In this document: positions 1 to 64,000 of the stretch, piece by piece
Numbering within the stretch: position 1 is the first letter of the stretch
How the letters are laid out: each line of letters begins with the position of its first letter
Assembly (NCBI GenBank): GCA_016217735.1
Contig: JACRGQ010000013.1
Location: 10,428-74,427 of the forward strand
Source of the DNA: Nitrospinota bacterium
GTDB lineage: Bacteria > Nitrospinota_A > UBA7883 > JACRGQ01
Direction: 5' to 3'
Length of the DNA stretch: 64,000 nucleotides
Program-made: the position numbers and the translations under genes
The notes under the pieces: model-generated
Database searches by the model: none
What the model saw: only the letters and a program-made list of their open reading frames with translations
What the model was told of the DNA's origin: nothing

Positions 1-106
1 TTGCAACCGCGTTGCGGCGGTAAAGCCCCGTTCCGGCCAATGTCAGCAGGAAACAGAGCGCCGCGATGGCGGCGGGGAAAAAACCGGGTGACGGGCTGGC
101 GGACAT
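1..106 (-). CDS. Partial ORF running off the window start, with a hydrophobic N-terminus (MSASPSPGFFPAAIAALCFLLTLAG...) downstream of dnaN
   Basis: Reverse-complement reading from an ATG at ~104-106 continues open to position 1; identity unknown. Confidence 0.2.
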   Translation of the reverse strand, partial: MSASPSPGFFPAAIAALCFLLTLAGTGLYRRNAVA

Positions 107-155
107 AGGCGGATTTACAACGCTCCACGCCCGGTCATGCCATCCGCCCGCCGGA

Positions 156-1250
156 TCAGATGCGCATCGGCATGATGATGGAGAGATAATCGTCGTCGTC
201 CGTCGGCTTCACCAGCACGGCGTCGAGCTGCCCCTCCATCCTGAATATCACGTTCTCGCTGGCGACATGCGCCAGCGTATCGATCACATAGGCGCTGTTG
301 AGGCCGATGCGCAGCGGCTCGGCCTTGTATTCCACCTCTATCTCTTCGTGCGCTTCGCCCACGTCCGAGACTTCGCAGAAAATCTCCAGCTTCCCTTTTT
401 TGAAGCTGAAGTTCACCAGCCGGGATTTTTCGTCCGCCACGGTCGCCACGCGCTTGATCGCCTGGCGGGCCTTTTCGATGTTGATGACCGCCTCTTTGGT
501 GTTTTTCCGGGGAATGACCTGCTCGTAGTTCGGGAACGCCCCCTCCACCTCGCGGGTGAAGAAAACAAGCCCGCCCTTTTTGAAGAAGACGCGGTTGTCG
601 GACCGCACGATCTGCAGGGCGCCTTCCTCCTCGTCCAGCAGCTTCACGATTTCCATGACCGCTTTGCGGGCGATGATGACGGCGGTGGTATCCTTCACCG
701 GCAGTTCGACCGCGCGGTTGACGTAGGAGAGGCGGTGGCCGTCGGTGGCCACCACGCGGACGGCGTTCGGGAACAGCTCCAGGTGAATGCCGTTGAGCGT
801 CATCCGGCTTTCGTTTTGGCTGACGGCGTAGACCGTCTTTTTCAGCATGTCCTTGAACATCTCCGTGTCGAGGGAGATGAGCTTGTCCATCGGGAGCTTC
901 GGTTCTTCGGGGAATTCATCGGCGTCGATGGTGGCGAGCTTGAAGGCCGACTTGCCGCAGGTGACTTCGCAGCGGCCGGGGCCGGCAAAGCGGAAGGTCA
1001 CATCCTCGTCGGGAAGCTGACGGACGATATCGAACAGGCGGCGTCCCTGCAAGGCGACGGCTCCCGGCTCGGCGATGGCGGCGATGTATGAGCCTTTGAG
1101 GCCGATGTCGAAATCGGTGGCGAACGCCTCGATCCCCTCTTTGGTGGTTCTGAAAAGAACGTGGCTCAAAATCTGGTTTTTGGGGCTTAGGAAACCTTGC
1201 ACTCTCTGTAAACAGCGCAGCAGTTCGCTCTGCTTGATCCTGAATTCCAT
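156..1250 (-). CDS. dnaN: DNA polymerase III beta sliding clamp
   Basis: 364 aa, MEFRIKQSELL... with ATDGHRLSY and a three-domain clamp pattern; typical DnaN length. Confidence 0.95.
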   Translation of the reverse strand: MEFRIKQSELLRCLQRVQGFLSPKNQILSHVLFRTTKEGIEAFATDFDIGLKGSYIAAIAEPGAVALQGRRLFDIVRQLPDEDVTFRFAGPGRCEVTCGKSAFKLATIDADEFPEEPKLPMDKLISLDTEMFKDMLKKTVYAVSQNESRMTLNGIHLELFPNAVRVVATDGHRLSYVNRAVELPVKDTTAVIIARKAVMEIVKLLDEEEGALQIVRSDNRVFFKKGGLVFFTREVEGAFPNYEQVIPRKNTKEAVINIEKARQAIKRVATVADEKSRLVNFSFKKGKLEIFCEVSDVGEAHEEIEVEYKAEPLRIGLNSAYVIDTLAHVASENVIFRMEGQLDAVLVKPTDDDDYLSIIMPMRI

Positions 1251-1407
1251 CCTTATGGCACCTTTCCCTGAGAGAGTTGTTCGCCCTTGCGTTTCAACCG
1301 AATGCGATTATATGTATGTAAGCCTATGAAAATTAGCATAGATATGTTTCTATGTCAATAACTATGCGGAAAAGCGTATTTTTCGCCAAGGGGGGGCGTA
1401 ATCCAAG

Positions 1408-2490
1408 CTACAGCCAGCGCCTGAACAGCAAAAACAGCTTGGAGGCGATGGCCTGAAACCAAGGCGTCTCCTTAAGCGATTCCACCGTCACGGCTTTAGA
1501 GCTGTCAAAGCCGCGTAGCAGTTCCGCTTCCAGCAGGCGGCGGTTTTCCGGATGGGTGACGACGACATCCGCCTCCAGATCGTGCAGCAGCGAGCGGTAG
1601 TTCAGGTTGGTCGATCCCAGGCTTGCCCAATCGTCTATCACCTGCACTTTGGCGTGATAGAAGGAGGGGAGGTACTCGTAAATCTTCACCCCCGCGTTCA
1701 GCAGGCCCAGAAAATAGGTCGAGGCGAGCCACGGCATGAAAAACACGTCGGAGTTTTTGGGCACCATGATCCGCACGTCCACCCCGCGCCGCGCCGCATC
1801 GCACAGCGCGCGCACCAGGCCCAGCCGCGGCACGAAGTAGGCGCTGGCCAGCCATATCCGCTGCGTGGCGTTGCGCGATTGCTGAAGCAGGAGTTTGTAA
1901 TTCCGCCGCCGTTTCAGCAGCGTGTCGTTCAGGCGTATCCATTTTCCCTTTTGGTACGGCATCCGCCGGCGAAGCGCGGACGGCCGCGCAAGCTGCCTCC
2001 AGCGGGCGGCCCCCAGCCAGCATTTTGCAAAAGCCTGATCGAGGAGCGCGATCCATTTCCCCTCCACGCGGATGCCGTAATCCGTCCAATCGTTGTGCGC
2101 GATGTTCATGCTTCCCACATACGCCGTGCGCGAATCGAAGACCCAGCTCTTCCGGTGATTGCGCCGGTTGAGGCTGCGCGCGAACGCGAAAACGCTCCAC
2201 CAGCGCACCGGATGGTACACCTTTACGCCGACCGCCGTGCCGCTGAACCGGGCCGTCAACCCTTCCGCCGTTTGGAGGCAGCCGACGCCGTCCAGCAACA
2301 CCCGCACCGCCACGCCCCGTTCCGCCGCCCGGCGCAGCTCTTCCGCGATGCGGTTGCCGAGTTCGTCCATCTCGAAGATGTACGCCTCAACGTCGATGGT
2401 TTTTTCGGCCAGCGGTATCTCGCGGATGATGTCGGCGTAAAAGTCGCGGCTGCTGAAATAGATTTTTTCCGAATCCCAATGCGCCATCAC
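1408..2490 (-). CDS. Phospholipase D-family protein, cardiolipin synthase-like (two HKD motifs)
   Basis: HRKSWVFD and HAKVQVIDDWASLGSTNLN match two HxKx4D motifs; 360 aa. Confidence 0.8.
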   Translation of the reverse strand: MMAHWDSEKIYFSSRDFYADIIREIPLAEKTIDVEAYIFEMDELGNRIAEELRRAAERGVAVRVLLDGVGCLQTAEGLTARFSGTAVGVKVYHPVRWWSVFAFARSLNRRNHRKSWVFDSRTAYVGSMNIAHNDWTDYGIRVEGKWIALLDQAFAKCWLGAARWRQLARPSALRRRMPYQKGKWIRLNDTLLKRRRNYKLLLQQSRNATQRIWLASAYFVPRLGLVRALCDAARRGVDVRIMVPKNSDVFFMPWLASTYFLGLLNAGVKIYEYLPSFYHAKVQVIDDWASLGSTNLNYRSLLHDLEADVVVTHPENRRLLEAELLRGFDSSKAVTVESLKETPWFQAIASKLFLLFRRWL

Positions 2491-2532
2491 CGCATTCTAT
2501 CCCGGATTACTCCCCGCGTCGCCGTTCCCTTC

Positions 2533-2684
2533 CCGGTGGGTACACAATTGGGGAGGCGCGGAAAGATTTTTCACTCCGCGCCGGATATGGCCTATAGGCC
2601 ACATTGTGTACATCATGCCGCAAGGCATGAGCCCTCCATTGGCGCCAATGCGCCAACGTACCCATTAAAATGGGTACCCACCGG
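2533..2684. repeat. Structured intergenic element, family 2, copy X (GGTGGGTACACAATTG ... GTACCCACCGGG with several internal hairpins)
   Basis: Outer inverted repeat CCGGTGGGTAC / GTACCCACCGG. Internal palindromes ggcctataggcc, catgccgcaaggcatg, ttggcgccaatgcgccaa, tacccattaaaatgggta. Related copy at 21682-21775. Confidence 0.5.
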
Positions 2685-2759
2685 GAACGGCTTAGGTGGG
2701 TATGGACTTCGTTTGGCGTATCGGCGTGCGCCGCCGGTATCGGGCGTTTGGCGCGGGCC

Positions 2760-3677
2760 TTACTTCCAGACTGCGGTGATCGGGAAGGATTTTGCGTCCT
2801 CGCGCCCCATATCCCCCAGTTGAAAATTGTCTTCCACCGTGCGGAGCAGGTTGTAGTGGTCATAGACCGTGTCATCCGTCGTTCCCGCCCGGATCATGGA
2901 GCCGAGGAAAACGGTATAGACCGGGCTGTTGCCGGTTTTGCTTTCATCGAACGTCACCACCACCAGCGTCTTTGCCAACTCCGGCCGGGCGAGAAGCGGC
3001 TCCAAAAAACCTTTCAGCCAATTCGACGCATACGCTATGGAGGTGTCGTGTCCGTCGTTATCCATGTTGGGCACGAACAGCGAATAGCTGGGCAGGGGAA
3101 AAGGCAGGTTCGAGGCATCGGCTACATGTTGCAAGCAGCGCGGCCCGCGCGTGATGGGAGTGTAGGAGAGGAACGGGGCGTGTTTCCGCCCGTAGCGGCC
3201 CCGGTAGTCGCCAGTGAAGCAATTCGCCGGACCGCCCGGATAGTCTTCGGCGAATTGAGCCCAGCCAAGGCCCTTTGCCTCCAGGAGGTCGGCGATGGAG
3301 GAGACGTCCAGATTTTTTTGTGCGTTGCTGGTCGCGCCGAACGTCGATCCGCCCGTCAACGCAAGATAGTTTGGATAGGAGGGATGCCCCACGCCGTGAT
3401 AGTTGGCGAGGTATGCGCCCCGCCGCGCCAACTCCTTCATGTAGGGGTCTTGCAGGACGTCCGCGGCGTCCTGATTTTCAAGAATAATGATAAACACCTG
3501 GTCGAATTTGCGGCCACCGGGCCAATCAGCCGCGGCTTGGGCCGGAGTGGCGCTCGATGATTGTCCGGCGTTGGCCGCGCCGTTCGCCGGTTTGCCGGCA
3601 TGGCTTTGGGGCGCGGCGGTCAAAAGCGCGGCCACGAACGCCGCGCCGAAGAGCGAAGCGGAAACGGTTTTATTCAT
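2760..3677 (-). CDS. Secreted phosphoesterase-family protein (phospholipase C / acid phosphatase family)
   Basis: Signal peptide MNKTVSASLFGAAFVAALLTAAPQSHA. Conserved ILENQD, YPNYLALTGGS and VTFDE blocks typical of the phosphoesterase family. Confidence 0.7.
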   Translation of the reverse strand: MNKTVSASLFGAAFVAALLTAAPQSHAGKPANGAANAGQSSSATPAQAAADWPGGRKFDQVFIIILENQDAADVLQDPYMKELARRGAYLANYHGVGHPSYPNYLALTGGSTFGATSNAQKNLDVSSIADLLEAKGLGWAQFAEDYPGGPANCFTGDYRGRYGRKHAPFLSYTPITRGPRCLQHVADASNLPFPLPSYSLFVPNMDNDGHDTSIAYASNWLKGFLEPLLARPELAKTLVVVTFDESKTGNSPVYTVFLGSMIRAGTTDDTVYDHYNLLRTVEDNFQLGDMGREDAKSFPITAVWK

Positions 3678-3800
3678 AGATGCCCTCCACGCCGTCCAGA
3701 ATCGTGGAAGGGGGATGAAAAGTCAAACCGGTTGCGAGCACCGCGCAGGTTTCCGTTTTATATAATTTCTCTAAAGCCCGAATTTCAATATAGTTTAGTC

Positions 3801-4016
3801 GTGGATGCGCTGGTTGAAAGAGTAACGAACAGGATTGCCGAGGCGATACACCCGGATAAAATTATCCTGTTCGGCTCCCGCGCCAATGGCACGGCCACCG
3901 AGGAAAGTGACATCGACCTTGTGGTGGTCTATTCGGGGCCGAAAACCACGCGGGAAGTTCACCGCCTGTTCTTGCGGCGTGATTTCAGGCGTGCTGGAGC
4001 TTGCCTTTCGGCTTAA
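3801..4016 (+). CDS. Minimal nucleotidyltransferase (MNT-type antitoxin-like) domain protein, probably truncated or orphan
   Basis: ILFGSRANGTATEESDIDLVVV is an NTase GS...DxD signature. Putative GTG start; short C-terminus; no adjacent HEPN partner. Confidence 0.35.
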   Translation: MDALVERVTNRIAEAIHPDKIILFGSRANGTATEESDIDLVVVYSGPKTTREVHRLFLRRDFRRAGACLSA

Positions 4017-4040
4017 ATGCGGTCTTGCCTATCGAGCCTT

Positions 4041-4415
4041 TTAAACCGCGATTTCCAGGCTGATGCGCGTATAGCCCACTTGGGGCGCCGCTTCCCGTCG
4101 TCCTTTCTTTGCCCGATGCATTTCAACAAGGCCGAGGTTTTCCAGCAAGGAAACGTCCGTCATCACGTTTTTCATATTTCGCCCGGAAAACCGCGAAAGC
4201 TCCTGCAAACTCTTCGGCTGTTTTTCCCGGATAAGATGGAGCAGTTCCAGGCGTTTCGGCGTTAACGCCTTGCGAAAACCGGCAAGGCTTTCAAAGTAAA
4301 CCCCTTTTTCGGATTTCACCTTTTCGCCCCGCTCGGCCGCCTCACCGGCTTTCACGAAATCATCCAGCGCCGCTTTCGCGCCCTTGATCCCGATGCGCAC
4401 CTTCTTCACTTTCAT
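4041..4415 (-). CDS. Small winged-helix DNA-binding protein of the type found as antitoxin partners of RelE/ParE-like toxins
   Basis: 124 aa, MKVKKVRIGIKGAKAALDDF...LTPKRLELLHLIREKQPKSLQELSRFSGRNMKNV; family assignment from memory. A 38-codon toxin-like remnant (…ARDEFKGLRKLADDFYKDIEKYKKGLL) overlaps its start. Confidence 0.45.
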   Translation of the reverse strand: MKVKKVRIGIKGAKAALDDFVKAGEAAERGEKVKSEKGVYFESLAGFRKALTPKRLELLHLIREKQPKSLQELSRFSGRNMKNVMTDVSLLENLGLVEMHRAKKGRREAAPQVGYTRISLEIAV

Positions 4416-4680
4416 AAAAGCCCCTTTTTGTACTTCTCGATGTCCTTATAAAAATCGTCCGCCAGTTTACGAAGCCCTTTGAATTCGTCCCGCGCTTTCA
4501 CTAATGGTATATTATGCCACCAATACAATCAATTCAAGTCATCTATGTACCGCGATATTGTCAATCATGGTTAGAAGCCGTCCCGCGCGAAAAGCTGTCG
4601 ATATTTTGGGGAATAGTGTTAAAATCCTATTCTTTATGAGTGCGAAAGGCTTAAACGGCGATTGCATATTTGGAGGATTT

Positions 4681-4806
4681 ATGGCGGATAACGAACAGTC
4701 AGGAAAGCCGGGCTCGGGCAAGTGGATATTTGCCGCCATTCTCATCGCGATAGCCATTTTCATTGGCGTCAGCGTTGGCTACAAGATCATCACACGGGGT
4801 CCGTGA
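4681..4806 (+). CDS. Small single-TM membrane protein (41 aa) upstream of the ABC transporter
   Basis: Strong RBS tttGGAGGatttATG; MADNEQSGKPGSGKWIFAAILIAIAIFIGVSVGYKIITRGP has one hydrophobic helix. Confidence 0.35.
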   Translation: MADNEQSGKPGSGKWIFAAILIAIAIFIGVSVGYKIITRGP

Positions 4807-4846
4807 TTTCCCGAAAACAATAGACTAAAACACCGGAGAGAGCATC

Positions 4847-5824
4847 ATGAAGGCGGTAGAGACCCATTCCCTGCGCCACACCTATCCCGCCCGCAGCGAT
4901 GCAAAAGCGGGGATGGCGCTCAAGGGGATTGATTTTTCAGTCGATCCGGGGGATATCTTCGGCTTTCTGGGGCCGAACGGTTCCGGCAAGACGACCCTCT
5001 TTAAAATCTTTTCCACCCTCATCGAGCCGTCCGAAGGCTCCGTTTTTATCTTCGGCCACGATGCGGTGAAGGGCGTGGACGAGGCCCGCAAGATGATGGG
5101 GGTTGTTTTTCAGCACCCGAGCCTCGACAAAATGTTGACCGTCGAGGAAAACCTGACCTTTCACGGCCACTTGTACGGACTCTCCGGCGCTCCGCTGAAA
5201 AAGCGGGTGGAGGAAATGATGGATCGCTTCGGGCTTACCCCGCGGCGCGGCGAATCCGTCCAGCACCTTTCCGGCGGCTACCGGCGGCGCGTGGAACTTG
5301 CCAAGGGGCTGATTCACAGTCCCACGCTGCTCATCCTGGACGAGCCGTCCACCGGGCTGGACCCGGCGGCGCGGCGCGAGTTCTGGGAAACCATTACCGC
5401 GCTCAAAAAGAAAAACGGGATGACCGTGCTGGTGACAACCCACCTCGGCGAAGAGGGGGATCGGTGCGACCGGCTGGCTATCATGTACGAAGGCGAGGTC
5501 ATCGCCGCCGGCACGCCCGACCAATTGAAGGCCGGCATCGGCGGCGACGTGGTAACAATCCACAGCGCCGAGCCGGATATGCTGCTCGATACGCTTGATG
5601 CCAAATTCGGCGTCCGTCCGGTGCTGCTGGACGGCGTTATACGGATGGAACTGCCGCGCGGGCACGAAATGATCCCAAAAATAGTGGAGGCGTTCCCCGG
5701 CAAGATCACCGCCATCAGCGTGGGCAAGCCGACGCTGGAAGACGTATTCGTCCACAAAACCGGCCGGATGCTCTGGCTGGAAGGGGAGGGGACCGCCGCC
5801 CCGAAGGAGGCCAAAGGTGAATAA
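4847..5824 (+). CDS. ABC transporter ATP-binding protein (ABC-2 exporter family)
   Basis: Walker A GPNGSGKTT, signature LSGGYRRRV, Walker B LLILDEPSTGLD. Confidence 0.9.
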   Translation: MKAVETHSLRHTYPARSDAKAGMALKGIDFSVDPGDIFGFLGPNGSGKTTLFKIFSTLIEPSEGSVFIFGHDAVKGVDEARKMMGVVFQHPSLDKMLTVEENLTFHGHLYGLSGAPLKKRVEEMMDRFGLTPRRGESVQHLSGGYRRRVELAKGLIHSPTLLILDEPSTGLDPAARREFWETITALKKKNGMTVLVTTHLGEEGDRCDRLAIMYEGEVIAAGTPDQLKAGIGGDVVTIHSAEPDMLLDTLDAKFGVRPVLLDGVIRMELPRGHEMIPKIVEAFPGKITAISVGKPTLEDVFVHKTGRMLWLEGEGTAAPKEAKGE

Positions 5825-6596
5825 TCTGATGCTCGCGGTATGGTCGCTGTGGCGGCGCGAGATGATCCGTTTCTACCGCGACCGGAGCCGCGTTATCGGC
5901 GGGCTGGTGCCCCCCGTTATTTTCTGGTTTTTCATCGGCAGCGGCCTTTCCGGCAGCTTCAGCGTGGGGAGCGGCGAGACGGTTCTCAACTACCGCCAGT
6001 ATTTTTTCCCCGGCACACTGGTGCTGATTTTCCTTTTCACCGCCGTGTTTTCCACCATTTCCATCATCGAAGACCGGCGCGAGGGATTCTTGCAGTCGGT
6101 GCTGGTGGCGCCGGTGCCGCGGCTGGCAATCGTGCTGGGCAAGCTGTTCGGCAGCGCTTCGCTCGCCTTTCTGCAGGGGATGCCGTTCCTTATCGCCGCG
6201 CCGTTCATTGGACTTAACCTTACCGCCTCGTCGCTCCTCATCTCGCTCTTTATCCTGTTCGGCGTGGCTTTTTCGCTGGCGGGCGTCGGCTTCCTCATCG
6301 CGTGGCGGCTGGACAGCACACAGGGGTTCCACGCCATCATGAACATGGGGCTAATCCCGCTCTGGCTGCTTTCCGGCGCGCTCTTCCCGATCCACAACAT
6401 TCCCGGTTGGCTCTCCACGGTGGTGCGCCTGAATCCGCTCACCTATTGCATCGCGGCGCTGCAGCACGAGCTGTTCGTTCCCGGGGCGATACCCGATCTC
6501 CCTCCGCTCTGGTTCTGCGTGTCGGTCATCGCCGCTTTTTCATCGGCCACCCTTTTTGCGGCCGTATTCATCACCCGCAGGGGAAGGGATCGATAA
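5817..6596 (+). CDS. ABC-2 type transporter permease
   Basis: 259 aa polytopic membrane protein; 8-nt overlap with the ATPase gene. Confidence 0.8.
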   Translation: MNNLMLAVWSLWRREMIRFYRDRSRVIGGLVPPVIFWFFIGSGLSGSFSVGSGETVLNYRQYFFPGTLVLIFLFTAVFSTISIIEDRREGFLQSVLVAPVPRLAIVLGKLFGSASLAFLQGMPFLIAAPFIGLNLTASSLLISLFILFGVAFSLAGVGFLIAWRLDSTQGFHAIMNMGLIPLWLLSGALFPIHNIPGWLSTVVRLNPLTYCIAALQHELFVPGAIPDLPPLWFCVSVIAAFSSATLFAAVFITRRGRDR

Positions 6597-7036
6597 TGGA
6601 TAACGGCATTATTCACCTGTTGCCGCATTTTCAGGCGTTCTGCAACAGCGCGTCCACCGCGTTGCTGCTCTGCGGCGGTTATTTCATCGCTAAAAAGAAG
6701 GATAAAGAAACCCACAAGAAATGCATGGCGGGGGCGTTTCTCGCCTCGACGCTGTTTCTTGTTTCCTACCTCACGTATCACTCCGTCGCCGGCGGCTTGA
6801 AGTTCGGCGGCCAGGGAACCGTGCGCGGCATTTATTTCTTTATTCTCGGCACACACACCATCTTGGCGGCGGTCGCGCTGCCGATGATACTGGTGACGTT
6901 TTACCGGGCGCTGAAAGAGAACTTCGAGAAGCACAAGAAAATAGCTCCCTGGACGCTTGGGGTTTGGCTGTATGTTTCCGTCACCGGCGTGGTGATTTAC
7001 GTGATGCTCTATCACCTCTATCCGGGAACCCGTTAG
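6596..7036 (+). CDS. DUF420 family membrane protein
   Basis: Internal ATG at 6596 after the permease stop; the MDNGIIHLLPHF...SYLTYH pattern resembles DUF420. Confidence 0.6.
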   Translation: MDNGIIHLLPHFQAFCNSASTALLLCGGYFIAKKKDKETHKKCMAGAFLASTLFLVSYLTYHSVAGGLKFGGQGTVRGIYFFILGTHTILAAVALPMILVTFYRALKENFEKHKKIAPWTLGVWLYVSVTGVVIYVMLYHLYPGTR

Positions 7037-7049
7037 CGGTAATCCGGCG

Positions 7050-8381
7050 ATGCGGGAAAATGGCGGGCGCTACCATCTGCTCACCTTCGGGTGCCAGATG
7101 AACAAATACGATTCGGAAAAAATCGAGGGGCTGCTCGCCCGCGAAGGGTTGACCGCCACGGCCAACCCGGAAGAAGCCGACCTCATTCTGCTCAACACCT
7201 GCTCCATCCGCGACAAGGCGGAGCACAAGGTTTTTTCGAAGCTCGGCATTTTGAGCGCCGCAAAGCGGCCGGATCAGCTTATCGCGCTTGGCGGCTGCAT
7301 GGCATCCCTCCGCAAGGAGGATATTTTCCGCCGCGCCCCGATGGTCGACATGGTCTTCGGGCCGGACGCCATCGAGCGGCTGCCGCAGATGATAGGCGAT
7401 TTCCGGGCCACCCGCGCGCGGCAGATCGATGTCGCCTTCAACGATACCGCCACATGGGACCGTCCGGAAGACGGCGCGGTGCGTGAAAGCGCCACGGTGG
7501 CGTGGGTCGGCATCATGAAGGGGTGCGATAACCGCTGCACTTATTGCGTGGTGCCGGATACCCGCGGGCCGGAGGTGAGCCGTCCGGCCGGTTCCATCCT
7601 TGCTGAGGTCAAAGGGCTGGCCGCCAAGGGGTATAAGGGGATCAATCTGCTGGGGCAGAATGTGAACAGCTACGGCAAAGGGCTGCCGTCATCCGCCGGT
7701 TTTCCCGGCCTGCTCCGGATGGTGAACAAGGTGGAGGGGGTGGAGCGGATACGATTCATGACCTCCCATCCGAAAGACCTCAACGACGGGCTTATCGCCG
7801 CGATGATGGAATGCAAAAAGGTCTCTCCTTCGTTCCACCTGCCGTTGCAGGCGGGGAGCGACCGCATCCTCGGCCTGATGCGCCGCGGCTATACCGCCGC
7901 CGAATATATGGAAAAAATCCGCCGTCTGAAAAATGCGGCGCCGCACATCACCATCTCCGCCGACATCATGATCGGTTTTCCCGGCGAAACGGAAGCGGAG
8001 TTTTTGGATACCATCCGGGTGATGGAGGAGGTGGCGTTCGACTCGCTTTTCCTCTTCAACTATTCGCCGCGCCCCGGCACTCCCTCCGCCGAATGCACGG
8101 ATATGGTGCCGCGCGCCGTCTCGCGGGAGCGTTTTGACCGGGCGATGCTGCTGCAAAGAAAAATCGTCGCGCAAAAGAACATGTTATTGGTGGGCACGAC
8201 GCAGCAGGTGCTTTGCGAAGGGGCGGCCGAACGGCCGGGCGCGGTCTATGGACGGACGCCGGGGAACCATCTGGTCGTTTTCGAGGGGGAGCCGTTGCTG
8301 GCGGGGCGGACATTGCCGGTAACAATCACCTCTTTTTCGGGGTACAATTTGTCTGGTACATTGGCGCAGGGAGGATTGTAG
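7050..8381 (+). CDS. miaB: tRNA-i6A37 methylthiotransferase MiaB (radical SAM MTTase)
   Basis: N-terminal LLTFGCQMNKYDSE MTTase domain, radical SAM core CDNRCTYC, C-terminal TRAM domain; 443 aa. Confidence 0.9.
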   Translation: MRENGGRYHLLTFGCQMNKYDSEKIEGLLAREGLTATANPEEADLILLNTCSIRDKAEHKVFSKLGILSAAKRPDQLIALGGCMASLRKEDIFRRAPMVDMVFGPDAIERLPQMIGDFRATRARQIDVAFNDTATWDRPEDGAVRESATVAWVGIMKGCDNRCTYCVVPDTRGPEVSRPAGSILAEVKGLAAKGYKGINLLGQNVNSYGKGLPSSAGFPGLLRMVNKVEGVERIRFMTSHPKDLNDGLIAAMMECKKVSPSFHLPLQAGSDRILGLMRRGYTAAEYMEKIRRLKNAAPHITISADIMIGFPGETEAEFLDTIRVMEEVAFDSLFLFNYSPRPGTPSAECTDMVPRAVSRERFDRAMLLQRKIVAQKNMLLVGTTQQVLCEGAAERPGAVYGRTPGNHLVVFEGEPLLAGRTLPVTITSFSGYNLSGTLAQGGL

Positions 8382-8387
8382 AAGGCG

Positions 8388-8894
8388 ATGGACAAGGACG
8401 GCACACGCATTGAAATGAAGGTCGAGGGACTCACGCTCGACCCGGTGACCAATATGCCGATCATCATCCTCAAGGATATCGAGGGGCGGCGCACGCTCCC
8501 CATCTGGGTCGGCATTTTCGAGGCGAACGCCATCGCCCTCGAAATGGAGAAGATCAACACGCCGCGTCCCATGACGCACGACCTCATCCGGAACATCCTC
8601 GACGGCATCGACGCCAAGGTGAAATACGTCTGCGTGAACGACCTGCGCGATAACACCTTTTACGCCGAAATAGGCCTGATCCTGCACGGTATGGACGTGA
8701 AGATCGATTCCCGCCCGTCCGACGCGATAGCCGTGGCGCTGCGGATGAAAGCGCCGATCATGGTGGCGCTGAAAGTGGTGGAGGAGGCCCGCAGCTTCGA
8801 TGTGCGGCCCGAAAACCAGATAGGCGAAAACGATCAGTGGAAGGGATGGCTGGACAACATCAAGCCGTCCGATTTTGGCAACATCGACCAGTAG
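8388..8894 (+). CDS. Bifunctional nuclease (BFN/DUF151) domain protein
   Basis: LPIWVGIFEANAIALEM...RPMTHDL block typical of PF02577. Confidence 0.7.
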   Translation: MDKDGTRIEMKVEGLTLDPVTNMPIIILKDIEGRRTLPIWVGIFEANAIALEMEKINTPRPMTHDLIRNILDGIDAKVKYVCVNDLRDNTFYAEIGLILHGMDVKIDSRPSDAIAVALRMKAPIMVALKVVEEARSFDVRPENQIGENDQWKGWLDNIKPSDFGNIDQ

Positions 8895-8931
8895 CGTCGG
8901 CGGCCCGCCGCATGATAACCGGTGTAAAAGG

Positions 8932-9291
8932 ATGGCGGGAGTGAAAACGTTATTAGCCATTGCCGTTGCTCTGTCTTGCATTGGGGGGGATGCGGCGGCC
9001 GGCGTGATGGCGCAATGCGTCGACGACGCATCCCGTTTTTGCTCGAATGTGAAACAGAAAAATGTGTATACCTGTTTGCGAAAACATGCGTCCCAGCTCT
9101 CCTTCGGCTGTGCTGATGCGATGGGGCAGGGGGCCGGCGGTCCATCCGGCGCTTCCTGTCAAAATGATGCGTTGCGGCTCTGCAAATCCGGCAAACTGAA
9201 TAAGGGGACACGGCGGTGCCTTGAGCGGAATTTCGACCAACTCACCCCCAATTGCCAGGCCTATTTTTACCATCTGGGATGGGTTCGCTGA
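8932..9291 (+). CDS. Small secreted cysteine-rich protein with two tandem four-Cys repeats
   Basis: Signal peptide MAGVKTLLAIAVALSCIGG; repeats C-x7-C-x10-C-x11-C and C-x7-C-x11-C-x11-C. Confidence 0.5.
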   Translation: MAGVKTLLAIAVALSCIGGDAAAGVMAQCVDDASRFCSNVKQKNVYTCLRKHASQLSFGCADAMGQGAGGPSGASCQNDALRLCKSGKLNKGTRRCLERNFDQLTPNCQAYFYHLGWVR

Positions 9292-9319
9292 ATCGGATGG
9301 TTTCGGGAAGGGTTGAACT

Positions 9320-12300
9320 TTGAAACACGAGGACTTCGTACACCTCCACCTGCACAGCGAATACTCGCTGCTGGACGGGGCGATACGCTTCGACAACCTC
9401 CTTAAAAAAGCCGAGGAGTTCAAGATGCCCGCCGTGGCCGTCACCGACCACGGCAACCTCTTCGGGGCCATCGAGTTTTACCAAAAAGGGATGAAAAGCC
9501 CCGTCAAGCCGATCGTCGGCTGTGAAATCTACATCACCGGCGGCAGCCGGCACGACCGCGGCGGCGTGGCGGGGGGCGACGGTGAAAACGATCCCAACAC
9601 CTATCACCTCATTCTGCTCATCCAAAACCTCAAGGGTTACCGCAACCTCTGCAAGATAGCCTCCGCCGCCTACACGGAAGGGTTCTACTACAAGCCGCGC
9701 ATCGACAAGGAGTACCTGGCGCAACACAACGAGGGGCTGATCGCCCTCACCGCCTGCATTAAAGGCGAAGTGCCGCGCAAGATACTCAAAGGGGACGACG
9801 CCGCCACGGAAAAGGCGCTCGGCTTTTACAAAGACGTTTTCGGCGACCGGCTTTATCTGGAACTGCAAAACCACGGCATCCCCGAACAGCGCAAGGTGAA
9901 CACCGCGCTCATCGAGATGTCGAAAAAGCACAGCCTGAAGCTGGTGGCCACCAACGACTGCCACTACATGGAGCAGAGCCACTGGGAGGCGCACGACGCC
10001 ATGCTCTGCATCGGCACCGGCAAGATGATCAGCGATACCAACCGGATGCGCTACAGCGCCCACGAGTTCTACTTCAAATCGCCCGACGAGATGCGGATGC
10101 TTTTCAAGGAAGTGCCGGAGGCGATCACCAACACCCGCGAAGTGGCCGACCGTTGCAACCTCGATCTCAAGCTGGGGGAATATCACCTGCCGGCCTATAC
10201 CGTCCCCTCCGAGGAACCGCCGCAGCAGTTCATGGAAAGTCTCGTGGACCACAACCTCACCCTGCGGCTGGAGGAAAGCCGTAAGCGGGGGGACGTCATC
10301 GGCGAAGAACAGGAAAAAGAGTACCGCGAACGGATGCGGATGGAGCTGGCGGTCATCAAGAAAATGAACTTCGCCGGCTACTTCCTCATCGTCTGGGATT
10401 TCGTGAACTACGCGAAGACCCAGAACATCCCCGTCGGGCCCGGCCGCGGTTCCGCCGCCGGCTCGCTGGTGGCCTGGACGCTTGGCATCACCGACCTCGA
10501 CCCCATCAAGTACGGCCTTCTCTTTGAACGGTTCCTGAATCCCGACCGCATATCGATGCCGGATATCGATATCGACTTCTGCATGAACCGGCGGGGCGAG
10601 GTGATCAAATACGTCACCGACAAATACGGCGCGAAAAACGTGGGGCAGATCATCACCTTCGGCACCATGAAGGCCCGCGCCGTCATCCGCGATGTGGGGC
10701 GCGTGATGGGCGTCCCCTACGGCGAGGTGGACGGCATCGCCAAGCTGGTGCCGGAAGAGCTGAAAATGACGCTCGCCAAGGCCATCGAGATGGAGCCGAA
10801 GCTGGCCGACATGGAAAAGAAAGACCCGCAGGTGAAAAAGCTGCTGGAGATCGCCAAGGTGCTGGAAGGCATCTCGCGCCACGCCAGCGTACACGCCGCG
10901 GGCGTGGTTATCGCGCCGGGCGATCTCACCGACTTTGTCCCGCTTTACAAAACGAACAAGGACGAAGTGGTGACCCAGTTCACCATGAAATATATCGAGG
11001 AACTGGGGCTGCTCAAGATGGACTTTCTCGGCCTGCGCACGCTCACCGTCATCGATTGGACGGTGAAAAGCATACGGAAGGGCAAGGCCGCCGCGTTCGA
11101 TATCAGAGCGATACCGATGGATGACCCGGCGACGTTTAAACTGCTGCAGGATGCGCGCACGCTGGGGGTCTTCCAGCTCGAATCGAGCGGCATGCGCGAC
11201 CTGATGCGCAAGCTCAAGCCCGAGCACTTCACCGACATTATCGCGCTTGTCGCCCTTTTCCGTCCCGGCCCGCTCAACTCCGGCATGGCCGACAGCTTTA
11301 TCCACCGCAGGCACGGCACCGAGAAGGTGGAGAACATCGTGCCGCAACTGGGCGAAATACTGAAAGAAACCCACGGCGTCATGGTTTATCAGGAACAGGT
11401 CATGAAGATCGCCAACGAACTGGCCGGCTTCACCATGGCGCAGGCCGATACGCTGCGCAAGGCAATGGGGAAAAAAGACGCCAAAACGATGGAGAAGCTG
11501 CGCCACGATTTCGTGGATGGGTGCAAGAAAAACAAAATCGCCGAGGAGAAGGCCGCCACCATCTTCGGGCAGATACAGGAATTCGCCGAATACGCCTTCA
11601 ATAAATCCCATTCCGCGGCCTACGCGCTGGTGAGCTATCAGACCGCGTACCTCAAGACGAACTACCCCGAGGAGTACATGGCCTCGCTGCTCACCTCCGA
11701 ACGGGACAGCACCGACAAAGTGGTGCTCTACCTCAACGAGTGCCGCGATCTCGGCATACCGGTACTCCCGCCCGACATCAATGAATCGGAGGTGGACTTC
11801 GGCGCGCTCGCGGGAAAAATCGTTTTCGGCCTGGCCGCCGTGAAGGGGGTCGGCGTCGGCGCCGTATCCGAGATCATCCGCGCGCGGCAGGAGGGAGCGC
11901 CGTTCGCGTCGCTTACCGAGTTCGCCCGGCGCATCGACGGCAAGCAGGTGAACCGGCGCGTGTTCGAGGCGCTCATCAAGTGCGGCGCGTTCGACCGGCT
12001 GAACAAAAACCGCGCCGCGCTTTTCGATTCGCTGGACAGCGTGACGGCGGAGGCCGCCAAAGACCGCGAAGAGACCCAGATGGGACAATCCAACATGTTC
12101 GCCGCCATCGAGACCGCCGCCGACCGCGAGAAGCGGCTCATCAGGGATTTGCCGGACTGGCCGCAGGCCGAACGGTTGCAGCACGAAAAAGAGGCGCTCG
12201 GCTTTTATATAACCGGCCATCCGATGGAGCGCTACCTGCAAGACCAGAAGCGGCTTGCCACCCATCAGGCGGGACAGTTGGCCGACACCGTCAATAAACA

Positions 12301-12796
12301 GGAAGTGCGGTTATGCGGCGTGGTGAGCGCCCTGCGCACCCAATTGACCAAGAAAAAAGAGAAGATGGCCTACGTTACGCTGGAAGACATGAGCGGCAGC
12401 GCGACCATGCTCGTCTGGCCCAATACGCTGGCCGAGACGTTCCAGTACCTCGAATCGAACGAGGCGCTTTTCATCAAGGGGAAAATCGACCGTGACGAGA
12501 ACGATGTCAAGGTCATCGCGGACGAGATCATGCCGATAAAGGCCGCCAAGGAAAAATTCACCAATGCCATCCACCTTAATCTGCAAGTGGTGGGGTTGGA
12601 AGACACCGTGCTGAATGACCTCAAGCAGCTCGCCGCGCGCCACCGGGGGAACAGCAAGCTGGTGCTGCACTTCACCTTTCCGGATAGGAAACGGATGCAG
12701 GTGAACGCCTCCGACCGTTACAAGGTCGCAGCCAACGAATCGCTGCTGGCGGAATTTGAAAAGATCCTCGGCCCCTCCTCCGTCTACTGCTCCTAA
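9320..12796 (+). CDS. dnaE: DNA polymerase III alpha subunit
   Basis: 1158 aa; PHP domain start HLHLHSEYSLLDGA; polymerase core; OB-fold C-terminus. Confidence 0.97.
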   Translation: MKHEDFVHLHLHSEYSLLDGAIRFDNLLKKAEEFKMPAVAVTDHGNLFGAIEFYQKGMKSPVKPIVGCEIYITGGSRHDRGGVAGGDGENDPNTYHLILLIQNLKGYRNLCKIASAAYTEGFYYKPRIDKEYLAQHNEGLIALTACIKGEVPRKILKGDDAATEKALGFYKDVFGDRLYLELQNHGIPEQRKVNTALIEMSKKHSLKLVATNDCHYMEQSHWEAHDAMLCIGTGKMISDTNRMRYSAHEFYFKSPDEMRMLFKEVPEAITNTREVADRCNLDLKLGEYHLPAYTVPSEEPPQQFMESLVDHNLTLRLEESRKRGDVIGEEQEKEYRERMRMELAVIKKMNFAGYFLIVWDFVNYAKTQNIPVGPGRGSAAGSLVAWTLGITDLDPIKYGLLFERFLNPDRISMPDIDIDFCMNRRGEVIKYVTDKYGAKNVGQIITFGTMKARAVIRDVGRVMGVPYGEVDGIAKLVPEELKMTLAKAIEMEPKLADMEKKDPQVKKLLEIAKVLEGISRHASVHAAGVVIAPGDLTDFVPLYKTNKDEVVTQFTMKYIEELGLLKMDFLGLRTLTVIDWTVKSIRKGKAAAFDIRAIPMDDPATFKLLQDARTLGVFQLESSGMRDLMRKLKPEHFTDIIALVALFRPGPLNSGMADSFIHRRHGTEKVENIVPQLGEILKETHGVMVYQEQVMKIANELAGFTMAQADTLRKAMGKKDAKTMEKLRHDFVDGCKKNKIAEEKAATIFGQIQEFAEYAFNKSHSAAYALVSYQTAYLKTNYPEEYMASLLTSERDSTDKVVLYLNECRDLGIPVLPPDINESEVDFGALAGKIVFGLAAVKGVGVGAVSEIIRARQEGAPFASLTEFARRIDGKQVNRRVFEALIKCGAFDRLNKNRAALFDSLDSVTAEAAKDREETQMGQSNMFAAIETAADREKRLIRDLPDWPQAERLQHEKEALGFYITGHPMERYLQDQKRLATHQAGQLADTVNKQEVRLCGVVSALRTQLTKKKEKMAYVTLEDMSGSATMLVWPNTLAETFQYLESNEALFIKGKIDRDENDVKVIADEIMPIKAAKEKFTNAIHLNLQVVGLEDTVLNDLKQLAARHRGNSKLVLHFTFPDRKRMQVNASDRYKVAANESLLAEFEKILGPSSVYCS

Positions 12797-12881
12797 CCCG
12801 CCCGCTCCCGTGCTCGTCCCCGTTCTTGTCCTTGTCCTTGTCCCCGCTCCCCCTTCTTCTCTTTATTTCCCGATGCAATAT

Positions 12882-12911
12882 TTGACAACATCTTTCTAAT
12901 TAACGCATAAT
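12882..12911 (+). promoter_or_regulatory. Sigma70-like promoter (TTGACA-N18-CATAAT) driving the low-GC three-gene operon
   Basis: Perfect -35 TTGACA and near-consensus -10 CATAAT about 45 nt upstream of the GGAAGGGG RBS and ATG. Confidence 0.4.
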
Positions 12912-12956
12912 TAATCAGTAACATTATTTGTTGCTAGGCTTGGAAGGGGAAGATTG

Positions 12957-13388
12957 ATGTTTCAAACGGAAGTCAAGTTAGTTGACGTGTTTATTTCCTG
13001 CTTTCAGTCATGTTCTTCACTGAGGGCGACTCACAATATAGTCCGGGAGTTTGACTATGTTTCAGGGCGAACGGATATTTTATCTCTAAATACAGAAAAT
13101 GAAATAATCGCATTTGAGGCTAAGTTGACCAATTGGCGGAAAGCAATTCATCAAGCTTGGCGGAATACCAGCTTTGCCAATCAGGTGTATGTTGTGTTGC
13201 CTCGCACACGTTCTAGTGGTGCAATGAAAAACAAAGCTGAGTTTGATGAGCGTGGTGTGGGACTCTGTGTGGTTGATGATGGTGGTGGTGTGGAGGTTGT
13301 CATACCTTGTTCACGCAACAAACCATTAATTCCGTGGCTTAACCGCAAAGCGATGGACGCACTGGTTGGTAATGCCTGTTTCCACTAA
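12957..13388 (+). CDS. Small PD-(D/E)xK nuclease-fold-like protein (Hjc/restriction-endonuclease-like core)
   Basis: …GRTDILSLNTENEIIAFEAKLT… gives D…ExK spaced as in PD-(D/E)xK cores; about 143 aa; low GC; 23-nt overlap with the next gene. Confidence 0.5.
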   Translation: MFQTEVKLVDVFISCFQSCSSLRATHNIVREFDYVSGRTDILSLNTENEIIAFEAKLTNWRKAIHQAWRNTSFANQVYVVLPRTRSSGAMKNKAEFDERGVGLCVVDDGGGVEVVIPCSRNKPLIPWLNRKAMDALVGNACFH

Positions 13389-14229
13389 CACCCCCGCCCA
13401 ATTAGCAAAAAGTATTTGCGCCGATAAAGGCCTGACTTTCATTGGCGAGAAGGGGACGGGTGCTTTTAAGAATACGTTTCTCGTAAAAAAAAATAATGAT
13501 GAGCTGGCATTAAAGCTCATCATTCGCGGTGCAGATAATGCACGAATTGAACGTGAAATTGCGGCACTGAAGGTGTGTAATCACCCTAACATCTGTCGTT
13601 TGTTAGAAACGGGCATGATTAATGACGGTATGAAGCCAGTAATCTATCTGATTGAGGAGTTTCTGCCAGGAGGAACGCTAACGGATCATCTCTCAAACGG
13701 CTGTCTCCAACCGCCTGAAATTATTCAACTCGCGATTAGCCTCACTGAAGCTATTGCGCATTTAGCTGGACACCGTATTACTCACCGCGATATAAAGCCT
13801 GATAACATTATGTTTCGCGCTGATGGGATGCCGGTGCTTGTCGACCTCGGGATTGCTAGGCATCTTGAAGCAAGCTCTCTAACCATGACATTTCTTATGC
13901 ATGGGCCAGGCACACCTCTTTATGCTCCACCTGAGCAACTGTTGAATGACAAGCCCTTGATTGACTGGCGAAGCGATCAGTTTTCATTAGGCGTTACCCT
14001 GTCCTATGCCGCATTTGGCAGGCACCCTTTTGCCGAGAATGACTCTTTAGAGCGTACCGTGGAGCGTGTTGCCAACCGATTATCATCCTCGGCTGATTTT
14101 AAAAAATTAGCACAAGTGCATGGGCTTGATGCATTAATAAAAATGGTCGAACCTTGGCCTGTGAAACGTTTTGCACGGCCGGAAATATTGATGCAGGCAT
14201 GGCGCGATAGCGGAGGGGGGAGGACATGA
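13366..14229 (+). CDS. Hanks-type Ser/Thr protein kinase, kinase domain only
   Basis: Gly-loop GEKGTGAFK, Lys in LALKLI, HRDIKPDN catalytic loop, DLG (DFG variant), GTPLYAPPE activation segment; 287 aa. Confidence 0.85.
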   Translation: MVMPVSTNTPAQLAKSICADKGLTFIGEKGTGAFKNTFLVKKNNDELALKLIIRGADNARIEREIAALKVCNHPNICRLLETGMINDGMKPVIYLIEEFLPGGTLTDHLSNGCLQPPEIIQLAISLTEAIAHLAGHRITHRDIKPDNIMFRADGMPVLVDLGIARHLEASSLTMTFLMHGPGTPLYAPPEQLLNDKPLIDWRSDQFSLGVTLSYAAFGRHPFAENDSLERTVERVANRLSSSADFKKLAQVHGLDALIKMVEPWPVKRFARPEILMQAWRDSGGGRT

Positions 14230-15398
14230 GCACTTACCATCAGATGGGGCACAACTCAGAGGGTATGATCGTTGAGCCACAGTTGGGGCAATTTGCGGGC
14301 GCAATTCTTAGCCCGGTAAATTATTCGCTCGATAATACGGTTGCACAATGCGCTAGATTTCGAGACGTCAAGGCGGACATCGATATAATATTCGACCCAC
14401 AGCTTTACGTTCCCTCTGCTGACCGCGGTAAACTTCAGTATTGGCCTCATAAGCCCAACGATATTGATACTGCCGATCAGAGTTCTCTTGAATGGTGGAG
14501 AGTTGCAATAGCCAAGATCATTGATGTCTGCAAATTCTTCAAGCCCGCTGGGTTGTGTAGCCCGGCTTTTTTACCCAGAACTTTTGATGATGTGTACTAC
14601 AATTTGCTTGTTGATATAGGTGATGTTACATCGCAACAAATAGATGCTGATGAAGAGCTTAAATTAGGAACTCGTTCCTTTCTTACGGCACTGGTCAATT
14701 TAAATGACCTAGGAAGGAGTCAACGCTACTTGCAAGTCGGTTCAATTCTTTCGCGTTACAAAGGAGGGGATATTTATCTCGTATTTGTTGATGAAGAAAT
14801 TCCCCGCAACGAACGATCCGACTCAGGTGCCCTTGAAGGTGCGGCGCGACTGATACGGGTGTTAACTCAATCCGGGTTCCGCGTTACTGTTGGGTTTACT
14901 TCCTCAGAAATGGTGCTGTGGAAAGCTGCTGGTGCAACAAATGTTGCGACCGGAAAATATTTTAATCTGCGCCGTTTTACAAGGGAGCGCTGGGAGGACG
15001 AAGAATCAAGTGGCGGCAGAAATATCGGCTACTGGTTTGAACCCGCACTACTGGCATTTCTCAGAGAAGCCGACATACGCCGTTATAGGCAGGAATTTGC
15101 GATTGACCCGTCTCATGCTGCAAACCCATTTAGCAATTCAATTATTGGAAAATTAGATGCTGCCGAGCGGGAAGCGTGGGTAGCGGATTCATGGCGGCAA
15201 TTCTTGCATTGGTTTGCCCATTGCGAGACCGTCATTGGAAATGATTTTGCTAAATGTTCCGAGATGGTTTCGAATGCCGCTGACACATGGCATGCTGTAA
15301 AAGGTGCCAAGCTGATATTTGAAGAAGAGCGGAACAATGGAGATTGGGTCAGAGCTTGGAAGATTGTTCTTAATGAATTAGAGCGACGCCCCGATTAG
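14226..15398 (+). CDS. Hypothetical 390-aa protein, third gene of the kinase operon
   Basis: ATGA overlap with the kinase gene stop; low GC; no recognisable motifs. Confidence 0.6.
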   Translation: MSTYHQMGHNSEGMIVEPQLGQFAGAILSPVNYSLDNTVAQCARFRDVKADIDIIFDPQLYVPSADRGKLQYWPHKPNDIDTADQSSLEWWRVAIAKIIDVCKFFKPAGLCSPAFLPRTFDDVYYNLLVDIGDVTSQQIDADEELKLGTRSFLTALVNLNDLGRSQRYLQVGSILSRYKGGDIYLVFVDEEIPRNERSDSGALEGAARLIRVLTQSGFRVTVGFTSSEMVLWKAAGATNVATGKYFNLRRFTRERWEDEESSGGRNIGYWFEPALLAFLREADIRRYRQEFAIDPSHAANPFSNSIIGKLDAAEREAWVADSWRQFLHWFAHCETVIGNDFAKCSEMVSNAADTWHAVKGAKLIFEEERNNGDWVRAWKIVLNELERRPD

Positions 15399-15448
15399 AC
15401 CAAATTGTCATTTGCGAGGATCAGGGCTTGCTTTGTGGCATTTCATCA

Positions 15449-15715
15449 TCAAGCGGCACTTTCCCGCTCCACGTTCCAGCCGGGGAACAGGATCACGGCT
15501 GGATGGCATTTCAGCGCACGCGCAATCGTCTTTGCCCGCTCCACTCCCAGCTTTATCCTTCCGTTCTCGATGCCGGAAATGGTGGATTGCGGTATGCCGG
15601 TGGCCTTTGCCAAGTCGGCTTGGCTCATCTCCTGAAGCTCGCGCAATACGCGCACCGATTCCCCGGCGCTCATTTCCACGCGCGCTTTGGCCGGGGCAAA
15701 TCCTTTTTTCGCCAT
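15449..15715 (-). CDS. XRE-family HTH antitoxin (HigA-like)
   Basis: MSQADLAKATGIPQSTISGIENGR is an HTH_XRE signature; immediately downstream of a RelE-like toxin on the same strand. Confidence 0.75.
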   Translation of the reverse strand: MAKKGFAPAKARVEMSAGESVRVLRELQEMSQADLAKATGIPQSTISGIENGRIKLGVERAKTIARALKCHPAVILFPGWNVERESAA

Positions 15716-15719
15716 GACA

Positions 15720-15998
15720 TCACCTCCTGTAATCGTGGGGCGTAACCGTAACTACATACACCGACACTTCGGCTTCCTTTACTTCGTACACAACGCGGTA
15801 TTGCAGATTAAGCCTGCTGGAGCGGCAACCGCGCCACTCACCGCGTAACGCCTCATCGTGAAAGCCCTTAATGAGCCGCAAGCCATGAATACCTGAGTAG
15901 CGGACAACGTCTTTCCATTTTTCGTAACGTTTCAGCAGCTCATCGGGAAGCCGGTCAAGCTGTTTTTGCGCCTCGCGGCTTTCGTAAATACGCCACAT
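15720..15998 (-). CDS. RelE/ParE-superfamily toxin (HigB-like, toxin-first arrangement)
   Basis: 92 aa, C-terminal YRVVYEVKEAEVSVYVVTVTPHDY typical of RelE/ParE. Confidence 0.7.
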   Translation of the reverse strand: MWRIYESREAQKQLDRLPDELLKRYEKWKDVVRYSGIHGLRLIKGFHDEALRGEWRGCRSSRLNLQYRVVYEVKEAEVSVYVVTVTPHDYRR

Positions 15999-16026
15999 AC
16001 CAAATATATACTATATTAATTAGGGT

Positions 16027-16239
16027 ATGTCTAGTTTGGAATTTCCAATTCCTCCACCCCCGTTTACCGCGGGGGAATCAAGAGCTGTTGGGCAAATTGG
16101 AAGAAATGGAGCGCTGGTCGCATTTGGAGGTTTTGGCGGAGGTGAAGGTATTGGCGTTTTTGGACGAAATGGAGGAAGTTTTTTCGCGAAAACGAAAAAA
16201 CCGATATTCCGTAACATTAAGATGCAGATTGCCAGATAG
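16027..16239 (+). CDS. Possible small Gly-rich peptide ORF in an AT-rich spacer (speculative)
   Basis: 70-aa ORF with GRNGALVAFGGFGGGEGIGVFGRNGGSFF; weak RBS; could be spurious. Confidence 0.15.
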   Translation: MSSLEFPIPPPPFTAGESRAVGQIGRNGALVAFGGFGGGEGIGVFGRNGGSFFAKTKKPIFRNIKMQIAR

Positions 16240-16271
16240 TTTCGCCCCGGGTGGATGGCTGCGCGGCGGTG

Positions 16272-17807
16272 TTATTTTTTGGCGGGCATCCGCACACGCT
16301 GGCTGAACCAGGTAAGGCCGATGAGGAAGAGGAAGATGACGCCGGTGAGGAAGAAGACGTCGTCCGTCGCCAGCATCACCGCCTGTCTATCCACTATGCG
16401 CGAGACCGTCTGGAGGGCCGCCTCGAATCCCATCCCCATCTCCTCCATTTTATCCCGCATGAAGTTCCACGCCGGGTTGTAGGGGGAGGTGTTCTCGGCC
16501 AGCATCGTCCGGTGGTGGCCGATACGGCCATCCCACAGTGTTATCACCAGCGAGGTGCCGAAGCTGCCGCCGAGTATCCTTACGAAGTTCGTCATTCCGG
16601 CGGCGCTGGCTACCTTGTCGTGCGGTATGTGGGAGAGCGAGATGGTGGTCATCGGCACGAAGAAGCAGGCCATTCCCAGCCCTTGCATCAGGCGGGGAAG
16701 CGCAACGCCGCCGAAGGTGATGTCGGTGTTGAACGACGCCTGCCAAAAGCTGGTGAGCGCGAAAACGGAGAAGGCGAAAGTTGCCACCCACCGCAGGTCG
16801 GCGCGGTGGAGGTTGGCCGCCACGATGGGGGTGAGGATGAGCGTAAAGACGCCGATGGGGGCGCTGGCGAGTCCCGCCCACAGGGCGGTGTAGCCCATCT
16901 GCGTCTGCAGCCAGAGCGGTATCAGCACCGCGTTGCCGAAAAAGGCCATGTAGCCGAGGCTGAGGGCGGCGGTCGCCACGGTGTAGTTCCGGTTCCTGAA
17001 AAGCGTGAGGTCGACGATCGGGTGTTCCTCCATCAGTTCCCATGCGATGAAAAAGACGAAGCCCACGAACGCCGTCACCGCCAGCGCGGTGATCTTGGGG
17101 GAATCGAACCAGTCCTCCTGCTGCCCCATGTCGAAGCAGAGCTGAAGGCTTCCCACCCAGATGGCCAGCAGCGCCAGCCCCACCTTGTCCACTGGCTGTT
17201 TCACGATGGCGGTTTCGCGCTCCTTCAGCACGTTCCATGTGATGTAGGCGCAAGCGAAGCCGACCGGCACGTTGATGTAGAAAATCCACTCCCAGCCGTG
17301 GTTGTCGGTGATCCACCCCCCCATGATCGGGCCGATGATCGGCGCGACGACGGTGGTGATGGACCAAAAGCCGAGCGCCATCCCTTTTTTCTCGGGGGGG
17401 TAACATTTCAGCAGCAGCGCCTGCGAGATGGGGATCATCGGCCCCGCCACGGCCCCTTGCAGGGCGCGGAAGTTCACCAGCGTTTCAAAGGTGGGGGCCA
17501 GCCCGCAGAGTATCGAGGCGAAGCTGAAAAGGAGCGTACAGGTGACGAAAAGCCGCACCTCGCCGAACCGGCGCGCCAGCCAGCCGGAGAGCGGCACCAC
17601 GATGGCGGTGGCCACGGCGTAGGAGGTGATGATCCACGTTCCCTGATTGGGGCTGACCGAAAGATCGCCCGCGATGTGCGGGATGGAAACGTTGGCGATG
17701 GTTGTGTCCAGCACGTTCATGAATGTCGCCAGCGCCAGCGATACGGTGGCGATGGCAAGCGGCGCGCCGGTGAGGTAGGGGTGTCGCGGAGCCGCCTGCG
17801 GCCGCAC
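16272..17807 (-). CDS. emrB: MFS drug/H+ antiporter, DHA2 (EmrB/QacA) family, 14 TM
   Basis: 511 aa with conserved MFS motifs; gene pair with an upstream HlyD-family gene. Confidence 0.85.
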   Translation of the reverse strand: MRPQAAPRHPYLTGAPLAIATVSLALATFMNVLDTTIANVSIPHIAGDLSVSPNQGTWIITSYAVATAIVVPLSGWLARRFGEVRLFVTCTLLFSFASILCGLAPTFETLVNFRALQGAVAGPMIPISQALLLKCYPPEKKGMALGFWSITTVVAPIIGPIMGGWITDNHGWEWIFYINVPVGFACAYITWNVLKERETAIVKQPVDKVGLALLAIWVGSLQLCFDMGQQEDWFDSPKITALAVTAFVGFVFFIAWELMEEHPIVDLTLFRNRNYTVATAALSLGYMAFFGNAVLIPLWLQTQMGYTALWAGLASAPIGVFTLILTPIVAANLHRADLRWVATFAFSVFALTSFWQASFNTDITFGGVALPRLMQGLGMACFFVPMTTISLSHIPHDKVASAAGMTNFVRILGGSFGTSLVITLWDGRIGHHRTMLAENTSPYNPAWNFMRDKMEEMGMGFEAALQTVSRIVDRQAVMLATDDVFFLTGVIFLFLIGLTWFSQRVRMPAKK

Positions 17808-17809
17808 GG

Positions 17810-18979
17810 TCAGCGCGCCTCCGCCACCGGGGCCATTTTCAGGTTTTTGGCGATGATCGCGGAGATGAGTTCGTCGGCGCCCGCATCCTCGGCGTCATAC
17901 ACGGTGGTGGCGAGTTCGTGCTTGGCGGTTCCGGGCTGAAGCGGGCCGCCGTTGCCGTGAATATCGACGGTGGCGGCGAGCGAAAGCCCCACCACGAGGG
18001 GATGCTGCTTAAGCTCTTCCGGCATGAGCGATATTTTCACCGGTACGCGCTGCACCACCTTGATCCAGTTGCCGGTGGCGTTTTGCGCCGGAAGGACTGA
18101 AAAAACGGAGCCGGTTCCGGCGCCGATCCCCACCACCGTGCCGTGGAAGCGGACGCCGCGGCCGTACATGTCCGAAACGATTTCCACCGGCTGGCCGGCG
18201 CGCATCCGTTTGAGCTGGTTCTCCTTGAAGTTCGCCTCCACGCTCAGCGCGTCGACCGGCACCACCGCCATGAGCGGCTTGCCGGGGACGGCCCGTTCCC
18301 CCAGTTGCACGGCGCGCCGCGCCACATAGCCGCTCACCGGCGCCGCCAGATTCATCCGTTGCAAGGCCACATACGCTTCGCGCACCTTTGTCTTCGCCGT
18401 CGCCACATGCGGGTTGTCCTCGGCGCGGTTCCCCGCGGCGGTGATTTGTGCTTCGGCCAGCTCGTGCCGCGCGAGGCGGACGGCGTTTTGGGCATTCTCG
18501 TATTCCAGGCGGGCGTGGTCGTACGCCTCCTGCGTGACGGCGCGGTCGCCGAACAGTTTTTCGCGCCGTTCAAAATCGGTTTTCGTTTTTTGCAGGTCGG
18601 CCTCCCGCATGGCAAGGCGCGCCAGCCGGGTTTTCACCCCTTCCAGCGTATTTCCCGCCTGGCGCACCGCCACCGCCAGTTCGCTCTCCGCTTTTTCCAG
18701 GGCGATTTTCGCGTCGGTGCCGTCCATCCGCACCAGCGTATCCCCCTGTTTCACGAAGTCGGTGTTATCGGCCATGATGGCCACCACCGTGCCGCCGGCC
18801 TGGGGGGTGATGGAGACGAGGTTGCCGGCGACGTAGGCGTTGTCGGTATATTCGTAAAACCGTCCGCTCGTCCACCACCAGCCGCCCCATGCCGCGCCGG
18901 CGATGGCGAAGACCGCGGCGATCCTGAGCATGACCGTTATCCGTCCGCCGTTGGCGGGCCGCTGTTTGGTTTCTTCCAT
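17810..18979 (-). CDS. emrA: HlyD-family membrane fusion protein (EmrA-like)
   Basis: 389 aa, N-terminal TM, coiled coil, C-terminal beta-barrel domain; precedes emrB. Confidence 0.85.
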   Translation of the reverse strand: MEETKQRPANGGRITVMLRIAAVFAIAGAAWGGWWWTSGRFYEYTDNAYVAGNLVSITPQAGGTVVAIMADNTDFVKQGDTLVRMDGTDAKIALEKAESELAVAVRQAGNTLEGVKTRLARLAMREADLQKTKTDFERREKLFGDRAVTQEAYDHARLEYENAQNAVRLARHELAEAQITAAGNRAEDNPHVATAKTKVREAYVALQRMNLAAPVSGYVARRAVQLGERAVPGKPLMAVVPVDALSVEANFKENQLKRMRAGQPVEIVSDMYGRGVRFHGTVVGIGAGTGSVFSVLPAQNATGNWIKVVQRVPVKISLMPEELKQHPLVVGLSLAATVDIHGNGGPLQPGTAKHELATTVYDAEDAGADELISAIIAKNLKMAPVAEAR

Positions 18980-19019
18980 GTGCGCCGTTTTTCTTATCAG
19001 CGTGGAGCGGTGCCGGCGG

Positions 19020-19811
19020 TCAGCCGTTCATGAAGCCGAGACCCACAACGACCTGCAGGTAGGGGCCGGTGAAAGAAGGGGAGGGGCCGCCGCTCGCGCC
19101 CCCTTCGGTGCTTTGCCAGTCGCCGATGGGGGCGGAGAAAAGGTATCCCGCGCGGAACCCGAAGGTGAACGGCACATGGGTGCCGGCTCCCGTCTCGGTG
19201 AGCGGCGTGAATCCGTCCGCCGCGATGGCGATGTTGAAGACGGCCGAATTGTAGGCGAGTTGCGCGCCGCGCTTGGGATCCGCCAGCGTCTGGTCGAAAG
19301 TGGGGGAGCCGGTGGATTGTATGTTGAGCGCGAGGGTGCCGATGCCGATTCCCGCCATCGGGTAGATCATGTAGCTGTCGGAGCGCCGCACCACGTAGCC
19401 CGCGTTCACCACGAGGTAGCCGCCGGTTACATAGAGGCTATACGCGCCGCTGGAGATTTTTTGCTGGTTCATCCAGTGCAGCTCGCCGCCGGCGATCCAG
19501 TCATCTATCACGGCGTGGGCGCCGATGCCGAGCATGACGAAGTTTTTATCGATGGTGGAGTAGCCGTTGGCTTTCAAGCGGTTGTTGAGCGCGTCGAGGT
19601 CGAGGGAATTGTTCCCCAGCATCAGGTAAACTGCCGCGCCGTGCCGGTTTTTCACGAAGCGGATATCGGTGTTCGGTTTTTGATCTTCGCCGGATTCGGC
19701 TTCGGCCCCGGCGGAAAAATCCCCCGCCCACGCGGGGGTGGCGATCAGCAGCGTCAGGAGACAAAGGGCGGCAATGCGTGTTTTCAAAGTGTACCTCCAA
19801 CTGTTATGCAT
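19020..19811 (-). CDS. Outer-membrane beta-barrel protein (porin/OmpW-like)
   Basis: Signal peptide …ALCLLTLLIATPAWAG; alternating hydrophobic beta-strand pattern; C-terminal GLGFMNG. Confidence 0.5.
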   Translation of the reverse strand: MHNSWRYTLKTRIAALCLLTLLIATPAWAGDFSAGAEAESGEDQKPNTDIRFVKNRHGAAVYLMLGNNSLDLDALNNRLKANGYSTIDKNFVMLGIGAHAVIDDWIAGGELHWMNQQKISSGAYSLYVTGGYLVVNAGYVVRRSDSYMIYPMAGIGIGTLALNIQSTGSPTFDQTLADPKRGAQLAYNSAVFNIAIAADGFTPLTETGAGTHVPFTFGFRAGYLFSAPIGDWQSTEGGASGGPSPSFTGPYLQVVVGLGFMNG

Positions 19812-19883
19812 TCATTGTACCTCAATGAGCGGCGAAGGGAAGGTGTCACGCCGGGATTGCGGCGGGAGGGGTTCAGCCGGGGA

Positions 19884-21638
19884 TCACACGGCGGTGAGGC
19901 GCAGCACTTCCTCGAAGGTGGTTATCCCTTCGGCCATTTTCCGCGCGGCGTTCTCCTTCAGCGTTCTCATGCCGCTTTTGCGGGCCATCTCCTTGATCGC
20001 CGTGTCGGGGGTTTTGCCGTCGATCAGTTGGCGGATGTCGTTGCTCACCTCCAGCACCTCGTGGACGCCGGTGCGCCCGTGGTAGCCGGTGGAGCGGCAG
20101 TGGTCGCACCCCGTCCCTTTTTTGAGGCGCACCGGTCCACTGGCGGAAAGGCCGAAGCTTTTAAGTTCGTCCGCGGTATGCTCGATATCGGCGATGCAGC
20201 GGGGGCAGATCATCCGCACCAAACGTTGCGCCACCACGCCGATGAGCGAGCTTTTGACCAGATACGGCTCGATGCCGATGTCGTACAGGCGCGTCAGGGA
20301 CGATACGGTGTCGTTGGTGTGCAGGGTGGAAAGGACAAGGTGCCCGGTGAGCGCCGCCTGCACGGCGTTCTGGGCCGTTTCGTGGTCGCGGATCTCGCCG
20401 ATCATGATGACGTCCGGGTCTTGGCGCAGGATGGCGCGCAGGGCGGCGGCGAAGGTGAACTCGATGACCGGCTGCACCGCCACCTGATTGAACTCCGGCA
20501 CCACCATTTCCACCGGGTCTTCGATGGTGACGATGTTGCGGTCGGGCGACTCGATGTATTTGAGGGACGAGTAGAGCGTGTTCGTCTTTCCCGATCCGGT
20601 GGGGCCGGTGACGAGGATGATGCCGTGGGGCCGCGCCAGGAAGCGTTGATAGCGTTCCAGTTCCTCGGGATAGAGGCCGAGCGCGCCGAGTCCGCGCAAG
20701 GCCATCTCGGCGTCGAAAATGCGGATGACCGCCTTCTCCCCGAAGACGGTGGGGAGGATGGAAACGCGCATCTCGCTTTCCTTTCCCTCCTTTTGCACCT
20801 TGATGCGGCCGTCCTGCGGGCGGCGCTTTTCCGATACGTCGAGCCGGGCCAATATCTTGATGCGCGAGAGCACCGCGCCATGCACGGCGCGGGGGATGCG
20901 CTGCGTTTCGTTCAGCGCGCCGTCGATGCGCATCCGCACCACGGTCTCCTCCCGCTTTGGCTCAATGTGGATGTCGCTGGCGCGGTTGGCCAGCGCATAG
21001 TGCAGGATCAGTTCCACCGCGTTTTGGATATGCTTGTCGGAGGAACTGATCTCTTCTTCCGATTTGAGGCGGCTCAGTTGCTCCAGATCGGAAAGCGCGG
21101 CGCCGGCGGAGACCCCCTTCTCCGCCTCGCGCATGGTGGCGCGGAAGCCGTAGAACTGGTTGATGATCCGCTCAATATCGCTCCGCGCCGCGATCACCCG
21201 GTTGATGTCGAGACCGGAAAGTTTTTTTATCTGCTCCAACGCCTCGCCCGTTTCCGGGTCGGCCACGGCGACGGTCAGCGCTCCCTCCGTTTTTTCCAGC
21301 GGCACCACCATATGCCACAGGGCGAACGGGCGGGTGATGGTGCCGGCCACGATATTGCCGTCCAGTTCCAGCGGATCGATGCGGCGGAACGGCAGGCCGA
21401 ATTCCCGCGCCACGGCGCGTGTGATCGCCTCTTCGTCCAGCGGTTTGCCGCCGGCGGTGAAATTGAGGGCGGCGATGAAGGGAATCGGCAGTTTAGGTAT
21501 TTTTTCTTTTTCGCTCCGGCGGCGGTGACGGCCCCGCTGCTCCCACGCGCGGCGGATATGCTCGCTTTGCGTGGCGGTAATCGCTTTCTGGCGTAGCAAC
21601 AGGTCGGTGAGTTTTTCAATGTTATTGATGACGGTCAT
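19884..21638 (-). CDS. Type II secretion / type IV pilus assembly ATPase (GspE/PilB/MshE family), orphan
   Basis: T2SE_Nter-like N-terminus, Walker A GPTGSGKT, tetracysteine CPRC…CDHC; no adjacent GspF or pilin genes. Confidence 0.88.
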   Translation of the reverse strand: MTVINNIEKLTDLLLRQKAITATQSEHIRRAWEQRGRHRRRSEKEKIPKLPIPFIAALNFTAGGKPLDEEAITRAVAREFGLPFRRIDPLELDGNIVAGTITRPFALWHMVVPLEKTEGALTVAVADPETGEALEQIKKLSGLDINRVIAARSDIERIINQFYGFRATMREAEKGVSAGAALSDLEQLSRLKSEEEISSSDKHIQNAVELILHYALANRASDIHIEPKREETVVRMRIDGALNETQRIPRAVHGAVLSRIKILARLDVSEKRRPQDGRIKVQKEGKESEMRVSILPTVFGEKAVIRIFDAEMALRGLGALGLYPEELERYQRFLARPHGIILVTGPTGSGKTNTLYSSLKYIESPDRNIVTIEDPVEMVVPEFNQVAVQPVIEFTFAAALRAILRQDPDVIMIGEIRDHETAQNAVQAALTGHLVLSTLHTNDTVSSLTRLYDIGIEPYLVKSSLIGVVAQRLVRMICPRCIADIEHTADELKSFGLSASGPVRLKKGTGCDHCRSTGYHGRTGVHEVLEVSNDIRQLIDGKTPDTAIKEMARKSGMRTLKENAARKMAEGITTFEEVLRLTAV

Positions 21639-21681
21639 GGGGGCTATTCTACCGCACGGCGGTACTGATTGTGAAAACGGA

Positions 21682-21775
21682 GGTAGGTACACAATTCATT
21701 GTGTACGTTGGCGCGTAGCGCCAACCTGTCGGCCACTTGGGCCGATGTACAGGCTGAAAGCCTGTACCCACCGGG
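21682..21775. repeat. Structured intergenic element, family 2, copy Y
   Basis: GGTAGGTACACAATTCATTGTGTAC…TTGGCGCGTAGCGCCAA…GTACCCACCGGGG shares its ends and hairpins with the 2533-2684 element; lies just upstream of the gspE-like start. Confidence 0.5.
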
Positions 21776-21783
21776 GAGGGGAA

Positions 21784-22452
21784 TCAGAATTTCTCTTTCA
21801 CCGATTCTTCGGCGCCGCGCAGGCGGGCGCGCCACGCTTTGTACGCCTCGGTGAACACCGCGTTATCGGCCACGCCGATCTCCAGCGCCGCCACGTTTCC
21901 TTCCTTCACCGGCCGCACCCGCACCTCGTACCGGCCTTGCACGCCGTAGTAGATGTGCTGGTTCCGGTCAAAATCCTTCACGTCGTACAAGCCGTACTTC
22001 TCCATATACTTGTCGAGAAAGCGGGCGGGGGAAACCAGCGGGTCGGCGGCGCAGGCGAGGTAACGGTAGCTGTAAAGGATGCGGCGCTCGCCTTCTTTGC
22101 GCGGAATGGCCAGAAACACGGCTTCCACCGGCTTGCCGCATCGATCCGCGCCGCCCAACGCGGCGATGGTTGCCGGTATGCGGCGGATAAAGCGGTCGAA
22201 TCCATCGAATCCGCGGGGGCGCTGTATCGTGAGGGTGAAATCGGTTTTTCCCTTTTGCTCCAGATCGAAAAAAACGCCGGCCGTTTTTTCGGCGAATCCG
22301 GCGTAGGCGGCGTTGAACCGTTCCCACTCCGCGCCGGTGGGGAGCGAAAGGTAATCCACCTTGTTTTCGTGGGGCGGCGGGGCGGGTTTCTCCGCGGCGG
22401 CCGCGGCCAGCGGCATCGCGCAAATCAGGAACAGGAAAAGAACGCGCCGCAT
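21784..22452 (-). CDS. Secreted hypothetical protein
   Basis: Signal peptide MRRVLFLFLICAMPLAAAAA; no recognised domain. Confidence 0.5.
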   Translation of the reverse strand: MRRVLFLFLICAMPLAAAAAEKPAPPPHENKVDYLSLPTGAEWERFNAAYAGFAEKTAGVFFDLEQKGKTDFTLTIQRPRGFDGFDRFIRRIPATIAALGGADRCGKPVEAVFLAIPRKEGERRILYSYRYLACAADPLVSPARFLDKYMEKYGLYDVKDFDRNQHIYYGVQGRYEVRVRPVKEGNVAALEIGVADNAVFTEAYKAWRARLRGAEESVKEKF

Positions 22453-22459
22453 CGTGCCG

Positions 22460-22834
22460 CTACCGTTCAAAGCTGACCGATGCGTCGTAGACCACCACGC
22501 CGAAGTTTTTCATCTTCAGATGATACGCCGGCACCTCGAACCAGTAAAGGGCGGTTTTTCCCGGCGTGTGCGGACCGGGCGTGACGCGCATCGCGGGCTT
22601 ATGGGGGTTCGCCGCCAACTGGAACTTGTACGGGCGGTTGTCATCGTATCCGTAGACCCATCCGAAAATCTGGGCGATGTTCCGGCCGCTTTGGTTGAGC
22701 ACCGGGAAAATAACCCCATTTTTGCGGATACGCCCCTCTTTTTTCACCTCCGGCGCGATGGTCAGGTAGGCGGCGCGCGCCTCCCCGGCCGTCAGCAGGG
22801 CAAGACACAGAACCGGCGCAAAAAGACTTCTCAT
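22460..22834 (-). CDS. Secreted hypothetical protein
   Basis: Signal peptide MRSLFAPVLCLALLTAGEARA. Confidence 0.45.
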   Translation of the reverse strand: MRSLFAPVLCLALLTAGEARAAYLTIAPEVKKEGRIRKNGVIFPVLNQSGRNIAQIFGWVYGYDDNRPYKFQLAANPHKPAMRVTPGPHTPGKTALYWFEVPAYHLKMKNFGVVVYDASVSFER

Positions 22835-22937
22835 TATTATACGTATCGGCGGGGGCGGATTTTTTCTAAAGACCCGTTTATTCAATGTTTATTCAATGAA
22901 ATTGCCATGCCCTCCGCAACGGTATACAATCGCGGGT

Positions 22938-25373
22938 ATGGTGGAAAAGTTCATTTGCATCCACGCCCATTTTTACCAGCCGCCGCGTGAAAATCCCTGG
23001 CTGGAAGAGGTGGAGGCGGAGGAATCGGCCGCGCCGTTTCACGATTGGAACCAGCGGATCACCAAGGAATGCTACGCTCCCAACACCGCCGCCCGCGTCC
23101 TCGGCAAAGGGGGGAAAATCGCCGGCATCGTCAGCAACTACGAAAAGGTGAGTTTCAACTTCGGCCCCACCCTCCTTTCATGGATGGAGCGGCACGACCC
23201 GGATACCTACCACCAAATACTGGAGGCGGACCGGGCAAGCATCCGCACCCGCAACGGCCACGGCAACGCCATCGCGCAGGTGTACAACCATTCCATCATG
23301 CCGCTCAACAGCCGCCGCGACAAGGAGACCCAGATTATCTGGGGGATAAAGGATTTTGAATTCCGGTTCGGCCGCAAGCCGGAAGGGCTCTGGTTCGCCG
23401 AAACGGCGGTGGACGCCGAAAGCCTCGCCATCGCCGCGGCGCACGGCATCAAATACACCATCCTTTCCCCCCGTCAGGCGCGGTGCGTCCGTCCGCTGAA
23501 AGGAACCGGCGCCGTGCCGTGGACCGACGTGAACGGCAATCCCGACACGTGCCGCCCCTATCTGTACCGGCCCGACGAGAAGCACGAGATTGCGCTGTTC
23601 TTTTACGATGGCGACGCCGCGCACAGCATCGCCTTTGAAGGGGCCTTGTTCGATGGCGTGAAGATGGCGGAAATGCTGCTGGGCCGTTTCAGGCCGGAGG
23701 CGGAAAAAGAGCCGCAACTGGTGCATGTGGCCACCGACGGCGAGTCCTACGGCCACCACCACAAGTTCGGCGAAATGGCGCTGGTCTCCGCCTTGGCGGA
23801 ACTGGAGAAACGCGCCGACGTGGCCATCACCAACTACGGCCAGTACCTCGAAAGAAATCCCCCGCGATGGGAGGCCGACATCTTCCCGAACAGCTCGTGG
23901 AGCTGCATGCACGGCGTGGAGCGGTGGAAAAGCGACTGCGGGTGCAACACCGGCGGCGAAGCGGGCTGGAACCAGAAGTGGCGCGCGCCGCTGCGCGAGG
24001 CGTTGAACAGCCTGAAGAAAACGGTGGACGCCGTTTACGAAGAGGGGCTGGGGCGCTTTCTCCTCGACCCGTGGGAGGCGCGCAACGATTACATCGAAGT
24101 GAACCTCAAGCGGAGCGAAGACCGCGTCAAGGGCTTCTTCACCCGCCACCAGAAAACCCCGCTCTCCGACGAACAGACGGTGACGGCCCTCAAGCACCTC
24201 GAAATGCAGAAAATGGCGATGCGGATGTTCACCTCCTGCGGCTGGTTCTTCAGCGACATAGCGGGCCTCGAATCGATGCAGATACTCAAATACGCCGCCC
24301 GCGCCATCGATCTGGCGCAGGAGCTTTCGCTCAAGCCGGTGGAAGGGGAGTTCATTAAAATATTGGAGCAGGCCAAAAGCAACATACGGAAGAACGGCAC
24401 CGGGGGCGAGATATACCGCCGCCACATAATCCCGATGCGGTTGAATCCGATGCGGATGGCGGCGCACGCCATCATCACCGATTCGCTCGGCTCCCCCCGG
24501 GAGGGGCTGATGGAGGTCTATTGCTACCGGGTGGAAATGCATGACCGCGCGCACGAGACCTATCTGGAATCGGCGCTGACGACCGGCATGCTGGACATCC
24601 GCAACGCATACACCCTCGAATCGCGCAAGCTCACCTTCTGCCTGCTCCATTTCGGCATGCACGATTTCAACTGCTTCATCCATCCGTTTTTTGAAACCGC
24701 GGATTACCAGGCCGCCAAGGAAGAAGTGATCGAGGCGTACCACCGCCGCTCCATCCCCGAGTTGATCCGCACGGTGGAAAAATACTTCGGCCAGACCTAT
24801 TACACGGTCACCGCGCTTTTCAACGACCAGCGCCGCCGCGTGATGGAGCAGCTCATCGCCCCGCATCTCAGCCAGTTCGCCGAGACCTACGAATCGCTGT
24901 TCAACGCGAACCGCGCACTGATGGATTTCCACGCCAGCATCAACGTGCCGGTGCCGGCCGAATTCAGGATCGCCGCGCGGTACGTTTTTGAAAAACAGCT
25001 TGGCAGGCTTTTTGTCAGCACATCGACAAGCGTCGACCATGCGGCGATGGCCTCCATCATTTCCGAGGCGGCCCGGTGGGGCCTTACCCTGGATCACCAG
25101 CGTCTCGCCGAAAATATGACCGCCTGGCTTGAGTATCATGCCGCGCACACCTGCGCCGACCGCGAGCACAGCACCGCAACGCTGGTGTCCGCCGTCATGG
25201 AAGAAGCTGCGGCGAACGGCGTAACGCTGGACGTAAGGAAAATGCAAAACCTTCTTTATCCCCATTACCTCGCGTTCATAACCCCGGCCCATCCCCAGCA
25301 TAAAACGCTCCACGGCATCAAGGATTTCGGCCGCGTCCTGGAACTTTTTGATTTCCTCCTCCCCCCCGCCTGA
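22938..25373 (+). CDS. Glycoside hydrolase family 57 protein (alpha-glucan acting) with C-terminal extension
   Basis: N-terminal ICIHAHFYQPPRENPW and the HGVERWKSDCGC region are typical of GH57. Confidence 0.8.
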   Translation: MVEKFICIHAHFYQPPRENPWLEEVEAEESAAPFHDWNQRITKECYAPNTAARVLGKGGKIAGIVSNYEKVSFNFGPTLLSWMERHDPDTYHQILEADRASIRTRNGHGNAIAQVYNHSIMPLNSRRDKETQIIWGIKDFEFRFGRKPEGLWFAETAVDAESLAIAAAHGIKYTILSPRQARCVRPLKGTGAVPWTDVNGNPDTCRPYLYRPDEKHEIALFFYDGDAAHSIAFEGALFDGVKMAEMLLGRFRPEAEKEPQLVHVATDGESYGHHHKFGEMALVSALAELEKRADVAITNYGQYLERNPPRWEADIFPNSSWSCMHGVERWKSDCGCNTGGEAGWNQKWRAPLREALNSLKKTVDAVYEEGLGRFLLDPWEARNDYIEVNLKRSEDRVKGFFTRHQKTPLSDEQTVTALKHLEMQKMAMRMFTSCGWFFSDIAGLESMQILKYAARAIDLAQELSLKPVEGEFIKILEQAKSNIRKNGTGGEIYRRHIIPMRLNPMRMAAHAIITDSLGSPREGLMEVYCYRVEMHDRAHETYLESALTTGMLDIRNAYTLESRKLTFCLLHFGMHDFNCFIHPFFETADYQAAKEEVIEAYHRRSIPELIRTVEKYFGQTYYTVTALFNDQRRRVMEQLIAPHLSQFAETYESLFNANRALMDFHASINVPVPAEFRIAARYVFEKQLGRLFVSTSTSVDHAAMASIISEAARWGLTLDHQRLAENMTAWLEYHAAHTCADREHSTATLVSAVMEEAAANGVTLDVRKMQNLLYPHYLAFITPAHPQHKTLHGIKDFGRVLELFDFLLPPA

Positions 25374-25482
25374 TCTTTTTTATCATGTGTCCGTGCGTCA
25401 TTTGACAGGATGGCGGTACGGGCATAGCATGGAGATGAAGGGGCGTATGGGCTTTCTCTCTAATAAAAAGGAGGGTTTTCAC

Positions 25483-26607
25483 ATGTCCGGGGTCAAAGAT
25501 CAGGTAAAACTTCTCACCAGCGTCGACCGGCGCGAATTCATGGGTCTATGCGCGCAAATCTCCGTCGTCCTCGGGCTTGGCAACGATATGGTGCCGAAGA
25601 TCGCGGAAGCCCTCGAAGCGGCCGCCCGCAAGCCCTCCATCATCTGGCTCCACTTCCAGGAGTGTACCGGCGACTCGGAGGCGTTTCTCCGCACCACCAG
25701 TCCGTCGGTGGCGGAACTGGTGCTTGACGTCCTTTCCATCGACTACCACGAAACGATCATGGCCGCATCGGGTGACCAGGCGGAGCAGAACCTCGCCAAG
25801 GCGATAAAAGAGAACAAGGGGAAATATCTTGTCGTCTGTGAAGGGGCGATTCCGCTGGCCACCCCGCCAGGTCCCGCCGGTCTCAAAGGAGGGTATCTCA
25901 CCATCGGCAACAAGACCGGCCTCCAAATTGCCGAAGAGGTTTGCCGCGACGCGGCCGCCGTCATCTGCGTGGGGAACTGCTCCAGCTACGGCGGCGTACA
26001 GGCCCAGCGCCCCAATCCCACCGGCGCGGTGGGGGTGGGGGAAGCGCTTGGAATCAAAACCGTCAACATCCCGGCCTGCCCCCACAACCCGGTCAACTCC
26101 ATCGCCACCATCGTGAATTACCTGCTCCTCGGCACCTTGCCGCCGACCGACCGCTTCGGCCGCCCGCTCTTCGCCTATGAAGAGCGGATACACGACCAGT
26201 GTACCCGCCGCTCGCACTTCGACGCGGGCCAGTTCGTGACCGAGTGGGGGAGCGAGGAGGCCAAGAAAGGCTTCTGCCTTTACAAGATGGGGTGCAAAGG
26301 GCCGCAGACCTATAACAACTGCAACAAGGCCCGCTATAACGACCACACCGGCTGGCCCATCGGCGCCGGGCATGGCTGCGTCGGTTGCTCCGAGCCGAAG
26401 TTCTGGGACACCATGTCCCCCTTCTACAAGCGGCTCGATAATATAGAGGTTCCCTTTGGCGGCGTGGAAGCCACCGCCGACAAGGTGGGGCTGGTCCTTA
26501 CCGGGGCGGCGGTCGCGGGGGCGGCGGTGCACGCGGTCTACACGTTCAACAAGAAAAAAGAGCATGAAGAGCGCATCATCGATCGGGAAAAGAAGGAGGG
26601 TAAGTAA
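25483..26607 (+). CDS. [NiFe] hydrogenase small subunit (group 1, Tat-exported)
   Basis: RBS aaggagg; twin-arginine motif DRREFMG; FeS-cluster cysteine pattern; C-terminal TM anchor. Confidence 0.92.
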   Translation: MSGVKDQVKLLTSVDRREFMGLCAQISVVLGLGNDMVPKIAEALEAAARKPSIIWLHFQECTGDSEAFLRTTSPSVAELVLDVLSIDYHETIMAASGDQAEQNLAKAIKENKGKYLVVCEGAIPLATPPGPAGLKGGYLTIGNKTGLQIAEEVCRDAAAVICVGNCSSYGGVQAQRPNPTGAVGVGEALGIKTVNIPACPHNPVNSIATIVNYLLLGTLPPTDRFGRPLFAYEERIHDQCTRRSHFDAGQFVTEWGSEEAKKGFCLYKMGCKGPQTYNNCNKARYNDHTGWPIGAGHGCVGCSEPKFWDTMSPFYKRLDNIEVPFGGVEATADKVGLVLTGAAVAGAAVHAVYTFNKKKEHEERIIDREKKEGK

Positions 26608-28266
26608 ATGGGAACCCGCGTAGTCATCGACCCGATCACCAGAATCGAAGGCCACCTCCGCATCGAAGTGGAAATTGAAAACGGCAAGGTCAAGGATGCG
26701 TGGAGCAGCGGCACCATGTTCCGCGGCTTCGAAATCTTCATGCGCGACCGCGATCCGCGCGACGCGTGGTACATTACCCAGCGCGTCTGCGGCGTCTGCA
26801 CCACCGTGCACGCGCTCACCTCGGTGCTCTGCGTGGAAAACGCCATCGGCATCGAGGTGCCGGATAACGCGCGCCTTATCCGCAACCTCATCATGGGAAG
26901 CCAGTATCTGCACGATCACATCGTCCACTTCTATCACCTCCACGCGCTGGATTGGGTGGACGTGGTCAACGCCCTGAAAGCCGACCCGAAGAAGACAGCC
27001 GAACTTGCCCACGCCATCAATCCGCATTCGCAACGGAGCGGGGAGGGGGACTTTCAAGCGGTGCAGGACAGGGTCAAGGCGTTTGTGAACGCGGGCCAGC
27101 TCGGCCCCTTTGATAACGCCTACTGGGGGCACCCGGCCTACAGGCTGCCGCCGGAAGCGGATCTGATGGCGGTGAGCCACTACCTCGACGCCCTGACGCT
27201 GCAGGCGAAGGCGGCCCGGATGCACGCCGTCTTCGGCGGAAAAAACCCGCACCCGCAAAGCTATGTGGTGGGCGGGATGACCTGCGTACAGGATCTGACC
27301 CCGGATCGGCTGGCCGAATTCATCTATCTCATGAAAGAGACTGTGGATTTCGCCCAGAACGTCTACATCCCCGACCTGCTGGCGGTGGCGCCCTTCTACA
27401 AGGAATGGGCCGGTATCGGCGGCGGGGTGGGGAACTACCTTGCCTACGGCATGCTGCCCGAAAACACCAAGGACGACCCGAACAACCTTTTCTTCCCGCG
27501 CGGCGTGGTGATGAACAGGGATTTGGGAAATCCCCAAAAGCTGGATCAGGCGAAGATCATGGAGCATGTGGCGCACTCTTTCTACGAAGGGGCTGCGCCG
27601 CGCCACCCCTCGGTGGGGGAAACCAAGCCGTACTTCACCGGCATCAACACCGCCGACAAGGACGGCAAGTACAGTTGGCTCAAGAGTCCGCGCTACGACG
27701 GCAAGGCGATGGAGGTCGGCCCGCTGGCCCGGCTGGTCGTCGGCTACGCCGCCGGCCACAAGCAGATCAAGGCGGCCGTGGACGGCACGCTGAAACAGCT
27801 CGGCCTTCCCGCCACGATCCTTTTCTCAACGCTTGGACGGACCGCCGCCCGCGGCATCGAGACCAAGGTGATGGCGGACAAGATGCAGCAGTGGGTGGAC
27901 GAACTGCTGGCGAATATCAAGCGGGGCGATCTCAGCACCTTCGCCAGCTATAAGATGCCCGACAGGGCGAGCGGCTTTGGCATGACCGAAGCGCCCCGCG
28001 GCGCCCTCGGCCACTGGATCGATATCAGGGGGGGGCTGATACACAACTACCAGCTTGTGGTGCCGACCACATGGAACGGTTCGCCGCGCGACGCCACGGG
28101 TCAGCGCGGGGCCTTCGAGGAAGCTCTCGTCGGCACGCCGGTGCATGATCCGAAGAAACCGCTGGAGATACTCCGCACCATCCATTCGTTCGATCCGTGC
28201 CTGGCCTGCTCGGTGCATGTGATAGACCCGAAGACCAACGAAGTGCATGTAACAAAGGCGGCGTAA
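26608..28266 (+). CDS. [NiFe] hydrogenase large subunit
   Basis: RIEGH, RVCGVCTTVH and C-terminal DPCLACSVH Ni-binding motifs, with a 15-aa C-terminal extension for protease processing. Confidence 0.95.
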   Translation: MGTRVVIDPITRIEGHLRIEVEIENGKVKDAWSSGTMFRGFEIFMRDRDPRDAWYITQRVCGVCTTVHALTSVLCVENAIGIEVPDNARLIRNLIMGSQYLHDHIVHFYHLHALDWVDVVNALKADPKKTAELAHAINPHSQRSGEGDFQAVQDRVKAFVNAGQLGPFDNAYWGHPAYRLPPEADLMAVSHYLDALTLQAKAARMHAVFGGKNPHPQSYVVGGMTCVQDLTPDRLAEFIYLMKETVDFAQNVYIPDLLAVAPFYKEWAGIGGGVGNYLAYGMLPENTKDDPNNLFFPRGVVMNRDLGNPQKLDQAKIMEHVAHSFYEGAAPRHPSVGETKPYFTGINTADKDGKYSWLKSPRYDGKAMEVGPLARLVVGYAAGHKQIKAAVDGTLKQLGLPATILFSTLGRTAARGIETKVMADKMQQWVDELLANIKRGDLSTFASYKMPDRASGFGMTEAPRGALGHWIDIRGGLIHNYQLVVPTTWNGSPRDATGQRGAFEEALVGTPVHDPKKPLEILRTIHSFDPCLACSVHVIDPKTNEVHVTKAA

Positions 28267-28291
28267 CCGCCAAAGCCGATACGGGGGCCAT

Positions 28292-28990
28292 ATGGTCATT
28301 TTGCTGGAAATGGTAAAGGTAAAGACCGCCGGTGTGCGCGCGTTGCACTGGGTGATCTTCTTAGCCACCGTCTCGCTCGTGCTGACCGGCCTGTATATAG
28401 CCGATCCGTTCTGGCTTTCCGGCACGGGCGAGGCGTACCAAACGTTCGTCATGGCGAAGATACGGTTGATACACTTCCTCTCGGCAATCGCGCTGGATGT
28501 GGCCTTCCTCGTGCGGCTCTACATCGCGTTTTTCTCGCTCTTCCATACCGACTGGCGCGAAGTGCTCCCGACCCCCGGCAACCTGAAAGAGGCATGGAAG
28601 TCATTCCGCTTCTACTGGACGCTGGAAGGGGAGCAGAAGGACTACCGCTGGATCGACCCGTTCGACGGGATCACCTTCCACCTGTTGCACCTTATTCTGA
28701 TACTCCAACTGTTCACCGGATTCGCGCTCTACGTCTCCGGCATCGAACTCACCGCCGGCATCTATGGCATCTGGGCCAAAACCCTGCATTTTGCAACCGA
28801 CTGGACCCTCGTGGTCTTTGGCGGGCTGCCGGGAGTGCGCCTGATGCACCATTTCACGCTCTGGCTGGTGGTGAGCGGCGCGTTTTTGCACATCTACCAT
28901 CAGGTCTGGAAAACCATAAAACTGCAACGTGCCGACATCAGCGCCATCGTCAACGGCTACAAGCTGATGGCCGTGAAGCGTGGGAAATAA
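28292..28990 (+). CDS. Ni/Fe-hydrogenase b-type cytochrome subunit
   Basis: About 230-aa four-TM protein with conserved His residues, directly after the large subunit. Confidence 0.8.
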   Translation: MVILLEMVKVKTAGVRALHWVIFLATVSLVLTGLYIADPFWLSGTGEAYQTFVMAKIRLIHFLSAIALDVAFLVRLYIAFFSLFHTDWREVLPTPGNLKEAWKSFRFYWTLEGEQKDYRWIDPFDGITFHLLHLILILQLFTGFALYVSGIELTAGIYGIWAKTLHFATDWTLVVFGGLPGVRLMHHFTLWLVVSGAFLHIYHQVWKTIKLQRADISAIVNGYKLMAVKRGK

Positions 28991-29495
28991 CATCGCAACC
29001 CCCATCACGGTGCTCGGCATCGGCAACATCCTGATGCGGGACGATGGCCTCGGCATACGGGCGCTGGAAGCCCTGCGGCGGGATTTTTCGTTTCCGGGCA
29101 ATGTAACGCTCATCGACGGCGGCACCACCATCTTTCACAACATGGAGATATTCACCGCCGCGGAAAAAATGATCGTGTTCGACGCCGTGAAGCTGGACGG
29201 CCCGCCGGGAACCGTCTACGCCTTCAACTCGGATGAATACCGGGTGAAGCTCCCGCGCAAAGCCACCTCGCACGACGTGGGTGTGCTCAATACCCTTTCG
29301 ATAATGGAACTGGTGGGCAAAAAGCCGCCGGAAGTGATTATCATCGGCGTGCAGCCGAAGGAATACGACACATGGAGCGAGGAACTTACCCCCGAAGTGG
29401 CCGCCGCCATTCCCGAAATGGTCCGCCGCGCCGTCGAACAGCTTGCGAAGTGGGGGATGAATATCATGCAAAACAAGGGTAAATTTGCATTGTAA
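28980..29495 (+). CDS. Hydrogenase maturation endopeptidase (HyaD/HupD family)
   Basis: VLGIGNILMRDDGLGIRALEAL is a typical HycI/HyaD start; 171 aa. Confidence 0.85.
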   Translation: MGNNIATPITVLGIGNILMRDDGLGIRALEALRRDFSFPGNVTLIDGGTTIFHNMEIFTAAEKMIVFDAVKLDGPPGTVYAFNSDEYRVKLPRKATSHDVGVLNTLSIMELVGKKPPEVIIIGVQPKEYDTWSEELTPEVAAAIPEMVRRAVEQLAKWGMNIMQNKGKFAL

Positions 29496-29510
29496 AATTA
29501 TTGCGGTATA

Positions 29511-29717
29511 ATGAAAATTATGGAAAAGGATGTTCTTCAAAAAGAAAACGTTGAGTGTTTGGAAACTCTTTATTTTGAGATTATGAATCCCCAAAACCCA
29601 TTTTTTAACAAGGAAATCGCTCCATCTCCTCCATCGCTGTCGCTTAACCAACCTTCATTGCTTACAACAGTTGAAAGCATTACAACTTATAGCGCTTACG
29701 AAAATCAGCACACCTAA
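29511..29717 (+). CDS. Small ORF (68 aa) translationally coupled (TAATG) to the Clp-fold protease gene
   Basis: Low-GC; its stop overlaps the downstream ATG by 1 nt; a TATAAT box overlaps its first ATG. Confidence 0.3.
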   Translation: MKIMEKDVLQKENVECLETLYFEIMNPQNPFFNKEIAPSPPSLSLNQPSLLTTVESITTYSAYENQHT

Positions 29718-30643
29718 TGCCCAACTGGAATGATGTCCTCTCAGAGATCGGGAAATATAAACAAGAATTCATACAAAACGCAAACCAATCTGTAGATATT
29801 GTCCGAAGAAAATATTTAAAGCTTCTTTTCGAAGAAACCGACCGAAACATCATCGCTTACTATTCAGGATTTCTTTCAAAGCCCGGCATTGAACAATCGC
29901 AAATATCTGATGAAGATAAGAATGCATTTATGATGGCTATACATAAACTTGACCGGTCGAAAGGGCTGGACCTCATTATTCACAGCGAGGGTGGAAGCAT
30001 AGCCGCCACGGAATCTATTGTTGACTATCTTCATCGGATGTTTGGAAGTGACATCAGAGCTATCGTCCCTCAAATTGCCATGTCGGCTGGTACAATGCTG
30101 GCTTGTTCTTGCAAAGAAATCATTATGGCAAAGCACTCCAACATCGGCCCAATTGATCCTTGGTTACGTGGCGTTCCGGCCCAAGGAGTAAAGGGGGAAT
30201 TTAAACGTGCATTTGAGGAAATAAAAGCAGACCCGGCAAAGCTTGCCGTTTGGCAACCGATATTGATGAAATACCAGCCTACATTTCTCAGCCAATGTGA
30301 AAATGCAATTGATTGGGCCCACACTTTCGTTAAAAATCAGCTAACTGAAATTATGTTTAGCGGAAAGGATGATGCCGTTTTACTTGCCACCAATGTTGTT
30401 ACTGCGCTTAGTAATTATGATGAAAACAAATCTCATGGCCGACATATTCATTTTGATGAGGCATTTGCGATTGGGCTAAATGTTAAGCTGATTGAAAATG
30501 ATTGCAGTGATAAATACCAAGACCTTTTATTGACGGTACATCACTGTTTTATGCACAGTCTTACCAACACGCCGTCATATAAAATGATCGAAAATCATAA
30601 CGGCGTGGCCTTCGTTAAGCAACTTGTAACAGGACAATCTTAG
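29717..30643 (+). CDS. ClpP/crotonase-fold serine protease (SDH-family / S49-like), cytoplasmic or secreted
   Basis: LIIHSEGGSIAATESIVDYL and AMSAGTMLA match the ClpP-fold oxyanion and Ser blocks; 308 aa; low GC. Confidence 0.65.
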   Translation: MPNWNDVLSEIGKYKQEFIQNANQSVDIVRRKYLKLLFEETDRNIIAYYSGFLSKPGIEQSQISDEDKNAFMMAIHKLDRSKGLDLIIHSEGGSIAATESIVDYLHRMFGSDIRAIVPQIAMSAGTMLACSCKEIIMAKHSNIGPIDPWLRGVPAQGVKGEFKRAFEEIKADPAKLAVWQPILMKYQPTFLSQCENAIDWAHTFVKNQLTEIMFSGKDDAVLLATNVVTALSNYDENKSHGRHIHFDEAFAIGLNVKLIENDCSDKYQDLLLTVHHCFMHSLTNTPSYKMIENHNGVAFVKQLVTGQS

Positions 30644-30662
30644 GAAGTTGTTGGGCTAAAAT

Positions 30663-31067
30663 CTATCCTTTCGGGACGGGGCGGGGAGTGCCGTGTTCGT
30701 CCACGGCGACGTAGACCACTTTCGCCTCCGTCACCTTCACGCATTTGCCGTTGTTTACCCGCTCGGCGTAGACGGTTATATCCATCGTGATGGAGGTGGT
30801 GCCGATGGCGATGCAGTCGGCGTAGCAACTGACGAGATCGCCCACATAGACCGGCTTTTTGAAGACGACCTCTTTCACCGCCACGGTGGCGACCCGGCCT
30901 TGCGCGATTCGCATCGCGTCAATCGAGCCGGCGATGTCGACCTGCCCCAATATCCAGCCGCCGAAGATGTCCCCCTTGAAGTTGGTGTCCTTCGGCATGG
31001 CCGCCACGCGCAGCGCCGGCTGTTTCCCGGGCGGGAGTTCGCAATAATCCTCTTTGAGGTTGTTCAT
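30663..31067 (-). CDS. Acyl-CoA thioesterase (hotdog fold, YciA-like)
   Basis: AMPKDTNFKGDIFGGWILGQVD is a conserved YciA motif. Confidence 0.75.
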   Translation of the reverse strand: MNNLKEDYCELPPGKQPALRVAAMPKDTNFKGDIFGGWILGQVDIAGSIDAMRIAQGRVATVAVKEVVFKKPVYVGDLVSCYADCIAIGTTSITMDITVYAERVNNGKCVKVTEAKVVYVAVDEHGTPRPVPKG

Positions 31068-31137
31068 ATTTCCCAAGTATATCATTATCACCGTTCCTAA
31101 AAACCGATAGCGCCAACCATTCCCTTCCACGGGGCCG

Positions 31138-31995
31138 TCAGTAAAGCCGGGCCATCAGTCCTTTGATCTTTTCCATGTCGACGTCGCGCTCCACCAGCGG
31201 TTTTGCATCCCCGATGACGGTGGCCACATATCCGGGCCGCGGGTTTTTATAGATGACCCCCAGCGGTATTTTTTCATCCCACTCGAACGCTTTCGCCAGC
31301 GCCTTCATCCGGTCCGCGGGATCGTGTTCCGGTCCCAGCCGGTAGGCGCGTTGCTGGTACCACTGGTAGGTGTTCACCTTGTTAAAGGAGACGCAGGGCT
31401 GCAACACGTCGATCAGCGCGAAGCCGCCGCACTCCATCGCCTGCCCGATGAGTTCCGCCGTGAGGTCGATTTCTTTGGAAAAACTTCGGGCCACGAACGG
31501 CGCGCCGAGCGCGATGGCCACCGCCAGCGGATTGAACGGCGTAAGTATCACCCCGTCCGGTTGCAGCTTCGTTTTCATCCCTTTGTCCGAAGTGGGGGAG
31601 GCCTGTCCCTTGGTGAGGCCGTACACCTGATTGTTATGCACGATGAGCGTCATCTCGGTGTTGCGGCGTATGGCGTGGATGAAATGGTTCCCCCCTTCGC
31701 CGTACACGTCGCCGTCGCCGCTGGTGACGATGACCGTCAGCCGGTGGTTGGCCGTTTTCGCGCCGAAGGCGGGCGGAAGCGCCCTGCCGTGCAGCCCGTT
31801 AAAGCCGTTGGTCTTGAGATAGTGCGGCAGCTTCGCCGCCTGCCCGATGCCGGATACGGTGAGCACCTCTTCCGGTTTTTTGCCGGCGCGCGTCAGCGCC
31901 TTTTCCACCGAGCTAAGGATGGCGAAATCGCCGCAGCCGGGGCACCACGCTTTTTCCCCTTCATAGCGAAACGCGTTTGAATTTTCCATTGCCAT
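31138..31995 (-). CDS. 2-oxoacid:ferredoxin oxidoreductase beta subunit (TPP-binding)
   Basis: CPGCGDF…GDGD TPP-binding pattern; 285 aa. Confidence 0.85.
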   Translation of the reverse strand: MAMENSNAFRYEGEKAWCPGCGDFAILSSVEKALTRAGKKPEEVLTVSGIGQAAKLPHYLKTNGFNGLHGRALPPAFGAKTANHRLTVIVTSGDGDVYGEGGNHFIHAIRRNTEMTLIVHNNQVYGLTKGQASPTSDKGMKTKLQPDGVILTPFNPLAVAIALGAPFVARSFSKEIDLTAELIGQAMECGGFALIDVLQPCVSFNKVNTYQWYQQRAYRLGPEHDPADRMKALAKAFEWDEKIPLGVIYKNPRPGYVATVIGDAKPLVERDVDMEKIKGLMARLY

Positions 31996-33694
31996 GCACC
32001 TCTTTCAGCCTGTCTATGATAAAGCGGGCGGTAATGGGCCGTCCGTCATACCGCGTTACTGGCACGCCGGTTCGTATCCCGGTTTCGCGCGCCAGCAGCC
32101 GCGCCAGTTGTCCGGTAAAGTTTCCCTCCACCGTGTGAAGCGTTTCCTTCTTTGCCAGCAGAGCGCGGGCTTCGCCGGACGGGAACGGCGCCAGCCGGTT
32201 GAAGTGCGCCATGCCCGCTTTAATGCCAGCCCCATTCAGCGCGTCCACCGCCTCGCGCGCCGCGCCATAGGCGGTTCCCCAGCAGGCGAGCGTGATAAGC
32301 GGCTTTTTGGCGCCGTACCATGTCGGCGCGCCCGGCTCTTTGGCCATCCCTTTCAGCTTGCGGAACCGCTTTTCCACCATCGCGCGGACGATGCCGGGGT
32401 CTTCGGTGATGTGGCCGTCCTCCTCATGCAAGTGGCTGTCGTACATCACCCGTGCGCCCGGTGTGCCATACGGCAGACGGGGTGAAACGCCGTTGGGCGT
32501 GAGGCTGTACCGTTTGTAGGGATCGGGAAGTTTCGCGGGATCGGCCAGGTAATTTTTAAAGCGCACCCTTGCGGCATTGAACCGGTCAAGCGTCACATAG
32601 CTGTCCACCAACTGTTGATCTCCCAGCAGAAATACCGGCACCTGATACTTGTCCGCCAGATTCATGGCATGGATGGCGGTGTAAAACGCCTCTTCCGCCG
32701 TGCCGGGGGCGAAGACGAAACGGGGGAATTCACCGTGGCCGATGTTCAGCGCAAGGTCGAGATCCTCCTGCCCCGTGCGTGTGGGCAGTCCCGTGGCGGG
32801 GCCGGGACGCATGATGTTGGCGATCACCACCGGCGTTTCGGCTATTCCGGCGAGGCTGATTCCCTCCGCCATGAGATCCAGCCCGCCACCCGATGTGGTA
32901 ACGGCGGTACGCACCCCCGCGGCGGAAGCTCCCAGCGCCATGTTCACGGCGGCGATCTCGTCTTCGGCCTGCTCGGAAAGAATGCCCAGCTCCGCCGCGT
33001 TGGCGGTAACGTAGTTGAAGATGGAGGTGGAGGGGGACATCGGATACGCGCTGACGAAGCGGAGTCCGCCGGCCATCATGCCGAGGCCGATGGCTTGGGC
33101 TCCGTTTATCAGCATGCGCGTTTTTTGCTTTACCGGTTGAAGCGGGCGCGTGGTCTCGGCATAGTACCGCGCAATATGGCGGTGGCCCGCTTGCGCGGCG
33201 GCAATATTTTTTTCAACGGCCTCGTTCCCCTTTTTGCCGAAATGTTCCCGCAGCAGCGCATCCACCCCCGCCATGCCGATTTCGAGGAGGGCGGCGATGG
33301 CCCCCAAGGCCACGGCGTTGGCATACACCGGGTTTCCCGCCTCATTGGCGAAGCGGTTCATCGGCACTCCGGCGAACCGGACGCCGTTGACGGTGGGCGG
33401 TGTGTGGTCGCTGTCATGCAGCACGATGCCCCCGGCGGTCAGCTCGCGCAGGTGTTCGTCCATGCTCCGGCGGTCAAGCGCGGCGAGGATGTCCGCCGCG
33501 GGCTGGGGCGCGAAGACCGGGTCGGCGTCGATGCATATCTGGATGAAGTTATGGCCGCCCCGGACGCGCGACATGTAGTCCTGCGTGGCCAGCAGGCGGT
33601 AGCCCGCGCGGGCGAGCAGCTTCAGCAACAGATCGGATACGGTGACGAGTCCCTGTCCGGCCATGCCGCCGAGCGTGAGCGTTGTCTGTGGCAT
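31961..33694 (-). CDS. 2-oxoacid:ferredoxin oxidoreductase alpha subunit (fused gamma/alpha, KorA-like)
   Basis: About 577 aa with an N-terminal gamma-like domain and a pyruvate-flavodoxin oxidoreductase core; overlaps the beta-subunit gene. Confidence 0.85.
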   Translation of the reverse strand: MPQTTLTLGGMAGQGLVTVSDLLLKLLARAGYRLLATQDYMSRVRGGHNFIQICIDADPVFAPQPAADILAALDRRSMDEHLRELTAGGIVLHDSDHTPPTVNGVRFAGVPMNRFANEAGNPVYANAVALGAIAALLEIGMAGVDALLREHFGKKGNEAVEKNIAAAQAGHRHIARYYAETTRPLQPVKQKTRMLINGAQAIGLGMMAGGLRFVSAYPMSPSTSIFNYVTANAAELGILSEQAEDEIAAVNMALGASAAGVRTAVTTSGGGLDLMAEGISLAGIAETPVVIANIMRPGPATGLPTRTGQEDLDLALNIGHGEFPRFVFAPGTAEEAFYTAIHAMNLADKYQVPVFLLGDQQLVDSYVTLDRFNAARVRFKNYLADPAKLPDPYKRYSLTPNGVSPRLPYGTPGARVMYDSHLHEEDGHITEDPGIVRAMVEKRFRKLKGMAKEPGAPTWYGAKKPLITLACWGTAYGAAREAVDALNGAGIKAGMAHFNRLAPFPSGEARALLAKKETLHTVEGNFTGQLARLLARETGIRTGVPVTRYDGRPITARFIIDRLKEVHGNGKFKRVSL

Positions 33695-33782
33695 AATCGC
33701 CTCCCGATAAAGGAATCCATGACAAATGCCGCCGAACACAACGCGGCCGCCCCGCGCCGTGGCGGGGCCGGCCGGAACGTTG

Positions 33783-34385
33783 TTATTTCAACAGGCGGTT
33801 TTCCACGGTCTTCCAGTTGATGTTCGTGAAGAAATCGTCGATGTAGCGCCCCCGTTCGGTCGGTTTCAGGTAGGCGGTCCACGCGTGTTCCCACACGTCC
33901 ATCACGAGGAGAGGCGCGAAGCCGGCGGGATGCCCTTCTTCATGCAGGCCTATCCAGTGGTTGCTCAAAAAGCCGGTATCGGGATCCTTGTACAGGATTG
34001 CCCAGCCGACGCCGCGCATTGCCGCGATCTTGCGGAATTCGATTTCCCAGTTTTCCCAGCAACCGAAGGCTTCATCAAAGGCGGCCTTCACCGCGGAGCC
34101 GGGTTCGCCGCGGCCGCCGAGGTTATCGAAATACAGCTCGTGCAATCTCATGCCGTTGTATTCGAAGCCGAGGCGGCGGACAAGCTCGCAGAACTCCGTC
34201 GAGCCGGCCTCGCCTTTTTCCACGATGCCGGCGATCTTTTCGCGCAGCAGGTTCGTGTTCGTCACGTAGCCGTTGTAGAGTTTCAGGTGCTCGTCGATCT
34301 CGGTTTGCGTTATCCCGCGCAGCTTGTCAAGCCCCGGAAATGTTTTGGGTGCATATTTGGTCAGTGTTTCTAATAGCGGAGACAT
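33783..34385 (-). CDS. Fe/Mn superoxide dismutase
   Basis: 200 aa with the conserved DVWEHAWTAYL C-terminal motif. Confidence 0.9.
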   Translation of the reverse strand: MSPLLETLTKYAPKTFPGLDKLRGITQTEIDEHLKLYNGYVTNTNLLREKIAGIVEKGEAGSTEFCELVRRLGFEYNGMRLHELYFDNLGGRGEPGSAVKAAFDEAFGCWENWEIEFRKIAAMRGVGWAILYKDPDTGFLSNHWIGLHEEGHPAGFAPLLVMDVWEHAWTAYLKPTERGRYIDDFFTNINWKTVENRLLK

Positions 34386-34677
34386 AAAATTCCTCCAGCG
34401 GCGGCGCGCGGAATGCGCGCGCCGTCAAAAGGGGTTTTGTTCTTGAGTGGTTCCGTTTTGGAAAGCGGCCGGCCGTGAGCCGTCCGCCGTATTTGCGCAA
34501 AAAATGCCCCCCTGCCCGATTTGCGAAATTGATTCGCCCGAAACTCCCGCTGCCATTGGGCAGGAGCATATACTTCTCCTTCTTTACTTGCCTCCATTTT
34601 ACACCCGTTTCGTGAAATGGTGTGGGAGCAGGGGGATTTGATCCGGCGTTTGGCGCCCCATAAAACGGGAAATATGG

Positions 34678-34695
34678 GATAATAAATGCATTATC
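34678..34695. promoter_or_regulatory. Fur/PerR-family-like inverted repeat GATAAT-N6-ATTATC about 60 nt upstream of rubrerythrin
   Basis: Perfect 6-6-6 palindrome in the divergent sod/rubrerythrin intergenic region. Confidence 0.35.
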
Positions 34696-34755
34696 AGGCG
34701 CGCGAAGAGGCGCGCCCAAACTGCATCAACGATATCTACCTGAAAGGAGCATCCA

Positions 34756-35289
34756 ATGAAAAAATGGAAATGCCAAGTTTGCGGATACATTCACACCGGC
34801 AACGAAGCGCCGGACAGCTGCCCCGTTTGCTACTCTCCCAAATCGAAGTTCGTGGAAGCGACCGGTGCCGAGCAGATGAATCTTGCGGGCTACCTCGACG
34901 CGAACATCAAAGGGGAAACCTGGGAAGTGACCCACTATATGGCGATGGCGCTGAAGGCGCAGACGCTCGGCATGCCGGAAGTGGCGGAAACGCTCTTGCG
35001 GATAGCCGGGGAAGAGGCCTATCACGGCAGCAACTTCATCCTGCGCGGGCACAAGGCGGCGGGTCTCAAGGGCAAGATAGACACCAGCAGCCAGCTTGCC
35101 GACGACCTGAAGAAAGATATGGAAATGATGCTCAAAGGCGAGTACGGCGCGCACAAGGGAAAGAACGAGGCGGCCGCGATGGCGCGGGCGGAAGGGTTTG
35201 ACGAGTTGGCCGGCTTTTTCAAGATAGCGGCGGAAGACGAATCACGCCACGCCAAGATGCTGGAAGGGCTTTTGAAAAAGTACTTTTAA
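34756..35289 (+). CDS. Rubrerythrin with N-terminal rubredoxin-like domain (reverse rubrerythrin)
   Basis: CQVCGY…CPVC rubredoxin motif N-terminal to a ferritin-like ExxH di-iron domain. Confidence 0.9.
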   Translation: MKKWKCQVCGYIHTGNEAPDSCPVCYSPKSKFVEATGAEQMNLAGYLDANIKGETWEVTHYMAMALKAQTLGMPEVAETLLRIAGEEAYHGSNFILRGHKAAGLKGKIDTSSQLADDLKKDMEMMLKGEYGAHKGKNEAAAMARAEGFDELAGFFKIAAEDESRHAKMLEGLLKKYF

Positions 35290-35298
35290 TTGATGTTT

Positions 35299-35366
35299 TG
35301 TCATTCTGAGCCAACGGTGAAGAATCCCTTTCCGGAAAGAGATCCTTCGCTACGCTCAGGATGACA
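35299..35366. repeat. Palindromic intergenic repeat, family 1, copy A (TGTCATTCTGAGC…GAAGAATCCCTTTCCGGAAAGAGATCCTTC…GCTCAGGATGACA)
   Basis: About 68-nt nested inverted repeat between convergent genes; near-identical copies at 42436-42514 and 56302-56369 (inverted). Confidence 0.6.
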
Positions 35367-35419
35367 AAAAAAACGGCGCGGCTTTTTGGGCCGCGCCGGG
35401 TATGTGCGTGGAATGCGAC

Positions 35420-36277
35420 TTAGATTTCGTACGGGGGGCGCATGGCGCGCAGGGCCGCCACCCGCTTTTCCATCGGCGGATGCGTGCTGAAAAGGCTCAG
35501 CAGGCCGCCGCCCGTGAGCGGGCTGACGATGAACATGTGGGCCGTCGCCGGTTCCGCGTCCATCGGGATGACCTGTGCGCCGCGGCTGATCTTTTCCAGC
35601 GCCGAGGCGAGCGCCTCGGGGTTCCGCACCAGCGCCGCGCCGGTCCGGTCCGCGCCGTATTCGCGCGTGCGGCTGATGGCCATCTGCACCAGCATTGCCG
35701 CGATCGGGGCAAGGATCATCATCAGTATCATCACCGCCGGGTGCGAGCCGCCTTCGCGGTCATTGCCGCGTCCGCCGCCGAAGATCATCGCCCACTGCGC
35801 CATGTTCGCCAGCATGCTGATGGCGCCGGCGATGGTGGCCGCTATGGTGCCGATGAGAATGTCGCGGTTTTTAACGTGCGCGATTTCGTGCGCCAGCACG
35901 CCCGCCAACTCGTCCTTCGACAGCATCCGCATGATGCCGTCGGTGACCGCCACCGCCGCATGCTCCGGATTGCGTCCGGTGGCGAAGGCGTTGGGCTGCT
36001 CCGACGGAATGATATAAATCTTGGGCATCGGGATGCCGGCCGCCTGCGTGATCTGCCGTACCGTGGTGTGCAGTCCCGGCGCATCGGCCTCGGAAACCTC
36101 ACGCGCGTTGTACATCCTGAGAACGATCTTGTCGCTCCAGTAGTATGAAACGAAGTTCATTATAACGGCGAAGGCAAAGGCCATCACCATGCCGCTCTGC
36201 CCTCCCAAGGCGCTTCCCGCCGCCACAAGGATGACGGACATTGCCGCAAGAAGAAAGGTCGTCTTAAGAATGTTCAT
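35420..36277 (-). CDS. htpX: Zinc metalloprotease HtpX
   Basis: HEIAHV HExxH motif, N-terminal TM segments, typical [10 protein letters not shown] start with RBS GGAGG. Confidence 0.9.
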
Positions 36278-36483
36278 CGCTGTACTGGATCCTCCAATAT
36301 GGTTATTTATGGATTGATAAGACCTCCCGGAAAGGAAGTCAATGCTGACTGATACCCCACATGATTGAACCAATAATAACACATTTTAGTCAGATATTAA
36401 CCTGTGCGGCACGAAAATAAACCGAATATTAAGGGCGGGGTTGCCAGAAGCATTGGGGAATATGGTTCGGAGTTTGAGGGCTA

Positions 36484-36517
36484 TAAAAAAAGACCCGGAA
36501 CAGCGGACTGTTCCGGG
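36484..36517 (-). terminator. Rho-independent terminator for the cupin gene
   Basis: CCCGGAAC-N8-GTTCCGGG hairpin followed by a 7-nt U-tract on the minus strand. Confidence 0.5.
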
Positions 36518-36543
36518 CCGTGCGTATATGCGGGAAAAACCGA

Positions 36544-36891
36544 TTAGCGTTTTTCCATGCCAGCCGGCTGCTTGGTTACCTGCTGGGCGATCAGGTCGCC
36601 CTTGCCGTTGTCAATGAGGTCATGCCACACATTGGCGGGGGCGACCACAACGGAACCGGGGCCCACTTGGATGACTTCTTCCTTGCCATCGTCCAGCTTG
36701 AATGTGCCGGTGCCCGCAATCACGGTGAATATCTGGTCACCGGTGGGGTGTTTGTGATAGCCGATGCCCTGCTTGGCCTTGTAGTAGTACACATCAAGGG
36801 TCAGCACATCGGTCTTCACCAAGGTGACTTTGCTCACCGTCCCGTCAGTAAATACTTTGCTCTTATTGATATCGTTCTGTTGTATGGCCAT
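36544..36891 (-). CDS. Cupin-domain protein
   Basis: G(x)5HxH…P…H cupin motif region (GYHKHPTGDQIF…WHDLIDNG); 115 aa. Confidence 0.7.
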   Translation of the reverse strand: MAIQQNDINKSKVFTDGTVSKVTLVKTDVLTLDVYYYKAKQGIGYHKHPTGDQIFTVIAGTGTFKLDDGKEEVIQVGPGSVVVAPANVWHDLIDNGKGDLIAQQVTKQPAGMEKR

Positions 36892-37000
36892 AGTGTATCT
36901 CCTGTTGAAAAAACTGTTTACAACCCAATACGCAAATTAAACCACGGGAATATCGTATCCCGATAATGTAACAGGGTCAATTGACCCCGGTTGTTGTTTA

Positions 37001-37882
37001 TCAGCGGGCGCCGCCCGGACTTTGGGCGGGGGGCGTTTCGTTAACCTCCGGGCTGTTGCCGGAAAGTTCGGGTACCCGCATCACGCCCGCTTTTTCATGT
37101 TTTTTCTCGTAGAGCAGGATGAGGCTGATGCGCCGGTTCCGCTCGTCGCGCGGGTTGTATTTAATCAGCGGTTCGGTGTCGGCGTAGCCCACCACCCGCG
37201 CGATGCGGTAGGGGTCGATGCCGTTTTCCTCCAGCAGCTTGCGCGCGGACAGGGCGCGGTTGGCGGATATTTCCCAGTTGGTGACGCCGTTGACGTTATA
37301 CGGAGTGGCGTCGGTGTGCCCTTCCAGCGCCACGCGGTTGGTGGTCTCCTTGATGTTGTCCGAGATCATCTTCATCACTCTTTTGCATTTTTCGGTGGGG
37401 ACGACGCTGCCCGGCTCGAACATCCGGCTTCCCTCCTTGTCCACCAGCTGGATGCGGACGCCCCCTTCGAAGATGTCGATCATCACCTGGTCCTTGAGTT
37501 CGTCGAACTTCTCGGTGACCGCGCCGGTGATCTTGTCTTTCATCTGCTCGGCGGTCACTTCGGATGCGGCCCCCTTGGTAAGATCCATGTTTTGGGGCGT
37601 TTGCTGGTTGCCGCCGGGTTGCGCCACGATCCCTTTGGTTCCCTCGAAGAAGGATGAGCCGGATTCCTTGAAGACGGAGAACTGCTTGAAGTACTCCGCC
37701 ATAACGATCCGTTTTTCCGGCGAGACCATGGCAAGCAGCCAAAGCAGCAGGAAGAAGGCCATCATGGCGGTCACGAAGTCGGCGTACGCCACTTTCCACG
37801 ATCCGCCGTGGGCGCCTCCGTGCCCCTTCTTCACTTTTTTGATGATGATGGGCTGTTTGCCGTCTTTTTTCGGATCGGCCAT
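37001..37882 (-). CDS. motB: MotB-like stator protein with OmpA/peptidoglycan-binding domain
   Basis: N-terminal TM with conserved Asp context (YADFVTAMMAFFLLLW) and a C-terminal OmpA-like domain. Confidence 0.8.
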   Translation of the reverse strand: MADPKKDGKQPIIIKKVKKGHGGAHGGSWKVAYADFVTAMMAFFLLLWLLAMVSPEKRIVMAEYFKQFSVFKESGSSFFEGTKGIVAQPGGNQQTPQNMDLTKGAASEVTAEQMKDKITGAVTEKFDELKDQVMIDIFEGGVRIQLVDKEGSRMFEPGSVVPTEKCKRVMKMISDNIKETTNRVALEGHTDATPYNVNGVTNWEISANRALSARKLLEENGIDPYRIARVVGYADTEPLIKYNPRDERNRRISLILLYEKKHEKAGVMRVPELSGNSPEVNETPPAQSPGGAR

Positions 37883-37885
37883 TAA

Positions 37886-38743
37886 TTATTTCTTAACCTT
37901 TGAAATGGCGGTTTCCACTTCCGCGAAGGATGGACGCACCTGATGCGGGATGACACGGCGGCCGAATTCCACGGCCACCTGCGGCGCCTCGCCCCGGACG
38001 AACGCCACGAGGATCACTTTGAGCATCATCAGGTATTGGTGGTCTTCGGTGGCGAGCGCCTCGAGGTTTTTGGACATCGGCCCGACGTAGCCGTAGCAGA
38101 GCAGCACGCCGAGGAAGGTGCCGACCAGGGCCGCGCCAACGTGGTGTCCCAGCACGGAGGGCGGCTCGTCGATCTTGCCCATGGTGATAACGACGCCGAG
38201 CACCGCCGCCACGATACCGAGGCCGGGCAGCGCGTCCGCCACGTTGCCGATAACCTTCGACGGGGTGAGCGCCTCTTCGTGGTGGGCTTCCAGTTCGGCG
38301 TCCAGCAGCGCGTCCAGATCGTGGGCCGCGATGGAGGTGCTCATCACCGTGCGGAGCGTATCGGTGACGAAATCGAGAAAGCCGTGATTGGCGCTGAACT
38401 TCTTGTACTTTTTAAAGATGGGGCTGTTTTTCGGTTTTTCCACGTCTTCTTCGATGGAGATCAGCCCTTCGCGGCGTATCTTGAAAAATATCTCGCTCAT
38501 CAGGCTCAGCGCTTCCAGGTAATCGGCCTTTCCGTAGGTTTTGCCGCTGAGTATCCGCTTTATGTCGGCGAACACCAGCTTGATGATCTTGGGCGGAGCC
38601 TGGATGATGAAGCCGCCGAGGGCCGCGCCGCCGATGATGAGCAGTTCCGCCGGCTGCAAAAGAACCGAGAAGTTGCCGTGTTCGAGGGCATACCCCCCCA
38701 GCACACATCCGAGAACGACGATGGCGCCGATTACCGCAAACAT
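37886..38743 (-). CDS. motA: MotA-like proton-channel stator protein
   Basis: 285 aa, four-TM MotA/TolQ/ExbB family; immediately upstream of motB. Confidence 0.8.
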   Translation of the reverse strand: MFAVIGAIVVLGCVLGGYALEHGNFSVLLQPAELLIIGGAALGGFIIQAPPKIIKLVFADIKRILSGKTYGKADYLEALSLMSEIFFKIRREGLISIEEDVEKPKNSPIFKKYKKFSANHGFLDFVTDTLRTVMSTSIAAHDLDALLDAELEAHHEEALTPSKVIGNVADALPGLGIVAAVLGVVITMGKIDEPPSVLGHHVGAALVGTFLGVLLCYGYVGPMSKNLEALATEDHQYLMMLKVILVAFVRGEAPQVAVEFGRRVIPHQVRPSFAEVETAISKVKK

Positions 38744-39340
38744 CTATTCGACACTCCTTCGGTTTTCCCGGAGTTCCCGGAAGATTTCACGCTGGCGCAA
38801 AAATACATAGTGAATAAGTCTATCCCGGATTTCCTCGTCCATGGGGGAAAAGTTCACCCACAGCCGCCCCTGTTCCGCCTTTACCGCCTTGCCGTAAATG
38901 TAGAGCGCCACCGGCGGGGCAACCGGGAGCATCATCTTCATCTCCACCCTGTCGCCCGGCGCGGCCGGCGCGGCAAACGGAAGGCAGATGCCGCCGCCGC
39001 TCAATTCCACCGAAAGGTGTGGCATGTGGCAAAACTCCTCCCGTTCCTTTTCCAGCAGGCTGAGGATGGCGTCAAGTTTCGCGTTGAGCATCCGCAGCCA
39101 CGCCGAAAGTAATCTATCGTCATGTTCCGGCAAATCCTTGAACTCCGCCTGGAGCAGGTCGGTGGAAACGCGGGATTTAAGTTCCTCCGCGTCGGCCGGG
39201 AGCACCCGCGCCTCAATCGGAATGAACGCGTCCACCTTGGAGTAATCCCCGTGGACGGAACTTTCCCATTGCTCTTTTTTTTGTTCTTCCATATCGCCGA
39301 TGTTGATTACTTTACCATACGGCTGAACGGCTGCCACCAA
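38744..39340 (-). CDS. PilZ-domain protein co-transcribed with motAB (possible c-di-GMP brake); canonical RxxxR not evident
   Basis: ELSGGGICLPF…GDRVEMKMMLP…GRLWVNF matches the PilZ DxSxxG beta-barrel core. Confidence 0.55.
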   Translation of the reverse strand: MVAAVQPYGKVINIGDMEEQKKEQWESSVHGDYSKVDAFIPIEARVLPADAEELKSRVSTDLLQAEFKDLPEHDDRLLSAWLRMLNAKLDAILSLLEKEREEFCHMPHLSVELSGGGICLPFAAPAAPGDRVEMKMMLPVAPPVALYIYGKAVKAEQGRLWVNFSPMDEEIRDRLIHYVFLRQREIFRELRENRRSVE

Positions 39341-39466
39341 TCGTTTTACCCCGATGCACTCTAATGAAACGTTTCACTTTATCCGTTTGCGCCGCAAATA
39401 CCCCGGCGGCGCAAACGCATTTGTAAACAGTCAATTATTGGGCCTTGCGGCCCCTATAAGAGAATA

Positions 39467-40240
39467 TCAAACCAGACGGAGGAGTAGCAACCCTAAAAGA
39501 GCCGCCAGCCCGGCGGGAACGATCACCTCGCCCGTGGCGCTTCCGAGCAGCAGCAGGTGGTAGATGAAGAGAAAATCCTGCTTCAGCGACATTTTGCTGC
39601 TTCCCTCCGTCCGCTGGTTGAAGACGTAGGGTACCTCGATGCTTTTTGTAAATTTCCCCCGCACCAGCACTTCGAGGAAAATCTTGAAGCCGGTCGGCGA
39701 GAGTTTTTTCAGGTTTACCCGGTCCGCCTTGAAGAGGAAACAGCCAGTGGTGGTGTCGTGAATCCCCCAGAGCGTTTTGGGGAGCAGTATTTTGGCTATG
39801 ATGTTCGCCACGTTCGATATGACCACGCGGTACCACGCCCAGTCCTGGGTGCCGCCCCCCTCCACCTTGCGGCTGGCGATGGCCATGTCGGCGTTTTCCC
39901 GCACCGCCGCTTCGTACAGGCGGCGGATGATGTCGGGCGGATGCTGCAGGTCGGAATCGATGACGGCGAAATGCGCGCCGCCCGCCGCTTCCCAGCCGCG
40001 CACCACGGCGGTGGCAAGCCCCCGCTCGGTGGTGCGGCATATCACCTTGAGGCCGGGATAGCGTTCTTTGAGAGCTTCGGCGGTCTTGGCGGTGCCGTCC
40101 GGCGAGTTGTCGTCCACCACGATCATCTCCACGGTCACGCCGCTCCCGGCAAAGCTGCCGTGCACGCGGCGGAGCAGTTCGGCGATGTTCTTCGCCTCGT
40201 TGTAGGTGGGCATTACCAGTGAAATTGCGGGGGCCGTCAT
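39467..40240 (-). CDS. GT2 polyprenol-phosphate glycosyltransferase (dolichol-P-mannose synthase-like)
   Basis: SLVMPTYNEAKNI…VVDDNSPDGT…DSDLQHPP GT2 motifs with C-terminal TM helices; start at an internal ATG. Confidence 0.8.
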   Translation of the reverse strand: MTAPAISLVMPTYNEAKNIAELLRRVHGSFAGSGVTVEMIVVDDNSPDGTAKTAEALKERYPGLKVICRTTERGLATAVVRGWEAAGGAHFAVIDSDLQHPPDIIRRLYEAAVRENADMAIASRKVEGGGTQDWAWYRVVISNVANIIAKILLPKTLWGIHDTTTGCFLFKADRVNLKKLSPTGFKIFLEVLVRGKFTKSIEVPYVFNQRTEGSSKMSLKQDFLFIYHLLLLGSATGEVIVPAGLAALLGLLLLRLV

Positions 40241-40290
40241 GCGGGGAAGTCTACCAGAAACCGCGCGCCGCGCGAAACGCCATTCCGTTT

Positions 40291-40320
40291 TTAACCACGA
40301 ATAACACGAATAGCACGAAG
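40291..40320. promoter_or_regulatory. Three tandem 9-bp iterons (NNNCACGAA) upstream of the GT2 gene
   Basis: aaCCACGAATaaCACGAATagCACGAAGag; a similar array occurs at 57026-57060. Confidence 0.3.
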
Positions 40321-40393
40321 AGGGAAGAATTTCGCCGGATATTTGGGCAATATAGCGGTATGCGGTAGAATAATTCAGGCGAGGATATAGAAA

Positions 40394-40684
40394 ATGACCA
40401 TGGAAACATTGCTCAAAGAGAAGCGGCGGGAAATCCTGCGCATTGCCCGTGAGTATGGTGCGAGCAGAATCCGTATATTTGGTTCCGTCGCGCGGGGTGA
40501 AGACCGGCCCGATAGCGATGTCGATTTTCTTGTCGAAATGGAAGATGGGCGCAGCCTTCTCGACATCGGCGGCATGCAAATGGACCTTCAAGACCTGTTG
40601 GGAAGGAAGGTGGATGTTGTTACCGAAAAAGGGATGCGCCCTCGGATAAAAGACAGGGTATCAAAAGAAGCCGTTTCCCTATGA
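40394..40684 (+). CDS. MntA-type nucleotidyltransferase antitoxin
   Basis: IFGSVARGEDRPDSDVDFLVE is the NTase GS/DxD motif; 4-nt overlap with the downstream HEPN gene. Confidence 0.8.
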   Translation: MTMETLLKEKRREILRIAREYGASRIRIFGSVARGEDRPDSDVDFLVEMEDGRSLLDIGGMQMDLQDLLGRKVDVVTEKGMRPRIKDRVSKEAVSL

Positions 40685-41013
40685 GGGATGACCGCCAGCG
40701 CATTCTGGATATTCTGGAAGCGATAGAGAAGATCGAAAAGCATACCTGTGGCGGCAAAACGGCATTTGAAGAAGACGAACTGATCCAAACATGGGTTGTC
40801 TACCACCTTCAGATCATCGGCGAAGCGGCCAGCAAGATTTCCGACGCCGGCAAAGAAAAATATTCCGCGGTTCCCTGGCGCAAAATAATCGGCATGAGGA
40901 ATACCCTTGTTCACGGATATTTTGGGGTGGATGCCGATGTCGTGTGGGCGGCTGTGAAGAATGACTTGCCAGCCCTCAAGGAATCGCTTGGGAATCCCCC
41001 ATTACCGCTATAG
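40681..41013 (+). CDS. HepT-type HEPN toxin (DUF86)
   Basis: RNTLVHGY is the HEPN Rx4-6H motif; 110 aa. Confidence 0.8.
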   Translation: MRDDRQRILDILEAIEKIEKHTCGGKTAFEEDELIQTWVVYHLQIIGEAASKISDAGKEKYSAVPWRKIIGMRNTLVHGYFGVDADVVWAAVKNDLPALKESLGNPPLPL

Positions 41014-41592
41014 TTTCCTGATATATGAAGAAGTATCGGCCTTGCCCGTGCTTGTAACCACACCATTAAAGTTGTGAAGTTGTGAATTTGCTTTTTCTGA
41101 ATAGGTGGTTAACTCTTTTTTGAGATCTTCATAAAGCCGTTTTGCTTCCTCATTGTTATACGTTGCACACACCTTGTCACAGAATTCAATAAGGTGTTTA
41201 TTAAGTACTGGGGTTATTTTAGAATATTTCTTGAGCCAGTCAATATTTCCCTCAAAGCGCGATTCCGTGAGGTGGACAAGCCTTTGACTAGAATTTGTGT
41301 AAAAATCACCAAATCGTGTTTCTATTTTCCAGTTTAAATCAAACTTGCCTAACCAAACGTCATTTTCAAAATGCCTCTTGTCCATGGTGAAGAATTCAAC
41401 TAAGCATCGGCAATGGGCTATGTAGCTGTCCAATGTGGCCTGCCACTCAACTCTTTCCCTATCACTTCCACTTCTCTTTTTCCCAAAGGAACTGTCTGTA
41501 AGAAGCAACAAGGTCTCGTTCATCATCCACGCTTCAAATTGGATGTGTTTGTGGCGATCTATAAGGTAGTTTCCATCTTTATTGCTATTCAT
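41008..41592 (-). CDS. AT-rich orphan hypothetical protein (194 aa), likely horizontally acquired
   Basis: Markedly lower GC than its flanks; convergent with the HepT/MntA pair; no recognised motif. Confidence 0.5.
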   Translation of the reverse strand: MNSNKDGNYLIDRHKHIQFEAWMMNETLLLLTDSSFGKKRSGSDRERVEWQATLDSYIAHCRCLVEFFTMDKRHFENDVWLGKFDLNWKIETRFGDFYTNSSQRLVHLTESRFEGNIDWLKKYSKITPVLNKHLIEFCDKVCATYNNEEAKRLYEDLKKELTTYSEKANSQLHNFNGVVTSTGKADTSSYIRKL

Positions 41593-41687
41593 GGCAAAAC
41601 ATTATACATGAAAGGCTATGTGGCTGTTGCTGTCGTGTCGGGAGGGTGGTGTTTGGGGGTAGGGGCAACGTTTTACTTGTTGGGTTA

Positions 41688-42413
41688 TCAGCCTTTCTGG
41701 AGGTCGCTGGGGAGTTGCAAGGTGATGCCGTTGACGGCGGAGGAGCGCGGGCCGGCGAGGAAGAGGATCGCGTCGGCCACCTGCTCCGGTTTCAGCTTCG
41801 GGCCGTCGAAGCCGGGGAAGGCGTCGCGCAGCATGCCGGTGTCCACCGCGCCGGGGGCCACCGCGTTCACGCGGATGCCGTATTGTTTTCCTTCTTCCGC
41901 CAAGGCTTCGGTGATGCCGATCACGGCAAACTTCGACGCGCAGTAGACCGAGAACCCCGGAAACTTCTTCGCCCCCTGCACACCCGAAAGGGACGATACG
42001 CTGACGATGCTGCCTCCCTTGGCCTTCATCAGCCCAAACGCCTCGCGGCAGCAGAGGAAGACAGCGGCGGCGTTCACCTGCATCACGCGGTGGTACTCCG
42101 CCATCGAAACATCCTCGACGTACGCGCCGGAAAAAACCCCGGCGTTGTTCACCAAAATATCGAGCGTTCCATACATGGTTTGGATATGCGCGAAAAGGGC
42201 GATGACCGCTTTTTCGTCCGCCATGTCGCATTCAACCGTTTCGGCTTCGCCGCCGGCATCGGCAATCAGCCGCGCGGTTTCGTTCAACTCGTTCTCCGAG
42301 CGCGCGCAGACGATCACCCGCGCCCCCTCTTTGGCCAGCAACAGCGCCACGGCCCGGCCTATGCCGCGCCCCGCGCCGGTCACCAGCGCCGTTTTTCCGT
42401 CAAGCGGTCCCAT
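41688..42413 (-). CDS. SDR-family oxidoreductase (FabG-like)
   Basis: TGAGRGIGRA Rossmann motif and YCASKFA catalytic YxxxK. Confidence 0.85.
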   Translation of the reverse strand: MGPLDGKTALVTGAGRGIGRAVALLLAKEGARVIVCARSENELNETARLIADAGGEAETVECDMADEKAVIALFAHIQTMYGTLDILVNNAGVFSGAYVEDVSMAEYHRVMQVNAAAVFLCCREAFGLMKAKGGSIVSVSSLSGVQGAKKFPGFSVYCASKFAVIGITEALAEEGKQYGIRVNAVAPGAVDTGMLRDAFPGFDGPKLKPEQVADAILFLAGPRSSAVNGITLQLPSDLQKG

Positions 42414-42435
42414 GCCGCTTATTTTACCCCCTTCT

Positions 42436-42514
42436 TGTCATTCTGAGCATTGCGAAGAATCCCTTTCCGGGAAAAGATTAAGAAAGAGATACTTCCCCTA
42501 CGGCTCAGGATGAC
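42436..42514. repeat. Palindromic intergenic repeat, family 1, copy B (with central insertion)
   Basis: TGTCATTCTGAGCATTGCGAAGAATCCCTTTCCGG…GGCTCAGGATGAC. Confidence 0.6.
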
Positions 42515-42519
42515 CGGGA

Positions 42520-43599
42520 TTACGCCCGGTCGAGCCATTCCGTCAGCGGCGCGATTACCCGCTCCCAGCGGTAATGCCGCTCCACCCGCTCCACCCCCGC
42601 CGCGCCGAGCCGCCGCCTCTCGCCGGCATTTTGCAGCAGATGTGCGATACGTTCGGCCAGCGCGGGAAAATCGTCCTCCTCCGCCAGCAGCGCCTCCGAC
42701 CCGTCGCGCGATACCTCCGGCACCGCCCCGGCGCGGAAGGCGGCGATGGGAAGACCCGCGGCCATCGCCTCCAACAGCACCACCCCAAAATTCTCCTGCA
42801 TGCTCGGCAGGCAGAACACATCGGCGGCGCGGTATAGCGGAGCCAGCGCGGGGCCGGGGGGGATATGCCCCAACATTTCAACCGACGGCGTTAGCCCGCG
42901 CTCACGCACCAGCATGCACAGCCGCTCGAACTCCAGCCCATCACCGGCCACCATCAGCCGCGCCTCCGGGACTTTTTTCAACACCAGCGGCCAAGCGTCG
43001 GCGATGAGGCGGTCAACGCTTTTGCGCCGGTAAAGGCGCGCCACGCAGAGCAGGGTGGGGCGCGCGTCCGTCCGGGGGGGCGCGGCGCTCAGCCACGCGC
43101 GCCAATCGTCCAGAAAAAGCCCGTTGTTCATCACCCGTATTTTCGCGGCGGGGAGGCCATAGAGCGCCGCCGCCTTGCGGGCGGTGTACTCGCTCGACAC
43201 GAAAACCGCCGCCGCTTTTTCCGCGGTGCGCCGCTCCATCCGCGCCAGAAGCCGCACGGCCCCGCCGATCAAGCCGCGCTCGAAGCGGATGATATCGGCG
43301 TACAGCGCCTGCAGCATGCAGGCGTACGGCACATTGTGGGGAAAGAAAAATCCGTCCTGGTCGAATGCCACGTTCGGCATCCGCTCACGGCGGCCCATGC
43401 CGTCCCCGATGCGATAACCGAACGCCAGCCGCTGAAAAGTCGTGAGGAGATAGTTTTCGGAGGATGCGGTGAAATCGAGCGTTTCCACCCCAACGCCGCG
43501 TTGCCGCAACGCGGCGATGACGCCGTTCGCCACCGCCGAGGTGCCGCTGCCGAATCCCCCTTCGAGGGGCCATGAAGTGACGATGCGGCAGCGTTTCAT
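42520..43599 (-). CDS. Glycosyltransferase family 4
   Basis: C-terminal EGFGLVLLEAMAAGLPIAA GT4 motif; start at an internal MKRCRIV. Confidence 0.8.
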   Translation of the reverse strand: MKRCRIVTSWPLEGGFGSGTSAVANGVIAALRQRGVGVETLDFTASSENYLLTTFQRLAFGYRIGDGMGRRERMPNVAFDQDGFFFPHNVPYACMLQALYADIIRFERGLIGGAVRLLARMERRTAEKAAAVFVSSEYTARKAAALYGLPAAKIRVMNNGLFLDDWRAWLSAAPPRTDARPTLLCVARLYRRKSVDRLIADAWPLVLKKVPEARLMVAGDGLEFERLCMLVRERGLTPSVEMLGHIPPGPALAPLYRAADVFCLPSMQENFGVVLLEAMAAGLPIAAFRAGAVPEVSRDGSEALLAEEDDFPALAERIAHLLQNAGERRRLGAAGVERVERHYRWERVIAPLTEWLDRA

Positions 43600-43613
43600 G
43601 GCGCCGCCGCCGG

Positions 43614-44177
43614 CTATTTCTTGCGCTTCATCAAGTCGTCGAAATAGGCGACGATTTCGGGATCGTTCCACTCCCGCATTCCATCCGCCTGTGAAACGAT
43701 CTCCCCCTTGGGATTGATGACGAAGGTGGACGGCAACGAACTGACCCCGTACCTGTTGGATGCATCGCTGTCGGGATCGTGGAATATCTCGAAGGTGAGT
43801 CCGTATTGTTTAACGAATCTTTTCACCTTGTCGGGGCCGCCGCGGTCCACCGACACCGCCAGCACCACCATGTTCTTCGCCTTGAATTTTTTCGAGAATT
43901 CCTCCATCGAGGGCATCTCCGCCACGCAGGGGGAGCACCAGGTGGCCCAGAAATTCAGCAGCACCCATTTTCCCCGGTAGTCGCTTAATCGCGCATTGCC
44001 GCCCCCTAAACGGTTGAGCGTCAGATCCGGGGCCGGAGCACTTTCCTTGGCCGAAGCCTCCGCGTCGAAGTGGTCATGGGGATAGAAGGTGAACGAGGCC
44101 CCGTATCCCAATGCCACCGCCAGCGCCGCCAACAGCAGGCGGCGCGGCTTACGCAGCAGCAAAAGGGCGGATTTCAA
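43614..44177 (-). CDS. TlpA/ResA-like thiol-disulfide oxidoreductase (thioredoxin fold)
   Basis: [13 protein letters not shown] CxxC motif; N-terminal TM/signal. Confidence 0.8.
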
Positions 44178-44401
44178 AACACCTGCTCGACGGATGTGAT
44201 TCCCGCGACCTTTTCCACGAGCGCCCGCTCAATGCCGAGCTTCAGCGTGTAGGTGGAAGAAGGGCACGCGCCGCACGCGCCGACCAAGCGGACGGAAACG
44301 ACGCCTTCCTGTACATCCACCAGTTCCACATCGCCGCCATCGGCATTCAGCGCCGGGCGTATCGATTCCAAGACTTTTTCAACCTGCTCTTTCACTTCCA
44401 T
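44174..44401 (-). CDS. NifU C-terminal domain (Nfu-type Fe-S scaffold) protein
   Basis: [11 protein letters not shown] CxxC motif; 75 aa. Confidence 0.8.
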
Positions 44402-44615
44402 GATTTTTCCTTTCCCGCATAAATGCGGACTGTTGTTACTCTTATCATTTCATTTTATCCACTGTATCCCGATTATTCAAGTAGAGCCGGGAAATCGGGG
44501 AAATGTTCAATTGATTGTATTTGCAGGGCTAAATTTTAGGCTTCGGCGTTATTTCTTTGTAATACAATGGCTTGCTGATAAGCGCAATTTGCAGAATTGG
44601 CATCGTGTGGAACGG

Positions 44616-45905
44616 TTACCGGCGTTCGAAGAGGGCGAGGGTCTCCACATGGAAGGTGTTGGGGAACATGTCGAGCGGCTGGGCCGAGATCAGCTGAAAT
44701 CCGTTTTCGCAGATGTCTTTAGCGTCGCGCGCCAGCGACGGCGGGTCGCACGACACATAGACGACCCGTTCTTTCGCCAGCAGCTTCAGCCACCGGCCTA
44801 TCCCTTTCGCGCCGGCGCGGGGCGGGTCGAGCAGCACCGTGTCGAACATCCGCTTTTCCCGCGTCATCCGCTGAACGTTGCGGACGGCGTCCCCCGGTAT
44901 AAACTCCGCCGGAAGATTCAGGCGCGCCGCGTTCCTCTCGGCGTCTTCCACGGCGAAGCGGGAGTGCTCCACGCCGGTTACTTTCAGTCCCGCGGCCGCC
45001 AGCGGGAAGGCGAGGTTCCCCATGCCGCAGTAGAGGTCGAGCGCCGTTTTCCCTTTTGCCGGGGCGGCCAGTTTTTTGGCCTTCTCGACCAACAGCCGGT
45101 TGCCGCCGGGATTCACCTGCGAAAAAACGGTGGGGCCGTATTCCAGCGCGATGCCGCCGCCGATATTGACCGAAAGAATGTCTTCGCCGTAGACCGCCAA
45201 GTCGTGTCCCGACGCGATGGAAAGTCCCGCCGCGCCGGGTATCGCATCCAGCATCGCCTCGGCGAACGCATGCTCCGGCATTTTGCGCATCGCCAGCCGC
45301 AGCCGGGCGAGAGCGGCCGGGTAGCCGGTCTCTATGACGATATCTTCGATGGCGGGAACGTCCGCGTGATGCGCGTCCAGAAAAACGCGCAGCTCGCCGA
45401 TCACTTTGTTGATGCCGTCATTCGCCACCGCGCAGCGGCTGATGTTCACGATGTCGTTTGTCCGCGCCCGGTGATAGCCGAGCAGCAGGCTGCCGCCGCC
45501 GATGCCGCAGTGGAGTTTTATCCGGCTGCGGTAGCCGAGTTCCGCCAGCGACGGGGCGCAGGGGGAGACGTCGGCCTTCAGTTTGGCGATGTGCATGAAC
45601 TGTTCCCCCACGATGGACTGCTTGGCGGCAAGCTGCGCTTCATAGCCGAGCGCCATCCAGGGGCAGCCGCCGCAATCGTCCACATAGGGGCAGACGGGCG
45701 CGCGCCGCAGCGGCGAGGGGCTTTCCACCTTTGCCACCGACGCTTCGATGAAGCGGGGCTGTTCTTTCGTCACGCGGGCCAGCACACGATCGCCGGGAAA
45801 GGCGCCCGTCACAAAAACAATCTTCCCCTCGTGGCGGCCCACGCCGGCGCCGCCGAAGGCAAGCTTCTCTATTTCAATGGAAAACACGCTGTTCATCCGC
45901 GGCAC
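44616..45905 (-). CDS. rlmD: 23S rRNA (uracil-C5)-methyltransferase RlmD/RumA family
   Basis: N-terminal TRAM domain, Fe-S Cys cluster, C-terminal class-I MTase DLYCGMGN. Confidence 0.8.
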   Translation of the reverse strand: MPRMNSVFSIEIEKLAFGGAGVGRHEGKIVFVTGAFPGDRVLARVTKEQPRFIEASVAKVESPSPLRRAPVCPYVDDCGGCPWMALGYEAQLAAKQSIVGEQFMHIAKLKADVSPCAPSLAELGYRSRIKLHCGIGGGSLLLGYHRARTNDIVNISRCAVANDGINKVIGELRVFLDAHHADVPAIEDIVIETGYPAALARLRLAMRKMPEHAFAEAMLDAIPGAAGLSIASGHDLAVYGEDILSVNIGGGIALEYGPTVFSQVNPGGNRLLVEKAKKLAAPAKGKTALDLYCGMGNLAFPLAAAGLKVTGVEHSRFAVEDAERNAARLNLPAEFIPGDAVRNVQRMTREKRMFDTVLLDPPRAGAKGIGRWLKLLAKERVVYVSCDPPSLARDAKDICENGFQLISAQPLDMFPNTFHVETLALFERR

Positions 45906-45936
45906 TATACCCCGCGCGGCCCCGTTTTCGGCGTTT

Positions 45937-46773
45937 TTAAAAATTGCCGGAGCGGTAGTCCTCGAACGCTTGTTTCAATTCCTTCTGTGTGTTCATCACG
46001 AAGGGGCCGTACCGCGCCACCGGCTCGTTCAGCTTTTTCGCCGCCAGCAGCAGGAAACGCGCACCCTCCGGCCCCGCCGTGATGCGTACCCCATCGCCGT
46101 CGTCGCCGAGCGCCGCCAGCGCCGTCTGTTGCACGGCCGTGCCGCCCATCTTCGCGCTTCCTTGAAAAAGATAGGCAAACGCGGAGTGAGTGTCCGGCAA
46201 CCCGTGCTCGTAAACGCCGCCCGGCGGCAGCGTTACATCCAGATAGAGCGGCGCGGTGACCACCCCCCGCACCGGCCCCGTTGCGCCGTCCGCTTCGCCG
46301 GCGATCACGCGCACCAACGCGCCGTCGGCGCGTTTCACCAGCGGCACATCCTCCGGCTCGATGTTCTGGTAACGCGGCGGCATCATTTTATCCGCGGCGG
46401 GGAGGTTTACCCAGAGTTGGAATCCCCAGATGAGGCCGTCTTTCTGTTTGGGCATTTCGGAATGGATGATGCCGCGCCCGGCGGTCATCCACTGCACGCC
46501 GCCGCCCCCGCGCAGAACGCCCCGGTTGCCGTGGTTGTCGGCGTGCTCCATCAGCCCCGCCAGCATATAGGTAACGGTTTCGAATCCCCGGTGCGGGTGA
46601 TCGGGAAAACCGGCGATGTAGTCGCCGGGAGTGTCGCTGCGGAATTCGTCCAGCATGAGGAACGGGTCGAGCTGCTCCAGTCCCTCCGTGCCGAGGCTGC
46701 GCACCAGTTGCACTCCCGCCCCGTCGGTCACCCGCTTTCCCCGTATCACTTTATCCACGGTTCGTGTTTTCAT
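45937..46773 (-). CDS. Pirin-family protein
   Basis: Bicupin with HPHRGFETVTY signature; RBS GGAG before an internal ATG. Confidence 0.8.
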   Translation of the reverse strand: MKTRTVDKVIRGKRVTDGAGVQLVRSLGTEGLEQLDPFLMLDEFRSDTPGDYIAGFPDHPHRGFETVTYMLAGLMEHADNHGNRGVLRGGGGVQWMTAGRGIIHSEMPKQKDGLIWGFQLWVNLPAADKMMPPRYQNIEPEDVPLVKRADGALVRVIAGEADGATGPVRGVVTAPLYLDVTLPPGGVYEHGLPDTHSAFAYLFQGSAKMGGTAVQQTALAALGDDGDGVRITAGPEGARFLLLAAKKLNEPVARYGPFVMNTQKELKQAFEDYRSGNF

Positions 46774-46975
46774 GGCATGCTCCTTTGATATATCTTCACG
46801 ATGCGCCTTTTCGCCGATTTTGGCAATGTACCCCGGTGCGTGGCGCGCCGCCGCAAGGTGGTGTATCATAAAAAAATGGCGCGGGGCGTTTGCACCCGCT
46901 TTATCACGATAAAACGGGTTCCGCGTTTTTTGCGCCGACGCTTTGGATGAGAGAGCACTACGGAAAGGAAATCAG

Positions 46976-48283
46976 ATGTCCACCCAATTGATATATGCAA
47001 ATAACGGACAGATCACCCCGCAGATGGAGCAGGTGGCCGCCGACGAGGGGCTGCATCCGGAAGAGGTGCGCCAGCTTGTGAAAGACGGCGTGGCGGTTAT
47101 CCCCCAAAACAACGCCCGCGCCTTCCACGCCAAGGGCATCGGTCAAAAAATGCGCGTCAAGACCAACGCCAACCTCGGTACCAGCGCCGACGAGATGCAT
47201 GTGGCGGAGGAACTGGAAAAGCTCCGCGCCGCCATCGAGGCGGGGGCCGACGCGGTGATGGATCTCTCCACCGGCGGCGACATCCACGCCATCCGCCGCG
47301 AGATCATCAAAAATTCCTCCGTGATGGTCGGCACCGTGCCGATCTACCAGGCAGCCTGTGAAAACATCGCCGGCGAAAAAACGCTGGCCGAAATAAACGC
47401 GGAGGACATTTTCAAAACCGTCGAGCAGCACGCGAAGGACGGGGTGGATTTCATCACCGTCCACTGCGGCGTGACCAAAGAGGTGGTGAAGCGGATCGAG
47501 AACGAAGGGCGGCTGCTCGATATCGTCAGCCGCGGCGGCGCGTTGCACGCCAAATGGATACGCTACACCAAACAGGAAAATCCGCTTTACGAGCAGTATG
47601 ACCGCCTGCTGGAGATCGCCCGCGCGCACGACATGACGCTGTCGCTGGGCGACGGGCTGCGTCCCGGCTGCCTGGCCGACGCCACCGACCGCGCGCAGGT
47701 GCAGGAGACCATCATCCTGGGCGAGTTGGCCGACAGGGCGCGCCGCGCCGGGGTGCAGGTGATGATCGAAGGGCCGGGCCATATGCCGCTGGACCAGATA
47801 GAGGCCAACATCATCCTGATGAAGCGGCTTACGCACAATACCCCGTTCTATGTGCTGGGGCCGCTGGTCACCGACGTGGCCCCCGGCTACGATCACATCA
47901 CCGCCGCCATCGGCGGGGCGATTGCCGCCCGCGCGGGGGCCGATTTCCTCTGCGTGGTGACCCCCGCCGAGCACCTCCGCCTGCCGTCCGTCGACGACAT
48001 CCGGGAAGGGGTGATCGCCGCCCGCATCGCCGGGCACGCCGCCGACATCTGCAAGGGGATCAAGGGGGCGATGGATTGGGATAACAAGATGGCCCGCGCC
48101 CGCAAGACGTTCGATTGGGATTACCAGGTAAAAGGCTCCATCTATCCGCCGAAGGCGGCGGCCTACCGCGCCAGCAGCAAGCCGGAAGACGATTCCGTCT
48201 GCACCATGTGCAGCGCCCTCTGCGCGTACAAGCATGGCGACATGGGCGGCGCCGGCAACGGCAATGGCAACGGCCCGCACTAA
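46976..48283 (+). CDS. thiC: Phosphomethylpyrimidine synthase ThiC
   Basis: About 435 aa radical-SAM ThiC with conserved C-terminal CTMCSALC cluster motif. Confidence 0.92.
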   Translation: MSTQLIYANNGQITPQMEQVAADEGLHPEEVRQLVKDGVAVIPQNNARAFHAKGIGQKMRVKTNANLGTSADEMHVAEELEKLRAAIEAGADAVMDLSTGGDIHAIRREIIKNSSVMVGTVPIYQAACENIAGEKTLAEINAEDIFKTVEQHAKDGVDFITVHCGVTKEVVKRIENEGRLLDIVSRGGALHAKWIRYTKQENPLYEQYDRLLEIARAHDMTLSLGDGLRPGCLADATDRAQVQETIILGELADRARRAGVQVMIEGPGHMPLDQIEANIILMKRLTHNTPFYVLGPLVTDVAPGYDHITAAIGGAIAARAGADFLCVVTPAEHLRLPSVDDIREGVIAARIAGHAADICKGIKGAMDWDNKMARARKTFDWDYQVKGSIYPPKAAAYRASSKPEDDSVCTMCSALCAYKHGDMGGAGNGNGNGPH

Positions 48284-48357
48284 CCGCGGGATGGATCGAC
48301 GGTGCCGGTTGGATGTCATGGAATGGAAATGACAATGTTTCCGGTTTTCATTTCCTT

Positions 48358-48378
48358 CCCCTCCTTCGCAAGGAGGGG
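48358..48378 (+). other. Perfect 9-bp hairpin CCCCTCCTT-cgc-AAGGAGGGG (no U-tract) in the thiC 3' region
   Basis: Direct reading; near-copy of the terminator hairpin 30 nt downstream. Confidence 0.5.
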
Positions 48379-48409
48379 ATACAGGGGAGGTTCTGCAACC
48401 CCTCCTGCA

Positions 48410-48441
48410 CCTCCCCTTGGAAAGGGGAGGAATTATTTTTT
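48410..48441 (+). terminator. Rho-independent terminator of thiC
   Basis: CCTCCCCTT-gga-AAGGGGAGG hairpin followed by AATTATTTTTT. Confidence 0.55.
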
Positions 48442-48471
48442 CCCGAACTCCATGTTTAACGTCCGTCCGCG

Positions 48472-49191
48472 ATGAGAATCTGGCCCGTCGCGGGAACCCT
48501 CGGCGTTGGCGCGCAATTCGCCATCACCGGCGCGGATGCAAAGCATATTCACGACGTTTTGCGTTACCGTCCCGGCGACCGGCTGAAGGTTTGCGATGAC
48601 GATTGCAAAAGTTTTTGGGCCGAGATCACGGCGATAACGCGCGGCGAAGTATCGCTCATCGCCCGCGAGGAACTGCCAGAGGAAAAAAAACGGCTTCCCG
48701 AAGTGGTTCTGGCAATGTCGCTGAACAAGGCGGCCGTGTTGGAGATAGCGGTGCAAAAAGCGGTGGAGCTAGGCTGTACCTGGTTTCTGCCGGTGGTCAC
48801 CCGCTATTCGATGGGGGTGGATATTTCTCCCGCCAAGCTGGAACGGCTCCGCAAAATAGCGCACGAGGCGGGCAAACAGTGCGGGCGGAGCTCATTGATG
48901 CCGGTGGCGGAGCCGGTGCAACTGGACGAGATGCCGGAGGCCGATCTCCGCATCGTCCTGTGGGAAGAGGAAAAAAGCCGCCCGCTGAAAGAGGCGTTGG
49001 CCGCCGCGAAAAATCCAAAAAGCGTGCTGGTGCTTATCGGCCCCCAGTCGGGCTTCGCCGAAGACGAGGTGGCGTTCCTCAAGGAACTCGGCTTTATTTC
49101 GGCGGGACTGGGACCGCTGATACTGCGCGCCGAGACGGCCGCCATCGCCGCCGCCGCCGTTGTGGCCTACCACTTCGGCAAACTTGATTAA
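48472..49191 (+). CDS. rsmE: 16S rRNA (uracil1498-N3)-methyltransferase RsmE
   Basis: 239 aa, PUA-like N-terminus and SPOUT C-terminus pattern. Confidence 0.8.
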   Translation: MRIWPVAGTLGVGAQFAITGADAKHIHDVLRYRPGDRLKVCDDDCKSFWAEITAITRGEVSLIAREELPEEKKRLPEVVLAMSLNKAAVLEIAVQKAVELGCTWFLPVVTRYSMGVDISPAKLERLRKIAHEAGKQCGRSSLMPVAEPVQLDEMPEADLRIVLWEEEKSRPLKEALAAAKNPKSVLVLIGPQSGFAEDEVAFLKELGFISAGLGPLILRAETAAIAAAAVVAYHFGKLD

Positions 49192-49197
49192 CCTCAG

Positions 49198-50400
49198 ATG
49201 AAAATTCCCCATTCCGAAGCCTCCAGAAAATCGCGCGGCATCACGTCGTTCATGGCGATGGACGTGGCGGAGCACGCGAAAGAACTCCAACGCTCCGGGC
49301 GGAGCATTATCCGCTTCGAGCTGGGCGAGCCGGACTTCGAGACTCCCAAAGTGGCGGCGGACGCGGGCATTCGCGCCATACAGGAGGGGAAGACCAAGTA
49401 CACCCCGTCGCTCGGCACGATGGAATTGCGCGGGGAGATTTGCCGCTTCCACAAAGAACAGTATGGCGTGTCGGTGGAAACGGAGCGGGTGGTGGTGGCG
49501 AACGGTTCGTCCGCCGCGCTCTTTCTCACCTTCGCCGCGCTGCTCAACAAAGGGGACGAGGTGATAATGGGCGACCCGCATTACGCCTGCTACCCAAACT
49601 ATGTATCGTTCCTCGACGGCAGGCCGGTCTTTGTCCCGCTGTTCGAGAAGGAAGGATTCAAGCTGACCGCCGCGAAAATAAAAAAGGCGCTGACGAAAAA
49701 AACAAAGGCGGCGCTCATCAATTCGCCGGGCAACCCGACCGGCGTGGTGCTGCCGCCGGTGGAACTGCGGCGGATAGCCCAGCTCGGCGTCACCATTGTG
49801 TCGGACGAGGTGTATCACGGCCTGTCGTATGTGGGGCGCGACCGCTCGATACTGGAATTTACCGATAACGCGTTCGTCATCGGCGGTTTTTCCAAACGGT
49901 GGGCCATGACCGGCTGGCGCATCGGTTACGTCATCGCCCCGCCGGAATACATCCGCGCGATCCAGAAGGTGCAGCAGAATTTTCAGATTTCGCCCGGCGC
50001 GATATCGCAGGAGGCGGCGCTGGCGGCGTTGCGTTACGGCTTGAAGGATGCCGAGAGGATGCGGAAGGAGTACGCCAAACGCCGCACGGTGATGGTGGAG
50101 GGGCTGCGCGGCATCGGCTTTCCGGTGAAGGCCGAGCCGCAGGGGGCGTTTTATGTGCTTACCTCCTGCGCGTTTTTGGATGGCGATTCAAAGCGGCTGG
50201 CGTTCAGGATTTTGGACGAGGCGGGGGTGGCGGTCACTCCCGGCGCCGATTTCGGCCGCCTGGGGGAGGGGCACCTGCGCTTCAGCTACGCCACCGGCGT
50301 GAAAGACATCCGCGAGGGGCTGCGGCGGCTGGGCGCGTTCATCAAAAAAGAGCGGGCATCCGGCAAAAGCGGCCTTGCCTTATCGCGCGGGAAAGGGTAA
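49198..50400 (+). CDS. PLP-dependent aminotransferase, class I (aspartate aminotransferase-like)
   Basis: GEPDF motif and SFSKRWAMTGWRIGY PLP-lysine region. Confidence 0.85.
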   Translation: MKIPHSEASRKSRGITSFMAMDVAEHAKELQRSGRSIIRFELGEPDFETPKVAADAGIRAIQEGKTKYTPSLGTMELRGEICRFHKEQYGVSVETERVVVANGSSAALFLTFAALLNKGDEVIMGDPHYACYPNYVSFLDGRPVFVPLFEKEGFKLTAAKIKKALTKKTKAALINSPGNPTGVVLPPVELRRIAQLGVTIVSDEVYHGLSYVGRDRSILEFTDNAFVIGGFSKRWAMTGWRIGYVIAPPEYIRAIQKVQQNFQISPGAISQEAALAALRYGLKDAERMRKEYAKRRTVMVEGLRGIGFPVKAEPQGAFYVLTSCAFLDGDSKRLAFRILDEAGVAVTPGADFGRLGEGHLRFSYATGVKDIREGLRRLGAFIKKERASGKSGLALSRGKG

Positions 50401-50410
50401 ATACAATCCC

Positions 50411-52129
50411 ATGAATTACACAAGAGAAGAACTGTTAAAACCGTTTACACGAAAATTCCTCCCGCCCGAATTCGCCGTCACCGGCACGGACGCCATCAAG
50501 CCGTGGGTGGATCACCTGCTGGAGCGCCCGCTGCATTCCGCCGGCGAACTGCAGGATTGGCTGGAGGATTACTCCGAACTGGAGGCGGCGCTGGGGGAGG
50601 ACTCCAATCTCCGCTACGTCGCCATGACCTGCGACACGAAGGACAAGGCCAAGACGGACGCGTATCTCCAGTTCGTGCGCGAGATACAGCCGAAGCTGAC
50701 CGAATGGAGCGACGCGCTCAATAAAAAGTTCTACGGTTCGCCGCACCGCGTAAAACTTGATACTTCCCGCTACGGACGGCTGACGCTCATGATCGGCGTC
50801 AGCATCGAGCTGTTCATCGAAAAGAACATTCCGCTCGACGTGAAGCTTGCGGAGATGTCGCAGCAGTACCAGTCCATCACCGGCTCGTGGAGCGTGGAGT
50901 TCGACGGCGAAAAGCGGACGATGCCGCAGATGAGCCGCTACCAGCTCAAAACCGACCGCGCGGTGCGTGAAAGCGCCTGGCGTGCCACCGCCGCCCGGCG
51001 GCTGGAGGACGCCGAAAAACTGGACGTCCTTTTCGACGAGATGGTGAAAACGCGCCACGAATACGCCCTGAATCTGGGCCTGGCCGATTACCGCGCCTAC
51101 TCATTCAAGGCGAAGCTGCGCGATTACACCCCGGACGATTGCCTCCGCTTCCACGACGCAATAGAAAAATCGGCCGTGCCGGTGGCGCGCCGCATCATGG
51201 AAAAACGCAAGGCCGAGATGAAGCTCGATTCGCCGCGGCCCTGGGATACCGCCGTCGATCCGCTGGGAAGGCCGCCGCTGGAGCCGTTCAAGGAGGTGTC
51301 GCACCTGCAACGGGGCGTCGGCCAAATGTTCGACAAAATCGACGGACGCCTGGGGGCGATGTTCAACGCCATCGGCGAGACGATGGACCTCGACAGCCGC
51401 GACGGGAAGGCTCCCGGTGGCTACCAGACGACGTTCGAGGAGCGGCGCATACCGTTCATCTTCACCAACGCGGCGGGCGTTCACGGTGATGTGACCACCC
51501 TGCTGCACGAGGGGGGGCACGCCTTCCACACGTTGCAAAGCCGCCGCGATCCGCTGATCTGGTACCGCCATGCCGCGATGGAGTTTTCCGAAGTCGCCAG
51601 CATGACGCAGGAGCTTTTGGGCAACGGCCATGTGACGGTGTTCTACGATGATCCCGCCGCCGCCAAACGCGCCATGTACGAGCAGCTTGAGCGGACGGCG
51701 GATATTTTTCCGTGGGTCGCCACGGTGGACGCCTTCCAGCACTGGATTTATACGAACCCCGCGCACACCCGCGAGGAACGCGCCGCGAAATGGCTGGAGA
51801 TTTCCAAACGGTTCGAGACGGGGGTGGACTGGAGCGGCCTTGATCCCAACATCCGCAAGTTCGCGTGGCACCGGCAGCTTCACATCTTTGAGGTGCCGTT
51901 CTACTACATTGAATATGCCATCGCGCAGCTTGGCGCGTTGCAGATTTACCGCGAGTACAAAAAGGACCCGCGAAAAGCGGTGGACGCCTACCTGAAGGCG
52001 CTGGCGCTCGGCGGCGGCAAGGGGCCGAAGGAACTGTTCGCGGCGGCGGGGGTGAAGTTCGATTTCTCGCTCGACATGCTGGGGCGGCTCATGGCGATGG
52101 TGGAAGAGGAAATGGCCGCCCTCAAATAG
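50411..52129 (+). CDS. pepF: Oligoendopeptidase F-like M3 family metallopeptidase
   Basis: HEGGHAFH HExxH motif; about 570 aa. Confidence 0.85.
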   Translation: MNYTREELLKPFTRKFLPPEFAVTGTDAIKPWVDHLLERPLHSAGELQDWLEDYSELEAALGEDSNLRYVAMTCDTKDKAKTDAYLQFVREIQPKLTEWSDALNKKFYGSPHRVKLDTSRYGRLTLMIGVSIELFIEKNIPLDVKLAEMSQQYQSITGSWSVEFDGEKRTMPQMSRYQLKTDRAVRESAWRATAARRLEDAEKLDVLFDEMVKTRHEYALNLGLADYRAYSFKAKLRDYTPDDCLRFHDAIEKSAVPVARRIMEKRKAEMKLDSPRPWDTAVDPLGRPPLEPFKEVSHLQRGVGQMFDKIDGRLGAMFNAIGETMDLDSRDGKAPGGYQTTFEERRIPFIFTNAAGVHGDVTTLLHEGGHAFHTLQSRRDPLIWYRHAAMEFSEVASMTQELLGNGHVTVFYDDPAAAKRAMYEQLERTADIFPWVATVDAFQHWIYTNPAHTREERAAKWLEISKRFETGVDWSGLDPNIRKFAWHRQLHIFEVPFYYIEYAIAQLGALQIYREYKKDPRKAVDAYLKALALGGGKGPKELFAAAGVKFDFSLDMLGRLMAMVEEEMAALK

Positions 52130-52197
52130 TTTTTTTGAGGTGAACTCGGCCCTCTGTGGTTGCTTGCTCTCGGTAGGGTCGACATTCTTGTCGGCCA

Positions 52198-52225
52198 TTG
52201 CCCCCGGAGGGGGCAAGCATTTTTA
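52198..52225 (+). terminator. Rho-independent terminator of pepF
   Basis: TTGCCCCC-gga-GGGGGCAA hairpin followed by GCATTTTTA. Confidence 0.5.
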
Positions 52226-52300
52226 AAAAGTCGGCCTTAACGGGCCGATGACACGCAGGAACGCGTGTCCTACCGGGAAAAAAGCCGAATCGATCTTTGG

Positions 52301-52543
52301 CTACCTTGTATGTTTATGCGGGGGCGGGGCGTGATGCCCCTTCTCCGCCGTTTCTTCGATAAGGCCGAGTATGCGCGGGGTGCAGCGCTTGCCGCCGCAG
52401 CTGCCGCTTCCCGCGCCGGTCGCTTTACGCAGCCCCGCCAGCGTGTGGATACCGGCGGCGAGGTGTTTCATGAAGACTTTTTTCTTGATTCCCTTGCACA
52501 GGCAGACCGGCTTCAGCCCCTCGATGATTTCCTTTTCGTCCAT
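52301..52543 (-). CDS. BFD-like [2Fe-2S]-binding domain protein
   Basis: CLCKGI…GSCGGKRC cysteine pattern typical of BFD-like domains. Confidence 0.55.
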   Translation of the reverse strand: MDEKEIIEGLKPVCLCKGIKKKVFMKHLAAGIHTLAGLRKATGAGSGSCGGKRCTPRILGLIEETAEKGHHAPPPHKHTR

Positions 52544-52588
52544 GCGGCGAGTATAGCAGACGGGGAACCGCACCGATGCGCCATTGGG

Positions 52589-53407
52589 CTATTTCCCCGC
52601 GCGGAGGTTCGTTCCCACGTTGGGCGGCACGATCATCAATGTGCAGTTGGCCGACTTGGAGCAATTTTCCACCGCGCCGGAAAACGCTTTTACCCCTTCA
52701 AGCTGCACAAAGAGATCGGGTGAAAGCCCCATCGCCATCCGGTAGGCGTTGTCCGCCTCCGCGCGCTTGATCTCGGCGGCCTTCCGTATCTCCTGCGCCA
52801 GCGCCCGTTGCCGCTCGGTGTTTTGAAGCTGCTGCTGGGTCGCCGTGGCGGTGATCGCGGTCATCACTTCGTCGGTCGGGATAATGCGTCCCACCGTCAC
52901 CGACATCACATCCACCGGGATTTGGCTGGCGGTGACGATGGCGATAATTTCCTTTTTCGCCTCCAGCGCCATCGCCTCGTTCGCTTCGGTGGAAGAGACC
53001 AGCTGGTTCATGTCGTATTTCTTGCAGAGATTGCGGACGACCGTGCGGAACGGCTCCTTCACGTTCATGCTGTACCAGTTGTCGCCGAACTTTTCCACCA
53101 GTTGCGGCGCGTTGCGGATCTGGGTCTTGATGTAGACGTTGAAGTGAACCGGCACGTTATCCTTTGACATCATATCGCTGAACAGTTCGTCGTACTGCAC
53201 CGGCTTGACATCAACCAGCGTGGCGTCGGTGCTCCACCATGCCCAGGTGAGGCCGGTTCCCACCGGTTCCGGGCGTACGCCGCCATGGCCGAAGAAATAG
53301 GGGCGGTCCGTCAGCACCGCGTTTTCGCCCGGGCCGATGGAGACCGCATGACAGGCGGCGAAAAATGGCAATAAAAACAGAACAAGGATTACTTTATGCG
53401 ATTTCAT
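52589..53407 (-). CDS. SPFH/band-7 (prohibitin-like) domain lipoprotein
   Basis: Signal/lipobox LLPFFAAC; SPFH core with coiled-coil AE-rich segment. Confidence 0.75.
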   Translation of the reverse strand: MKSHKVILVLFLLPFFAACHAVSIGPGENAVLTDRPYFFGHGGVRPEPVGTGLTWAWWSTDATLVDVKPVQYDELFSDMMSKDNVPVHFNVYIKTQIRNAPQLVEKFGDNWYSMNVKEPFRTVVRNLCKKYDMNQLVSSTEANEAMALEAKKEIIAIVTASQIPVDVMSVTVGRIIPTDEVMTAITATATQQQLQNTERQRALAQEIRKAAEIKRAEADNAYRMAMGLSPDLFVQLEGVKAFSGAVENCSKSANCTLMIVPPNVGTNLRAGK

Positions 53408-53495
53408 TTTTAAAACCTCTTGGATGTTTAGCGGCGCTTCATGATGAAAATACTATGCTTCGAGATAGAACGTGTCAAGTTCCCGTTTTTGTCCT

Positions 53496-55289
53496 TCATT
53501 CCCGCTTGACCGATTGCTCAGCTGTTCCCCCATCCGCGGCGGGCGCGCCGCCGTGGCGGGTGAACTGCATTTCGTAAACCCGCTTGTAAGCCCCCCCCGC
53601 GTTCAGCAGTTCGTCGTGCGTTCCCTGTTCCACGATGCTTCCCTTGTCCAGCACGATGATGGTGCGGGCGTTCTTGATGGTGGAGAGGCGGTGGGCGATG
53701 ACGAAGGTGGTGCGGTTCTGTATCAGGTTGTTAAGCGCCTTCTGCACTTCGATTTCCGATTTGGTGTCCAGCGCGGAGGTGGCTTCGTCCAAAATGAGGA
53801 TGGCCGGGTTTTTCAGCAGGGCGCGGGCGATGGATATCCGCTGGCGCTGGCCGCCGGAAAGGCGCGCGCCGCGCTCGCCGATGACGGTATCGTACCCCAT
53901 CGGCATTTCCATGATGAAATCGTGCGCGTAGGCGGCGCGGGCGGCGGCCTCTATCCGTTCACGCGGAATATCGCTGTGGCCGTAGGCGATGTTGTTGCGC
54001 ACCGTGTCGTTAAAAAGGAACACCTCCTGCGTGACGATGCCGATCTGTCCGCGCAGCGAGGCCAGCGTGGCGTGGCGGATGTCGGCCCCGTCGAACAGAA
54101 TCCGCCCTTCCACCGGGTCGTAAAAGCGGGGGATGAGGTCGACCAGCGTCGATTTTCCCGCGCCGCTGGTGCCGACGATGGCGAGGACGGCCCCGGCGGG
54201 AACGGCGAGTTCCACCCGGCGCAGCACCGGTTCGTTGTGGTAGGCGAATGAAACGTTTTCGAACCGTACTTCGCGCGCCACCGGGGCTATCGGCTTCGCG
54301 TCCGGCGCATCGGCGATCTCGGAGGGCGTATCGAGGATTTCAAACACGCGGGAGGCGGCCCCCATCGCCTGCTGGATTTTGTTGTACACCCGGCTCAGCT
54401 TGTTTATGGGCGCGAAGACCATGAACATCGCGGTGAGGAAGGAGAAGAAGTTCCCCACGGTGCTGTGCCCGTCGATCACCTGCATGCCGCCGTACCAGAT
54501 GATGGCCCCCACGCCGAACGCGCCGAGAAACTCCAGCAGCGGCGAGGAAAGCTCGTTTATCTTTATCGTCTTGAGCATGGTGCGGAAAAAGCCCTCGTTG
54601 TGCTCCTTGAACCGCGTCACCTCGTACCGTTCCATGCCGAAGGCCTTCACCACCCGCACGCCGGAAAACGCCTCGTGCATCAGCGAGGTGAGGTCGGCCA
54701 TCCGCTCCTGCGTGTTGCGGCTGATGGCGCGGAGTTTCCGCCCCAGCTTGCCGATCAGCAGCGCGGCGAAGGGAAAGGTGACCAGCACGAACAGCGAAAG
54801 CTTCGGGTCGCGGTAGACCAGCACCCCCAGCAGCGCGGCGGCGGTGAAACTTTCGCGGAAGAGATCGTACACCACGATGGAGATGGTGTCCTGTATCACG
54901 TTCACGTCGTTCACGATGCGCGAGACCAGCTTGCCGGTGGTGTGCCGGTGGTAGAAGGAGAGGGAAAGCCCCTGCATGTGGCCGTACAGATCGTTGCGTA
55001 TGTCGCGCACCGTCATCTGGCCGATCTTCTGCATCAGCATGCTGGCGTAATACCGCCCGATGCCGCGCAGCAGGTAGATGCCGACGATGGCGGCCGGCAG
55101 CAGCATCAGCAGGTTGCGGTCCTTCTTGATGAAGATGTCGTCCATCAGCGGCTGGATGAGGAACGCCGCGCCCCCCGCGGTGGAAGAGATCACCGCCATG
55201 CCGATGGCCGCCAGCACGAACGATCCCATGTACGGGCGGAGGTAGCGCAACAGCCGCCGGTAGTCGCGCATCGTGTTTTCAGCCGTCAT
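53496..55289 (-). CDS. msbA: ABC transporter fused permease/ATPase, MsbA-like lipid exporter
   Basis: Six-TM N-terminal domain plus GTSGAGKST, LSGGQRQRISIARA, LILDEATSALD; next to a heptosyltransferase-like gene. Confidence 0.85.
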   Translation of the reverse strand: MTAENTMRDYRRLLRYLRPYMGSFVLAAIGMAVISSTAGGAAFLIQPLMDDIFIKKDRNLLMLLPAAIVGIYLLRGIGRYYASMLMQKIGQMTVRDIRNDLYGHMQGLSLSFYHRHTTGKLVSRIVNDVNVIQDTISIVVYDLFRESFTAAALLGVLVYRDPKLSLFVLVTFPFAALLIGKLGRKLRAISRNTQERMADLTSLMHEAFSGVRVVKAFGMERYEVTRFKEHNEGFFRTMLKTIKINELSSPLLEFLGAFGVGAIIWYGGMQVIDGHSTVGNFFSFLTAMFMVFAPINKLSRVYNKIQQAMGAASRVFEILDTPSEIADAPDAKPIAPVAREVRFENVSFAYHNEPVLRRVELAVPAGAVLAIVGTSGAGKSTLVDLIPRFYDPVEGRILFDGADIRHATLASLRGQIGIVTQEVFLFNDTVRNNIAYGHSDIPRERIEAAARAAYAHDFIMEMPMGYDTVIGERGARLSGGQRQRISIARALLKNPAILILDEATSALDTKSEIEVQKALNNLIQNRTTFVIAHRLSTIKNARTIIVLDKGSIVEQGTHDELLNAGGAYKRVYEMQFTRHGGAPAADGGTAEQSVKRE

Positions 55290-56302
55290 AATCTCTCTTT
55301 CACGGCGGCGGCCGCTTCGTCGGCGGTCAGCCGGTCCATGCAATCCCAATACGGGCATTGTTCTTTAACGCACACGTCGCACATTGGCACGTCGGGGCGC
55401 AGGGCGGCGTCGCGCGTTCCTATCGGGCCCCACCGCCGCGGCAGGCAAACCCGGATAGGGCAGTATATCCCAACGGCGGGAGTGCCGACAGCCCCGGCGA
55501 TGTGCAACGGCCCGGTGCTGGGGGCGACGAAAACGTCGAGCCTGTGTATGAAAGCGGCCAGTTCCTTGAGGTGCGCCCCCGCAAACCGTTTTGGCGTTGT
55601 GGCGCAGGCCGCCGCCACCGCGTCGACGATTCCGGCATCCGCCGCGCCTCCCATAAGGATGACGTTGTTTCCCTCGGCGCCCAGGATGTCGATCAGCCGG
55701 GCGTACTGCTCCGGCTTCCAGTTGCGCGCGCTTCCCCCCATGCCGGGGAATACGCCGATGTTTTTCCGTGACGGATCGAGCAACGCCGCCGCCGCGCCGA
55801 TGGCGTCCGGCGTAACGGGAAGCATGCTTCTCCGCAGCGGCGGAACGCCGAGCGGCGCGAGGAGATCGAGATTGTAATCCGCTTCGTGCCTCTCCCCCCG
55901 GCTGCGGCGCTGGGGGATGGCGGTGTTGTAAAAGATGCGCGCCAGCTTGCTGGCGGGGCCGATGCGCACCGGCACCCCCGCGCGCCACACGGCGAGCGAT
56001 ACCCAAAAATCGGAGTACAGGTGCAGCGCCGCGTCGAATTTTTTGAGGCGCAGGATGCCAGCCAGCGGCGCGGTGTTATTCCACGACGGCTTCTCGTCGG
56101 TATCCAGCGTGAGCAGTTCGTCGATGGCGGGGTGCCCCTCCAATAGCGGCGCGACCGTCGGCCGCACCAGCATGGCGATTTTCCAGCCCGGTTTTTCCAT
56201 GCGCAGCGACACCAGCACCGGGGTGGATAGGATCACGTCGCCGATGCGGTCGGGACGGATGACAAGGATGCGCGCGTTATCGGGCAGAACTATCGGCCCC
56301 AT
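55286..56302 (-). CDS. Glycosyltransferase family 9 (ADP-heptose:LPS heptosyltransferase-like) with C-terminal Cys cluster
   Basis: ILVIRPDRIGDVILSTP N-terminus typical of GT9; C-terminal CDVCVKEQCPYWDC. The annotated N-terminal extension is a translation of repeat copy C. Confidence 0.8.
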   Translation of the reverse strand: MGPIVLPDNARILVIRPDRIGDVILSTPVLVSLRMEKPGWKIAMLVRPTVAPLLEGHPAIDELLTLDTDEKPSWNNTAPLAGILRLKKFDAALHLYSDFWVSLAVWRAGVPVRIGPASKLARIFYNTAIPQRRSRGERHEADYNLDLLAPLGVPPLRRSMLPVTPDAIGAAAALLDPSRKNIGVFPGMGGSARNWKPEQYARLIDILGAEGNNVILMGGAADAGIVDAVAAACATTPKRFAGAHLKELAAFIHRLDVFVAPSTGPLHIAGAVGTPAVGIYCPIRVCLPRRWGPIGTRDAALRPDVPMCDVCVKEQCPYWDCMDRLTADEAAAAVKERL

Positions 56303-56369
56303 GTCATCCTGAGCCGCAGGCGAAGGATCTCTTTCCGGAACGGGATTCTTCGCTACGCTCAGAATGACA
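56302..56369. repeat. Palindromic intergenic repeat, family 1, copy C (inverted relative to copy A), abutting the GT9 start codon
   Basis: Reverse complement TGTCATTCTGAGCGTAGCGAAGAATCCCGTTCCGGAAAGAGATCCTTCGCCTGCGGCTCAGGATGACA. Confidence 0.6.
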
Positions 56370-56406
56370 GGCATAACTGGTTTTTTACCACCTAGCTGGC
56401 ATCCTG

Positions 56407-56967
56407 CTAGTGCGGCATCTGCCCGGCGCCGTGGCCGAGGCGGGAGTAGAAGCGGCTCAACACCGGGTCGGGGAAGAAGAGGTCGCTTTCATCGAGGTAT
56501 TTCAAAACGGAAAGCGCCCAGTACGCCTCGTCCGGCGTTTCGATGATGGCGGTTTCGTTTCCCTTGTAGCGTTCCATCGCCTCGGCCACCGCTTCGTTCA
56601 TCGGCGGGCCTTGCCGCCGGGCGGTGATGGAAAGGGGCCGCAGCGGGCTGAGATGGAAAATCTTGAGCCCCGCCAGTTCCGCCGGCAGATCGCCGCTTGC
56701 AAATTCCTCTATCGGTATGCCGTCGGCGTCGGGGATGTGCGGGCCGCCCAGCGTGGCGATGTATATCGGCGCGGCCTGGATGCGCGCCTGCTCGGCGGTG
56801 CCGGTGCGCACGGAACTCATGCCGTTGGCGTGCGGCCCCACCACCACGAAATGCCAGATGCCGTCCTCCACGTTGAAGGGGCGGCGGTGGACGATAGTCC
56901 CCTCCAGCACCTCTTGCGCCTTGTCCATTTTTTTGCGGTCGCTGTGCCGCAACGATACCCGTTTCAT
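56407..56967 (-). CDS. Hypothetical protein (186 aa)
   Basis: ORF with good coding bias; no recognised motif. Confidence 0.5.
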   Translation of the reverse strand: MKRVSLRHSDRKKMDKAQEVLEGTIVHRRPFNVEDGIWHFVVVGPHANGMSSVRTGTAEQARIQAAPIYIATLGGPHIPDADGIPIEEFASGDLPAELAGLKIFHLSPLRPLSITARRQGPPMNEAVAEAMERYKGNETAIIETPDEAYWALSVLKYLDESDLFFPDPVLSRFYSRLGHGAGQMPH

Positions 56968-57025
56968 ATGGCTTTAGTTTAGAGTTATTCCCCGCGCGGG
57001 GCAAGGCGGGAACTTCGGGAAAAGA

Positions 57026-57145
57026 TTTAACCACGAAGAACACAAAAGACACGAATAAAGAAAAAAGAGCGGTTTAAAAGGAAAATGTATTTTTATCCCC
57101 TTCTTCTGTAACTTTATATTCGTGTTATTCGCGGCCTTCGTGGTC
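57026..57145. promoter_or_regulatory. CACGAA 9-bp iteron array (57026-57060) and its inverted partner (57118-57145) flanking an AT-rich spacer
   Basis: TTTAACCACGAAGAACACAAAAGACACGAATAAAG … ATTCGTGTTATTCGCGGCCTTCGTGGTC; related to the 40291-40320 array. Confidence 0.35.
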
Positions 57146-58691
57146 AAAACTTCAGGAAGCGGCCGTCGGGGCGGACGCCGACGCGGTAGCCCGCATCGAG
57201 CGAGGCGAGGATAAGCTCCACCCGTTCATAGCCGCGCCGCTCGTTGTTGTTATACAGCGCCACGGCGAGGTGGTGATGTTTTCCGCCGCTCCACCAGCGG
57301 GCAAAAGCTTCCGGCTCGAAGTGCGCGCCGGGATAGACCGCCACCTCGACGGGCAGCCCCCACCGCCGCACGGCCTCCGCCCCCGCCCCGTTGGTAACGA
57401 CGGTGATGGCCGCATGCGGAAAATATTTCGCCAGCGTGCGGGCGGCGAGATGGCTTTGATAATCGGGGGCGGAACGGAACAGCAGGATGGAGGTTATTTT
57501 ATCCGGCTGCGTGAAGGTGCGCTTAAGCGTGGCCAGCATGTCGCCCGCATATGCGTCCGGCCGCACGGTGAAGTATTCGTGCAGCGATGGACAGCCGCTT
57601 TGGATGCATCCTTTCATTTCGCCCCGTATGAACGATGCGCGCAAATCTTGCGCCGCCGGGCCGTTCCAGATTTCGTCGAAAGATTGCTCCCGCACGTTGC
57701 CCAATATGGTGGAGTTGGCGCAGCAGCAGAGCACGTTGCCGTTTTCGTGAATGTCTCCCGTCACCCACGGCGCGGGGCAAACCGCTTCCGCGTCGGTTGG
57801 CGCAACCTTTCGCGCGGCGGTCTCCAGGAAGCAGGCCTGATCCTCCACCTCAATGCCGTGTTCGGCGTAAATCTTTTCCAGCGCGGCGCGGATGCCCGCC
57901 AGTTCAGCCGCGCCGAATTTGTTGGCATCAAAGACCTCCAGCGCCATTTCACCCTGAAACGAGCGGACGATTTTTTCCACTTCGGTGATGTCGCTGGGCG
58001 TTGTTTGCCCCTCCTTCGCCGCCATCTCCTGTTCCAGCACCTGCTGGTAATCGAAGCCGAGCACGTTGTTGAGCTTTACGATGCACTGCTTGTGGCCGCC
58101 CACCGCCGCCAGTTTTTCCGCCACGGCGGGAAGGCCGCGCACGGTGGCGTTCATCAGGATGGTGTTGAAGTTGATGCGGGGCGCATCGTCTTTGCCGAGG
58201 CCGCGTTCGCGTTTCATCCGGGCGAGGCGTTCCACGTTCTCCAGCACCGTCGGCAGCAGCGGCTTGCCCCGGATTTTTTCGTAGATGGCGGGATCGACGG
58301 TATCGATGGAGAAGTGGATGCTCTCGAACCGCTCCAGCGCCAGCTTCGCCATAGCCCCGTTCATCAGCGTGCCGTTGGTGTAGGCGTTTATCTTGAGGTG
58401 CGTGTGGTGCTTGATGAGCGCGTCGAATATTTGGGCCGCTTCGGGGTTGGCGTTTTCGCCCATCCAGAGCGGTTCGCCCCCGGCCAGGAACACGCGCTGC
58501 GCTTTTTCCAGCCACCGGTCGATGGCATTAGGGTCGATGGTCACCGGCAAGCCGTCCACCAGCGAGTGGCCGCACATGAAGCAGGCGAGGTTGCACCTGC
58601 CGGTGGAAAGGATCGTCAGGTGCGTCGGCCCGCTTTGGGGGGCGATGACCCGTTTCTCCCAGTCGCCGTATGCGGGGTGATCGTATCTCAA
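57144..58691 (-). CDS. Radical SAM protein with SPASM/twitch domain and C-terminal extension
   Basis: CNLACFMC CxxxCxxC; SPASM cysteines CPAPW…LCCCANS…CIQSGC; about 150-aa extra C-terminal domain. Confidence 0.8.
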   Translation of the reverse strand: MRYDHPAYGDWEKRVIAPQSGPTHLTILSTGRCNLACFMCGHSLVDGLPVTIDPNAIDRWLEKAQRVFLAGGEPLWMGENANPEAAQIFDALIKHHTHLKINAYTNGTLMNGAMAKLALERFESIHFSIDTVDPAIYEKIRGKPLLPTVLENVERLARMKRERGLGKDDAPRINFNTILMNATVRGLPAVAEKLAAVGGHKQCIVKLNNVLGFDYQQVLEQEMAAKEGQTTPSDITEVEKIVRSFQGEMALEVFDANKFGAAELAGIRAALEKIYAEHGIEVEDQACFLETAARKVAPTDAEAVCPAPWVTGDIHENGNVLCCCANSTILGNVREQSFDEIWNGPAAQDLRASFIRGEMKGCIQSGCPSLHEYFTVRPDAYAGDMLATLKRTFTQPDKITSILLFRSAPDYQSHLAARTLAKYFPHAAITVVTNGAGAEAVRRWGLPVEVAVYPGAHFEPEAFARWWSGGKHHHLAVALYNNNERRGYERVELILASLDAGYRVGVRPDGRFLKF

Positions 58692-60064
58692 GATTTGTCC
58701 TCTGCCTCGCGCGCCGCTTCATCGCAGCCCAGCCAGTTTACATATTCGCAGTACGGCGCGTACAGTATCGCTTTCAGCGGGGCCATTCCGCGCTGTTCGG
58801 CGAGGAAGCGGCGGAACGACGCGGCGCGTCCGGGAAGTTTCTTGTAAAAGGCGCGGCAGACTTCGCATTCCTTCCCTCTTAGATAAGTGGAAAAAAGCGT
58901 GCGGTGGTGCTTCAGGCAGCGGGCAAAGTTGTCGAACATCGACGTGTTGTGCGAATGGTGGACCGCCGCATCGGGCCGGTAAGCGATGGCAAGGCCGCGC
59001 CGTTGCATCTCGCGCGCCCAAAGTCCGTCTTCCCCCCAGCCGACGTGTTCGTCGAACGGCAGATCAAGTACCAGCTTGCGCGGCATTGCGGCGTTGGCGT
59101 TGCTGAAGAAGGGATTGTCCCGGCTCCGCATCGGCTTTGGGCCGAAGGCGTCGCTTAAAATCTTGGCCTCGAAGTGTCCGTTCCACCCTTCTATCGGGAG
59201 TTCGCGCCCGTAAACGCCCGCCACCGTGTCATCCGCGAGCGGAGCGGTGAGCGCGGTCAGCCACTCGCGGTGCGCCGGGACGGCGTGGGCGCTGAGGTTC
59301 ACGACGATGCGCCCGCGCGCCAGCCGCGCGCCGAGGTTCAGCGCCGCGCCATAACTGAACGCGCGTTTGCCCACGCTGAAGAGGCGCACCGGGTGGCGCA
59401 GCGCGATCTCCCGCGTGGCGTCGGTCGATTCGGAATCGATGACGATCACCTCGCCGGAAAAACCGATTTGGGAAAAGACCATCTCCAGCGTTTTGCCGAT
59501 ATGGGATTCTTCGTTGTAGCTGCGGATGACGACGGATACGCCGACCACGCCGCCGGCGGAATCATCCCTGATCGTCCGGTAGTCCAACGTGCCGGGAAAA
59601 ACGGGGCGCGGCACCTTATCGCCGGTGAAGCCGAGGAAGGGGCGCGCAACGCCGAGCAGCGCGATGACCGCCGCGTGCCACCGTTCCTCCGGGCTGAGCA
59701 AAAGCGAAAATGCGCCGCGTTCCAGCGTCCGCAACGTGCCGTCCGGCAGGTGTTCAATAATTTCGCCGTCGAATATCCAGCGGACAAAAAGCCGGAGAAG
59801 GCCGTACCCTTCGCCGTCCGGGTTGTTGAGCGGCAGCACGATGGTTGCCGCATCGATGGCGCGTACGGCGTTCCATATGTTCGCCCCGCTTTGAATGGAG
59901 AAGGGGCCGTTCCCCCAGCTTATGTAGTTTTTTTCGGCGGCGAACGGCGAAGCGTCAGGCCCGGCAAACCAGATATGTTCTTTGGAAAATCCGGCGAGCG
60001 CCGCATCGGCGGCCGCCCGCGTTTGCGCGGCGGGGGCCGTGCAGAAAACCACCGCCCGCTTCAT
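58688..60064 (-). CDS. Glycosyltransferase family 2 with about 200-aa N-terminal extra domain
   Basis: VSVVIRSYNE…VIDSESTD GT2 DxD region; 4-nt overlap with the rSAM gene. Confidence 0.75.
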   Translation of the reverse strand: MKRAVVFCTAPAAQTRAAADAALAGFSKEHIWFAGPDASPFAAEKNYISWGNGPFSIQSGANIWNAVRAIDAATIVLPLNNPDGEGYGLLRLFVRWIFDGEIIEHLPDGTLRTLERGAFSLLLSPEERWHAAVIALLGVARPFLGFTGDKVPRPVFPGTLDYRTIRDDSAGGVVGVSVVIRSYNEESHIGKTLEMVFSQIGFSGEVIVIDSESTDATREIALRHPVRLFSVGKRAFSYGAALNLGARLARGRIVVNLSAHAVPAHREWLTALTAPLADDTVAGVYGRELPIEGWNGHFEAKILSDAFGPKPMRSRDNPFFSNANAAMPRKLVLDLPFDEHVGWGEDGLWAREMQRRGLAIAYRPDAAVHHSHNTSMFDNFARCLKHHRTLFSTYLRGKECEVCRAFYKKLPGRAASFRRFLAEQRGMAPLKAILYAPYCEYVNWLGCDEAAREAEDKS

Positions 60065-60066
60065 CG

Positions 60067-62721
60067 CTACCGGGTTTCGGCCTCGATGTAGATGTATTCG
60101 CCGCGCGTGAGTTTTTGGGCGATCATCGCTTCTTCCGTTTTTTTCAGGTCGGCCAGCAGCGCGATATCCGCTTTGGAGAAGTCGATGGCGGCGGCGACAA
60201 GGCCGGTGAAGGCGATGTGCGAGCTGTGCGCCACCACATCCATGTGGCGGCGGATGGTCTCTTCCAGCAGAAAGCTCCCCACGTCTTCGTAGGGGGAGAG
60301 CGCTTCGTCAAGGTGCGGGCCGTTTCCGTTTCCATTTGCGTTGCGCGGCAGGTGGACCAGCCGCGCGGTGCCGAGGAACGAATTCGCCAATTCACCGTGC
60401 TCTTTCGTGTTGCCCCCCCCGTGGTCGAAGGCGACCAGCCGTCCGCCCGGATTCAGCGCTTTTTTCACGGCGCGCATCAGGCGCGCGAGGTCGGCGATGT
60501 GGTGGAGCGAATCCCACGCCACGATGCGGTCGAAGGTGCGCCCGCTTTCTTCCAAAAATTTTAGCGCGTCCCCTTGCAGGTATTCGATCTTCACGCCGTT
60601 TTTGGCGGCGTATTGTTTCGCGGTCTCTATCCGGTCGCGGCTCACGTCGATGCCGGTCACTTTCTTGCCGCGCCGCGCCAGTTCAAGGGCCAGCCACCCC
60701 GCACCGCAGCCGATCTCCAGCACGGTTTCCACCTCCGGCTTCGCCACGGCGTCTATCAGCCGCTGTTTTTCGGCACCGCGCAAGACGGCTTCCACCTTCG
60801 GGTCGGCCCAAAAGTCGTTCAATTGCGCCACTTTGGTGGCATGTTGCAGGTCGACCCACGGGGCGGTCACCGCGCCGTTGCCGGAGAAATCTTTTTCAAA
60901 CTTGTCCCAGAACGCCGATTCGATGTCCAGCGTCGCGCCCTGGTCGAGCAGTATCCAGTAAAATCGCCGCGCCATCAGGTGGTTGGGGTTGAGGTGCATG
61001 CAGTGTTCAAAGTGGCGGCGGGCCGTGGCGGTATCGCCGTCCTGATACGCCATCCAGCCGAGGTGGAAGTGCGCCGCCGCGCCGTGCTGTATGGCGTCGT
61101 CGTAATCGGCGGCGGTGGCAACGATGTACTGGAATATCTCGCGCGCTTTCTCGAAAAAGCCGAGCCGCTCGTGAACGGAGGCGACGACGTGGCGCGCGCG
61201 CAGCACCTGCGGGTGGGCGTTTATGATGCCGTCCGCCATTGCCAGCGTCGCTTCGTTATCGCCGGTGTTAAAGAGGGCGGTGAGGTGTTGCAGTTTTTTG
61301 CGCACTTCGTCCCGCTGTCCGGGCGGCAGCCACGTTTTTTCCGCCGCGATGCAGCGGGTGGCGACCGCCGCCTTGCCGTGCGTGGCCTTCTCGAAGCGCT
61401 TCCACATGATCTCGACGGTCCCCTTTATCTCCTCGGCGGAGTAATTGGGGTACGAGAGCACCGAGCCGTTGATGCCGTTGAACTCTTCCGGGTCGTCGGT
61501 GGTGAGCCAGCCGTGCTCTTTCGCTTTTTCGTGGAACGGGGTGCCGGGGTGCGGCACGGCGATGGATGCCTGCCAACTGGATAGAAGCCCCTGCTCCAGC
61601 AGCTTCGCGCCGTATTCGATGGTCGCCACGTCCCCCGCGCGGGTGCTGCCGGACGCGCCGATGATGAACGTGCCGTACATCTCGATGTCCAGCTTCTTCG
61701 CCTCGCGCAAAATCTCCTGCAGGCGGTCGGCCTTCGTTTTGCGGCCGATGCTTTCGCTGGTGGCGGGGTCGATGGTCTCGATGCCGATGCGCAGCTTGTA
61801 GTAGCCGGCCTTTTTCAGCTTTTCCAGAATCTCTTCGTCCAGCCGCTGGTGGTTCGCCATCGCCTCGTAGTGCAGATCGCTGTTGCCGCTTTGGATGATG
61901 GCGTCGCACAGTTCCAGCGCCGCGCTCTTCTTTACGATGTGCGTCTCCTCGTCGAAGAACACCCCCTCGATGGACGGGTACTTGCGGCGCAGCGTGGTTA
62001 TTTCGTTGATGATGCGCGCGGGACTGCGGGGCCGCCAGTTCGGTTTCTCGTAGTAGACGGTTCCCGCCACGCAGAAATCGCAGCTATAGGGGCAGCCGCG
62101 GCTGCCGTGTATCTCGATGGATGTGTACTTGGTCCAGCGGCAGCCGCCGGGGTATGCGTAATCGATGCGGCGGATGTCGTCGTCTTCCGGGTCGGGGAGG
62201 GAATCGATGTCCAGCACCTTGCGGTACCCGTTGGGATGGAGGCCCGGTATGGTTTTGGGATCGCCGCCGCGCAGGATGTCGCGCACCGTCTCTTCGTACT
62301 CGCCCACGCAGGCGTAATCGCAACCGTCGGCCAGCACCTGCGCCGGGAAGACGGTGGAGTACTGCCCGGTCATGATGATGGTGGCGCCGAATTTCTGCTT
62401 GATCGCGCGGGCCACTTTCATCGTCTCGTGGTAAGTGACGGTGTCGGTCTCGAATATCACCACGTCCGGCTTCTGCCACTCCAGCCAGCGGATGTACTCC
62501 TCGGCGGTGAAGCGCAGCCATGTGCCGTCGATCATCTTGATGGCGTGTTGCGGAAAATCGCGCTTGAGCAGGCTGCTGAGGTAGGCGAGTTGGTACGGGA
62601 AGAAGATGAAAACCGGGTAGTTATGGAAAATGGAGGTCCACCGGCTGGGAAAGGGGCAGGGATAGCGGTTGCCCGGAAATTTCCCCGGCGGGTTGGCGAT
62701 AATGATTTTTTTCTGTTTCAA
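60067..62721 (-). CDS. Fusion protein: B12-binding radical SAM domain + TPR-like region + class-I SAM methyltransferase domain
   Basis: N-terminal B12-binding fold, CPYSCDFC CxxxCxxC, central TPR-like helices, C-terminal VLEIGCGAGWLALELA motif I; 884 aa. Confidence 0.75.
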   Translation of the reverse strand: MKQKKIIIANPPGKFPGNRYPCPFPSRWTSIFHNYPVFIFFPYQLAYLSSLLKRDFPQHAIKMIDGTWLRFTAEEYIRWLEWQKPDVVIFETDTVTYHETMKVARAIKQKFGATIIMTGQYSTVFPAQVLADGCDYACVGEYEETVRDILRGGDPKTIPGLHPNGYRKVLDIDSLPDPEDDDIRRIDYAYPGGCRWTKYTSIEIHGSRGCPYSCDFCVAGTVYYEKPNWRPRSPARIINEITTLRRKYPSIEGVFFDEETHIVKKSAALELCDAIIQSGNSDLHYEAMANHQRLDEEILEKLKKAGYYKLRIGIETIDPATSESIGRKTKADRLQEILREAKKLDIEMYGTFIIGASGSTRAGDVATIEYGAKLLEQGLLSSWQASIAVPHPGTPFHEKAKEHGWLTTDDPEEFNGINGSVLSYPNYSAEEIKGTVEIMWKRFEKATHGKAAVATRCIAAEKTWLPPGQRDEVRKKLQHLTALFNTGDNEATLAMADGIINAHPQVLRARHVVASVHERLGFFEKAREIFQYIVATAADYDDAIQHGAAAHFHLGWMAYQDGDTATARRHFEHCMHLNPNHLMARRFYWILLDQGATLDIESAFWDKFEKDFSGNGAVTAPWVDLQHATKVAQLNDFWADPKVEAVLRGAEKQRLIDAVAKPEVETVLEIGCGAGWLALELARRGKKVTGIDVSRDRIETAKQYAAKNGVKIEYLQGDALKFLEESGRTFDRIVAWDSLHHIADLARLMRAVKKALNPGGRLVAFDHGGGNTKEHGELANSFLGTARLVHLPRNANGNGNGPHLDEALSPYEDVGSFLLEETIRRHMDVVAHSSHIAFTGLVAAAIDFSKADIALLADLKKTEEAMIAQKLTRGEYIYIEAETR

Positions 62722-62978
62722 GGTTGCCTCAATATAGCTTTTTCGGCATCAAGAGGCAAAAACCTTACTTGAAACCGTGTTTTATTCCTTTGACGGATTT
62801 TTGCGGAAGATCGCCGCTATGGCGTTCTTGCCGACTCGCGCCCGGGTACAACAGGTTTAAGGAGCCGCAGGATTGGCAATTCAATCTGCGGCGGAAATGG
62901 TCGAAAGACCGCAACCTGTTGTTGGCCCACAAGGGTCAAGGTTTCTTGTTTCCTGCGGAAACAACCACAGGATAAATC

Positions 62979-63995
62979 CTATGGTACCCGGCAAAGGCCT
63001 TTGATATCGACGAAGCGGTAGTCGACGTTGAAGGCCCAGAACGCTTTGGCGTTCGCGCGGGCGGCGAAGGCGGTGACGTTCTTGTAAAAAAGAAGGTCGT
63101 TGGTATTGAAGCAGCAGACCAGCAGATCGTATACATCTTTTATCTTTTGCGCGTCGGCATCGGCAAAGCCGTTTTGCCCCAGCCGGATTACGTTTGCCGC
63201 GCCGTTGAAGGGGGCGGCATCCACCCCCGGCTGCAAAACGATGTCGATGGCGGCGTCGGGATAGAGTCGGCGCAGGGCGGAGAAACCGTCGGCGGCGTGC
63301 TCCATCGGCGAACTGCGGAGGAAGAGTATCCTCTTCGGCGCGGCGCGGTTCAGTTCGTAGAAGGAGAGGTGCGGCAGCGCGTCGCTGAATATCGACGGCC
63401 TCTTCACCGGATTTTTGCAAAAATCGAGCAGCGGTTTTAATGCTCGTTCCCAATGGAACGCCTTTTTTGCTTCTTTGATCCGTTTTCGCATCGCCTTGTT
63501 TTCCGCCGGGTGCGAGGCCATGTGGGCGATACGCTGGGCCAGCGCTTTGTCGTCGCCGAACGGGAAGATATGCCCCAGTTTGTTGTCCTCGATAAAGCCG
63601 CTTAATGTGTTGCCGGGATTGGTGAGCACCGGCAGGTTGCCCCAGAGGTAGTCCGCCACCCGGATGCGGAATGAGAAGCGGTTCTCGATGTGATCGCGGA
63701 ACGTGGCGATGCCGGCGTCGGCTTCGGTTAGGTAGTGCTCGTGCTCTTCATAGGGCACCCAATCGGCGTGGAAGAAAACATTCTTGCCCAGCAGCTTTTC
63801 GCGCGTGACGTAGCGCATCACTTCGGCGTACGCCTCGGTCGGCTTGCTGGTGGCGGGGTGCTTGTGCCCGGCGAATACCAGCTTCGCGCGCGGGCAGGTT
63901 TTCAAAAGCCGTTTCATCGCTTTCACCGGCGTGAGGCAGTCGTACCAGTTCCAGAGCGACCCGCCCCACACGATGATGAAATCTTTTTTTCCCAC
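62979..63995 (-). CDS. Glycosyltransferase-like protein (C-terminal GT-B half plus extra domain), N-terminus probably beyond the window
   Basis: GT1/GT4-like C-terminal region (…FAGHKHP…GIATFRDHIENRFSFRIRVADYLWGNLPVL); the ORF reaches the window edge. Confidence 0.45.
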   Translation of the reverse strand: MGKKDFIIVWGGSLWNWYDCLTPVKAMKRLLKTCPRAKLVFAGHKHPATSKPTEAYAEVMRYVTREKLLGKNVFFHADWVPYEEHEHYLTEADAGIATFRDHIENRFSFRIRVADYLWGNLPVLTNPGNTLSGFIEDNKLGHIFPFGDDKALAQRIAHMASHPAENKAMRKRIKEAKKAFHWERALKPLLDFCKNPVKRPSIFSDALPHLSFYELNRAAPKRILFLRSSPMEHAADGFSALRRLYPDAAIDIVLQPGVDAAPFNGAANVIRLGQNGFADADAQKIKDVYDLLVCCFNTNDLLFYKNVTAFAARANAKAFWAFNVDYRFVDIKGLCRVP

Positions 63996-64000
63996 GCCGG

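What the first reader, a model, noticed from the sequence alone, without database searches (positions are those of the whole stretch)
2533..21775. Second family of multi-hairpin structured elements (GGTGGGTACACAATTG … GTACCCACCGGG) in 5' regions of minus-strand genes
- A roughly 150-nt element at 2533-2684 (upstream of the cls-like gene) and a roughly 95-nt element at 21682-21775 (immediately upstream of the orphan gspE-like gene) share several features.
- Shared end motifs: CCGGTGGGTAC at one end and GTACCCACCGG at the other.
- Shared core: CATTGTGTAC plus a TTGGCGC-N4-GCGCCAA hairpin.
- Each element has additional perfect internal palindromes.
- Both lie in the 5' leader of a minus-strand gene, so they could be cis-regulatory RNAs (attenuator or riboswitch-like) or a small repeat class.
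Basis: seen in the sequence. Interest (0 to 1): 0.55.

Follow-up and report, generated by a model that had tools for sequence, protein, structure and literature searches.

The report
REP-type palindromic repeats, not riboswitches
The two multi-hairpin elements are copies of a dispersed family of small palindromic DNA repeats (paired REP hairpins, REPIN-like), whose transposase gene (RAYT) is flanked by the same repeats in close relatives, so they are a familiar kind of genomic parasite or passenger in a little-studied phylum, not gene-specific regulatory RNAs.

Summary
**Observation.** It is real. Both elements exist at the stated coordinates, share ends and hairpin modules, and fold far better than shuffled sequence.

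**What they are.**
- They belong to a dispersed repeat family in a Nitrospinae/Nitrospinota lineage.
- Each unit is a head-to-head doublet of REP hairpins. Each REP is a tag GGT(A/G)G plus a perfect 9-bp hairpin with a GTAC foot. The two REPs flank a spacer of two G+C-rich hairpins drawn from a small module set.
- A covariance model finds a third copy in the window (52172-52274, between convergent genes) and a weak fourth (62893-62989). It finds 16 full-length units at E below 1e-7 in relatives, plus weaker partial copies, and none in 741 kb of unrelated genomes.

**Link to a transposase.** In two independent relatives' contigs, a REP-associated tyrosine transposase (RAYT) gene is flanked on both sides by these units. 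Two paralogous RAYTs sit beside sister hairpin types.

**Why not a regulatory leader.**
- The elements are not conserved at orthologous loci.
- They fold equally well on both strands and match no Rfam family.
- Element B lies upstream of a conserved promoter-like site.

**Verdict.** This is a new member of a known kind (REP/REPIN-RAYT). Interest is modest.

The parts
2532..2685 (.). Element A: a head-to-head REP doublet. It has tags GGTGG 2535-2539 and CCACC 2678-2682. Terminal REP hairpin 1 has arms 2540-2548 and 2603-2611. Spacer hairpins lie at 2613-2630 and 2639-2656. Terminal REP hairpin 4 lies at 2658-2677. The element starts 74 nt after the stop codon of the phosphoesterase ORF (2760) and ends 45 nt before the PLD/cardiolipin-synthase-like ATG (2487).
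   Evidence: 47.7 bits; z = -6.5 and -7.9
2549..2602 (.). A 54-nt two-hairpin module nested in the loop of A's first REP hairpin: GGCGCGGA-N12-TCCGCGCC plus ATGGCCTATAGGCCA. The same module sits in REP loops in L060 and L083, and truncated in L025. A related module stands alone at L130 4320-4352.
21682..21776 (.). Element B: a canonical ~93-nt REP doublet. It has tags GGTAG 21682-21686 and CCACC 21768-21772, and hairpins at 21687-21706, 21707-21725, 21729-21745 and 21747-21767. It starts 8-11 nt after the stop codon of the conserved 228-aa ORF (21784-21786) and ends 44 nt before the GspE-like ATG (21638).
   Evidence: 89.2 bits; z = -7.5 and -8.2
21646..21675 (-). Promoter-like site TTCACA-18 nt-TAGAAT, matching 10 of 12 consensus positions. 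It lies between element B and the GspE-like start codon. The TAGAAT box is conserved in the orthologues L121 and L122; the upstream hexamer is kept in L121 and altered (GCCACA) in L122. It places B upstream of the likely transcription start.
2494..2499 (-). TAGAAT box 6 nt before the PLD ATG, within AATCCGGGATAGAAT. That 15-mer is conserved in L127, L128 and L129; in L130/L132 only the GATAGAAT box is kept, after an element remnant. It lies between element A and the start codon.
   Evidence: no full sigma-70 match
52172..52274 (.). It has the same doublet architecture (GGTAG...CTACC, four hairpins, shared TCGGCC hairpin) but different terminal hairpins. GGTCGACA-TTCT-TGTCGGCC resembles the type-2 REP GTGCGACA-TTCC-TGTCGCAC. 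It lies between the convergent peptidase M3 gene (stop 52129) and the SPFH/Band_7 gene (stop 52589).
   Evidence: (44.1 bits, E 8e-8)
62893..62989 (.). Copy D, a weak and possibly degenerate relative. It is a multi-hairpin stretch that overlaps the stop codon of a glycosyltransferase ORF (62979) and lies upstream of a radical-SAM/methyltransferase ORF (start 62721).
   Evidence: (29.4 bits, E 1.5e-4)
2686..2759 (.). Possible decayed partial unit next to A (GGTGGGTAT at 2695-2703, TTGGCG-like stretches). The model does not detect it.

Best explanation
**What it is.** A and B are members of a REP (repetitive extragenic palindrome) family arranged as head-to-head doublets, i.e. REPIN-like elements.

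**Anatomy.**
- The basic REP is a 5' tag GGT(A/G)G followed by a perfect 9-bp hairpin. The hairpin starts and ends with GTAC and has a 2-3 nt loop.
- Two such REPs in inverted orientation enclose a spacer.
- The spacer holds two G+C-rich hairpins taken from a small set (TCGGCCC.., TTGGCGC.., CATGCC..), separated by a short pyrimidine- or purine-rich linker.

**How it most likely works.**
- The elements are non-autonomous.
- They are, or were, spread as single-stranded DNA by a RAYT, an HUH/Y1 transposase of the IS200/IS605 superfamily encoded elsewhere in the genome.
- The RAYT would recognise the hairpin together with the tag at its foot.

**Position in the window.** The copies sit just downstream of stop codons, between co-directional or convergent genes. 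Any effect on expression would be a by-product on the 3' end of the upstream transcript, such as a stabilising or pausing hairpin. It would not be ligand- or signal-dependent control of the downstream gene.

**Shown.**
- The repeat family and its architecture.
- The selective constraint on the hairpins.
- The flanking of RAYT genes by these units in relatives.
- The absence of conservation at orthologous sites.

**Inferred.**
- RAYT-mediated mobilisation.
- The location of the promoters.
- Any RNA-level side effect.
For: **Dispersed family.**
- The window holds 3 solid copies and 1 weak copy.
- The model finds 16 full-length units at E below 1e-7 in contigs of the related MAGs nzgw266, nzgw267 and a Logan contig. 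Weaker partial or truncated copies also occur. These include a tandem array of four units with a 102-nt period at L065 5551-5950.
- There are 0 hits in 741 kb of unrelated control loci.
- The only DNA similarity between the window and those contigs is the repeats themselves.

**Source organism.** The window comes from a Nitrospinae MAG. Its GspE and PLD proteins are 100% identical to proteins of an 84-kb NCBI contig, and nzgw267's GspE is 92% identical.

**RAYT link, found in both directions.**
- L065 was fetched by the repeat motif. It holds an ORF (5010-5498, minus strand) that matches NCBIfam NF047646, REP-associated tyrosine transposase (E 2e-22, 79.6 bits).
- Its only PDB match is 4ER8, TnpA-REP.
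- It has an invariant MPDHxHLL (HUH) motif and the YI..NAV tyrosine.
- It is flanked by units at 4767-5002 and 5528-5950.
- L123 was fetched by RAYT homology (78% identity, independent sample). It has a full unit upstream (784-877) and the start of one downstream (1402-1444).
- Sister RAYTs are flanked by sister hairpin types with the same architecture: 55% identity in L135, 43% in L130 and 50-52% in L124/L126.

**Constraint on the hairpin.** In 18 distinct REP units, 98.1% of cells are paired, against 81.8% in shuffles (0 of 500 shuffles reach the observed value). There are 25 double-change cells against 8.3 in shuffles (0 of 500), and 4 of 9 pairs show compensatory changes.

**Placement typical of REPs (as described in PMC3733652).**
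- Copies lie close to the 3' end of the upstream ORF, or between convergent genes.
- Other examples are L065 362-452, just after a called ORF whose C-terminus looks SecA-like (my own reading, not tested) and before the 3' end of a gyrB-like ORF, and L121 463-537.

**Mixed populations.** Partial units, hybrid doublets and nested modules occur, as in REP/BIME populations.
Against: - No RAYT gene lies in the 64-kb window (tblastn). The rest of the source genome could not be read, so a cognate RAYT in this genome is assumed from relatives.
- The RAYT score is 0.4 bits below NCBIfam's curated cut-off, and the Pfam Y1_Tnp match is below its gathering score.
- The tag is GTGG more often than the canonical GTAG.
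- No clean empty site in a close relative was found, and no excision or insertion event was observed, so mobility is inferred.
- The genome-wide copy number is unknown.
- A copy also sits upstream of the PLD orthologue in nzgw266 (L128 2851-2940). This could be read as a conserved association. However, that copy is a different variant, the upstream gene differs, and nzgw267 lacks it.
Confidence: 0.85

Rival explanations
1. Cis-regulatory leader RNA (riboswitch, attenuator or thermosensor) controlling the PLD/cls-like and GspE-like genes.
For: - Both elements lie 44-46 nt upstream of a start codon on the gene's strand.
- They fold strongly and their hairpins covary.
- nzgw266 also has a family member upstream of its PLD orthologue.
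Against: - No Rfam match.
- Folds and model scores are about equal on both strands.
- The same family lies next to unrelated genes, between convergent genes and around a transposase gene.
- Orthologous loci lack it or carry different sequence.
- A conserved -35/-10-like site lies between B and the ATG.
- No terminator-like U tract is present.
Confidence: 0.03
2. A host-serving structural element whose main role is at the RNA or DNA level. Examples are protection of the 3' end of the upstream mRNA, transcriptional pausing, or protein-binding sites as for E. coli REP/BIME. On this view the RAYT association is historical and there is no current mobility.
For: - Copies lie within about 10-75 nt of upstream stop codons or between convergent genes.
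- The hairpins are perfectly maintained by compensatory change.
- From my own knowledge, not tested here: E. coli REPs stabilise upstream mRNA and can affect translation when close to a stop codon.
Against: - Nothing here tests RNA function.
- Presence varies between close relatives.
- Tandem arrays, truncated units and hybrid doublets look like products of replication and recombination rather than of tailored function.
- This reading is not exclusive of the best explanation.
Confidence: 0.09
3. A MITE derived from a DDE-type insertion sequence, with GGTGGGTACACAAT... as terminal inverted repeats.
For: The elements are 90-150 bp long with 9-15-nt inverted ends.
Against: - No target-site duplication is seen at the ends of any copy. 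The flanks are mutually complementary (CCC / GGG), not direct repeats.
- No DDE transposase with these ends was seen.
- The only transposase genes found next to them are Y1/RAYT genes.
- Each end is itself a perfect hairpin, as in REPs.
Confidence: 0.03

Closest known systems
REPIN-RAYT systems of Pseudomonas fluorescens SBW25 (Bertels and Rainey 2011, PMC3116915; PMC3337134)
   Same: [quoted passage not shown]
- Dispersed in extragenic space.
- A RAYT gene flanked by the cognate repeats.
- Several REP types, each next to its own RAYT paralogue.
   Different: - Here each REP is a perfect palindrome with a GTAC foot and a 2-3 nt loop.
- The spacer is itself two exchangeable hairpin modules.
- The tag is GT(A/G)G.
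- The host is a Nitrospinae/Nitrospinota lineage.
- Replication as a unit and single-copy status of the RAYT were not tested. At least two RAYT paralogues exist in nzgw266.
E. coli REP/BIME and TnpA-REP (PDB 4ER8; PMC3479197)
   Same: - A mosaic of palindromic units with other small motifs.
- An HUH/Y1 enzyme with the HUH motif and catalytic tyrosine.
- A tetranucleotide at the 5' foot of the hairpin.
- The RAYT flanked by the repeats ('REPtron').
   Different: - Sequence similarity of the RAYT to 4ER8 is low (E 1.2e-5).
- E. coli REPs are imperfect palindromes with a strict GTAG tag.
- Whether cleavage here occurs at CT dinucleotides is unknown.
GTAG-tagged REP super-family and its head-head dimers, including hybrid dimers of Stenotrophomonas maltophilia (Di Nocera et al. 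2013, PMC3733652)
   Same: - Tags on the outside of the doublet (HH dimer).
- A 20-100 bp spacer that can hold small stem-loops.
- Hybrid dimers of different REP types.
- Location downstream of ORFs.
- Association with RAYT genes.
   Different: - That survey lists Proteobacteria, Cyanobacteria, Chloroflexi and the PVC group, not Nitrospinae.
- Two thirds of the tags here read GTGG.
- The nested 54-nt loop module of element A is longer than the loops listed there (2-20 bp in its feature table; structured inner loop regions up to 27 bp).
IS200/IS605 insertion sequences
   Same: A Y1 HUH transposase that recognises subterminal hairpins on single-stranded DNA.
   Different: In those elements the transposase lies inside the mobile unit and the unit is multi-copy. 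Here the short repeats are multi-copy without the gene.

Membership tests
REP (GTAG-type repetitive extragenic palindrome) | Short palindromic stem-loop (stem 5-13 bp, loop 2-20 nt per PMC3733652) | tested here: met
   9-bp perfect stems with 2-3 nt loops in A, B and about 30 units of relatives. Covariation: 98.1% of cells paired, 0 of 500 shuffles reach that value.
REP (GTAG-type repetitive extragenic palindrome) | Conserved GTAG tetranucleotide at one foot of the hairpin | tested here: inconclusive
   The tag is GGT(A/G)G. GTAG occurs in about one third of true units (e.g. B's left end at 21683-21686) and GTGG in the rest.
REP (GTAG-type repetitive extragenic palindrome) | Many dispersed extragenic copies in a genome | tested here: inconclusive
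   The window has 3-4 copies in 64 kb. There are 2 copies in 28 kb of relatives' DNA fetched without regard to the repeat and many more in contigs chosen by motif. A whole-genome count was not possible.
REP (GTAG-type repetitive extragenic palindrome) | Mostly downstream of ORFs, between co-directional or convergent genes | tested here: met
   A, B and D lie between co-directional genes and close to the upstream stop codon. C, L065 362-452 and L121 463-537 lie between convergent genes.
REPIN (REP doublet forming a hairpin) | Two REPs in inverted orientation separated by a short spacer, with ends able to pair | tested here: met
   Seen in alignment A2 and its consensus structure, with an outer 5-bp stem plus the terminal hairpins. 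Outer pairing appears in the DNA fold of A.
REPIN (REP doublet forming a hairpin) | RAYT gene flanked by the cognate doublets | tested here: met
   Met in relatives: L065, L123 and L135 with a sister type. For the window's own genome this is not testable, and no RAYT lies in the window.
REPIN (REP doublet forming a hairpin) | The doublet replicates as a unit (excision or insertion events, population structure of sequence variants) | not testable with these tools
   This needs complete genomes or population sequencing.
RAYT (REP-associated tyrosine transposase), for the ORF in relatives | HUH motif and catalytic tyrosine of Y1 transposases | tested here: met
   MPDHxHLL and Y-I-x-x-N-A-V are invariant in 5 homologues. 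They align with H59-M-H61 and Y115 of 4ER8 (residue numbers from PMC3479197).
RAYT (REP-associated tyrosine transposase), for the ORF in relatives | Reaches the curated score of NCBIfam NF047646 (80 bits) | tested here: not met
   79.6 bits, E 2e-22, so 0.4 bits short. Pfam Y1_Tnp scores 21.3 against a cut-off of 23. Homologues are named RayT by JGI and NCBI.
Riboswitch or cis-regulatory leader RNA | Conserved upstream of orthologous genes, strand-specific structure, within the transcribed leader | tested here: not met
   No Rfam hit. Not conserved at orthologous loci. Both strands fold equally well. A promoter-like site lies downstream of B.
MITE of a DDE transposon | Direct target-site duplication flanking terminal inverted repeats | tested here: not met
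   Flanks of about 30 ends were listed and read. No direct repeats were found.

The most novel reading that the evidence does not exclude
This Nitrospinae/Nitrospinota lineage may carry a live REPIN-RAYT 'ecosystem'.
- It has at least three REP hairpin types: the GTAC-footed type, GTGCGACA-TTCC-TGTCGCAC, and (C/G)(G/A)CGGACA-CTC-CTGTCCG.
- Each type lies next to its own RAYT paralogue.
- All three types share the same tag and the same exchangeable spacer hairpins. They also form hybrid doublets and accept nested modules.

If the system is active, it would be a natural specificity series for how a monomeric HUH enzyme reads hairpin foot plus guide tetranucleotide. It would also be an example of vertically persisting REPIN populations outside the Proteobacteria, where they have mostly been studied.
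Probability: 0.4. Interest if true: 0.45.

Novelty: new member of a known kind. Interest (0 to 1): 0.3.

Why it matters
- **Annotation.** It removes a false lead: these are not riboswitch or attenuator candidates. The hairpin clusters in this genome's intergenic regions should be masked as REP/REPIN repeats before any search for structured RNAs.
- **Biology.** It adds a REP-RAYT system in a phylum for which the searched literature holds no such report. The system has unusually regular, perfect GTAC-footed hairpins and a modular spacer. Together with the three RAYT paralogues, this could help work out how RAYTs recognise their REPs.
- **Assembly.** Such repeats probably contribute to contig breaks in these MAGs. 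Several RAYT contigs end inside a unit, for example L123.

Tried and rejected
- **Rfam.** A scan of the whole window at gathering thresholds gave nothing.
- **Short end motifs.** On their own they are not over-represented in the window, so significance had to come from the whole architecture.
- **Genome-contig scan with the 15-mer GGTRGGTACACAATT.** Only 6 of 120 loci were informative, those from nzgw266 and nzgw267.
- **JGI metagenome scans.**
  - The first gave 0 hits.
  - The second gave two singleton 13-bp-arm palindromes in unrelated low-GC contigs, which are not family members.
- **Exact look-ups of the window's own proteins.** These were tried in order to read the rest of the 84-kb source contig, and failed three times. 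A RAYT in the source genome could therefore not be sought.
- **ENA contig of P0123 (RAYT, 75% identity).** No DNA was available.
- **Intrinsic terminator.** Considered and rejected. No stem followed by a U tract is present.
- **tRNA-like or cloverleaf RNA.** Rejected. The four-hairpin shape comes from palindromes that fold identically on both strands.
- **CRISPR-like array (for L065 5551-5950).** Rejected. The whole 102-nt unit is repeated, with no unique spacers.
- **MITE.** Rejected because there are no target duplications.

Full report
**1. The observation**

Element A (core 2535-2682):
- It has an outer pairing, GGTGG with CCACC.
- Its first terminal hairpin has arms GTACACAAT (2540-2548) and ATTGTGTAC (2603-2611). 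These arms are separated by a 54-nt insert that itself forms two hairpins.
- It then has a CATGCC-GCAA-GGCATG hairpin, a pyrimidine-rich linker and a TTGGCGC-CAAT-GCGCCAA hairpin.
- It ends with a second terminal hairpin, GTACCCATT-AA-AATGGGTAC.

Element B (21682-21772) has the same plan without the insert. It reads GGTAG, then GTACACAAT-TC-ATTGTGTAC, GTTGGCGC-GTA-GCGCCAAC, TCGGCC-ACTT-GGGCCGA, GTACAGGCT-GAA-AGCCTGTAC, and finally CCACC.

As single-stranded DNA, each element folds 19-21 kcal/mol better than dinucleotide-preserving shuffles. The z-scores are -6.5 to -8.2, and the result is the same on both strands. The short end motifs alone are not significant in 64 kb.

Both elements lie between co-directional minus-strand genes:
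- A lies between the stop codon of a phosphoesterase-family ORF (2760) and the ATG of a PLD/cardiolipin-synthase-like gene (2487).
- B lies 8-11 nt after the stop codon of a conserved 228-aa ORF (21784) and 44 nt before the ATG of a GspE/T2SSE ATPase gene (21638).

**2. A dispersed repeat family**

*Finding the family in relatives.* A scan of one genome per species with GGTRGGTACACAATT mostly returned chance hits. Six of the 120 loci, however, came from two groundwater MAGs labelled Nitrospinales bacterium nzgw266 and nzgw267, and one locus had five matches. These loci hold many units of the same architecture. Among them is a tandem array of four 93-94-nt units with a 102-nt period at L065 5551-5950.

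*Source organism.* The window itself is from a Nitrospinae MAG. Its GspE and PLD proteins are 100% identical to NCBI proteins on an 84-kb contig. nzgw267 has a GspE that is 92% identical. At the DNA level, the window and those loci share nothing but the repeats.

*Covariance model.* I built a model from nine canonical units.
- In the window with filters off, it finds B (89 bits) and A (48 bits; the insert costs score).
- It also finds a new copy C at 52172-52274 (44 bits) and a weak copy D at 62893-62989 (29 bits).
- In the relatives' loci, 16 distinct full-length units score at E below 1e-7. Several weaker partial or truncated copies also appear.
- In 741 kb of unrelated control loci, it finds nothing at E<=1.

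*Context of C and D.* C lies between the convergent peptidase-M3 and SPFH genes, so it cannot be anyone's 5' leader. D overlaps the stop codon of a glycosyltransferase gene.

**3. Anatomy**

The canonical unit is about 93 nt long. In order, it consists of:
- a tag, GGT(A/G)G;
- a terminal hairpin, GTAC-N5-(2-3 nt)-N5'-GTAC;
- a G+C-rich hairpin;
- a 5-9-nt linker;
- a second G+C-rich hairpin;
- a second terminal hairpin;
- C(C/T)ACC.

The two terminal hairpins with their tags are inverted copies of one motif. The unit is therefore a head-to-head doublet of a 25-nt REP, with a structured spacer.

*Stem variants.* The five variable positions of the stem occur as ACAAT, CCAAT, CCATT, ACATT, AGGCT and ATGCT. 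Each is matched by its complement in the other arm.

*Covariation.* Over 18 distinct REP units:
- 98.1% of cells are paired, against 81.8% in shuffles (0 of 500 shuffles reach the observed value).
- There are 25 double-change cells against 8.3 in shuffles (0 of 500).
- 4 of the 9 pairs show compensatory change.
- Structures slid by one to three columns collapse.

*Variation in the interior.*
- The interior hairpins come from a small set: TCGGCCC, TTGGCGC and CATGCC.
- They occur in either order relative to the ends.
- Truncated units, hybrid doublets and stubs also occur.

*A's insert.* The 54-nt insert recurs in the loop of a terminal hairpin in L060 and L083, and truncated in L025. A related module stands alone in L130. 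It therefore appears to be a separate small module nested in a REP loop.

**4. The transposase link**

*RAYT-1 in L065.* L065 was retrieved by the repeat motif alone.
- Between its repeat clusters lies an ORF (5010-5498, minus strand). It matches NCBIfam NF047646, 'REP-associated tyrosine transposase', at E 2e-22. The score is 79.6 bits, 0.4 bits below the curated cut-off. The Pfam Y1_Tnp match is weak.
- Its only match among solved structures is 4ER8, E. coli TnpA-REP.
- Units end 5 nt after its stop codon. They begin again 29 nt upstream of its ATG.

*The converse test.* I searched for homologues of this protein and fetched their contigs. The closest one with DNA available, L123, is 78% identical and comes from an independent sequencing run. 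It has a full unit 25 nt upstream and the start of another unit 8 nt downstream, where the contig ends.

*Sister RAYTs and sister hairpins.*
- A second paralogue in nzgw266 (L135, 55% identical) is preceded by a doublet with the same tags and the same spacer hairpins. Its terminal hairpins are different: GTGCGACA-TTCC-TGTCGCAC. Window copy C resembles this type.
- A third RAYT (L130) is followed by GG(C/A)CGGACA-type hairpins, which also occur in hybrid doublets.
- A RAYT with 50-52% identity in another Nitrospinota MAG (L124/L126) is flanked by GTAC-footed hairpins with other stems.

*Catalytic motifs.* All five proteins keep the HUH motif (MPDHxHLL) and the tyrosine that aligns with Y115 of TnpA-REP.

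*Limit.* No RAYT is encoded in the window. The remainder of the source contig could not be fetched.

**5. Why it is not a leader RNA**

- Rfam gives nothing.
- Structure and model scores are nearly symmetrical between strands. This is expected for DNA palindromes and not for a strand-specific RNA.

GspE orthologues:
- In nzgw267 (92% identity, same upstream gene), the intergenic region is 553 nt of different sequence, with only a fragment of a unit.
- In a 78%-identical orthologue, the intergenic region is 38 nt with no element.
- What is conserved is TAGAAT 8-9 nt before the ATG. The window and L121 also share the upstream TTTTCACAAT; in L122 that hexamer reads GCCACA.
- The consensus scan calls TTCACA-18-TAGAAT a promoter-like site, matching 10 of 12 positions, against a shuffle mean of 0.1.
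- That site lies between B and the start codon. B is therefore most likely upstream of the transcription start, and the mRNA is probably leaderless or nearly so. This step is inferred.

PLD orthologues:
- nzgw267 has no element.
- nzgw266 has a different variant of the family with a different upstream gene.
- A third genome has only a remnant, AATTGTGTCCCCACCGGGAGGGG.
- All keep GATAGAAT 6-7 nt before the ATG.

The association with these two genes is therefore not conserved. The intergenic regions are simply places where such repeats land or persist.

**6. Mechanism**

The best-supported reading is a REP/REPIN-RAYT system. The repeats are non-autonomous. They are propagated, now or in the past, by the RAYT acting on single-stranded DNA, and the enzyme recognises the hairpin together with the tetranucleotide at its foot.

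For E. coli TnpA-REP, it has been shown that the 5' GTAG at the foot of the hairpin is needed for binding and cleavage. A3 and G4 of that tag are thought to specify the CT cleavage site (PMC3479197). Here position 3 of the tag is A or G. Whether this changes the cleavage site is unknown.

Several features fit what has been described for GTAG-type REPs (PMC3733652) and for REPINs (PMC3116915, PMC3337134, PMC5581495):
- the placement just after stop codons and between convergent genes;
- head-to-head doublets with structured spacers;
- hybrid doublets;
- tandem clusters;
- repeat-specific RAYT paralogues.

Possible side effects on the upstream mRNA, such as a 3' hairpin acting as a barrier to exonucleases or interfering with termination of translation when very close to the stop codon (as for B), are known for E. 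coli REPs from my own knowledge. They were not tested here.

**7. Comparison and novelty**

Membership of the REP/REPIN kind:
- Met: hairpin form, doublet form, genomic placement, and RAYT flanking (the last in relatives only).
- Inconclusive: the strict GTAG tag (GTGG predominates) and the copy number.
- Untestable: replication as a unit.

The RAYT misses NCBIfam's cut-off by 0.4 bits. It has the catalytic motifs, a TnpA-REP structural relative and the defining genomic context.

The literature library holds no paper that mentions both Nitrospin* and repetitive extragenic palindromes. The 2013 survey of GTAG repeats lists other phyla. I therefore rate the finding a new member of a known kind.

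The unusual points are modest variations within that kind:
- perfectly palindromic GTAC-footed hairpins with tiny loops;
- a spacer built from interchangeable hairpin modules;
- a 54-nt module nested in a REP loop;
- three hairpin types sharing one scaffold.

**8. Verdict**

- The reading as a regulatory leader is rejected.
- The reading as a repeat class is confirmed and made precise.
- Interest is 0.3. The result is useful for annotation and as a small addition to REPIN-RAYT biology. It is not surprising to a specialist.

Noticed in passing
window 35299-35366, 56302-56369, 42454-42478; also L083 1523-1575: A different palindromic repeat family, TGTCATYCTGAGC...GAAGRATC..TTCCGGAA..GCTCAGRATGACA, about 68 nt long. 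It co-occurs with the REP doublets in nzgw266.
   Followed up: partly
window 2494-2499 and 21646-21651 (minus strand): A TAGAAT box lies 6-9 nt upstream of the ATG of both the PLD-like and the GspE-like gene. It is conserved in all orthologues read. This suggests leaderless or near-leaderless mRNAs in this lineage.
   Followed up: partly
L135 2269-2361 and 2432-2932; L130 1251-1796 and 1800-1925; L065 4909-5002; L135 379-474 and 4111-4204: Two further REP hairpin types, GTGCGACA-TTCC-TGTCGCAC and (C/G)(G/A)CGGACA-CTC-CTGTCCG. Each lies beside its own RAYT paralogue, and hybrid doublets mix the types.
   Followed up: partly
L065 4767-4788, L065 5528-5550, L123 1402-1419: Half-REP stubs (the tag plus the 5' arm, then a T-rich stretch: GGTGGGTAYCCAATTYTTTATTR) lie directly 5' of a full unit. 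Two of the three are at the edge of a RAYT gene. They could be footprints of strand transfer.
   Followed up: no
window 40290-40329 and 57026-57065: A 40-nt repeat with reiterated CACGAA/CACAAA words (TTTAACCACGAAnAACAC.AA...CACGAA), 78% identical between the two sites. It may be a shared regulatory site.
   Followed up: no
L121 9448-10000: In nzgw267 the intergenic region upstream of the GspE orthologue is 553 nt. It holds other small palindromes (TGTCATCCCCGCGCATGCGGGGATCCAG) and a fragment of a doublet at about 9520-9565. This shows rapid turnover of repeats at this site.
   Followed up: partly
L133 1732-1759, L134 4829-4852: Singleton perfect palindromes GTAGGTACACAAT-NN-ATTGTGTACCTAC occur in two unrelated low-GC metagenome contigs, without the doublet architecture. 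They may be operators, or lone REPs of a distant family.
   Followed up: no
L130 4260-4700: A cluster of several other small palindromic modules lies downstream of a PLD orthologue. Examples are CCCCTTTGAAAAAGGGGG, GGGAGGGGCGGAA..CCGC..CCCC and GGGGATTTGTTAATAAATCCC. These genomes seem rich in mosaic palindromic units.
   Followed up: no

Follow-up and report, generated by a model that had tools for sequence, protein, structure and literature searches.

Positions 12957–15398 of the analysed window, a 64,000-nt stretch of a Nitrospinota bacterium MAG (contig JACRGQ010000013.1), appear to form a self-contained mobile cassette. This is most likely a conflict system, directed against phages or mobile elements, that has not been described before; confidence in this reading is modest. 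The cassette is a trio of plus-strand genes, g1, g2, and g3, flanked by dnaE on one side and EmrAB-like pump genes (an MFS/HlyD efflux pair) on the other. We infer the defence role from circumstantial genomic context. Generic traits of defence systems were present, namely a patchy distribution of the horizontal-transfer type and frequent defence or mobile-element neighbours. The predicted enzyme competence of g1, g2, and g3 was also counted in favour of a conflict system. The features are listed in Table 1.

Table 1. Positions of the cassette genes and nearby features in the window.
Feature	Position	Strand	Remark
Sigma70-like promoter, TTGACA (12882–12887)-N18-CATAAT (12906–12911)	12882..12911	+	11/12 match
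Two TAATTAA boxes, 12897–12903 and 12908–12914	12897..12914	+	read from sequence
g1 RBS GGAAGGGGAAG	12942..12952	+	read from sequence; ends 4 nt before ATG 12957
g1, PD-(D/E)xK-fold nuclease-like protein, 143 aa	12957..13388	+	alternative TTG start 12954
g2, bare Hanks-type Ser/Thr protein kinase	13366..14229	+	287 aa from TTG
g3, 390 aa, TGT-fold barrel and helical domain	14226..15398	+	ATGA overlap with g2
RelE/HigB-type toxin–antitoxin (TA) pair adjoining the trio	15449–15998	minus	profile matches

The three tightly overlapping plus-strand reading frames of the preliminary description were all present. The ATG of g1 at 12957 is the start of the exactly matching NCBI protein P0121. The g2 frame contains an alternative ATG at 13372, which would give 285 aa; the 23-nt overlap claimed for g1 and g2 stands if TTG 13366 is the start and becomes 17 nt if ATG 13372 is used. 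The ATGA overlap of g2 and g3 was found at 14226–14229, preceded by a strong RBS (GGAGGGGGGAGGA), and the strong RBS described before the first gene was also seen. Transcription of the trio is predicted to start at its own promoter, and translation of its genes to be coupled. No intrinsic terminator was found downstream of g3.

Between the promoter-like site and the g1 ATG are 45 nt. The near-consensus site described earlier is present, but it carries little statistical weight: four promoter-like sites were found in the region against 4.3 expected from shuffles, and no family-wide enrichment was detected upstream of g1 (4/67, with 3/67 in the control regions downstream). The −10 element and the adjoining AT-rich boxes were kept in the Gallionella copies; L006, one of these copies, has the −10 element in common with the window. 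The TAATTAA boxes are 11 bp apart and overlap the promoter spacer and the −10 element. Equivalent boxes (CTAATTAGC and similar) were aligned in L006, L007, L008, and L010. TAATTA occurred in 8/70 upstream regions versus 1/69 controls, only within the subclade of the window. The box pair is possibly an operator.

Positions 12880–15400 had a GC content of 46.1%, the lowest of any 2.5-kb stretch within the 64 kb; the value was 59.5% in dnaE, 62.9% in the emrB-like gene, and 59.2% over the window as a whole. The low-GC dip proposed earlier was confirmed, but not its size, which was 46% versus about 60% rather than 40–45% versus 65%. Across loci, the GC content of the trio was more than 3 points below that of the flanks in 41/64 and above it in 2/64. 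The suggested horizontal acquisition of the block was borne out by GC composition both in the window and across loci. No convincing direct or inverted repeats were found at the island borders, where only a 13/15 near-repeat (12912 and 16205) was seen, and no tRNA genes were found in the window.

The core fold of g1 was alpha-beta-beta-beta-alpha-beta, as in the PD-(D/E)xK nuclease superfamily. The D…ExK residues noticed earlier were conserved family-wide: D40, E54, and K56, together with E5 and Q66, were invariant in 39 sequences. By its fold and invariant catalytic residues, g1 is a PD-(D/E)xK nuclease with predicted activity. It has the restriction-endonuclease fold, its structural neighbours include the repair nuclease NucS, and no specificity or modification-reading domain was recognisable in its 143 aa. 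The g1 family comprised 613 matches, and no other architecture was seen among the g1 matches listed. No family match was obtained in Pfam, NCBIfam, PADLOC, or PHROGs, including for the 39 aligned members; a marginal match to PDC-S11 (E 0.004) appeared in 5/39. Searches of PDB sequences with the g1 and g3 family profiles gave chance-level matches only, and CutA (E 0.003) was disregarded.

The kinase g2 matched Pfam PF00069 (Pkinase) over residues 30–279 of 287, with an E-value of 1.5e-35 and 123.4 bits against a cutoff of 31.7. K50, E64, H140-R141-D142, N147, D160-x-G162, GPGTP..PE, and DQF were at least 90% conserved across 70 loci; GPGTP..PE and DQF are substrate-binding-lobe motifs of true protein kinases. 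The window copy has DLG at D160-L-G162, while the family consensus is DFG. This Pkinase match and the conserved catalytic residues agree with the bare, competent-looking kinase first described, and g2 appears to be a domain-minimal, catalytically intact Hanks kinase. The best PADLOC models were mad6 (E 4.6e-43) and PD-T4-6 (E 1.6e-33), both at the kinase-domain level only. The NCBIfam model BREX_PglW (BREX type 2) scored 56.4 bits, below its cutoff of 990. A natural fusion of the kinase with g3 was suspected from a 'gap' of −1170 and rejected, the gap being an artefact.

The third protein had been described as having no recognisable motif, but a confident (beta/alpha)8 TIM barrel was predicted at about residues 1–280, followed by an all-helical C-terminal domain (about 281–390). 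The nearest solved folds were tRNA/DNA guanine transglycosylases (TGT, QTRT2, and DpdA). The predicted fold of g3 is confidently TGT-type, and the link is by fold only. Identity to TGT was 6–9% with a Foldseek TM of about 0.5. No match to Pfam TGT (PF01702) was found at E ≤ 1 for the window protein and 10 divergent members, and when the g3 profile was aligned by hhalign with Tgt of E. coli (identical to PDB 10fa_A), the probability was 0.2%. The zinc site CxCxxC...H was absent from g3, with no conserved Cys/His cluster; C111 was the sole nearly invariant Cys. The invariant acidic residues were D57, E196, and D283. The catalytic Asp pair of Zymomonas mobilis TGT is D102 and D280; by a strand-order reading, g3 would have Ser at the D102 position (C111-S112-P113). 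The fold score of Cap10 against g3 was lower than that of TGT and within the generic TIM-barrel range. The g3 family comprised 788 matches and is thus comparable in size to the g1 family, which fits their linkage. No family match was obtained in Pfam, NCBIfam, PADLOC, or PHROGs, including for 60 aligned and 10 divergent members; one of the 60 gave a marginal match to Upx (E 0.009).

The linkage of the three genes was investigated in 80 kept genome loci. The order g1-g2-g3 of the window was found in 71/80, and each of the three genes was covered to at least 85% in 66 loci. L034 was considered as a locus without g1 and g2; both are present there in a permuted order (g3-g1-g2). Most of the other loci end too near g3 to tell, and L037 and L038 were among those left aside. 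Three-gene linkage was near-universal where DNA was available. The pairwise-distance matrices of the g1, g2, and g3 proteins were correlated (r = 0.78–0.82, Mantel p ≤ 0.001), and mean identity was 0.44 for each protein, indicating an equal evolutionary rate. The three genes co-evolve as a unit.

The trio is rare, occurring in about 100 of 185,579 species representatives, and is spread over at least 15 bacterial phyla and the haloarchaea. The g3 proteins of the Nitrospinae MAG of the window and a Gallionella genome were 82% identical. When the 472 ORFs flanking 71 loci were clustered, no cluster spanning loci had more than six members, and the members of the largest lay at variable positions. 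No recurrent fourth gene was found in bacteria; in the haloarchaeal clade, the trio is accompanied by a metallophosphatase. The trio is patchy in distribution and horizontally transferred.

Synteny across unrelated genomes, which the preliminary description had proposed to check, was kept, often beside integrase, transposon, prophage, RM, Abi, or TA genes. The trio of L001 lies in a prophage-like gene neighbourhood. That of L003 is found with Tn7-like TniB/TniQ and an integrase; that of L004 with EcoRII-N, HATPase/HNH, BrxR, and a ubiquitin-like Bub system; and that of L086 with AbiTii, MmeI, GIY-YIG, and BrnTA. A type IIG RM-like gene lies near the L093 trio, and putAbiC lies directly 3' of the L088 trio. 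The contexts of L087 and L088 are mostly housekeeping. Among nearest-neighbour families, Phage_integrase was the commonest (7/127); AbiEi, AbiD, AriA/GajA-type ATPases, RM methylases, and many ordinary metabolic genes were also present. Defence and mobile-element neighbours were frequent, an association that is qualitative and given with no formal enrichment statistic. Homology to housekeeping families or a core-genome context had been named as grounds against a defence cassette; g1 and g3 proved to be non-housekeeping and the context non-core.

The HigBA-like module described beside the trio was identified as a RelE/StbE toxin (15720–15998; TIGR02385, 35.0 bits against a cutoff of 27.9) and an HTH_3 antitoxin (E 6.8e-16), with the toxin gene upstream of the antitoxin. 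The pair is real, but it does not belong to the system: it does not recur beside the trio elsewhere, so that a role as fourth component was rejected, and at 56% GC it is near the host in composition.

In the proposed mechanism, g1, g2, and g3 would act jointly, probably as a complex. The kinase would serve as the switch and, as it carries no sensor domain, would depend on its partners. The g3 protein may bind a ligand, either a nucleobase or a nucleic acid, at a conserved site on top of the barrel, either as a sensor or as an enzyme breaking or exchanging N-glycosidic bonds. The nuclease g1 would be the effector, for example cutting DNA marked or depurinated by g3. Phosphorylation would gate activity, and the haloarchaeal metallophosphatase could reset it. 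Since the three proteins evolve at an equal rate, no component resembles a fast-evolving sensor of phage proteins. A more specific version, a new type of immune system, is doubtful: the Hanks kinase would gate a TGT-fold enzyme that attacks N-glycosidic bonds by base excision or exchange, its target being either the DNA of the invader or tRNA of the host or phage, and g1 would cleave the resulting lesions.

A miniature Dpd-type modification–restriction system is unlikely. There, g3 would mark the host DNA as self by exchanging one of its bases (e.g., guanine for 7-deazaguanine made by the queuosine pathway of the host), DNA left unmodified would be cut by g1, and the kinase would provide ATP-dependent control like the ATPase DpdB. 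The restriction-endonuclease fold of g1 is consistent with this, as is the requirement of DpdA for an ATPase partner in Dpd systems (PMC12839542). However, no queC/D/E, folE, dpdB, or dpdC was found in the annotated neighbourhoods, the most frequent nearest-neighbour Pfam families included no dpdB, dpdC, or 7-deazaguanine synthesis gene, and no neighbour was recurrent. The lack in g3 of the zinc site and of any TGT/DpdA sequence signal, the small g1 with no recognisable reading domain, and the true protein-kinase substrate-lobe motifs retained by g2 also argue against it.

It is improbable that the cassette is an addiction module that stabilises mobile elements in a TA-like manner, with toxicity from either the kinase, as for HipA, or the nuclease, neutralisation by the other proteins, and no dedicated anti-phage role. 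Only two matches were found in 72,556 plasmids, several copies stand alone among chromosomal housekeeping genes, and the three proteins, unlike labile antitoxins, are conserved to an equal degree and are predicted to be well-folded enzymes. These results weigh against the tight gene overlaps and own promoter, the association of the cassette with integrases, transposons, plasmids, and other TA pairs, and the precedent of kinase toxins (HipA; DS-6, PMC13092281).

A mobile cellular module for DNA/RNA maintenance or stress signalling, such as phosphorylation-regulated base excision by g3 with g1 as nuclease, is quite improbable. The N-glycosidic bond chemistry implied by the TGT fold, the structural likeness of g1 to NucS, the equal and unaccelerated rate of all three components, and some housekeeping contexts would fit such a role; extreme patchiness over many phyla and Archaea, the foreign low-GC composition, and the unconserved flanks do not. 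Phage enzymes resembling DpdA that modify phage DNA are known. Even so, a gene set serving the phage or mobile element itself, by DNA hypermodification or counter-defence, is very improbable: the Paludibaculum trio lies in a prophage-like neighbourhood, 3' of replication/recombination-type genes and 5' of a terminase gene, and two IMG/VR contigs have the trio, but these were the only confirmed loci in a scan of 2.9 million contigs, tblastn gave 0 matches in 50,697 sequenced phage genomes, neither g1 nor g3 has a PHROG family, and most copies, including that of the window, lie outside prophages.

If the cassette is a defence system, as preferred here, it would be a compact three-gene module with two unannotated families, one of them repurposing the guanine-transglycosylase fold, and eukaryotic-like kinase signalling would be tied to nucleic-acid base chemistry in prokaryotic immunity. 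The combination of a kinase with base chemistry is absent from PADLOC 2.0, Pfam, NCBIfam, and PHROGs. Were the more specific mechanism true, phosphorylation-controlled nucleobase chemistry would serve as an antiviral effector from bacteria to haloarchaea. With its spread over phyla and its haloarchaeal phosphatase, the trio lends itself to studying how kinases without further domains are connected to their partners, and a new nucleic-acid-modifying or base-excising activity might be obtained. Even in a non-defensive role, two uncharacterised families of about 600–800 sequences each would gain a fold and a clear set of functional partners.

The trio had not been recognised as a described system, and this was supported by the lack of a match to it in PADLOC, NCBIfam, Pfam, and PHROGs and of a published description in the searchable literature. 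TGT-fold enzymes are known in defence from Dpd (PMC12839542) and CBASS Cap10 (10.1101/2025.04.06.647259). Unlike Dpd, the trio lacks DpdB, DpdC, and nearby genes for deazaguanine synthesis, and g3 shows neither a zinc site nor sequence similarity to DpdA; Dpd has no Hanks kinase. The trio differs from type IV CBASS in the absence of a CD-NTase, a QueC-like Cap9, and a cyclic-nucleotide effector. Bacterial TGT (PF01702) is a housekeeping single gene with a zinc subdomain (CxCxxC...H), whereas g3 is a mobile-cassette gene with a helical domain instead. The BREX-related 'BRC' system with TGT and GNAT was rejected as a different gene set. Among DefensePredictor systems, also rejected, the kinases are only of the HipA type or nucleotide kinases.

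MADS is a multigene defence operon of eight genes with a kinase, and its authors' model requires MAD6, MAD7, and MAD8 (10.1101/2023.03.30.534895). Although mad6 was the best PADLOC match of g2, the alignment covered positions 60–269 of the 659-position model, NCBIfam MAD6 scored 94.5 bits (below the cutoff of 460), and g1 and g3 matched no mad model. MADS contains RM-like methylase and specificity genes, of which the trio has none, and it was rejected as a different gene set.

In CapK–CapS, KKP of Pf prophages, and TerY-P triads, immune or stress responses are gated by a kinase, with or without a phosphatase (PMC13373217, PMC11341870). The trio resembles them in this respect, its archaeal form having an added metallophosphatase. 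CapK–CapS seemed promising because a kinase and a small partner precede immune operons there; with CapK an anti-sigma-type (GHKL) kinase and CapS a STAS protein, it is not the system of the trio. Two kinases and a phosphatase make up KKP, and vWA and PP2C proteins are found in TerY-P triads. None of the three is known to have a PD-(D/E)xK or TGT-fold partner. Stk2 of Staphylococcus and PD-T4-6 of E. coli are kinase-based anti-phage systems, and the g2 match to PD-T4-6 models is confined to the kinase domain. Both are known as single-gene systems whose kinases have extra regions, and they lack the partners found here, whereas the kinase of the trio is domain-minimal and linked to the g1 and g3 families.

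All three open reading frames of the preliminary description (g1, a nuclease-like protein; g2, a Hanks kinase; and g3, a TGT-fold protein) exist in the window as it had described them. The cassette was flanked by DnaE and an MFS/HlyD efflux pair. The g1/g2 overlap was 23 or 17 nt, set by the choice of g2 start, and the window sequence showed an ATGA overlap between g2 and g3 and a strong RBS for g3 within the 3' end of g2. The GC content of 12880-15400 was 46.1%, the lowest of any 2.5-kb stretch in the 64-kb window, compared with 59.2% for the window, 59.5% for dnaE and 62.9% for the emrB-like gene. The reported GC dip was therefore present, but the contrast first given (40-45% against 65%) was too large. 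The original observation was confirmed with small numerical corrections of this kind.

Features of the cassette in the window and of two haloarchaeal cassettes (locus coordinates)
Feature	Position	Strand	Remark
g1	12957-13388	+	143 aa from ATG; TTG 3 nt further upstream
g2	13366-14229	+	287 aa from TTG; in-frame ATG at 13372 gives 285 aa
g3	14226-15398	+	390 aa
RelE/StbE toxin and HTH_3 antitoxin pair, HigBA order	15449-15998		minus strand; adjoins the trio
Promoter TTGACA-N18-CATAAT	12882-12911	+	11/12 match
RBS of g1	12942-12952	+	read in sequence
Haloarchaeal cassette L093 (Natribaculum breve plasmid CP095393.1)	6420-9887
Haloarchaeal cassette L094	3612-7018

Pfam, NCBIfam, PADLOC and PHROGs had no family for g1. 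The AlphaFold model of g1 was confident (pLDDT 89.8) and had an alpha-beta-beta-beta-alpha-beta restriction-endonuclease core. E5, D40, E54, K56 and Q66 were invariant in 39 homologues. The restriction-endonuclease-like fold proposed for g1 was supported by the modelled core and by invariant D40, E54 and K56.

g2 matched Pfam Pkinase with an E value of 1.5e-35 over residues 30-279 of 287, which leaves no additional domain, in agreement with the bare, apparently competent kinase described earlier. Residues K50, E64, HRD (140-142), N147, D160-x-G162, GPGTP..PE and DQF were at least 90% conserved among 70 family members. These catalytic and GPGTP..PE/DQF motifs indicate that g2 is a catalytically competent kinase of proteins, not of small molecules.

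g3 had no assignment in the family libraries scanned, including PADLOC and PHROGs, and had been described as lacking a recognisable motif. A fold could now be assigned, since a very confident model (pLDDT 91.4, pTM 0.92) predicted a TGT-type (beta/alpha)8 barrel and, C-terminal to it, a helical domain (about residues 281-390). In the fold comparison, generic barrels were found from 14.9 and CBASS Cap10 at 14.2; Foldseek, independently, ranked TGT first (E 2e-5, TM about 0.5). The 35 invariant residues gathered directly after the barrel strands, in the clusters S29-P30-N32, D57-Q59, P113, P193-R194-E196, W232/G236/A237 and G243/N247/R249/R250. In the predicted structure they lie on the face where TIM barrels classically have their catalytic site. 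Judged from the model, the tie between g3 and TGT is structural only. Identity was 6-9%, there was no Pfam TGT match, hhalign against E. coli Tgt gave a probability of 0.2%, and the zinc-binding Cys/His cluster of TGT was absent.

A set of 5.8 billion proteins contained 788 g3 homologues at E ≤ 1e-3; representatives at 50% clustering numbered 833, many of them fragmentary. The g1 profile matched 613 small proteins, and the 120 matches listed showed no other architecture. About 100 cassette loci were found in 185,579 species genomes, and 80 were kept. The bacterial hosts were Pseudomonadota, Acidobacteriota, Planctomycetota, Actinomycetota, Chloroflexota, Verrucomicrobiota, Bacteroidota, Ignavibacteria, Bacillota, Thermotogae, Spirochaetes, Armatimonadota, Gemmatimonadota and others; among Archaea, a haloarchaeal plasmid and a metagenome contig carried copies. 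The nearest relatives of the Nitrospinae copy were from Gallionella(ceae), with g3 77-82% identical. The g1-g2-g3 order was common to 71 of the 80 kept loci, and the trio is syntenic across unrelated genomes; of the other loci, most stop so near g3 that linkage cannot be judged. An apparent exception from an uncultured Terriglobales MAG (L034, 8660-11272) had the circularly permuted order g3-g1-g2 with the g1/g2 overlap kept, so the linkage survives rearrangement. Five loci (L027, L035, L037, L038 and L063) gave only a partial g2 match or no g1 match by tblastn; these cassettes may be decayed or interrupted, and L035 may be contig-limited.

The three genes co-evolve. All three were present at ≥ 85% coverage in 66 loci, where their pairwise-distance matrices correlated (r = 0.78-0.82, Mantel p ≤ 0.001) and mean identity was 0.44 for each of them. 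No recurrent fourth gene was found in bacteria: the largest cross-locus cluster among 472 flanking ORFs had six members at varying positions. In the haloarchaeal clade, a calcineurin-like metallophosphoesterase (228-229 aa, Pfam Metallophos) lay directly 3' of g3, and g1 was longer (224-230 aa) with an insertion. This phosphoesterase is a possible antagonist of the g2 kinase.

The GC content of the trio was lower than that of its flanks by more than 3 points in 41 of 64 loci and higher in only 2. The trio was not found in 50,697 phage genomes; the IMG/VR scan confirmed it on only 2 contigs, and 2 of 72,556 plasmids had it. Its neighbourhoods were varied: prophage-like genes in Paludibaculum; Tn7-like TniB/TniQ and an integrase in Chitiniphilus; EcoRII-N, HATPase/HNH, BrxR, a ubiquitin-like Bub system and a TA pair in Gallionellaceae; AbiTii, MmeI, GIY-YIG, BrnTA and a transposase in Gemmatimonas (L086); a 1379-aa type IIG RM-like gene upstream in Natribaculum; transposase fragments and a DNA methylase in L089; and mostly housekeeping genes with a RES-Xre TA pair in L087. 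Phage_integrase was the commonest Pfam family among nearest neighbours (7/127 ORFs), in which PADLOC found AbiEi, AbiD, AriA/GajA-type ATPases and RM methylases amid unrelated metabolic genes. The pattern is that of an autonomous accessory islet, often but not always in defence or mobile regions, and the association is qualitative. Abortive-infection-type genes directly abutted the trio in unrelated genomes: putAbiC (11122-12123) lay immediately downstream in L088, overlapping the 3' end of g3, and AbiTii (2222-3139) lay just upstream of g1 in L086.

The RelE/StbE-HTH_3 pair had been regarded as an associate of the trio. Its GC content was 56%, near the host level and unlike the 46% of the trio, and no such pair was found beside the trio in other loci. 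It was therefore rejected as part of the system and was probably acquired separately, in the same dnaE-emrAB intergenic hotspot. The earlier interpretation was supported in part: its structural and genomic predictions all held; this association did not; and a defence function of the trio stays putative.

The near-consensus sigma70 promoter and RBS upstream of g1 were present as claimed. The -10 element was conserved in the Gallionella copy, but the region held 4 promoter-like sites against 4.3 expected from shuffles, and strong sites upstream of g1 were not enriched across the family (4/67, against 3/67 in the downstream control). The promoter is therefore plausible, yet statistically nothing special. 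Two TAATTAA boxes 11 bp apart (12897-12914) overlapped the promoter spacer and -10 element. The same boxes, of the CTAATTAGC type and up to three in number with an 11-bp period, lay upstream of g1 in L006 (about 8640-8680), L007, L008 and L010. They were conserved in copies from Gallionella, Alphaproteobacteria and Chitiniphilus and not in other clades (8/70 loci against 1/69 controls), and they look like an operator travelling with the cassette. The trio had no obvious DNA-binding regulator, unless g1 binds DNA through its C-terminal helix-hairpin part.

A 15-nt near-repeat (12912-12926, TAATCAGTAACATTA; 16205-16219, TATTCCGTAACATTA; 13/15 identical) marked both edges of the low-GC block with the trio and TA pair; either an insertion scar or chance could account for it. 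A (TTGTCC)x3 hexamer repeat (12826-12843) in the CT-rich spacer just past the dnaE stop codon produced a spurious 68-aa minus-strand ORF with a DKDKDK run (12672-12878). The long antisense ORFs opposite dnaE (9242-12265, minus strand, 1007 aa) and the emrB-like gene (16251-17939, plus strand, 562 aa) are most likely high-GC artefacts, not genes. The second lowest-GC stretch (about 28250-31000, <50% in 2.5-kb windows) encoded a cytochrome b561-type hydrogenase subunit, a HycI hydrogenase maturation protease and a ClpP-like SDH-type protease, and was not obviously mobile.

The best-supported explanation was a mobile cassette, self-contained and serving conflict or defence, putatively of three enzymes acting together. 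As g2 has no sensor domain, its specificity must come from the two dedicated partners, g1 and g3, and translational coupling and co-evolution fit a putative complex. g3 would engage nucleic acid or a nucleobase, either sensing it or acting as an enzyme on N-glycosidic bonds. The nuclease effector would be g1, and the response would be gated by phosphorylation and reset by the archaeal phosphatase. Four rival readings had less support: a miniature system of modification and restriction resembling Dpd, an addiction module, a mobile module for repair or stress, and a function serving the element.

The trio was compared with known systems. It was without the DpdB, DpdC and deazaguanine genes of Dpd, and g3 was without the zinc site. 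MADS was rejected, since MAD7, MAD8 and RM genes were missing and g2 scored 94.5 bits on the MAD6 model against a cutoff of 460; on BREX PglW, g2 scored 56 bits against 990. The folds of CapK/CapS differed from those of the trio proteins, and type IV CBASS and the BREX-related BRC system were also judged not to be the trio. Full-text literature and accession searches found no published description of it. PADLOC models of PD-T4-6 matched the kinase domain of g2, so automated tools may call g2 PD-T4-6 and miss g1 and g3. The trio was rated as a multigene kinase-containing defence-type cassette, with a putative role in defence and two unannotated families, one of which has a repurposed TGT fold.

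Follow-up and report, generated by a model that had tools for sequence, protein, structure and literature searches.

A horizontally acquired two-gene cassette encoding a small protein and an SDH-type ClpP-fold protease, a candidate addiction or anti-phage module, in a Nitrospinota bacterium

Immune and addiction systems built on proteases are under active study, with Lit, CalpL, Craspase and the CHAT- or SAVED-linked proteases among them. NfeD, which cleaves its own operon partner, offers a useful analogy for a partner-directed protease. A system composed of a hypothetical protein and an SDH protease, FS_HP_SDH_sah, is said to be a PICI-encoded 'hypothetical protein + SDH_sah protease' anti-phage system going back to Fillol-Salom et al. 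in Cell in 2022. FS_HP_SDH_sah exists as a DefenseFinder system, and the accessible part of one report names it and has DefenseFinder flagging SDH_sah genes in oral phage contigs (PMC13532340). Going by the title of PDB entry 4kwb, the active site of B. subtilis SppA binds C-termini, and this enzyme is likewise an analogy for a partner-directed protease. The concept of transporter insertion sequences (tIS), which carry passenger genes, has also been set out (PMC9330008). The accessible literature gives no mechanism for FS_HP_SDH_sah or for the gene pair described below, and none was found there for SDH-type ClpP-fold proteases as a group; searches under the family's Pfam accession and its various names returned no functional study.

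The pair lies in a 64,000-nucleotide stretch of the genome of a Nitrospinota bacterium (contig JACRGQ010000013.1), referred to here as the window, directly behind a hydrogenase operon. The cassette, its genes and its flanking host genes are as follows.

28980-29495, plus strand: hycI, hydrogenase maturation protease (CDS; Pfam HycI, 1.3e-31, over the whole ORF)
29458..30665, no strand: inserted AT-rich cassette of about 1.2 kb, delimited by the break in homology with relatives L118 and L119 and by GC content
29458..29495, plus strand: new C-terminal tail and stop codon of hycI, insert-derived by comparison with a relative
29484..29512, plus strand: putative sigma-70-like promoter, TTTGCA-17 nt-TATAAT, 10 of 12 consensus positions
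29511..29717, plus strand: small partner protein of 68 aa (ATG 29511) or, more likely, 65 aa (ATG 29520), from homologues and an HMM
29717..30643, plus strand: ClpP-fold serine protease of SDH type, 308 aa, predicted to be cytoplasmic (Pfam PF01972, PHROG 11747)
30663..31130, minus strand: thioesterase of the 4HBT family, flanking host gene (Pfam 4HBT, 2e-13)

When the window was compared with L118 and L119, which share about 89% nucleotide identity with it, homology was observed to end at 29457 and to restart at 30667. Both relatives carry the empty site, in which hycI is followed by 7 nt and then by the same thioesterase gene, and about 41 bp of this ancestral hycI/thioesterase junction have been exchanged for the cassette. 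The C-terminal end of HycI reads ...AKWGSVPAAGQAV before the stop in the relative as against ...AKWGMNIMQNKGKFAL before the stop in the window. Foreign DNA therefore begins at about 29458, 38 nt 5' of the hycI stop, and the last 12 hycI codons are insert-derived. The left junction is identical in L009, another locus carrying the pair. On the right, the thioesterase gene is convergent with the cassette; 19 nt separate it from the protease stop, and the thioesterase stop codon stands at the junction.

The base composition of the cassette differs from that of its surroundings. GC content falls from 0.57-0.64 to 0.38 at 29501-30000 and 0.43 at 30001-30500; the cassette as a whole has 0.36-0.41, against 0.59 for the whole window and about 0.6 for the host genes. 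GC3 is 0.35 in the small ORF and 0.40 in the protease gene, as compared to 0.75-0.83 in four hydrogenase genes. The same trend was seen in 83 of 83 loci, where the pair is AT-richer than its own flanks by a mean difference of 0.107. The cassette is thus foreign and was horizontally acquired, as the first-pass annotation had proposed, and the low GC is not typical of the genome, the outcome that it had named as a refutation. Its placing of that drop right after the maturation-protease stop was correct as to the drop and wrong as to the start, since the foreign DNA begins within hycI. Given the empty site in a close relative and the presence of the pair in more than 80 unrelated genomic contexts, the cassette is no chance feature. 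No transposase was matched in the window, and the cassette ends showed only short, chance-level repeats with no match to the IS1 terminal inverted repeat (TIR), no terminal repeats and no target duplication. Scanning the window in full with Rfam and for tRNAs gave no RNA genes, and no convincing terminator turned up in a terminator scan.

The two ORFs of the cassette (29511-29717, 68 aa, and 29717-30643, 308 aa) share a TAATG stop/start overlap, as had been pointed out earlier. Translation of the small ORF probably begins at ATG 29520, where both its orthologue in L009 and the NCBI annotation (P0135) start. The intergenic gap of homologous pairs lies between -8 and about +30 nt. Type II toxin-antitoxin systems have the same gene layout, a bicistronic operon whose small first gene is coupled to a larger second one. 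The promoter-like hexamers and their spacing are also kept in L009, and the cassette is likely to use this promoter. The -10 hexamer ends 7 nt 5' of ATG 29520, so the mRNA may be leaderless or nearly so.

The small protein has an N-terminal helix with the motif LExxYxxhF, followed by a disordered part with the motif SL(E/N)QPS..x..V.S(I/V)TTY(G/S)AYE. AF2 places the helix at residues 6-25 and leaves the remainder unstructured. Many homologues share a fixed ending, ...AYE(E/D/K)P(I/V) directly before the stop, and in others the end differs by clade, for example ...GIDVTLCPTPNA or ...LLIHKGN. Pfam, NCBIfam, PHROG and PADLOC gave no match for this protein. Among 1.84 billion representative proteins its family forms 411 clusters, all of them stand-alone proteins of 50-175 aa. 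Compared with the L009 orthologues, dN/dS is about 0.15 for the small ORF and about 0.05 for the protease gene, so both genes are under strong purifying selection, and the dS of the pair is similar to that of the neighbouring hydrogenase genes. The small ORF represents a true, so far unannotated, protein family. The suggestion that it might tether the protease to the membrane is unlikely to be right, since the protein is mostly disordered and has no hydrophobic segment.

The protease matches Pfam PF01972 (SDH_protease) with 62.2 bits against a gathering cut-off of 31.3 (E 5.4e-17), a partial match of residues 63-159 to profile positions 73-168 of 286. It matches PHROG 11747, a family of unknown function, over its full length (1.6e-88). 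The NCBIfam equivalog NF047768 (Clp_like_SDH) reached 73.5 bits against a cut-off of 250 and covered residues 62-158 only, so the protease falls outside that equivalog. In BFVD, the top structural matches were giant-virus proteins named 'Serine dehydrogenase proteinase' (E 1e-11, TM 0.55-0.58), and ClpP-like proteases of phages ranked lower. Among the best viral matches, SDH proteinases reached TM 0.5-0.58, as against 0.3-0.4 for phage prohead proteases. The fold has two additions, a long N-terminal helix and a C-terminal half that is helical and some 150 aa long. Clustering at 90% identity yielded more than 7,676 clusters of homologues, and the protease is 60-68% identical across phyla. One homologue of 396 aa (P0096) is no fusion to the small protein; it merely has a Pro/Gln-rich C-terminal extension.

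Other protease families were tried and rejected. SppA (S49) reached 25.6 bits with TIGR00706 against a cut-off of 155.45, with SohB at E 0.067 and no hydrophobic segment visible, so that the counter-case of a housekeeping SppA does not apply. The ClpP (S14) equivalog model scored far below its cut-off, and the Ser-His-Asp triad of ClpP is not conserved. The phage head maturation model NF045542 gave 35.1 bits against 120, with no capsid, portal or terminase genes nearby; the prohead protease that the first-pass annotation had entertained thus gives way to the full-length match to PHROG 11747. Of its description of a ClpP/S49-fold protease, the ClpP fold stands and the S49 assignment does not, the enzyme being of SDH type. 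The blocks IHSEGGSIAATE and AMSAGTMLA are both present as it had stated, and its remark that no signal peptide or transmembrane segment is obvious agrees with the absence of a secretion signal and of any visible hydrophobic segment from the protease. The residues that are candidates for catalysis are encoded as follows.

30083..30085, plus strand: Ser123 codon, predicted nucleophile in the motif A-M-S-A-G-T, aligned with the ClpP active-site serine
30155..30157, plus strand: Asp147 codon, in G-P-I-D-P, candidate triad acid, invariant down to 25% identity
30434..30436, plus strand: His240 codon, in H-x-R, candidate triad base by conservation, with His275 as the alternative
30539-30541, plus strand: His275 codon, alternative candidate triad base, invariant in distant homologues

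Ser123 does not vary among 37 close and 9 distant homologues. H240, R242 and H275 are invariant across the distant homologues, and S123, D147, H240 and H275 are all retained down to 25% identity. His140, which occupies the position of the ClpP histidine, is variable, some members having Q or A instead. Members of the PF01972 family have the catalytic order Ser, Asp, His, unlike the Ser-His-Asp of ClpP, and the conservation pattern among the homologues agrees with the SDH order. We infer a catalytic set of Ser123 with, probably, Asp147 and either His240 or His275.

The co-occurrence of the small ORF and the protease extends well beyond this genome. As judged by HMM, a homologue of the small protein lies immediately 5' of the protease gene in 74 of 83 distinct loci where the protease shows 55% identity or more, across many phyla. 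The small partners found beside proteases of less than 50% identity have no demonstrable homology to that of the window. Remote homology was considered for the small ORFs of Klebsiella, P. aeruginosa and a Porphyromonas phage, and profile-comparison probabilities of 0.3-8% leave it unsupported. Querying E. coli genomes at the DNA level with the Klebsiella pair gave no match. The downstream ORFs of L003, L007, L009 and L037 are mutually unrelated, so there is no conserved third gene. The pair directly follows the hydrogenase operon in two Nitrospinales genomes, and its contexts differ in all other genomes; the same operon lacks the pair in a close relative, as do three further hydrogenase operons. 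The cassette is unconnected to hydrogenase function, even though it has rewritten the final 12 codons of hycI. In other genomes the two genes stand alone, inserted between housekeeping genes, a setting common for toxin-antitoxin cassettes, and most chromosomal copies lie outside recognisable defence islands. About three quarters of the loci, the window included, have no transposase or phage genes nearby.

The vehicles of the pair, which the first-pass annotation had not anticipated, are visible at other loci. In about one fifth of them it is a passenger of an IS1-family transposon. One Acidobacteriota chromosome (OY970265.1) has two 2,884-bp copies, 99.97% identical (L037 and L038), each with the pair, an IS1-family transposase, 27-bp terminal inverted repeats and 8-bp target duplications. 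In about 20 loci, drawn from several phyla, a related transposase gene lies next to the pair, and terminal inverted repeats surround transposase and pair in seven further loci. The features of an IS1-family transporter IS (DDE_Tnp_IS1 transposase, TIRs, target-site duplication) are thus present in L037 and L038 and absent from the window copy. Homologues of the protease are also carried by phages and related elements: after the late regulator of a Mu-like phage, beside HicAB in Porphyromonas (oral) phages, after the tail genes of Gordonia phage BeeGee, next to the integrase of a P. aeruginosa element and in the nin region of a Klebsiella prophage. A distant homologue from E. coli (25% identity) lies directly after cI, in the rexAB position. 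These prophage sites are typical of exclusion or defence genes, i.e. moron or immunity positions.

On balance we favour the view that the cassette is a horizontally acquired, self-contained two-gene module with a toxin-antitoxin-like addiction role or an abortive-infection (anti-phage) role. Its own promoter would give a bicistronic, translationally coupled message, from which the first gene would yield a largely disordered protein of about 65 aa and the second a cytoplasmic ClpP-fold protease of SDH type. The module is mobile and, on this view, selfish: elsewhere it travels as an IS1-family passenger or a temperate-phage moron, and in the window only the promoter and the two genes are left. 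By analogy with partner-directed proteases, the small protein may act as an inhibitor: made together with the protease, it would bind it through the conserved C-terminal motif and hold it latent, as a pseudo-substrate or inhibitor. Depletion or displacement of the partner, by phage infection or loss of the module, would free the protease, which would then cleave cellular or phage proteins and bring growth to a stop. A PADLOC search with the protease, the partner and five homologues gave no meaningful matches, and the defence or addiction role is suggested by gene layout and by the company that the pair keeps.

Several other readings have to be weighed against an addiction or anti-phage role. 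The small protein could be a precursor, cut by the protease in the SLEQP / TTYGAYE region to give an active peptide (a signal, a toxin or a RiPP-like product), with the pair acting as a maturation system. The position of the conserved motif in the disordered C-terminal part, together with the ending shared by many homologues, is in keeping with this, yet the pair is accompanied by no modification enzyme, exporter or immunity gene and by no conserved third gene, secretion signals are absent from both proteins and the C-terminal end varies between clades; we find a precursor doubtful. The pair could instead serve its carrier, IS1 element or prophage, by degrading a host repressor, a restriction or defence protein or an inhibitor of transposition, i.e. 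as a counter-defence or establishment function. Its residence in IS1-family elements and in temperate phages would fit such a service, which we nevertheless hold to be unlikely, because the many loci free of transposase and phage genes are kept under strong purifying selection all the same and the prophage sites behind cI and next to HicAB belong to genes expressed in the lysogen.

It is very improbable that the cassette is the remnant of a prophage head module, with a ClpP-like prohead protease and a fragment of scaffold. The weak, partial matches to NF045542 and to phrog_53 (4.6e-11) are what speaks for it; they are outweighed by head-maturation scores far below the cut-off, a full-length match to a family of another kind, viral structures that are best matched among SDH proteinases rather than prohead proteases, and the absence of head genes here and in more than 80 loci. 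The insert is, moreover, a precise 1.2-kb unit. Hardly credible at all is a housekeeping enzyme of this lineage, SppA-like or a maturation factor for hydrogenase, whose low GC would be incidental. Two Nitrospinales genomes do have the protease behind the hydrogenase operon, but the empty site disfavours this reading, as do the other hydrogenase operons that lack the protease, the different contexts in every other genome and SppA and ClpP models far below their cut-offs.

If the addiction or immunity role is correct, it is possible, and we put it forward tentatively, that the pair stands for an undescribed class of mobile addiction/immunity modules, in which an SDH-type protease would be gated by a disordered partner of about 60 aa through SLEQPS...V.TVTTYGAYE.PI, and which, as cargo of a single lineage of IS1-family transposons, would have reached more than ten phyla of bacteria. 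What is new here is a dedicated, unannotated small partner, a defined mobile vehicle and a clean natural insertion with its empty-site pair, which together make a compact, testable two-gene system. Insertion sequences can evidently bring candidate cargo for defence or addiction into environmental phyla, among them Nitrospinota, Acidobacteriota, Planctomycetota and Chloroflexota.

Set beside the known proteases, that of the window shares with ClpP (S14), SppA (S49) and NfeD/1510-N the ClpP/crotonase-like core and a nucleophilic serine in the equivalent turn. Unlike them it has a long N-terminal helix and a helical C-terminal half, has no membrane segments and scores far below the cut-offs of all their family models; unlike ClpP, it has no ClpX/ClpA partner context and does not conserve the ClpP histidine position. 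The 'SDH family Clp fold serine proteinase' NF047768 / PF01972, the name that its E. coli lambdoid-prophage relative WP_021518647.1 bears in RefSeq, has the same fold. WP_021518647.1 also shares the invariant Ser...Asp...His...His pattern, follows cI and is paired with a small ORF, but it is only 25% identical to the window protease, and its small ORF lies downstream and is not detectably related to the window partner.

FS_HP_SDH_sah, which was compared by name and description only, likewise consists of two genes, for an unannotated protein and for a ClpP-like protease of PF01972 type (formerly 'SDH_sah'). Like the window pair it is found on mobile elements, and the SDH_sah genes flagged in oral phage contigs have a parallel in the homologues of the window protease in the Porphyromonas phages. 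The window protease differs in that it falls into a separate subfamily (PHROG 11747), one that has a conserved partner family to itself, and the carriers seen are IS1-family transposons, prophages and solitary chromosomal inserts rather than PICIs. As regards type II toxin-antitoxin systems and the passengers of tIS, the pair is set apart from the former by having no known toxin or antitoxin domain, and a protease would be an unusual toxin. With both it has in common the overlap of a small first gene with a larger second one, a putative promoter of its own, solitary AT-rich insertion between housekeeping genes and carriage on IS elements and prophages.

The GC content of the window averages 59% and falls to 0.38-0.43 across 29501-30500, directly after a hydrogenase maturation protease gene (hycI). 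This confirms the sharp drop, and the overlapping pair of ORFs that follows it, reported in the first-pass annotation. The genes concerned are:

28980-29495, HycI-type hydrogenase maturation protease gene, upstream of the cassette (Pfam HycI, 1.3e-31)
29511-29717, + strand, small ORF of 68 aa
29717-30643, + strand, protease ORF of 308 aa, its ATG overlapping the small-ORF TAA as TAATG
30663-31130, - strand, 4HBT thioesterase gene (Pfam), downstream of the cassette

In the four hydrogenase genes GC3 is 0.75-0.83; it drops to 0.35 in the small ORF and 0.40 in the protease, and the low GC is atypical of the window. HycI homologues were traced back to their contigs. In two relatives' contigs (L118 and L119), whose hydrogenase genes are ~89% identical to those of the window, 7 nt separate hycI from the same thioesterase gene, with no cassette. 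Homology with the window breaks off at 29457 and picks up again at 30667, and the insert is therefore about 29458-30665 (~1.2 kb). It replaced ~41 bp of the ancestral hycI/thioesterase junction and now supplies the final 12 codons and stop of hycI, while the thioesterase stop codon lies at its right junction. No tRNA gene, Rfam family, terminal repeat or target duplication was found at the window cassette. The window and L118 differ by a second indel: past the thioesterase and before the next gene that they share, the window has ~3.6 kb of extra normal-GC DNA (31087-34696; L118 2869/2912 corresponding to window 31086/34697).

Both the left junction and the cassette are shared by a second Nitrospinales MAG (L009), which indicates one insertion event predating the split of the two genomes. 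Its block aligns to window 25400-30648 with 87% nucleotide identity, the protease being 93% identical at the protein level, and the alignment stops just past the protease stop. Since similarity ends 5 nt beyond that stop, a rearrangement breakpoint coincides with the cassette's right end; there, in place of the thioesterase, L009 has a convergent cytochrome-b gene (6927-7795) that belongs to a second hydrogenase-like operon. Both cassette genes have been under purifying selection since insertion (window versus L009: dN/dS about 0.05 in the protease and 0.15 in the small ORF; dS 0.71-0.97 for the cassette genes and 0.48-0.56 for hydrogenase genes). A sigma-70-like TTTGCA-17-TATAAT at 29484-29512, within the insert, is conserved in L009. 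The end of its -10 hexamer is 7 nt from ATG 29520, the start common to L009 and the NCBI annotation (65 aa), and from this spacing we infer that the predicted promoter yields a leaderless or near-leaderless mRNA.

The small protein had no match in the family libraries searched (Pfam, NCBIfam, PHROG, PADLOC). The first three unrelated genomes to be examined each have an ORF of 58-59 aa lying 3-8 nt 5' of the protease, with the C-terminal end ...SLEQP....V.(S/T)V.TY(G/S)AYE.PI. When a family profile was run across 103 distinct loci, it picked up a homologue just ahead of the protease gene in 74 of the 83 loci with a protease >=55% identical to that of the window, with 3 more borderline. Searched exhaustively, a set of 1.84 billion representative proteins yielded 411 clusters, every one made up of stand-alone proteins (50-175 aa) that carry the motif at their C-terminal end; there are no fusions among them. 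From an often basic N-terminus, their architecture runs through a helix with LExxYxxhF and then a variable linker to the conserved C-terminal motif; AF2 predicts a helix at residues 6-25 only, the remainder being unstructured. The small protein is genuine, and a dedicated partner of the protease. Protease homologues below 50% identity are also adjoined by a small ORF (Klebsiella, P. aeruginosa and E. coli prophages; Shewanella and Porphyromonas phages), whose homology to the family is not demonstrable. No conserved third gene was found with the pair.

The protease matches Pfam PF01972 (ClpP-like SDH-type serine proteinases) with 62 bits against a cut-off of 31, over residues 63-159 only. All NCBIfam models scored far under their cut-offs: SDH equivalog (73.5 vs 250), ClpP-related head-maturation protease (35 vs 120), SppA (26 vs 155) and ClpP (18 vs 309). 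The sole full-length match was PHROG 11747, of function unknown (1.6e-88). Of the initial assignment to a ClpP/S49 fold, the ClpP-like part stands and the S49 part does not. An AlphaFold2 model from 37 homologues is confident (pLDDT 91.3); among viral models it is closest to the 'serine dehydrogenase proteinases' of giant viruses (TM 0.55-0.58), phage ClpP-like proteases scoring lower. Nothing in ClpP corresponds to the model's long N-terminal helix or to its helical C-terminal half (~150 residues). By alignment, the ClpP nucleophile corresponds to Ser123 (in AMSAGT). Residues G92, G93, S123, S141, G144, P145, D147, P148, H240, R242, D262 and H275 are invariant in homologues down to 25% identity, and His140, at the ClpP histidine position, is substituted in some, a pattern which fits a predicted Ser-Asp-His arrangement. 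No signal peptide or membrane segment is apparent, as the first reading had it. The protease is a Pfam-level member of PF01972, but its subfamily is separate and uncharacterised and has a partner family of its own. Neither the protease, its homologues nor the small partner is covered by a PADLOC model, and we found no published functional study of the family in the literature.

The family exceeds 7,676 clusters at 90% identity and occupies at least 503 loci among 185,579 species-representative genomes, in phyla including Nitrospinota, Nitrospirota, Chloroflexota, Planctomycetota, Acidobacteriota, Verrucomicrobiota, Gemmatimonadota, several proteobacterial classes and others. Across these phyla the protease is 55-68% identical to that of the window, a pattern that points to horizontal spread. 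In 83/83 loci the pair has a higher AT content than the DNA on either side (mean difference 0.107) which, together with the empty site, bears out the proposal of a horizontally acquired element after the hydrogenase operon. Chromosomal contexts are mutually unrelated (for example his operon, CorA/GGDEF, RibD/FolC, glycosyltransferase, polyphosphate kinase, IS-rich patches), and the cassette is unconnected with hydrogenase biology.

The Acidobacteriota chromosome OY970265.1 carries two 2,884-bp copies of an element, 99.97% identical (4428-7311 in both L037 and L038), each with four ORFs: an IS1-family transposase (Pfam DDE_Tnp_IS1, 9e-8), the small ORF, the protease and an 84-aa ORF. The copies have the 27-bp terminal inverted repeat GGTAGTGGGTAGTTATCTTTTCCACAG and the 8-bp target duplications GATCTACG and CATTCGTT, and are evidence of recent transposition. 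In ~20 loci of several phyla the pair lies next to a transposase 50-92% identical to this one, and inverted repeats of the type GGTAGTG..TCAGTTTGAA enclose transposase and pair (2.4-2.95 kb) in seven further loci. Taken together, these loci make the pair a recurrent passenger of transporter IS, a concept from PMC9330008. In the window copy only the promoter and the two genes remain, and no transposase or TIR-like sequence was found at the cassette. In Syntrophorhabdaceae OY762209.1 (L007 4866-9003), the pair and an unrelated 252-aa ORF lie between two IS1-like transposase genes, mutually 82% identical, an arrangement that resembles a composite transposon; it sits within an IS-rich patch, adjoining a SocA_Panacea-domain gene.

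Temperate phages and prophages are a second vehicle of the protease gene, in the following positions:

Mu-like Shewanella phage, between the late regulator and lysis genes
Porphyromonas phages, beside HicAB
Gordonia phage BeeGee, 3' of tail genes
P. aeruginosa element, adjoining an integrase
Klebsiella prophage, in the nin region
E. coli lambdoid prophage (plasmid-borne, NZ_CP130669.1, L109 4230-6071), a 25%-identical protease directly after a cI-type repressor, then a 56-aa ORF

The E. coli relative is annotated 'SDH family Clp fold serine proteinase', and its gene pair occurs in 20/5,426 complete E. coli genomes. The slot directly after cI is the one that rexAB takes in lambda.

Two other AT-rich loci were observed in the window. 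One (12950-15720, GC 0.45-0.49) directly follows the gene for DNA polymerase III alpha (9320-12796). It has four same-strand ORFs of 144, 287, 390 and 101 aa and may be another acquired cassette; the three besides the kinase had no Pfam match. The other (40394-41592) looks like a toxin-antitoxin locus adjoining another foreign gene: a 96-aa ORF (40394-40684) overlaps the 5' end of the toxin gene, and 3' of it a 194-aa ORF on the - strand, with no Pfam match, sits in the window's lowest-GC patch (0.39 at 41001-41500).

13366-14229, Ser/Thr protein kinase of 287 aa (Pfam Pkinase, 1.5e-35)
40681-41013, HepT-like ribonuclease toxin gene (Pfam, 8.9e-29)

The first reading was essentially right and its observation real: the pair is a compact, autonomous, mobile operon in which a cytoplasmic, probably active serine protease is encoded with a small protein that is disordered, translated along with it and co-evolving; the operon is retained under selection after arrival in a new host. 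We are highly confident that it is a mobile foreign module. The empty site, the model scores and the contexts virtually rule out both a prohead-protease remnant and a housekeeping role. Carriage by IS and prophages, solitary AT-rich insertion between housekeeping genes, lysogen-expressed phage positions and, in one phage, a HicAB neighbour lead us to a latent-protease model; these traits match toxin-antitoxin-like addiction modules and small abortive-infection or exclusion systems. The conserved C-terminal motif of the small protein would bind the protease and keep it latent, as pseudo-substrate or inhibitor; on depletion or displacement of the partner, the freed protease would cleave cellular or phage proteins. 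A defence or addiction role is somewhat favoured, and the assignment of the partner as inhibitor is tentative and rather doubtful. Rival explanations are a system for precursor processing and a counter-defence function that serves the carrier. The pair is a good compact candidate for experiments on protease-based addiction or immunity, its function being hypothetical.

Precedents for the partner model among ClpP-fold enzymes, by analogy only, are the partner-directed NfeD protease and B. subtilis SppA (4kwb), whose C-terminus lies in the active site. The closest named system to the pair, compared by name and description only, is FS_HP_SDH_sah, reportedly PICI-encoded and experimentally protective. 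PMC13532340 names it as a DefenseFinder system of a hypothetical protein and an SDH protease. The combination of an SDH protease and a small hypothetical protein on mobile elements is already known and, as far as we can tell, it is this protease subfamily, its conserved partner and its IS1 vehicle that are undescribed.
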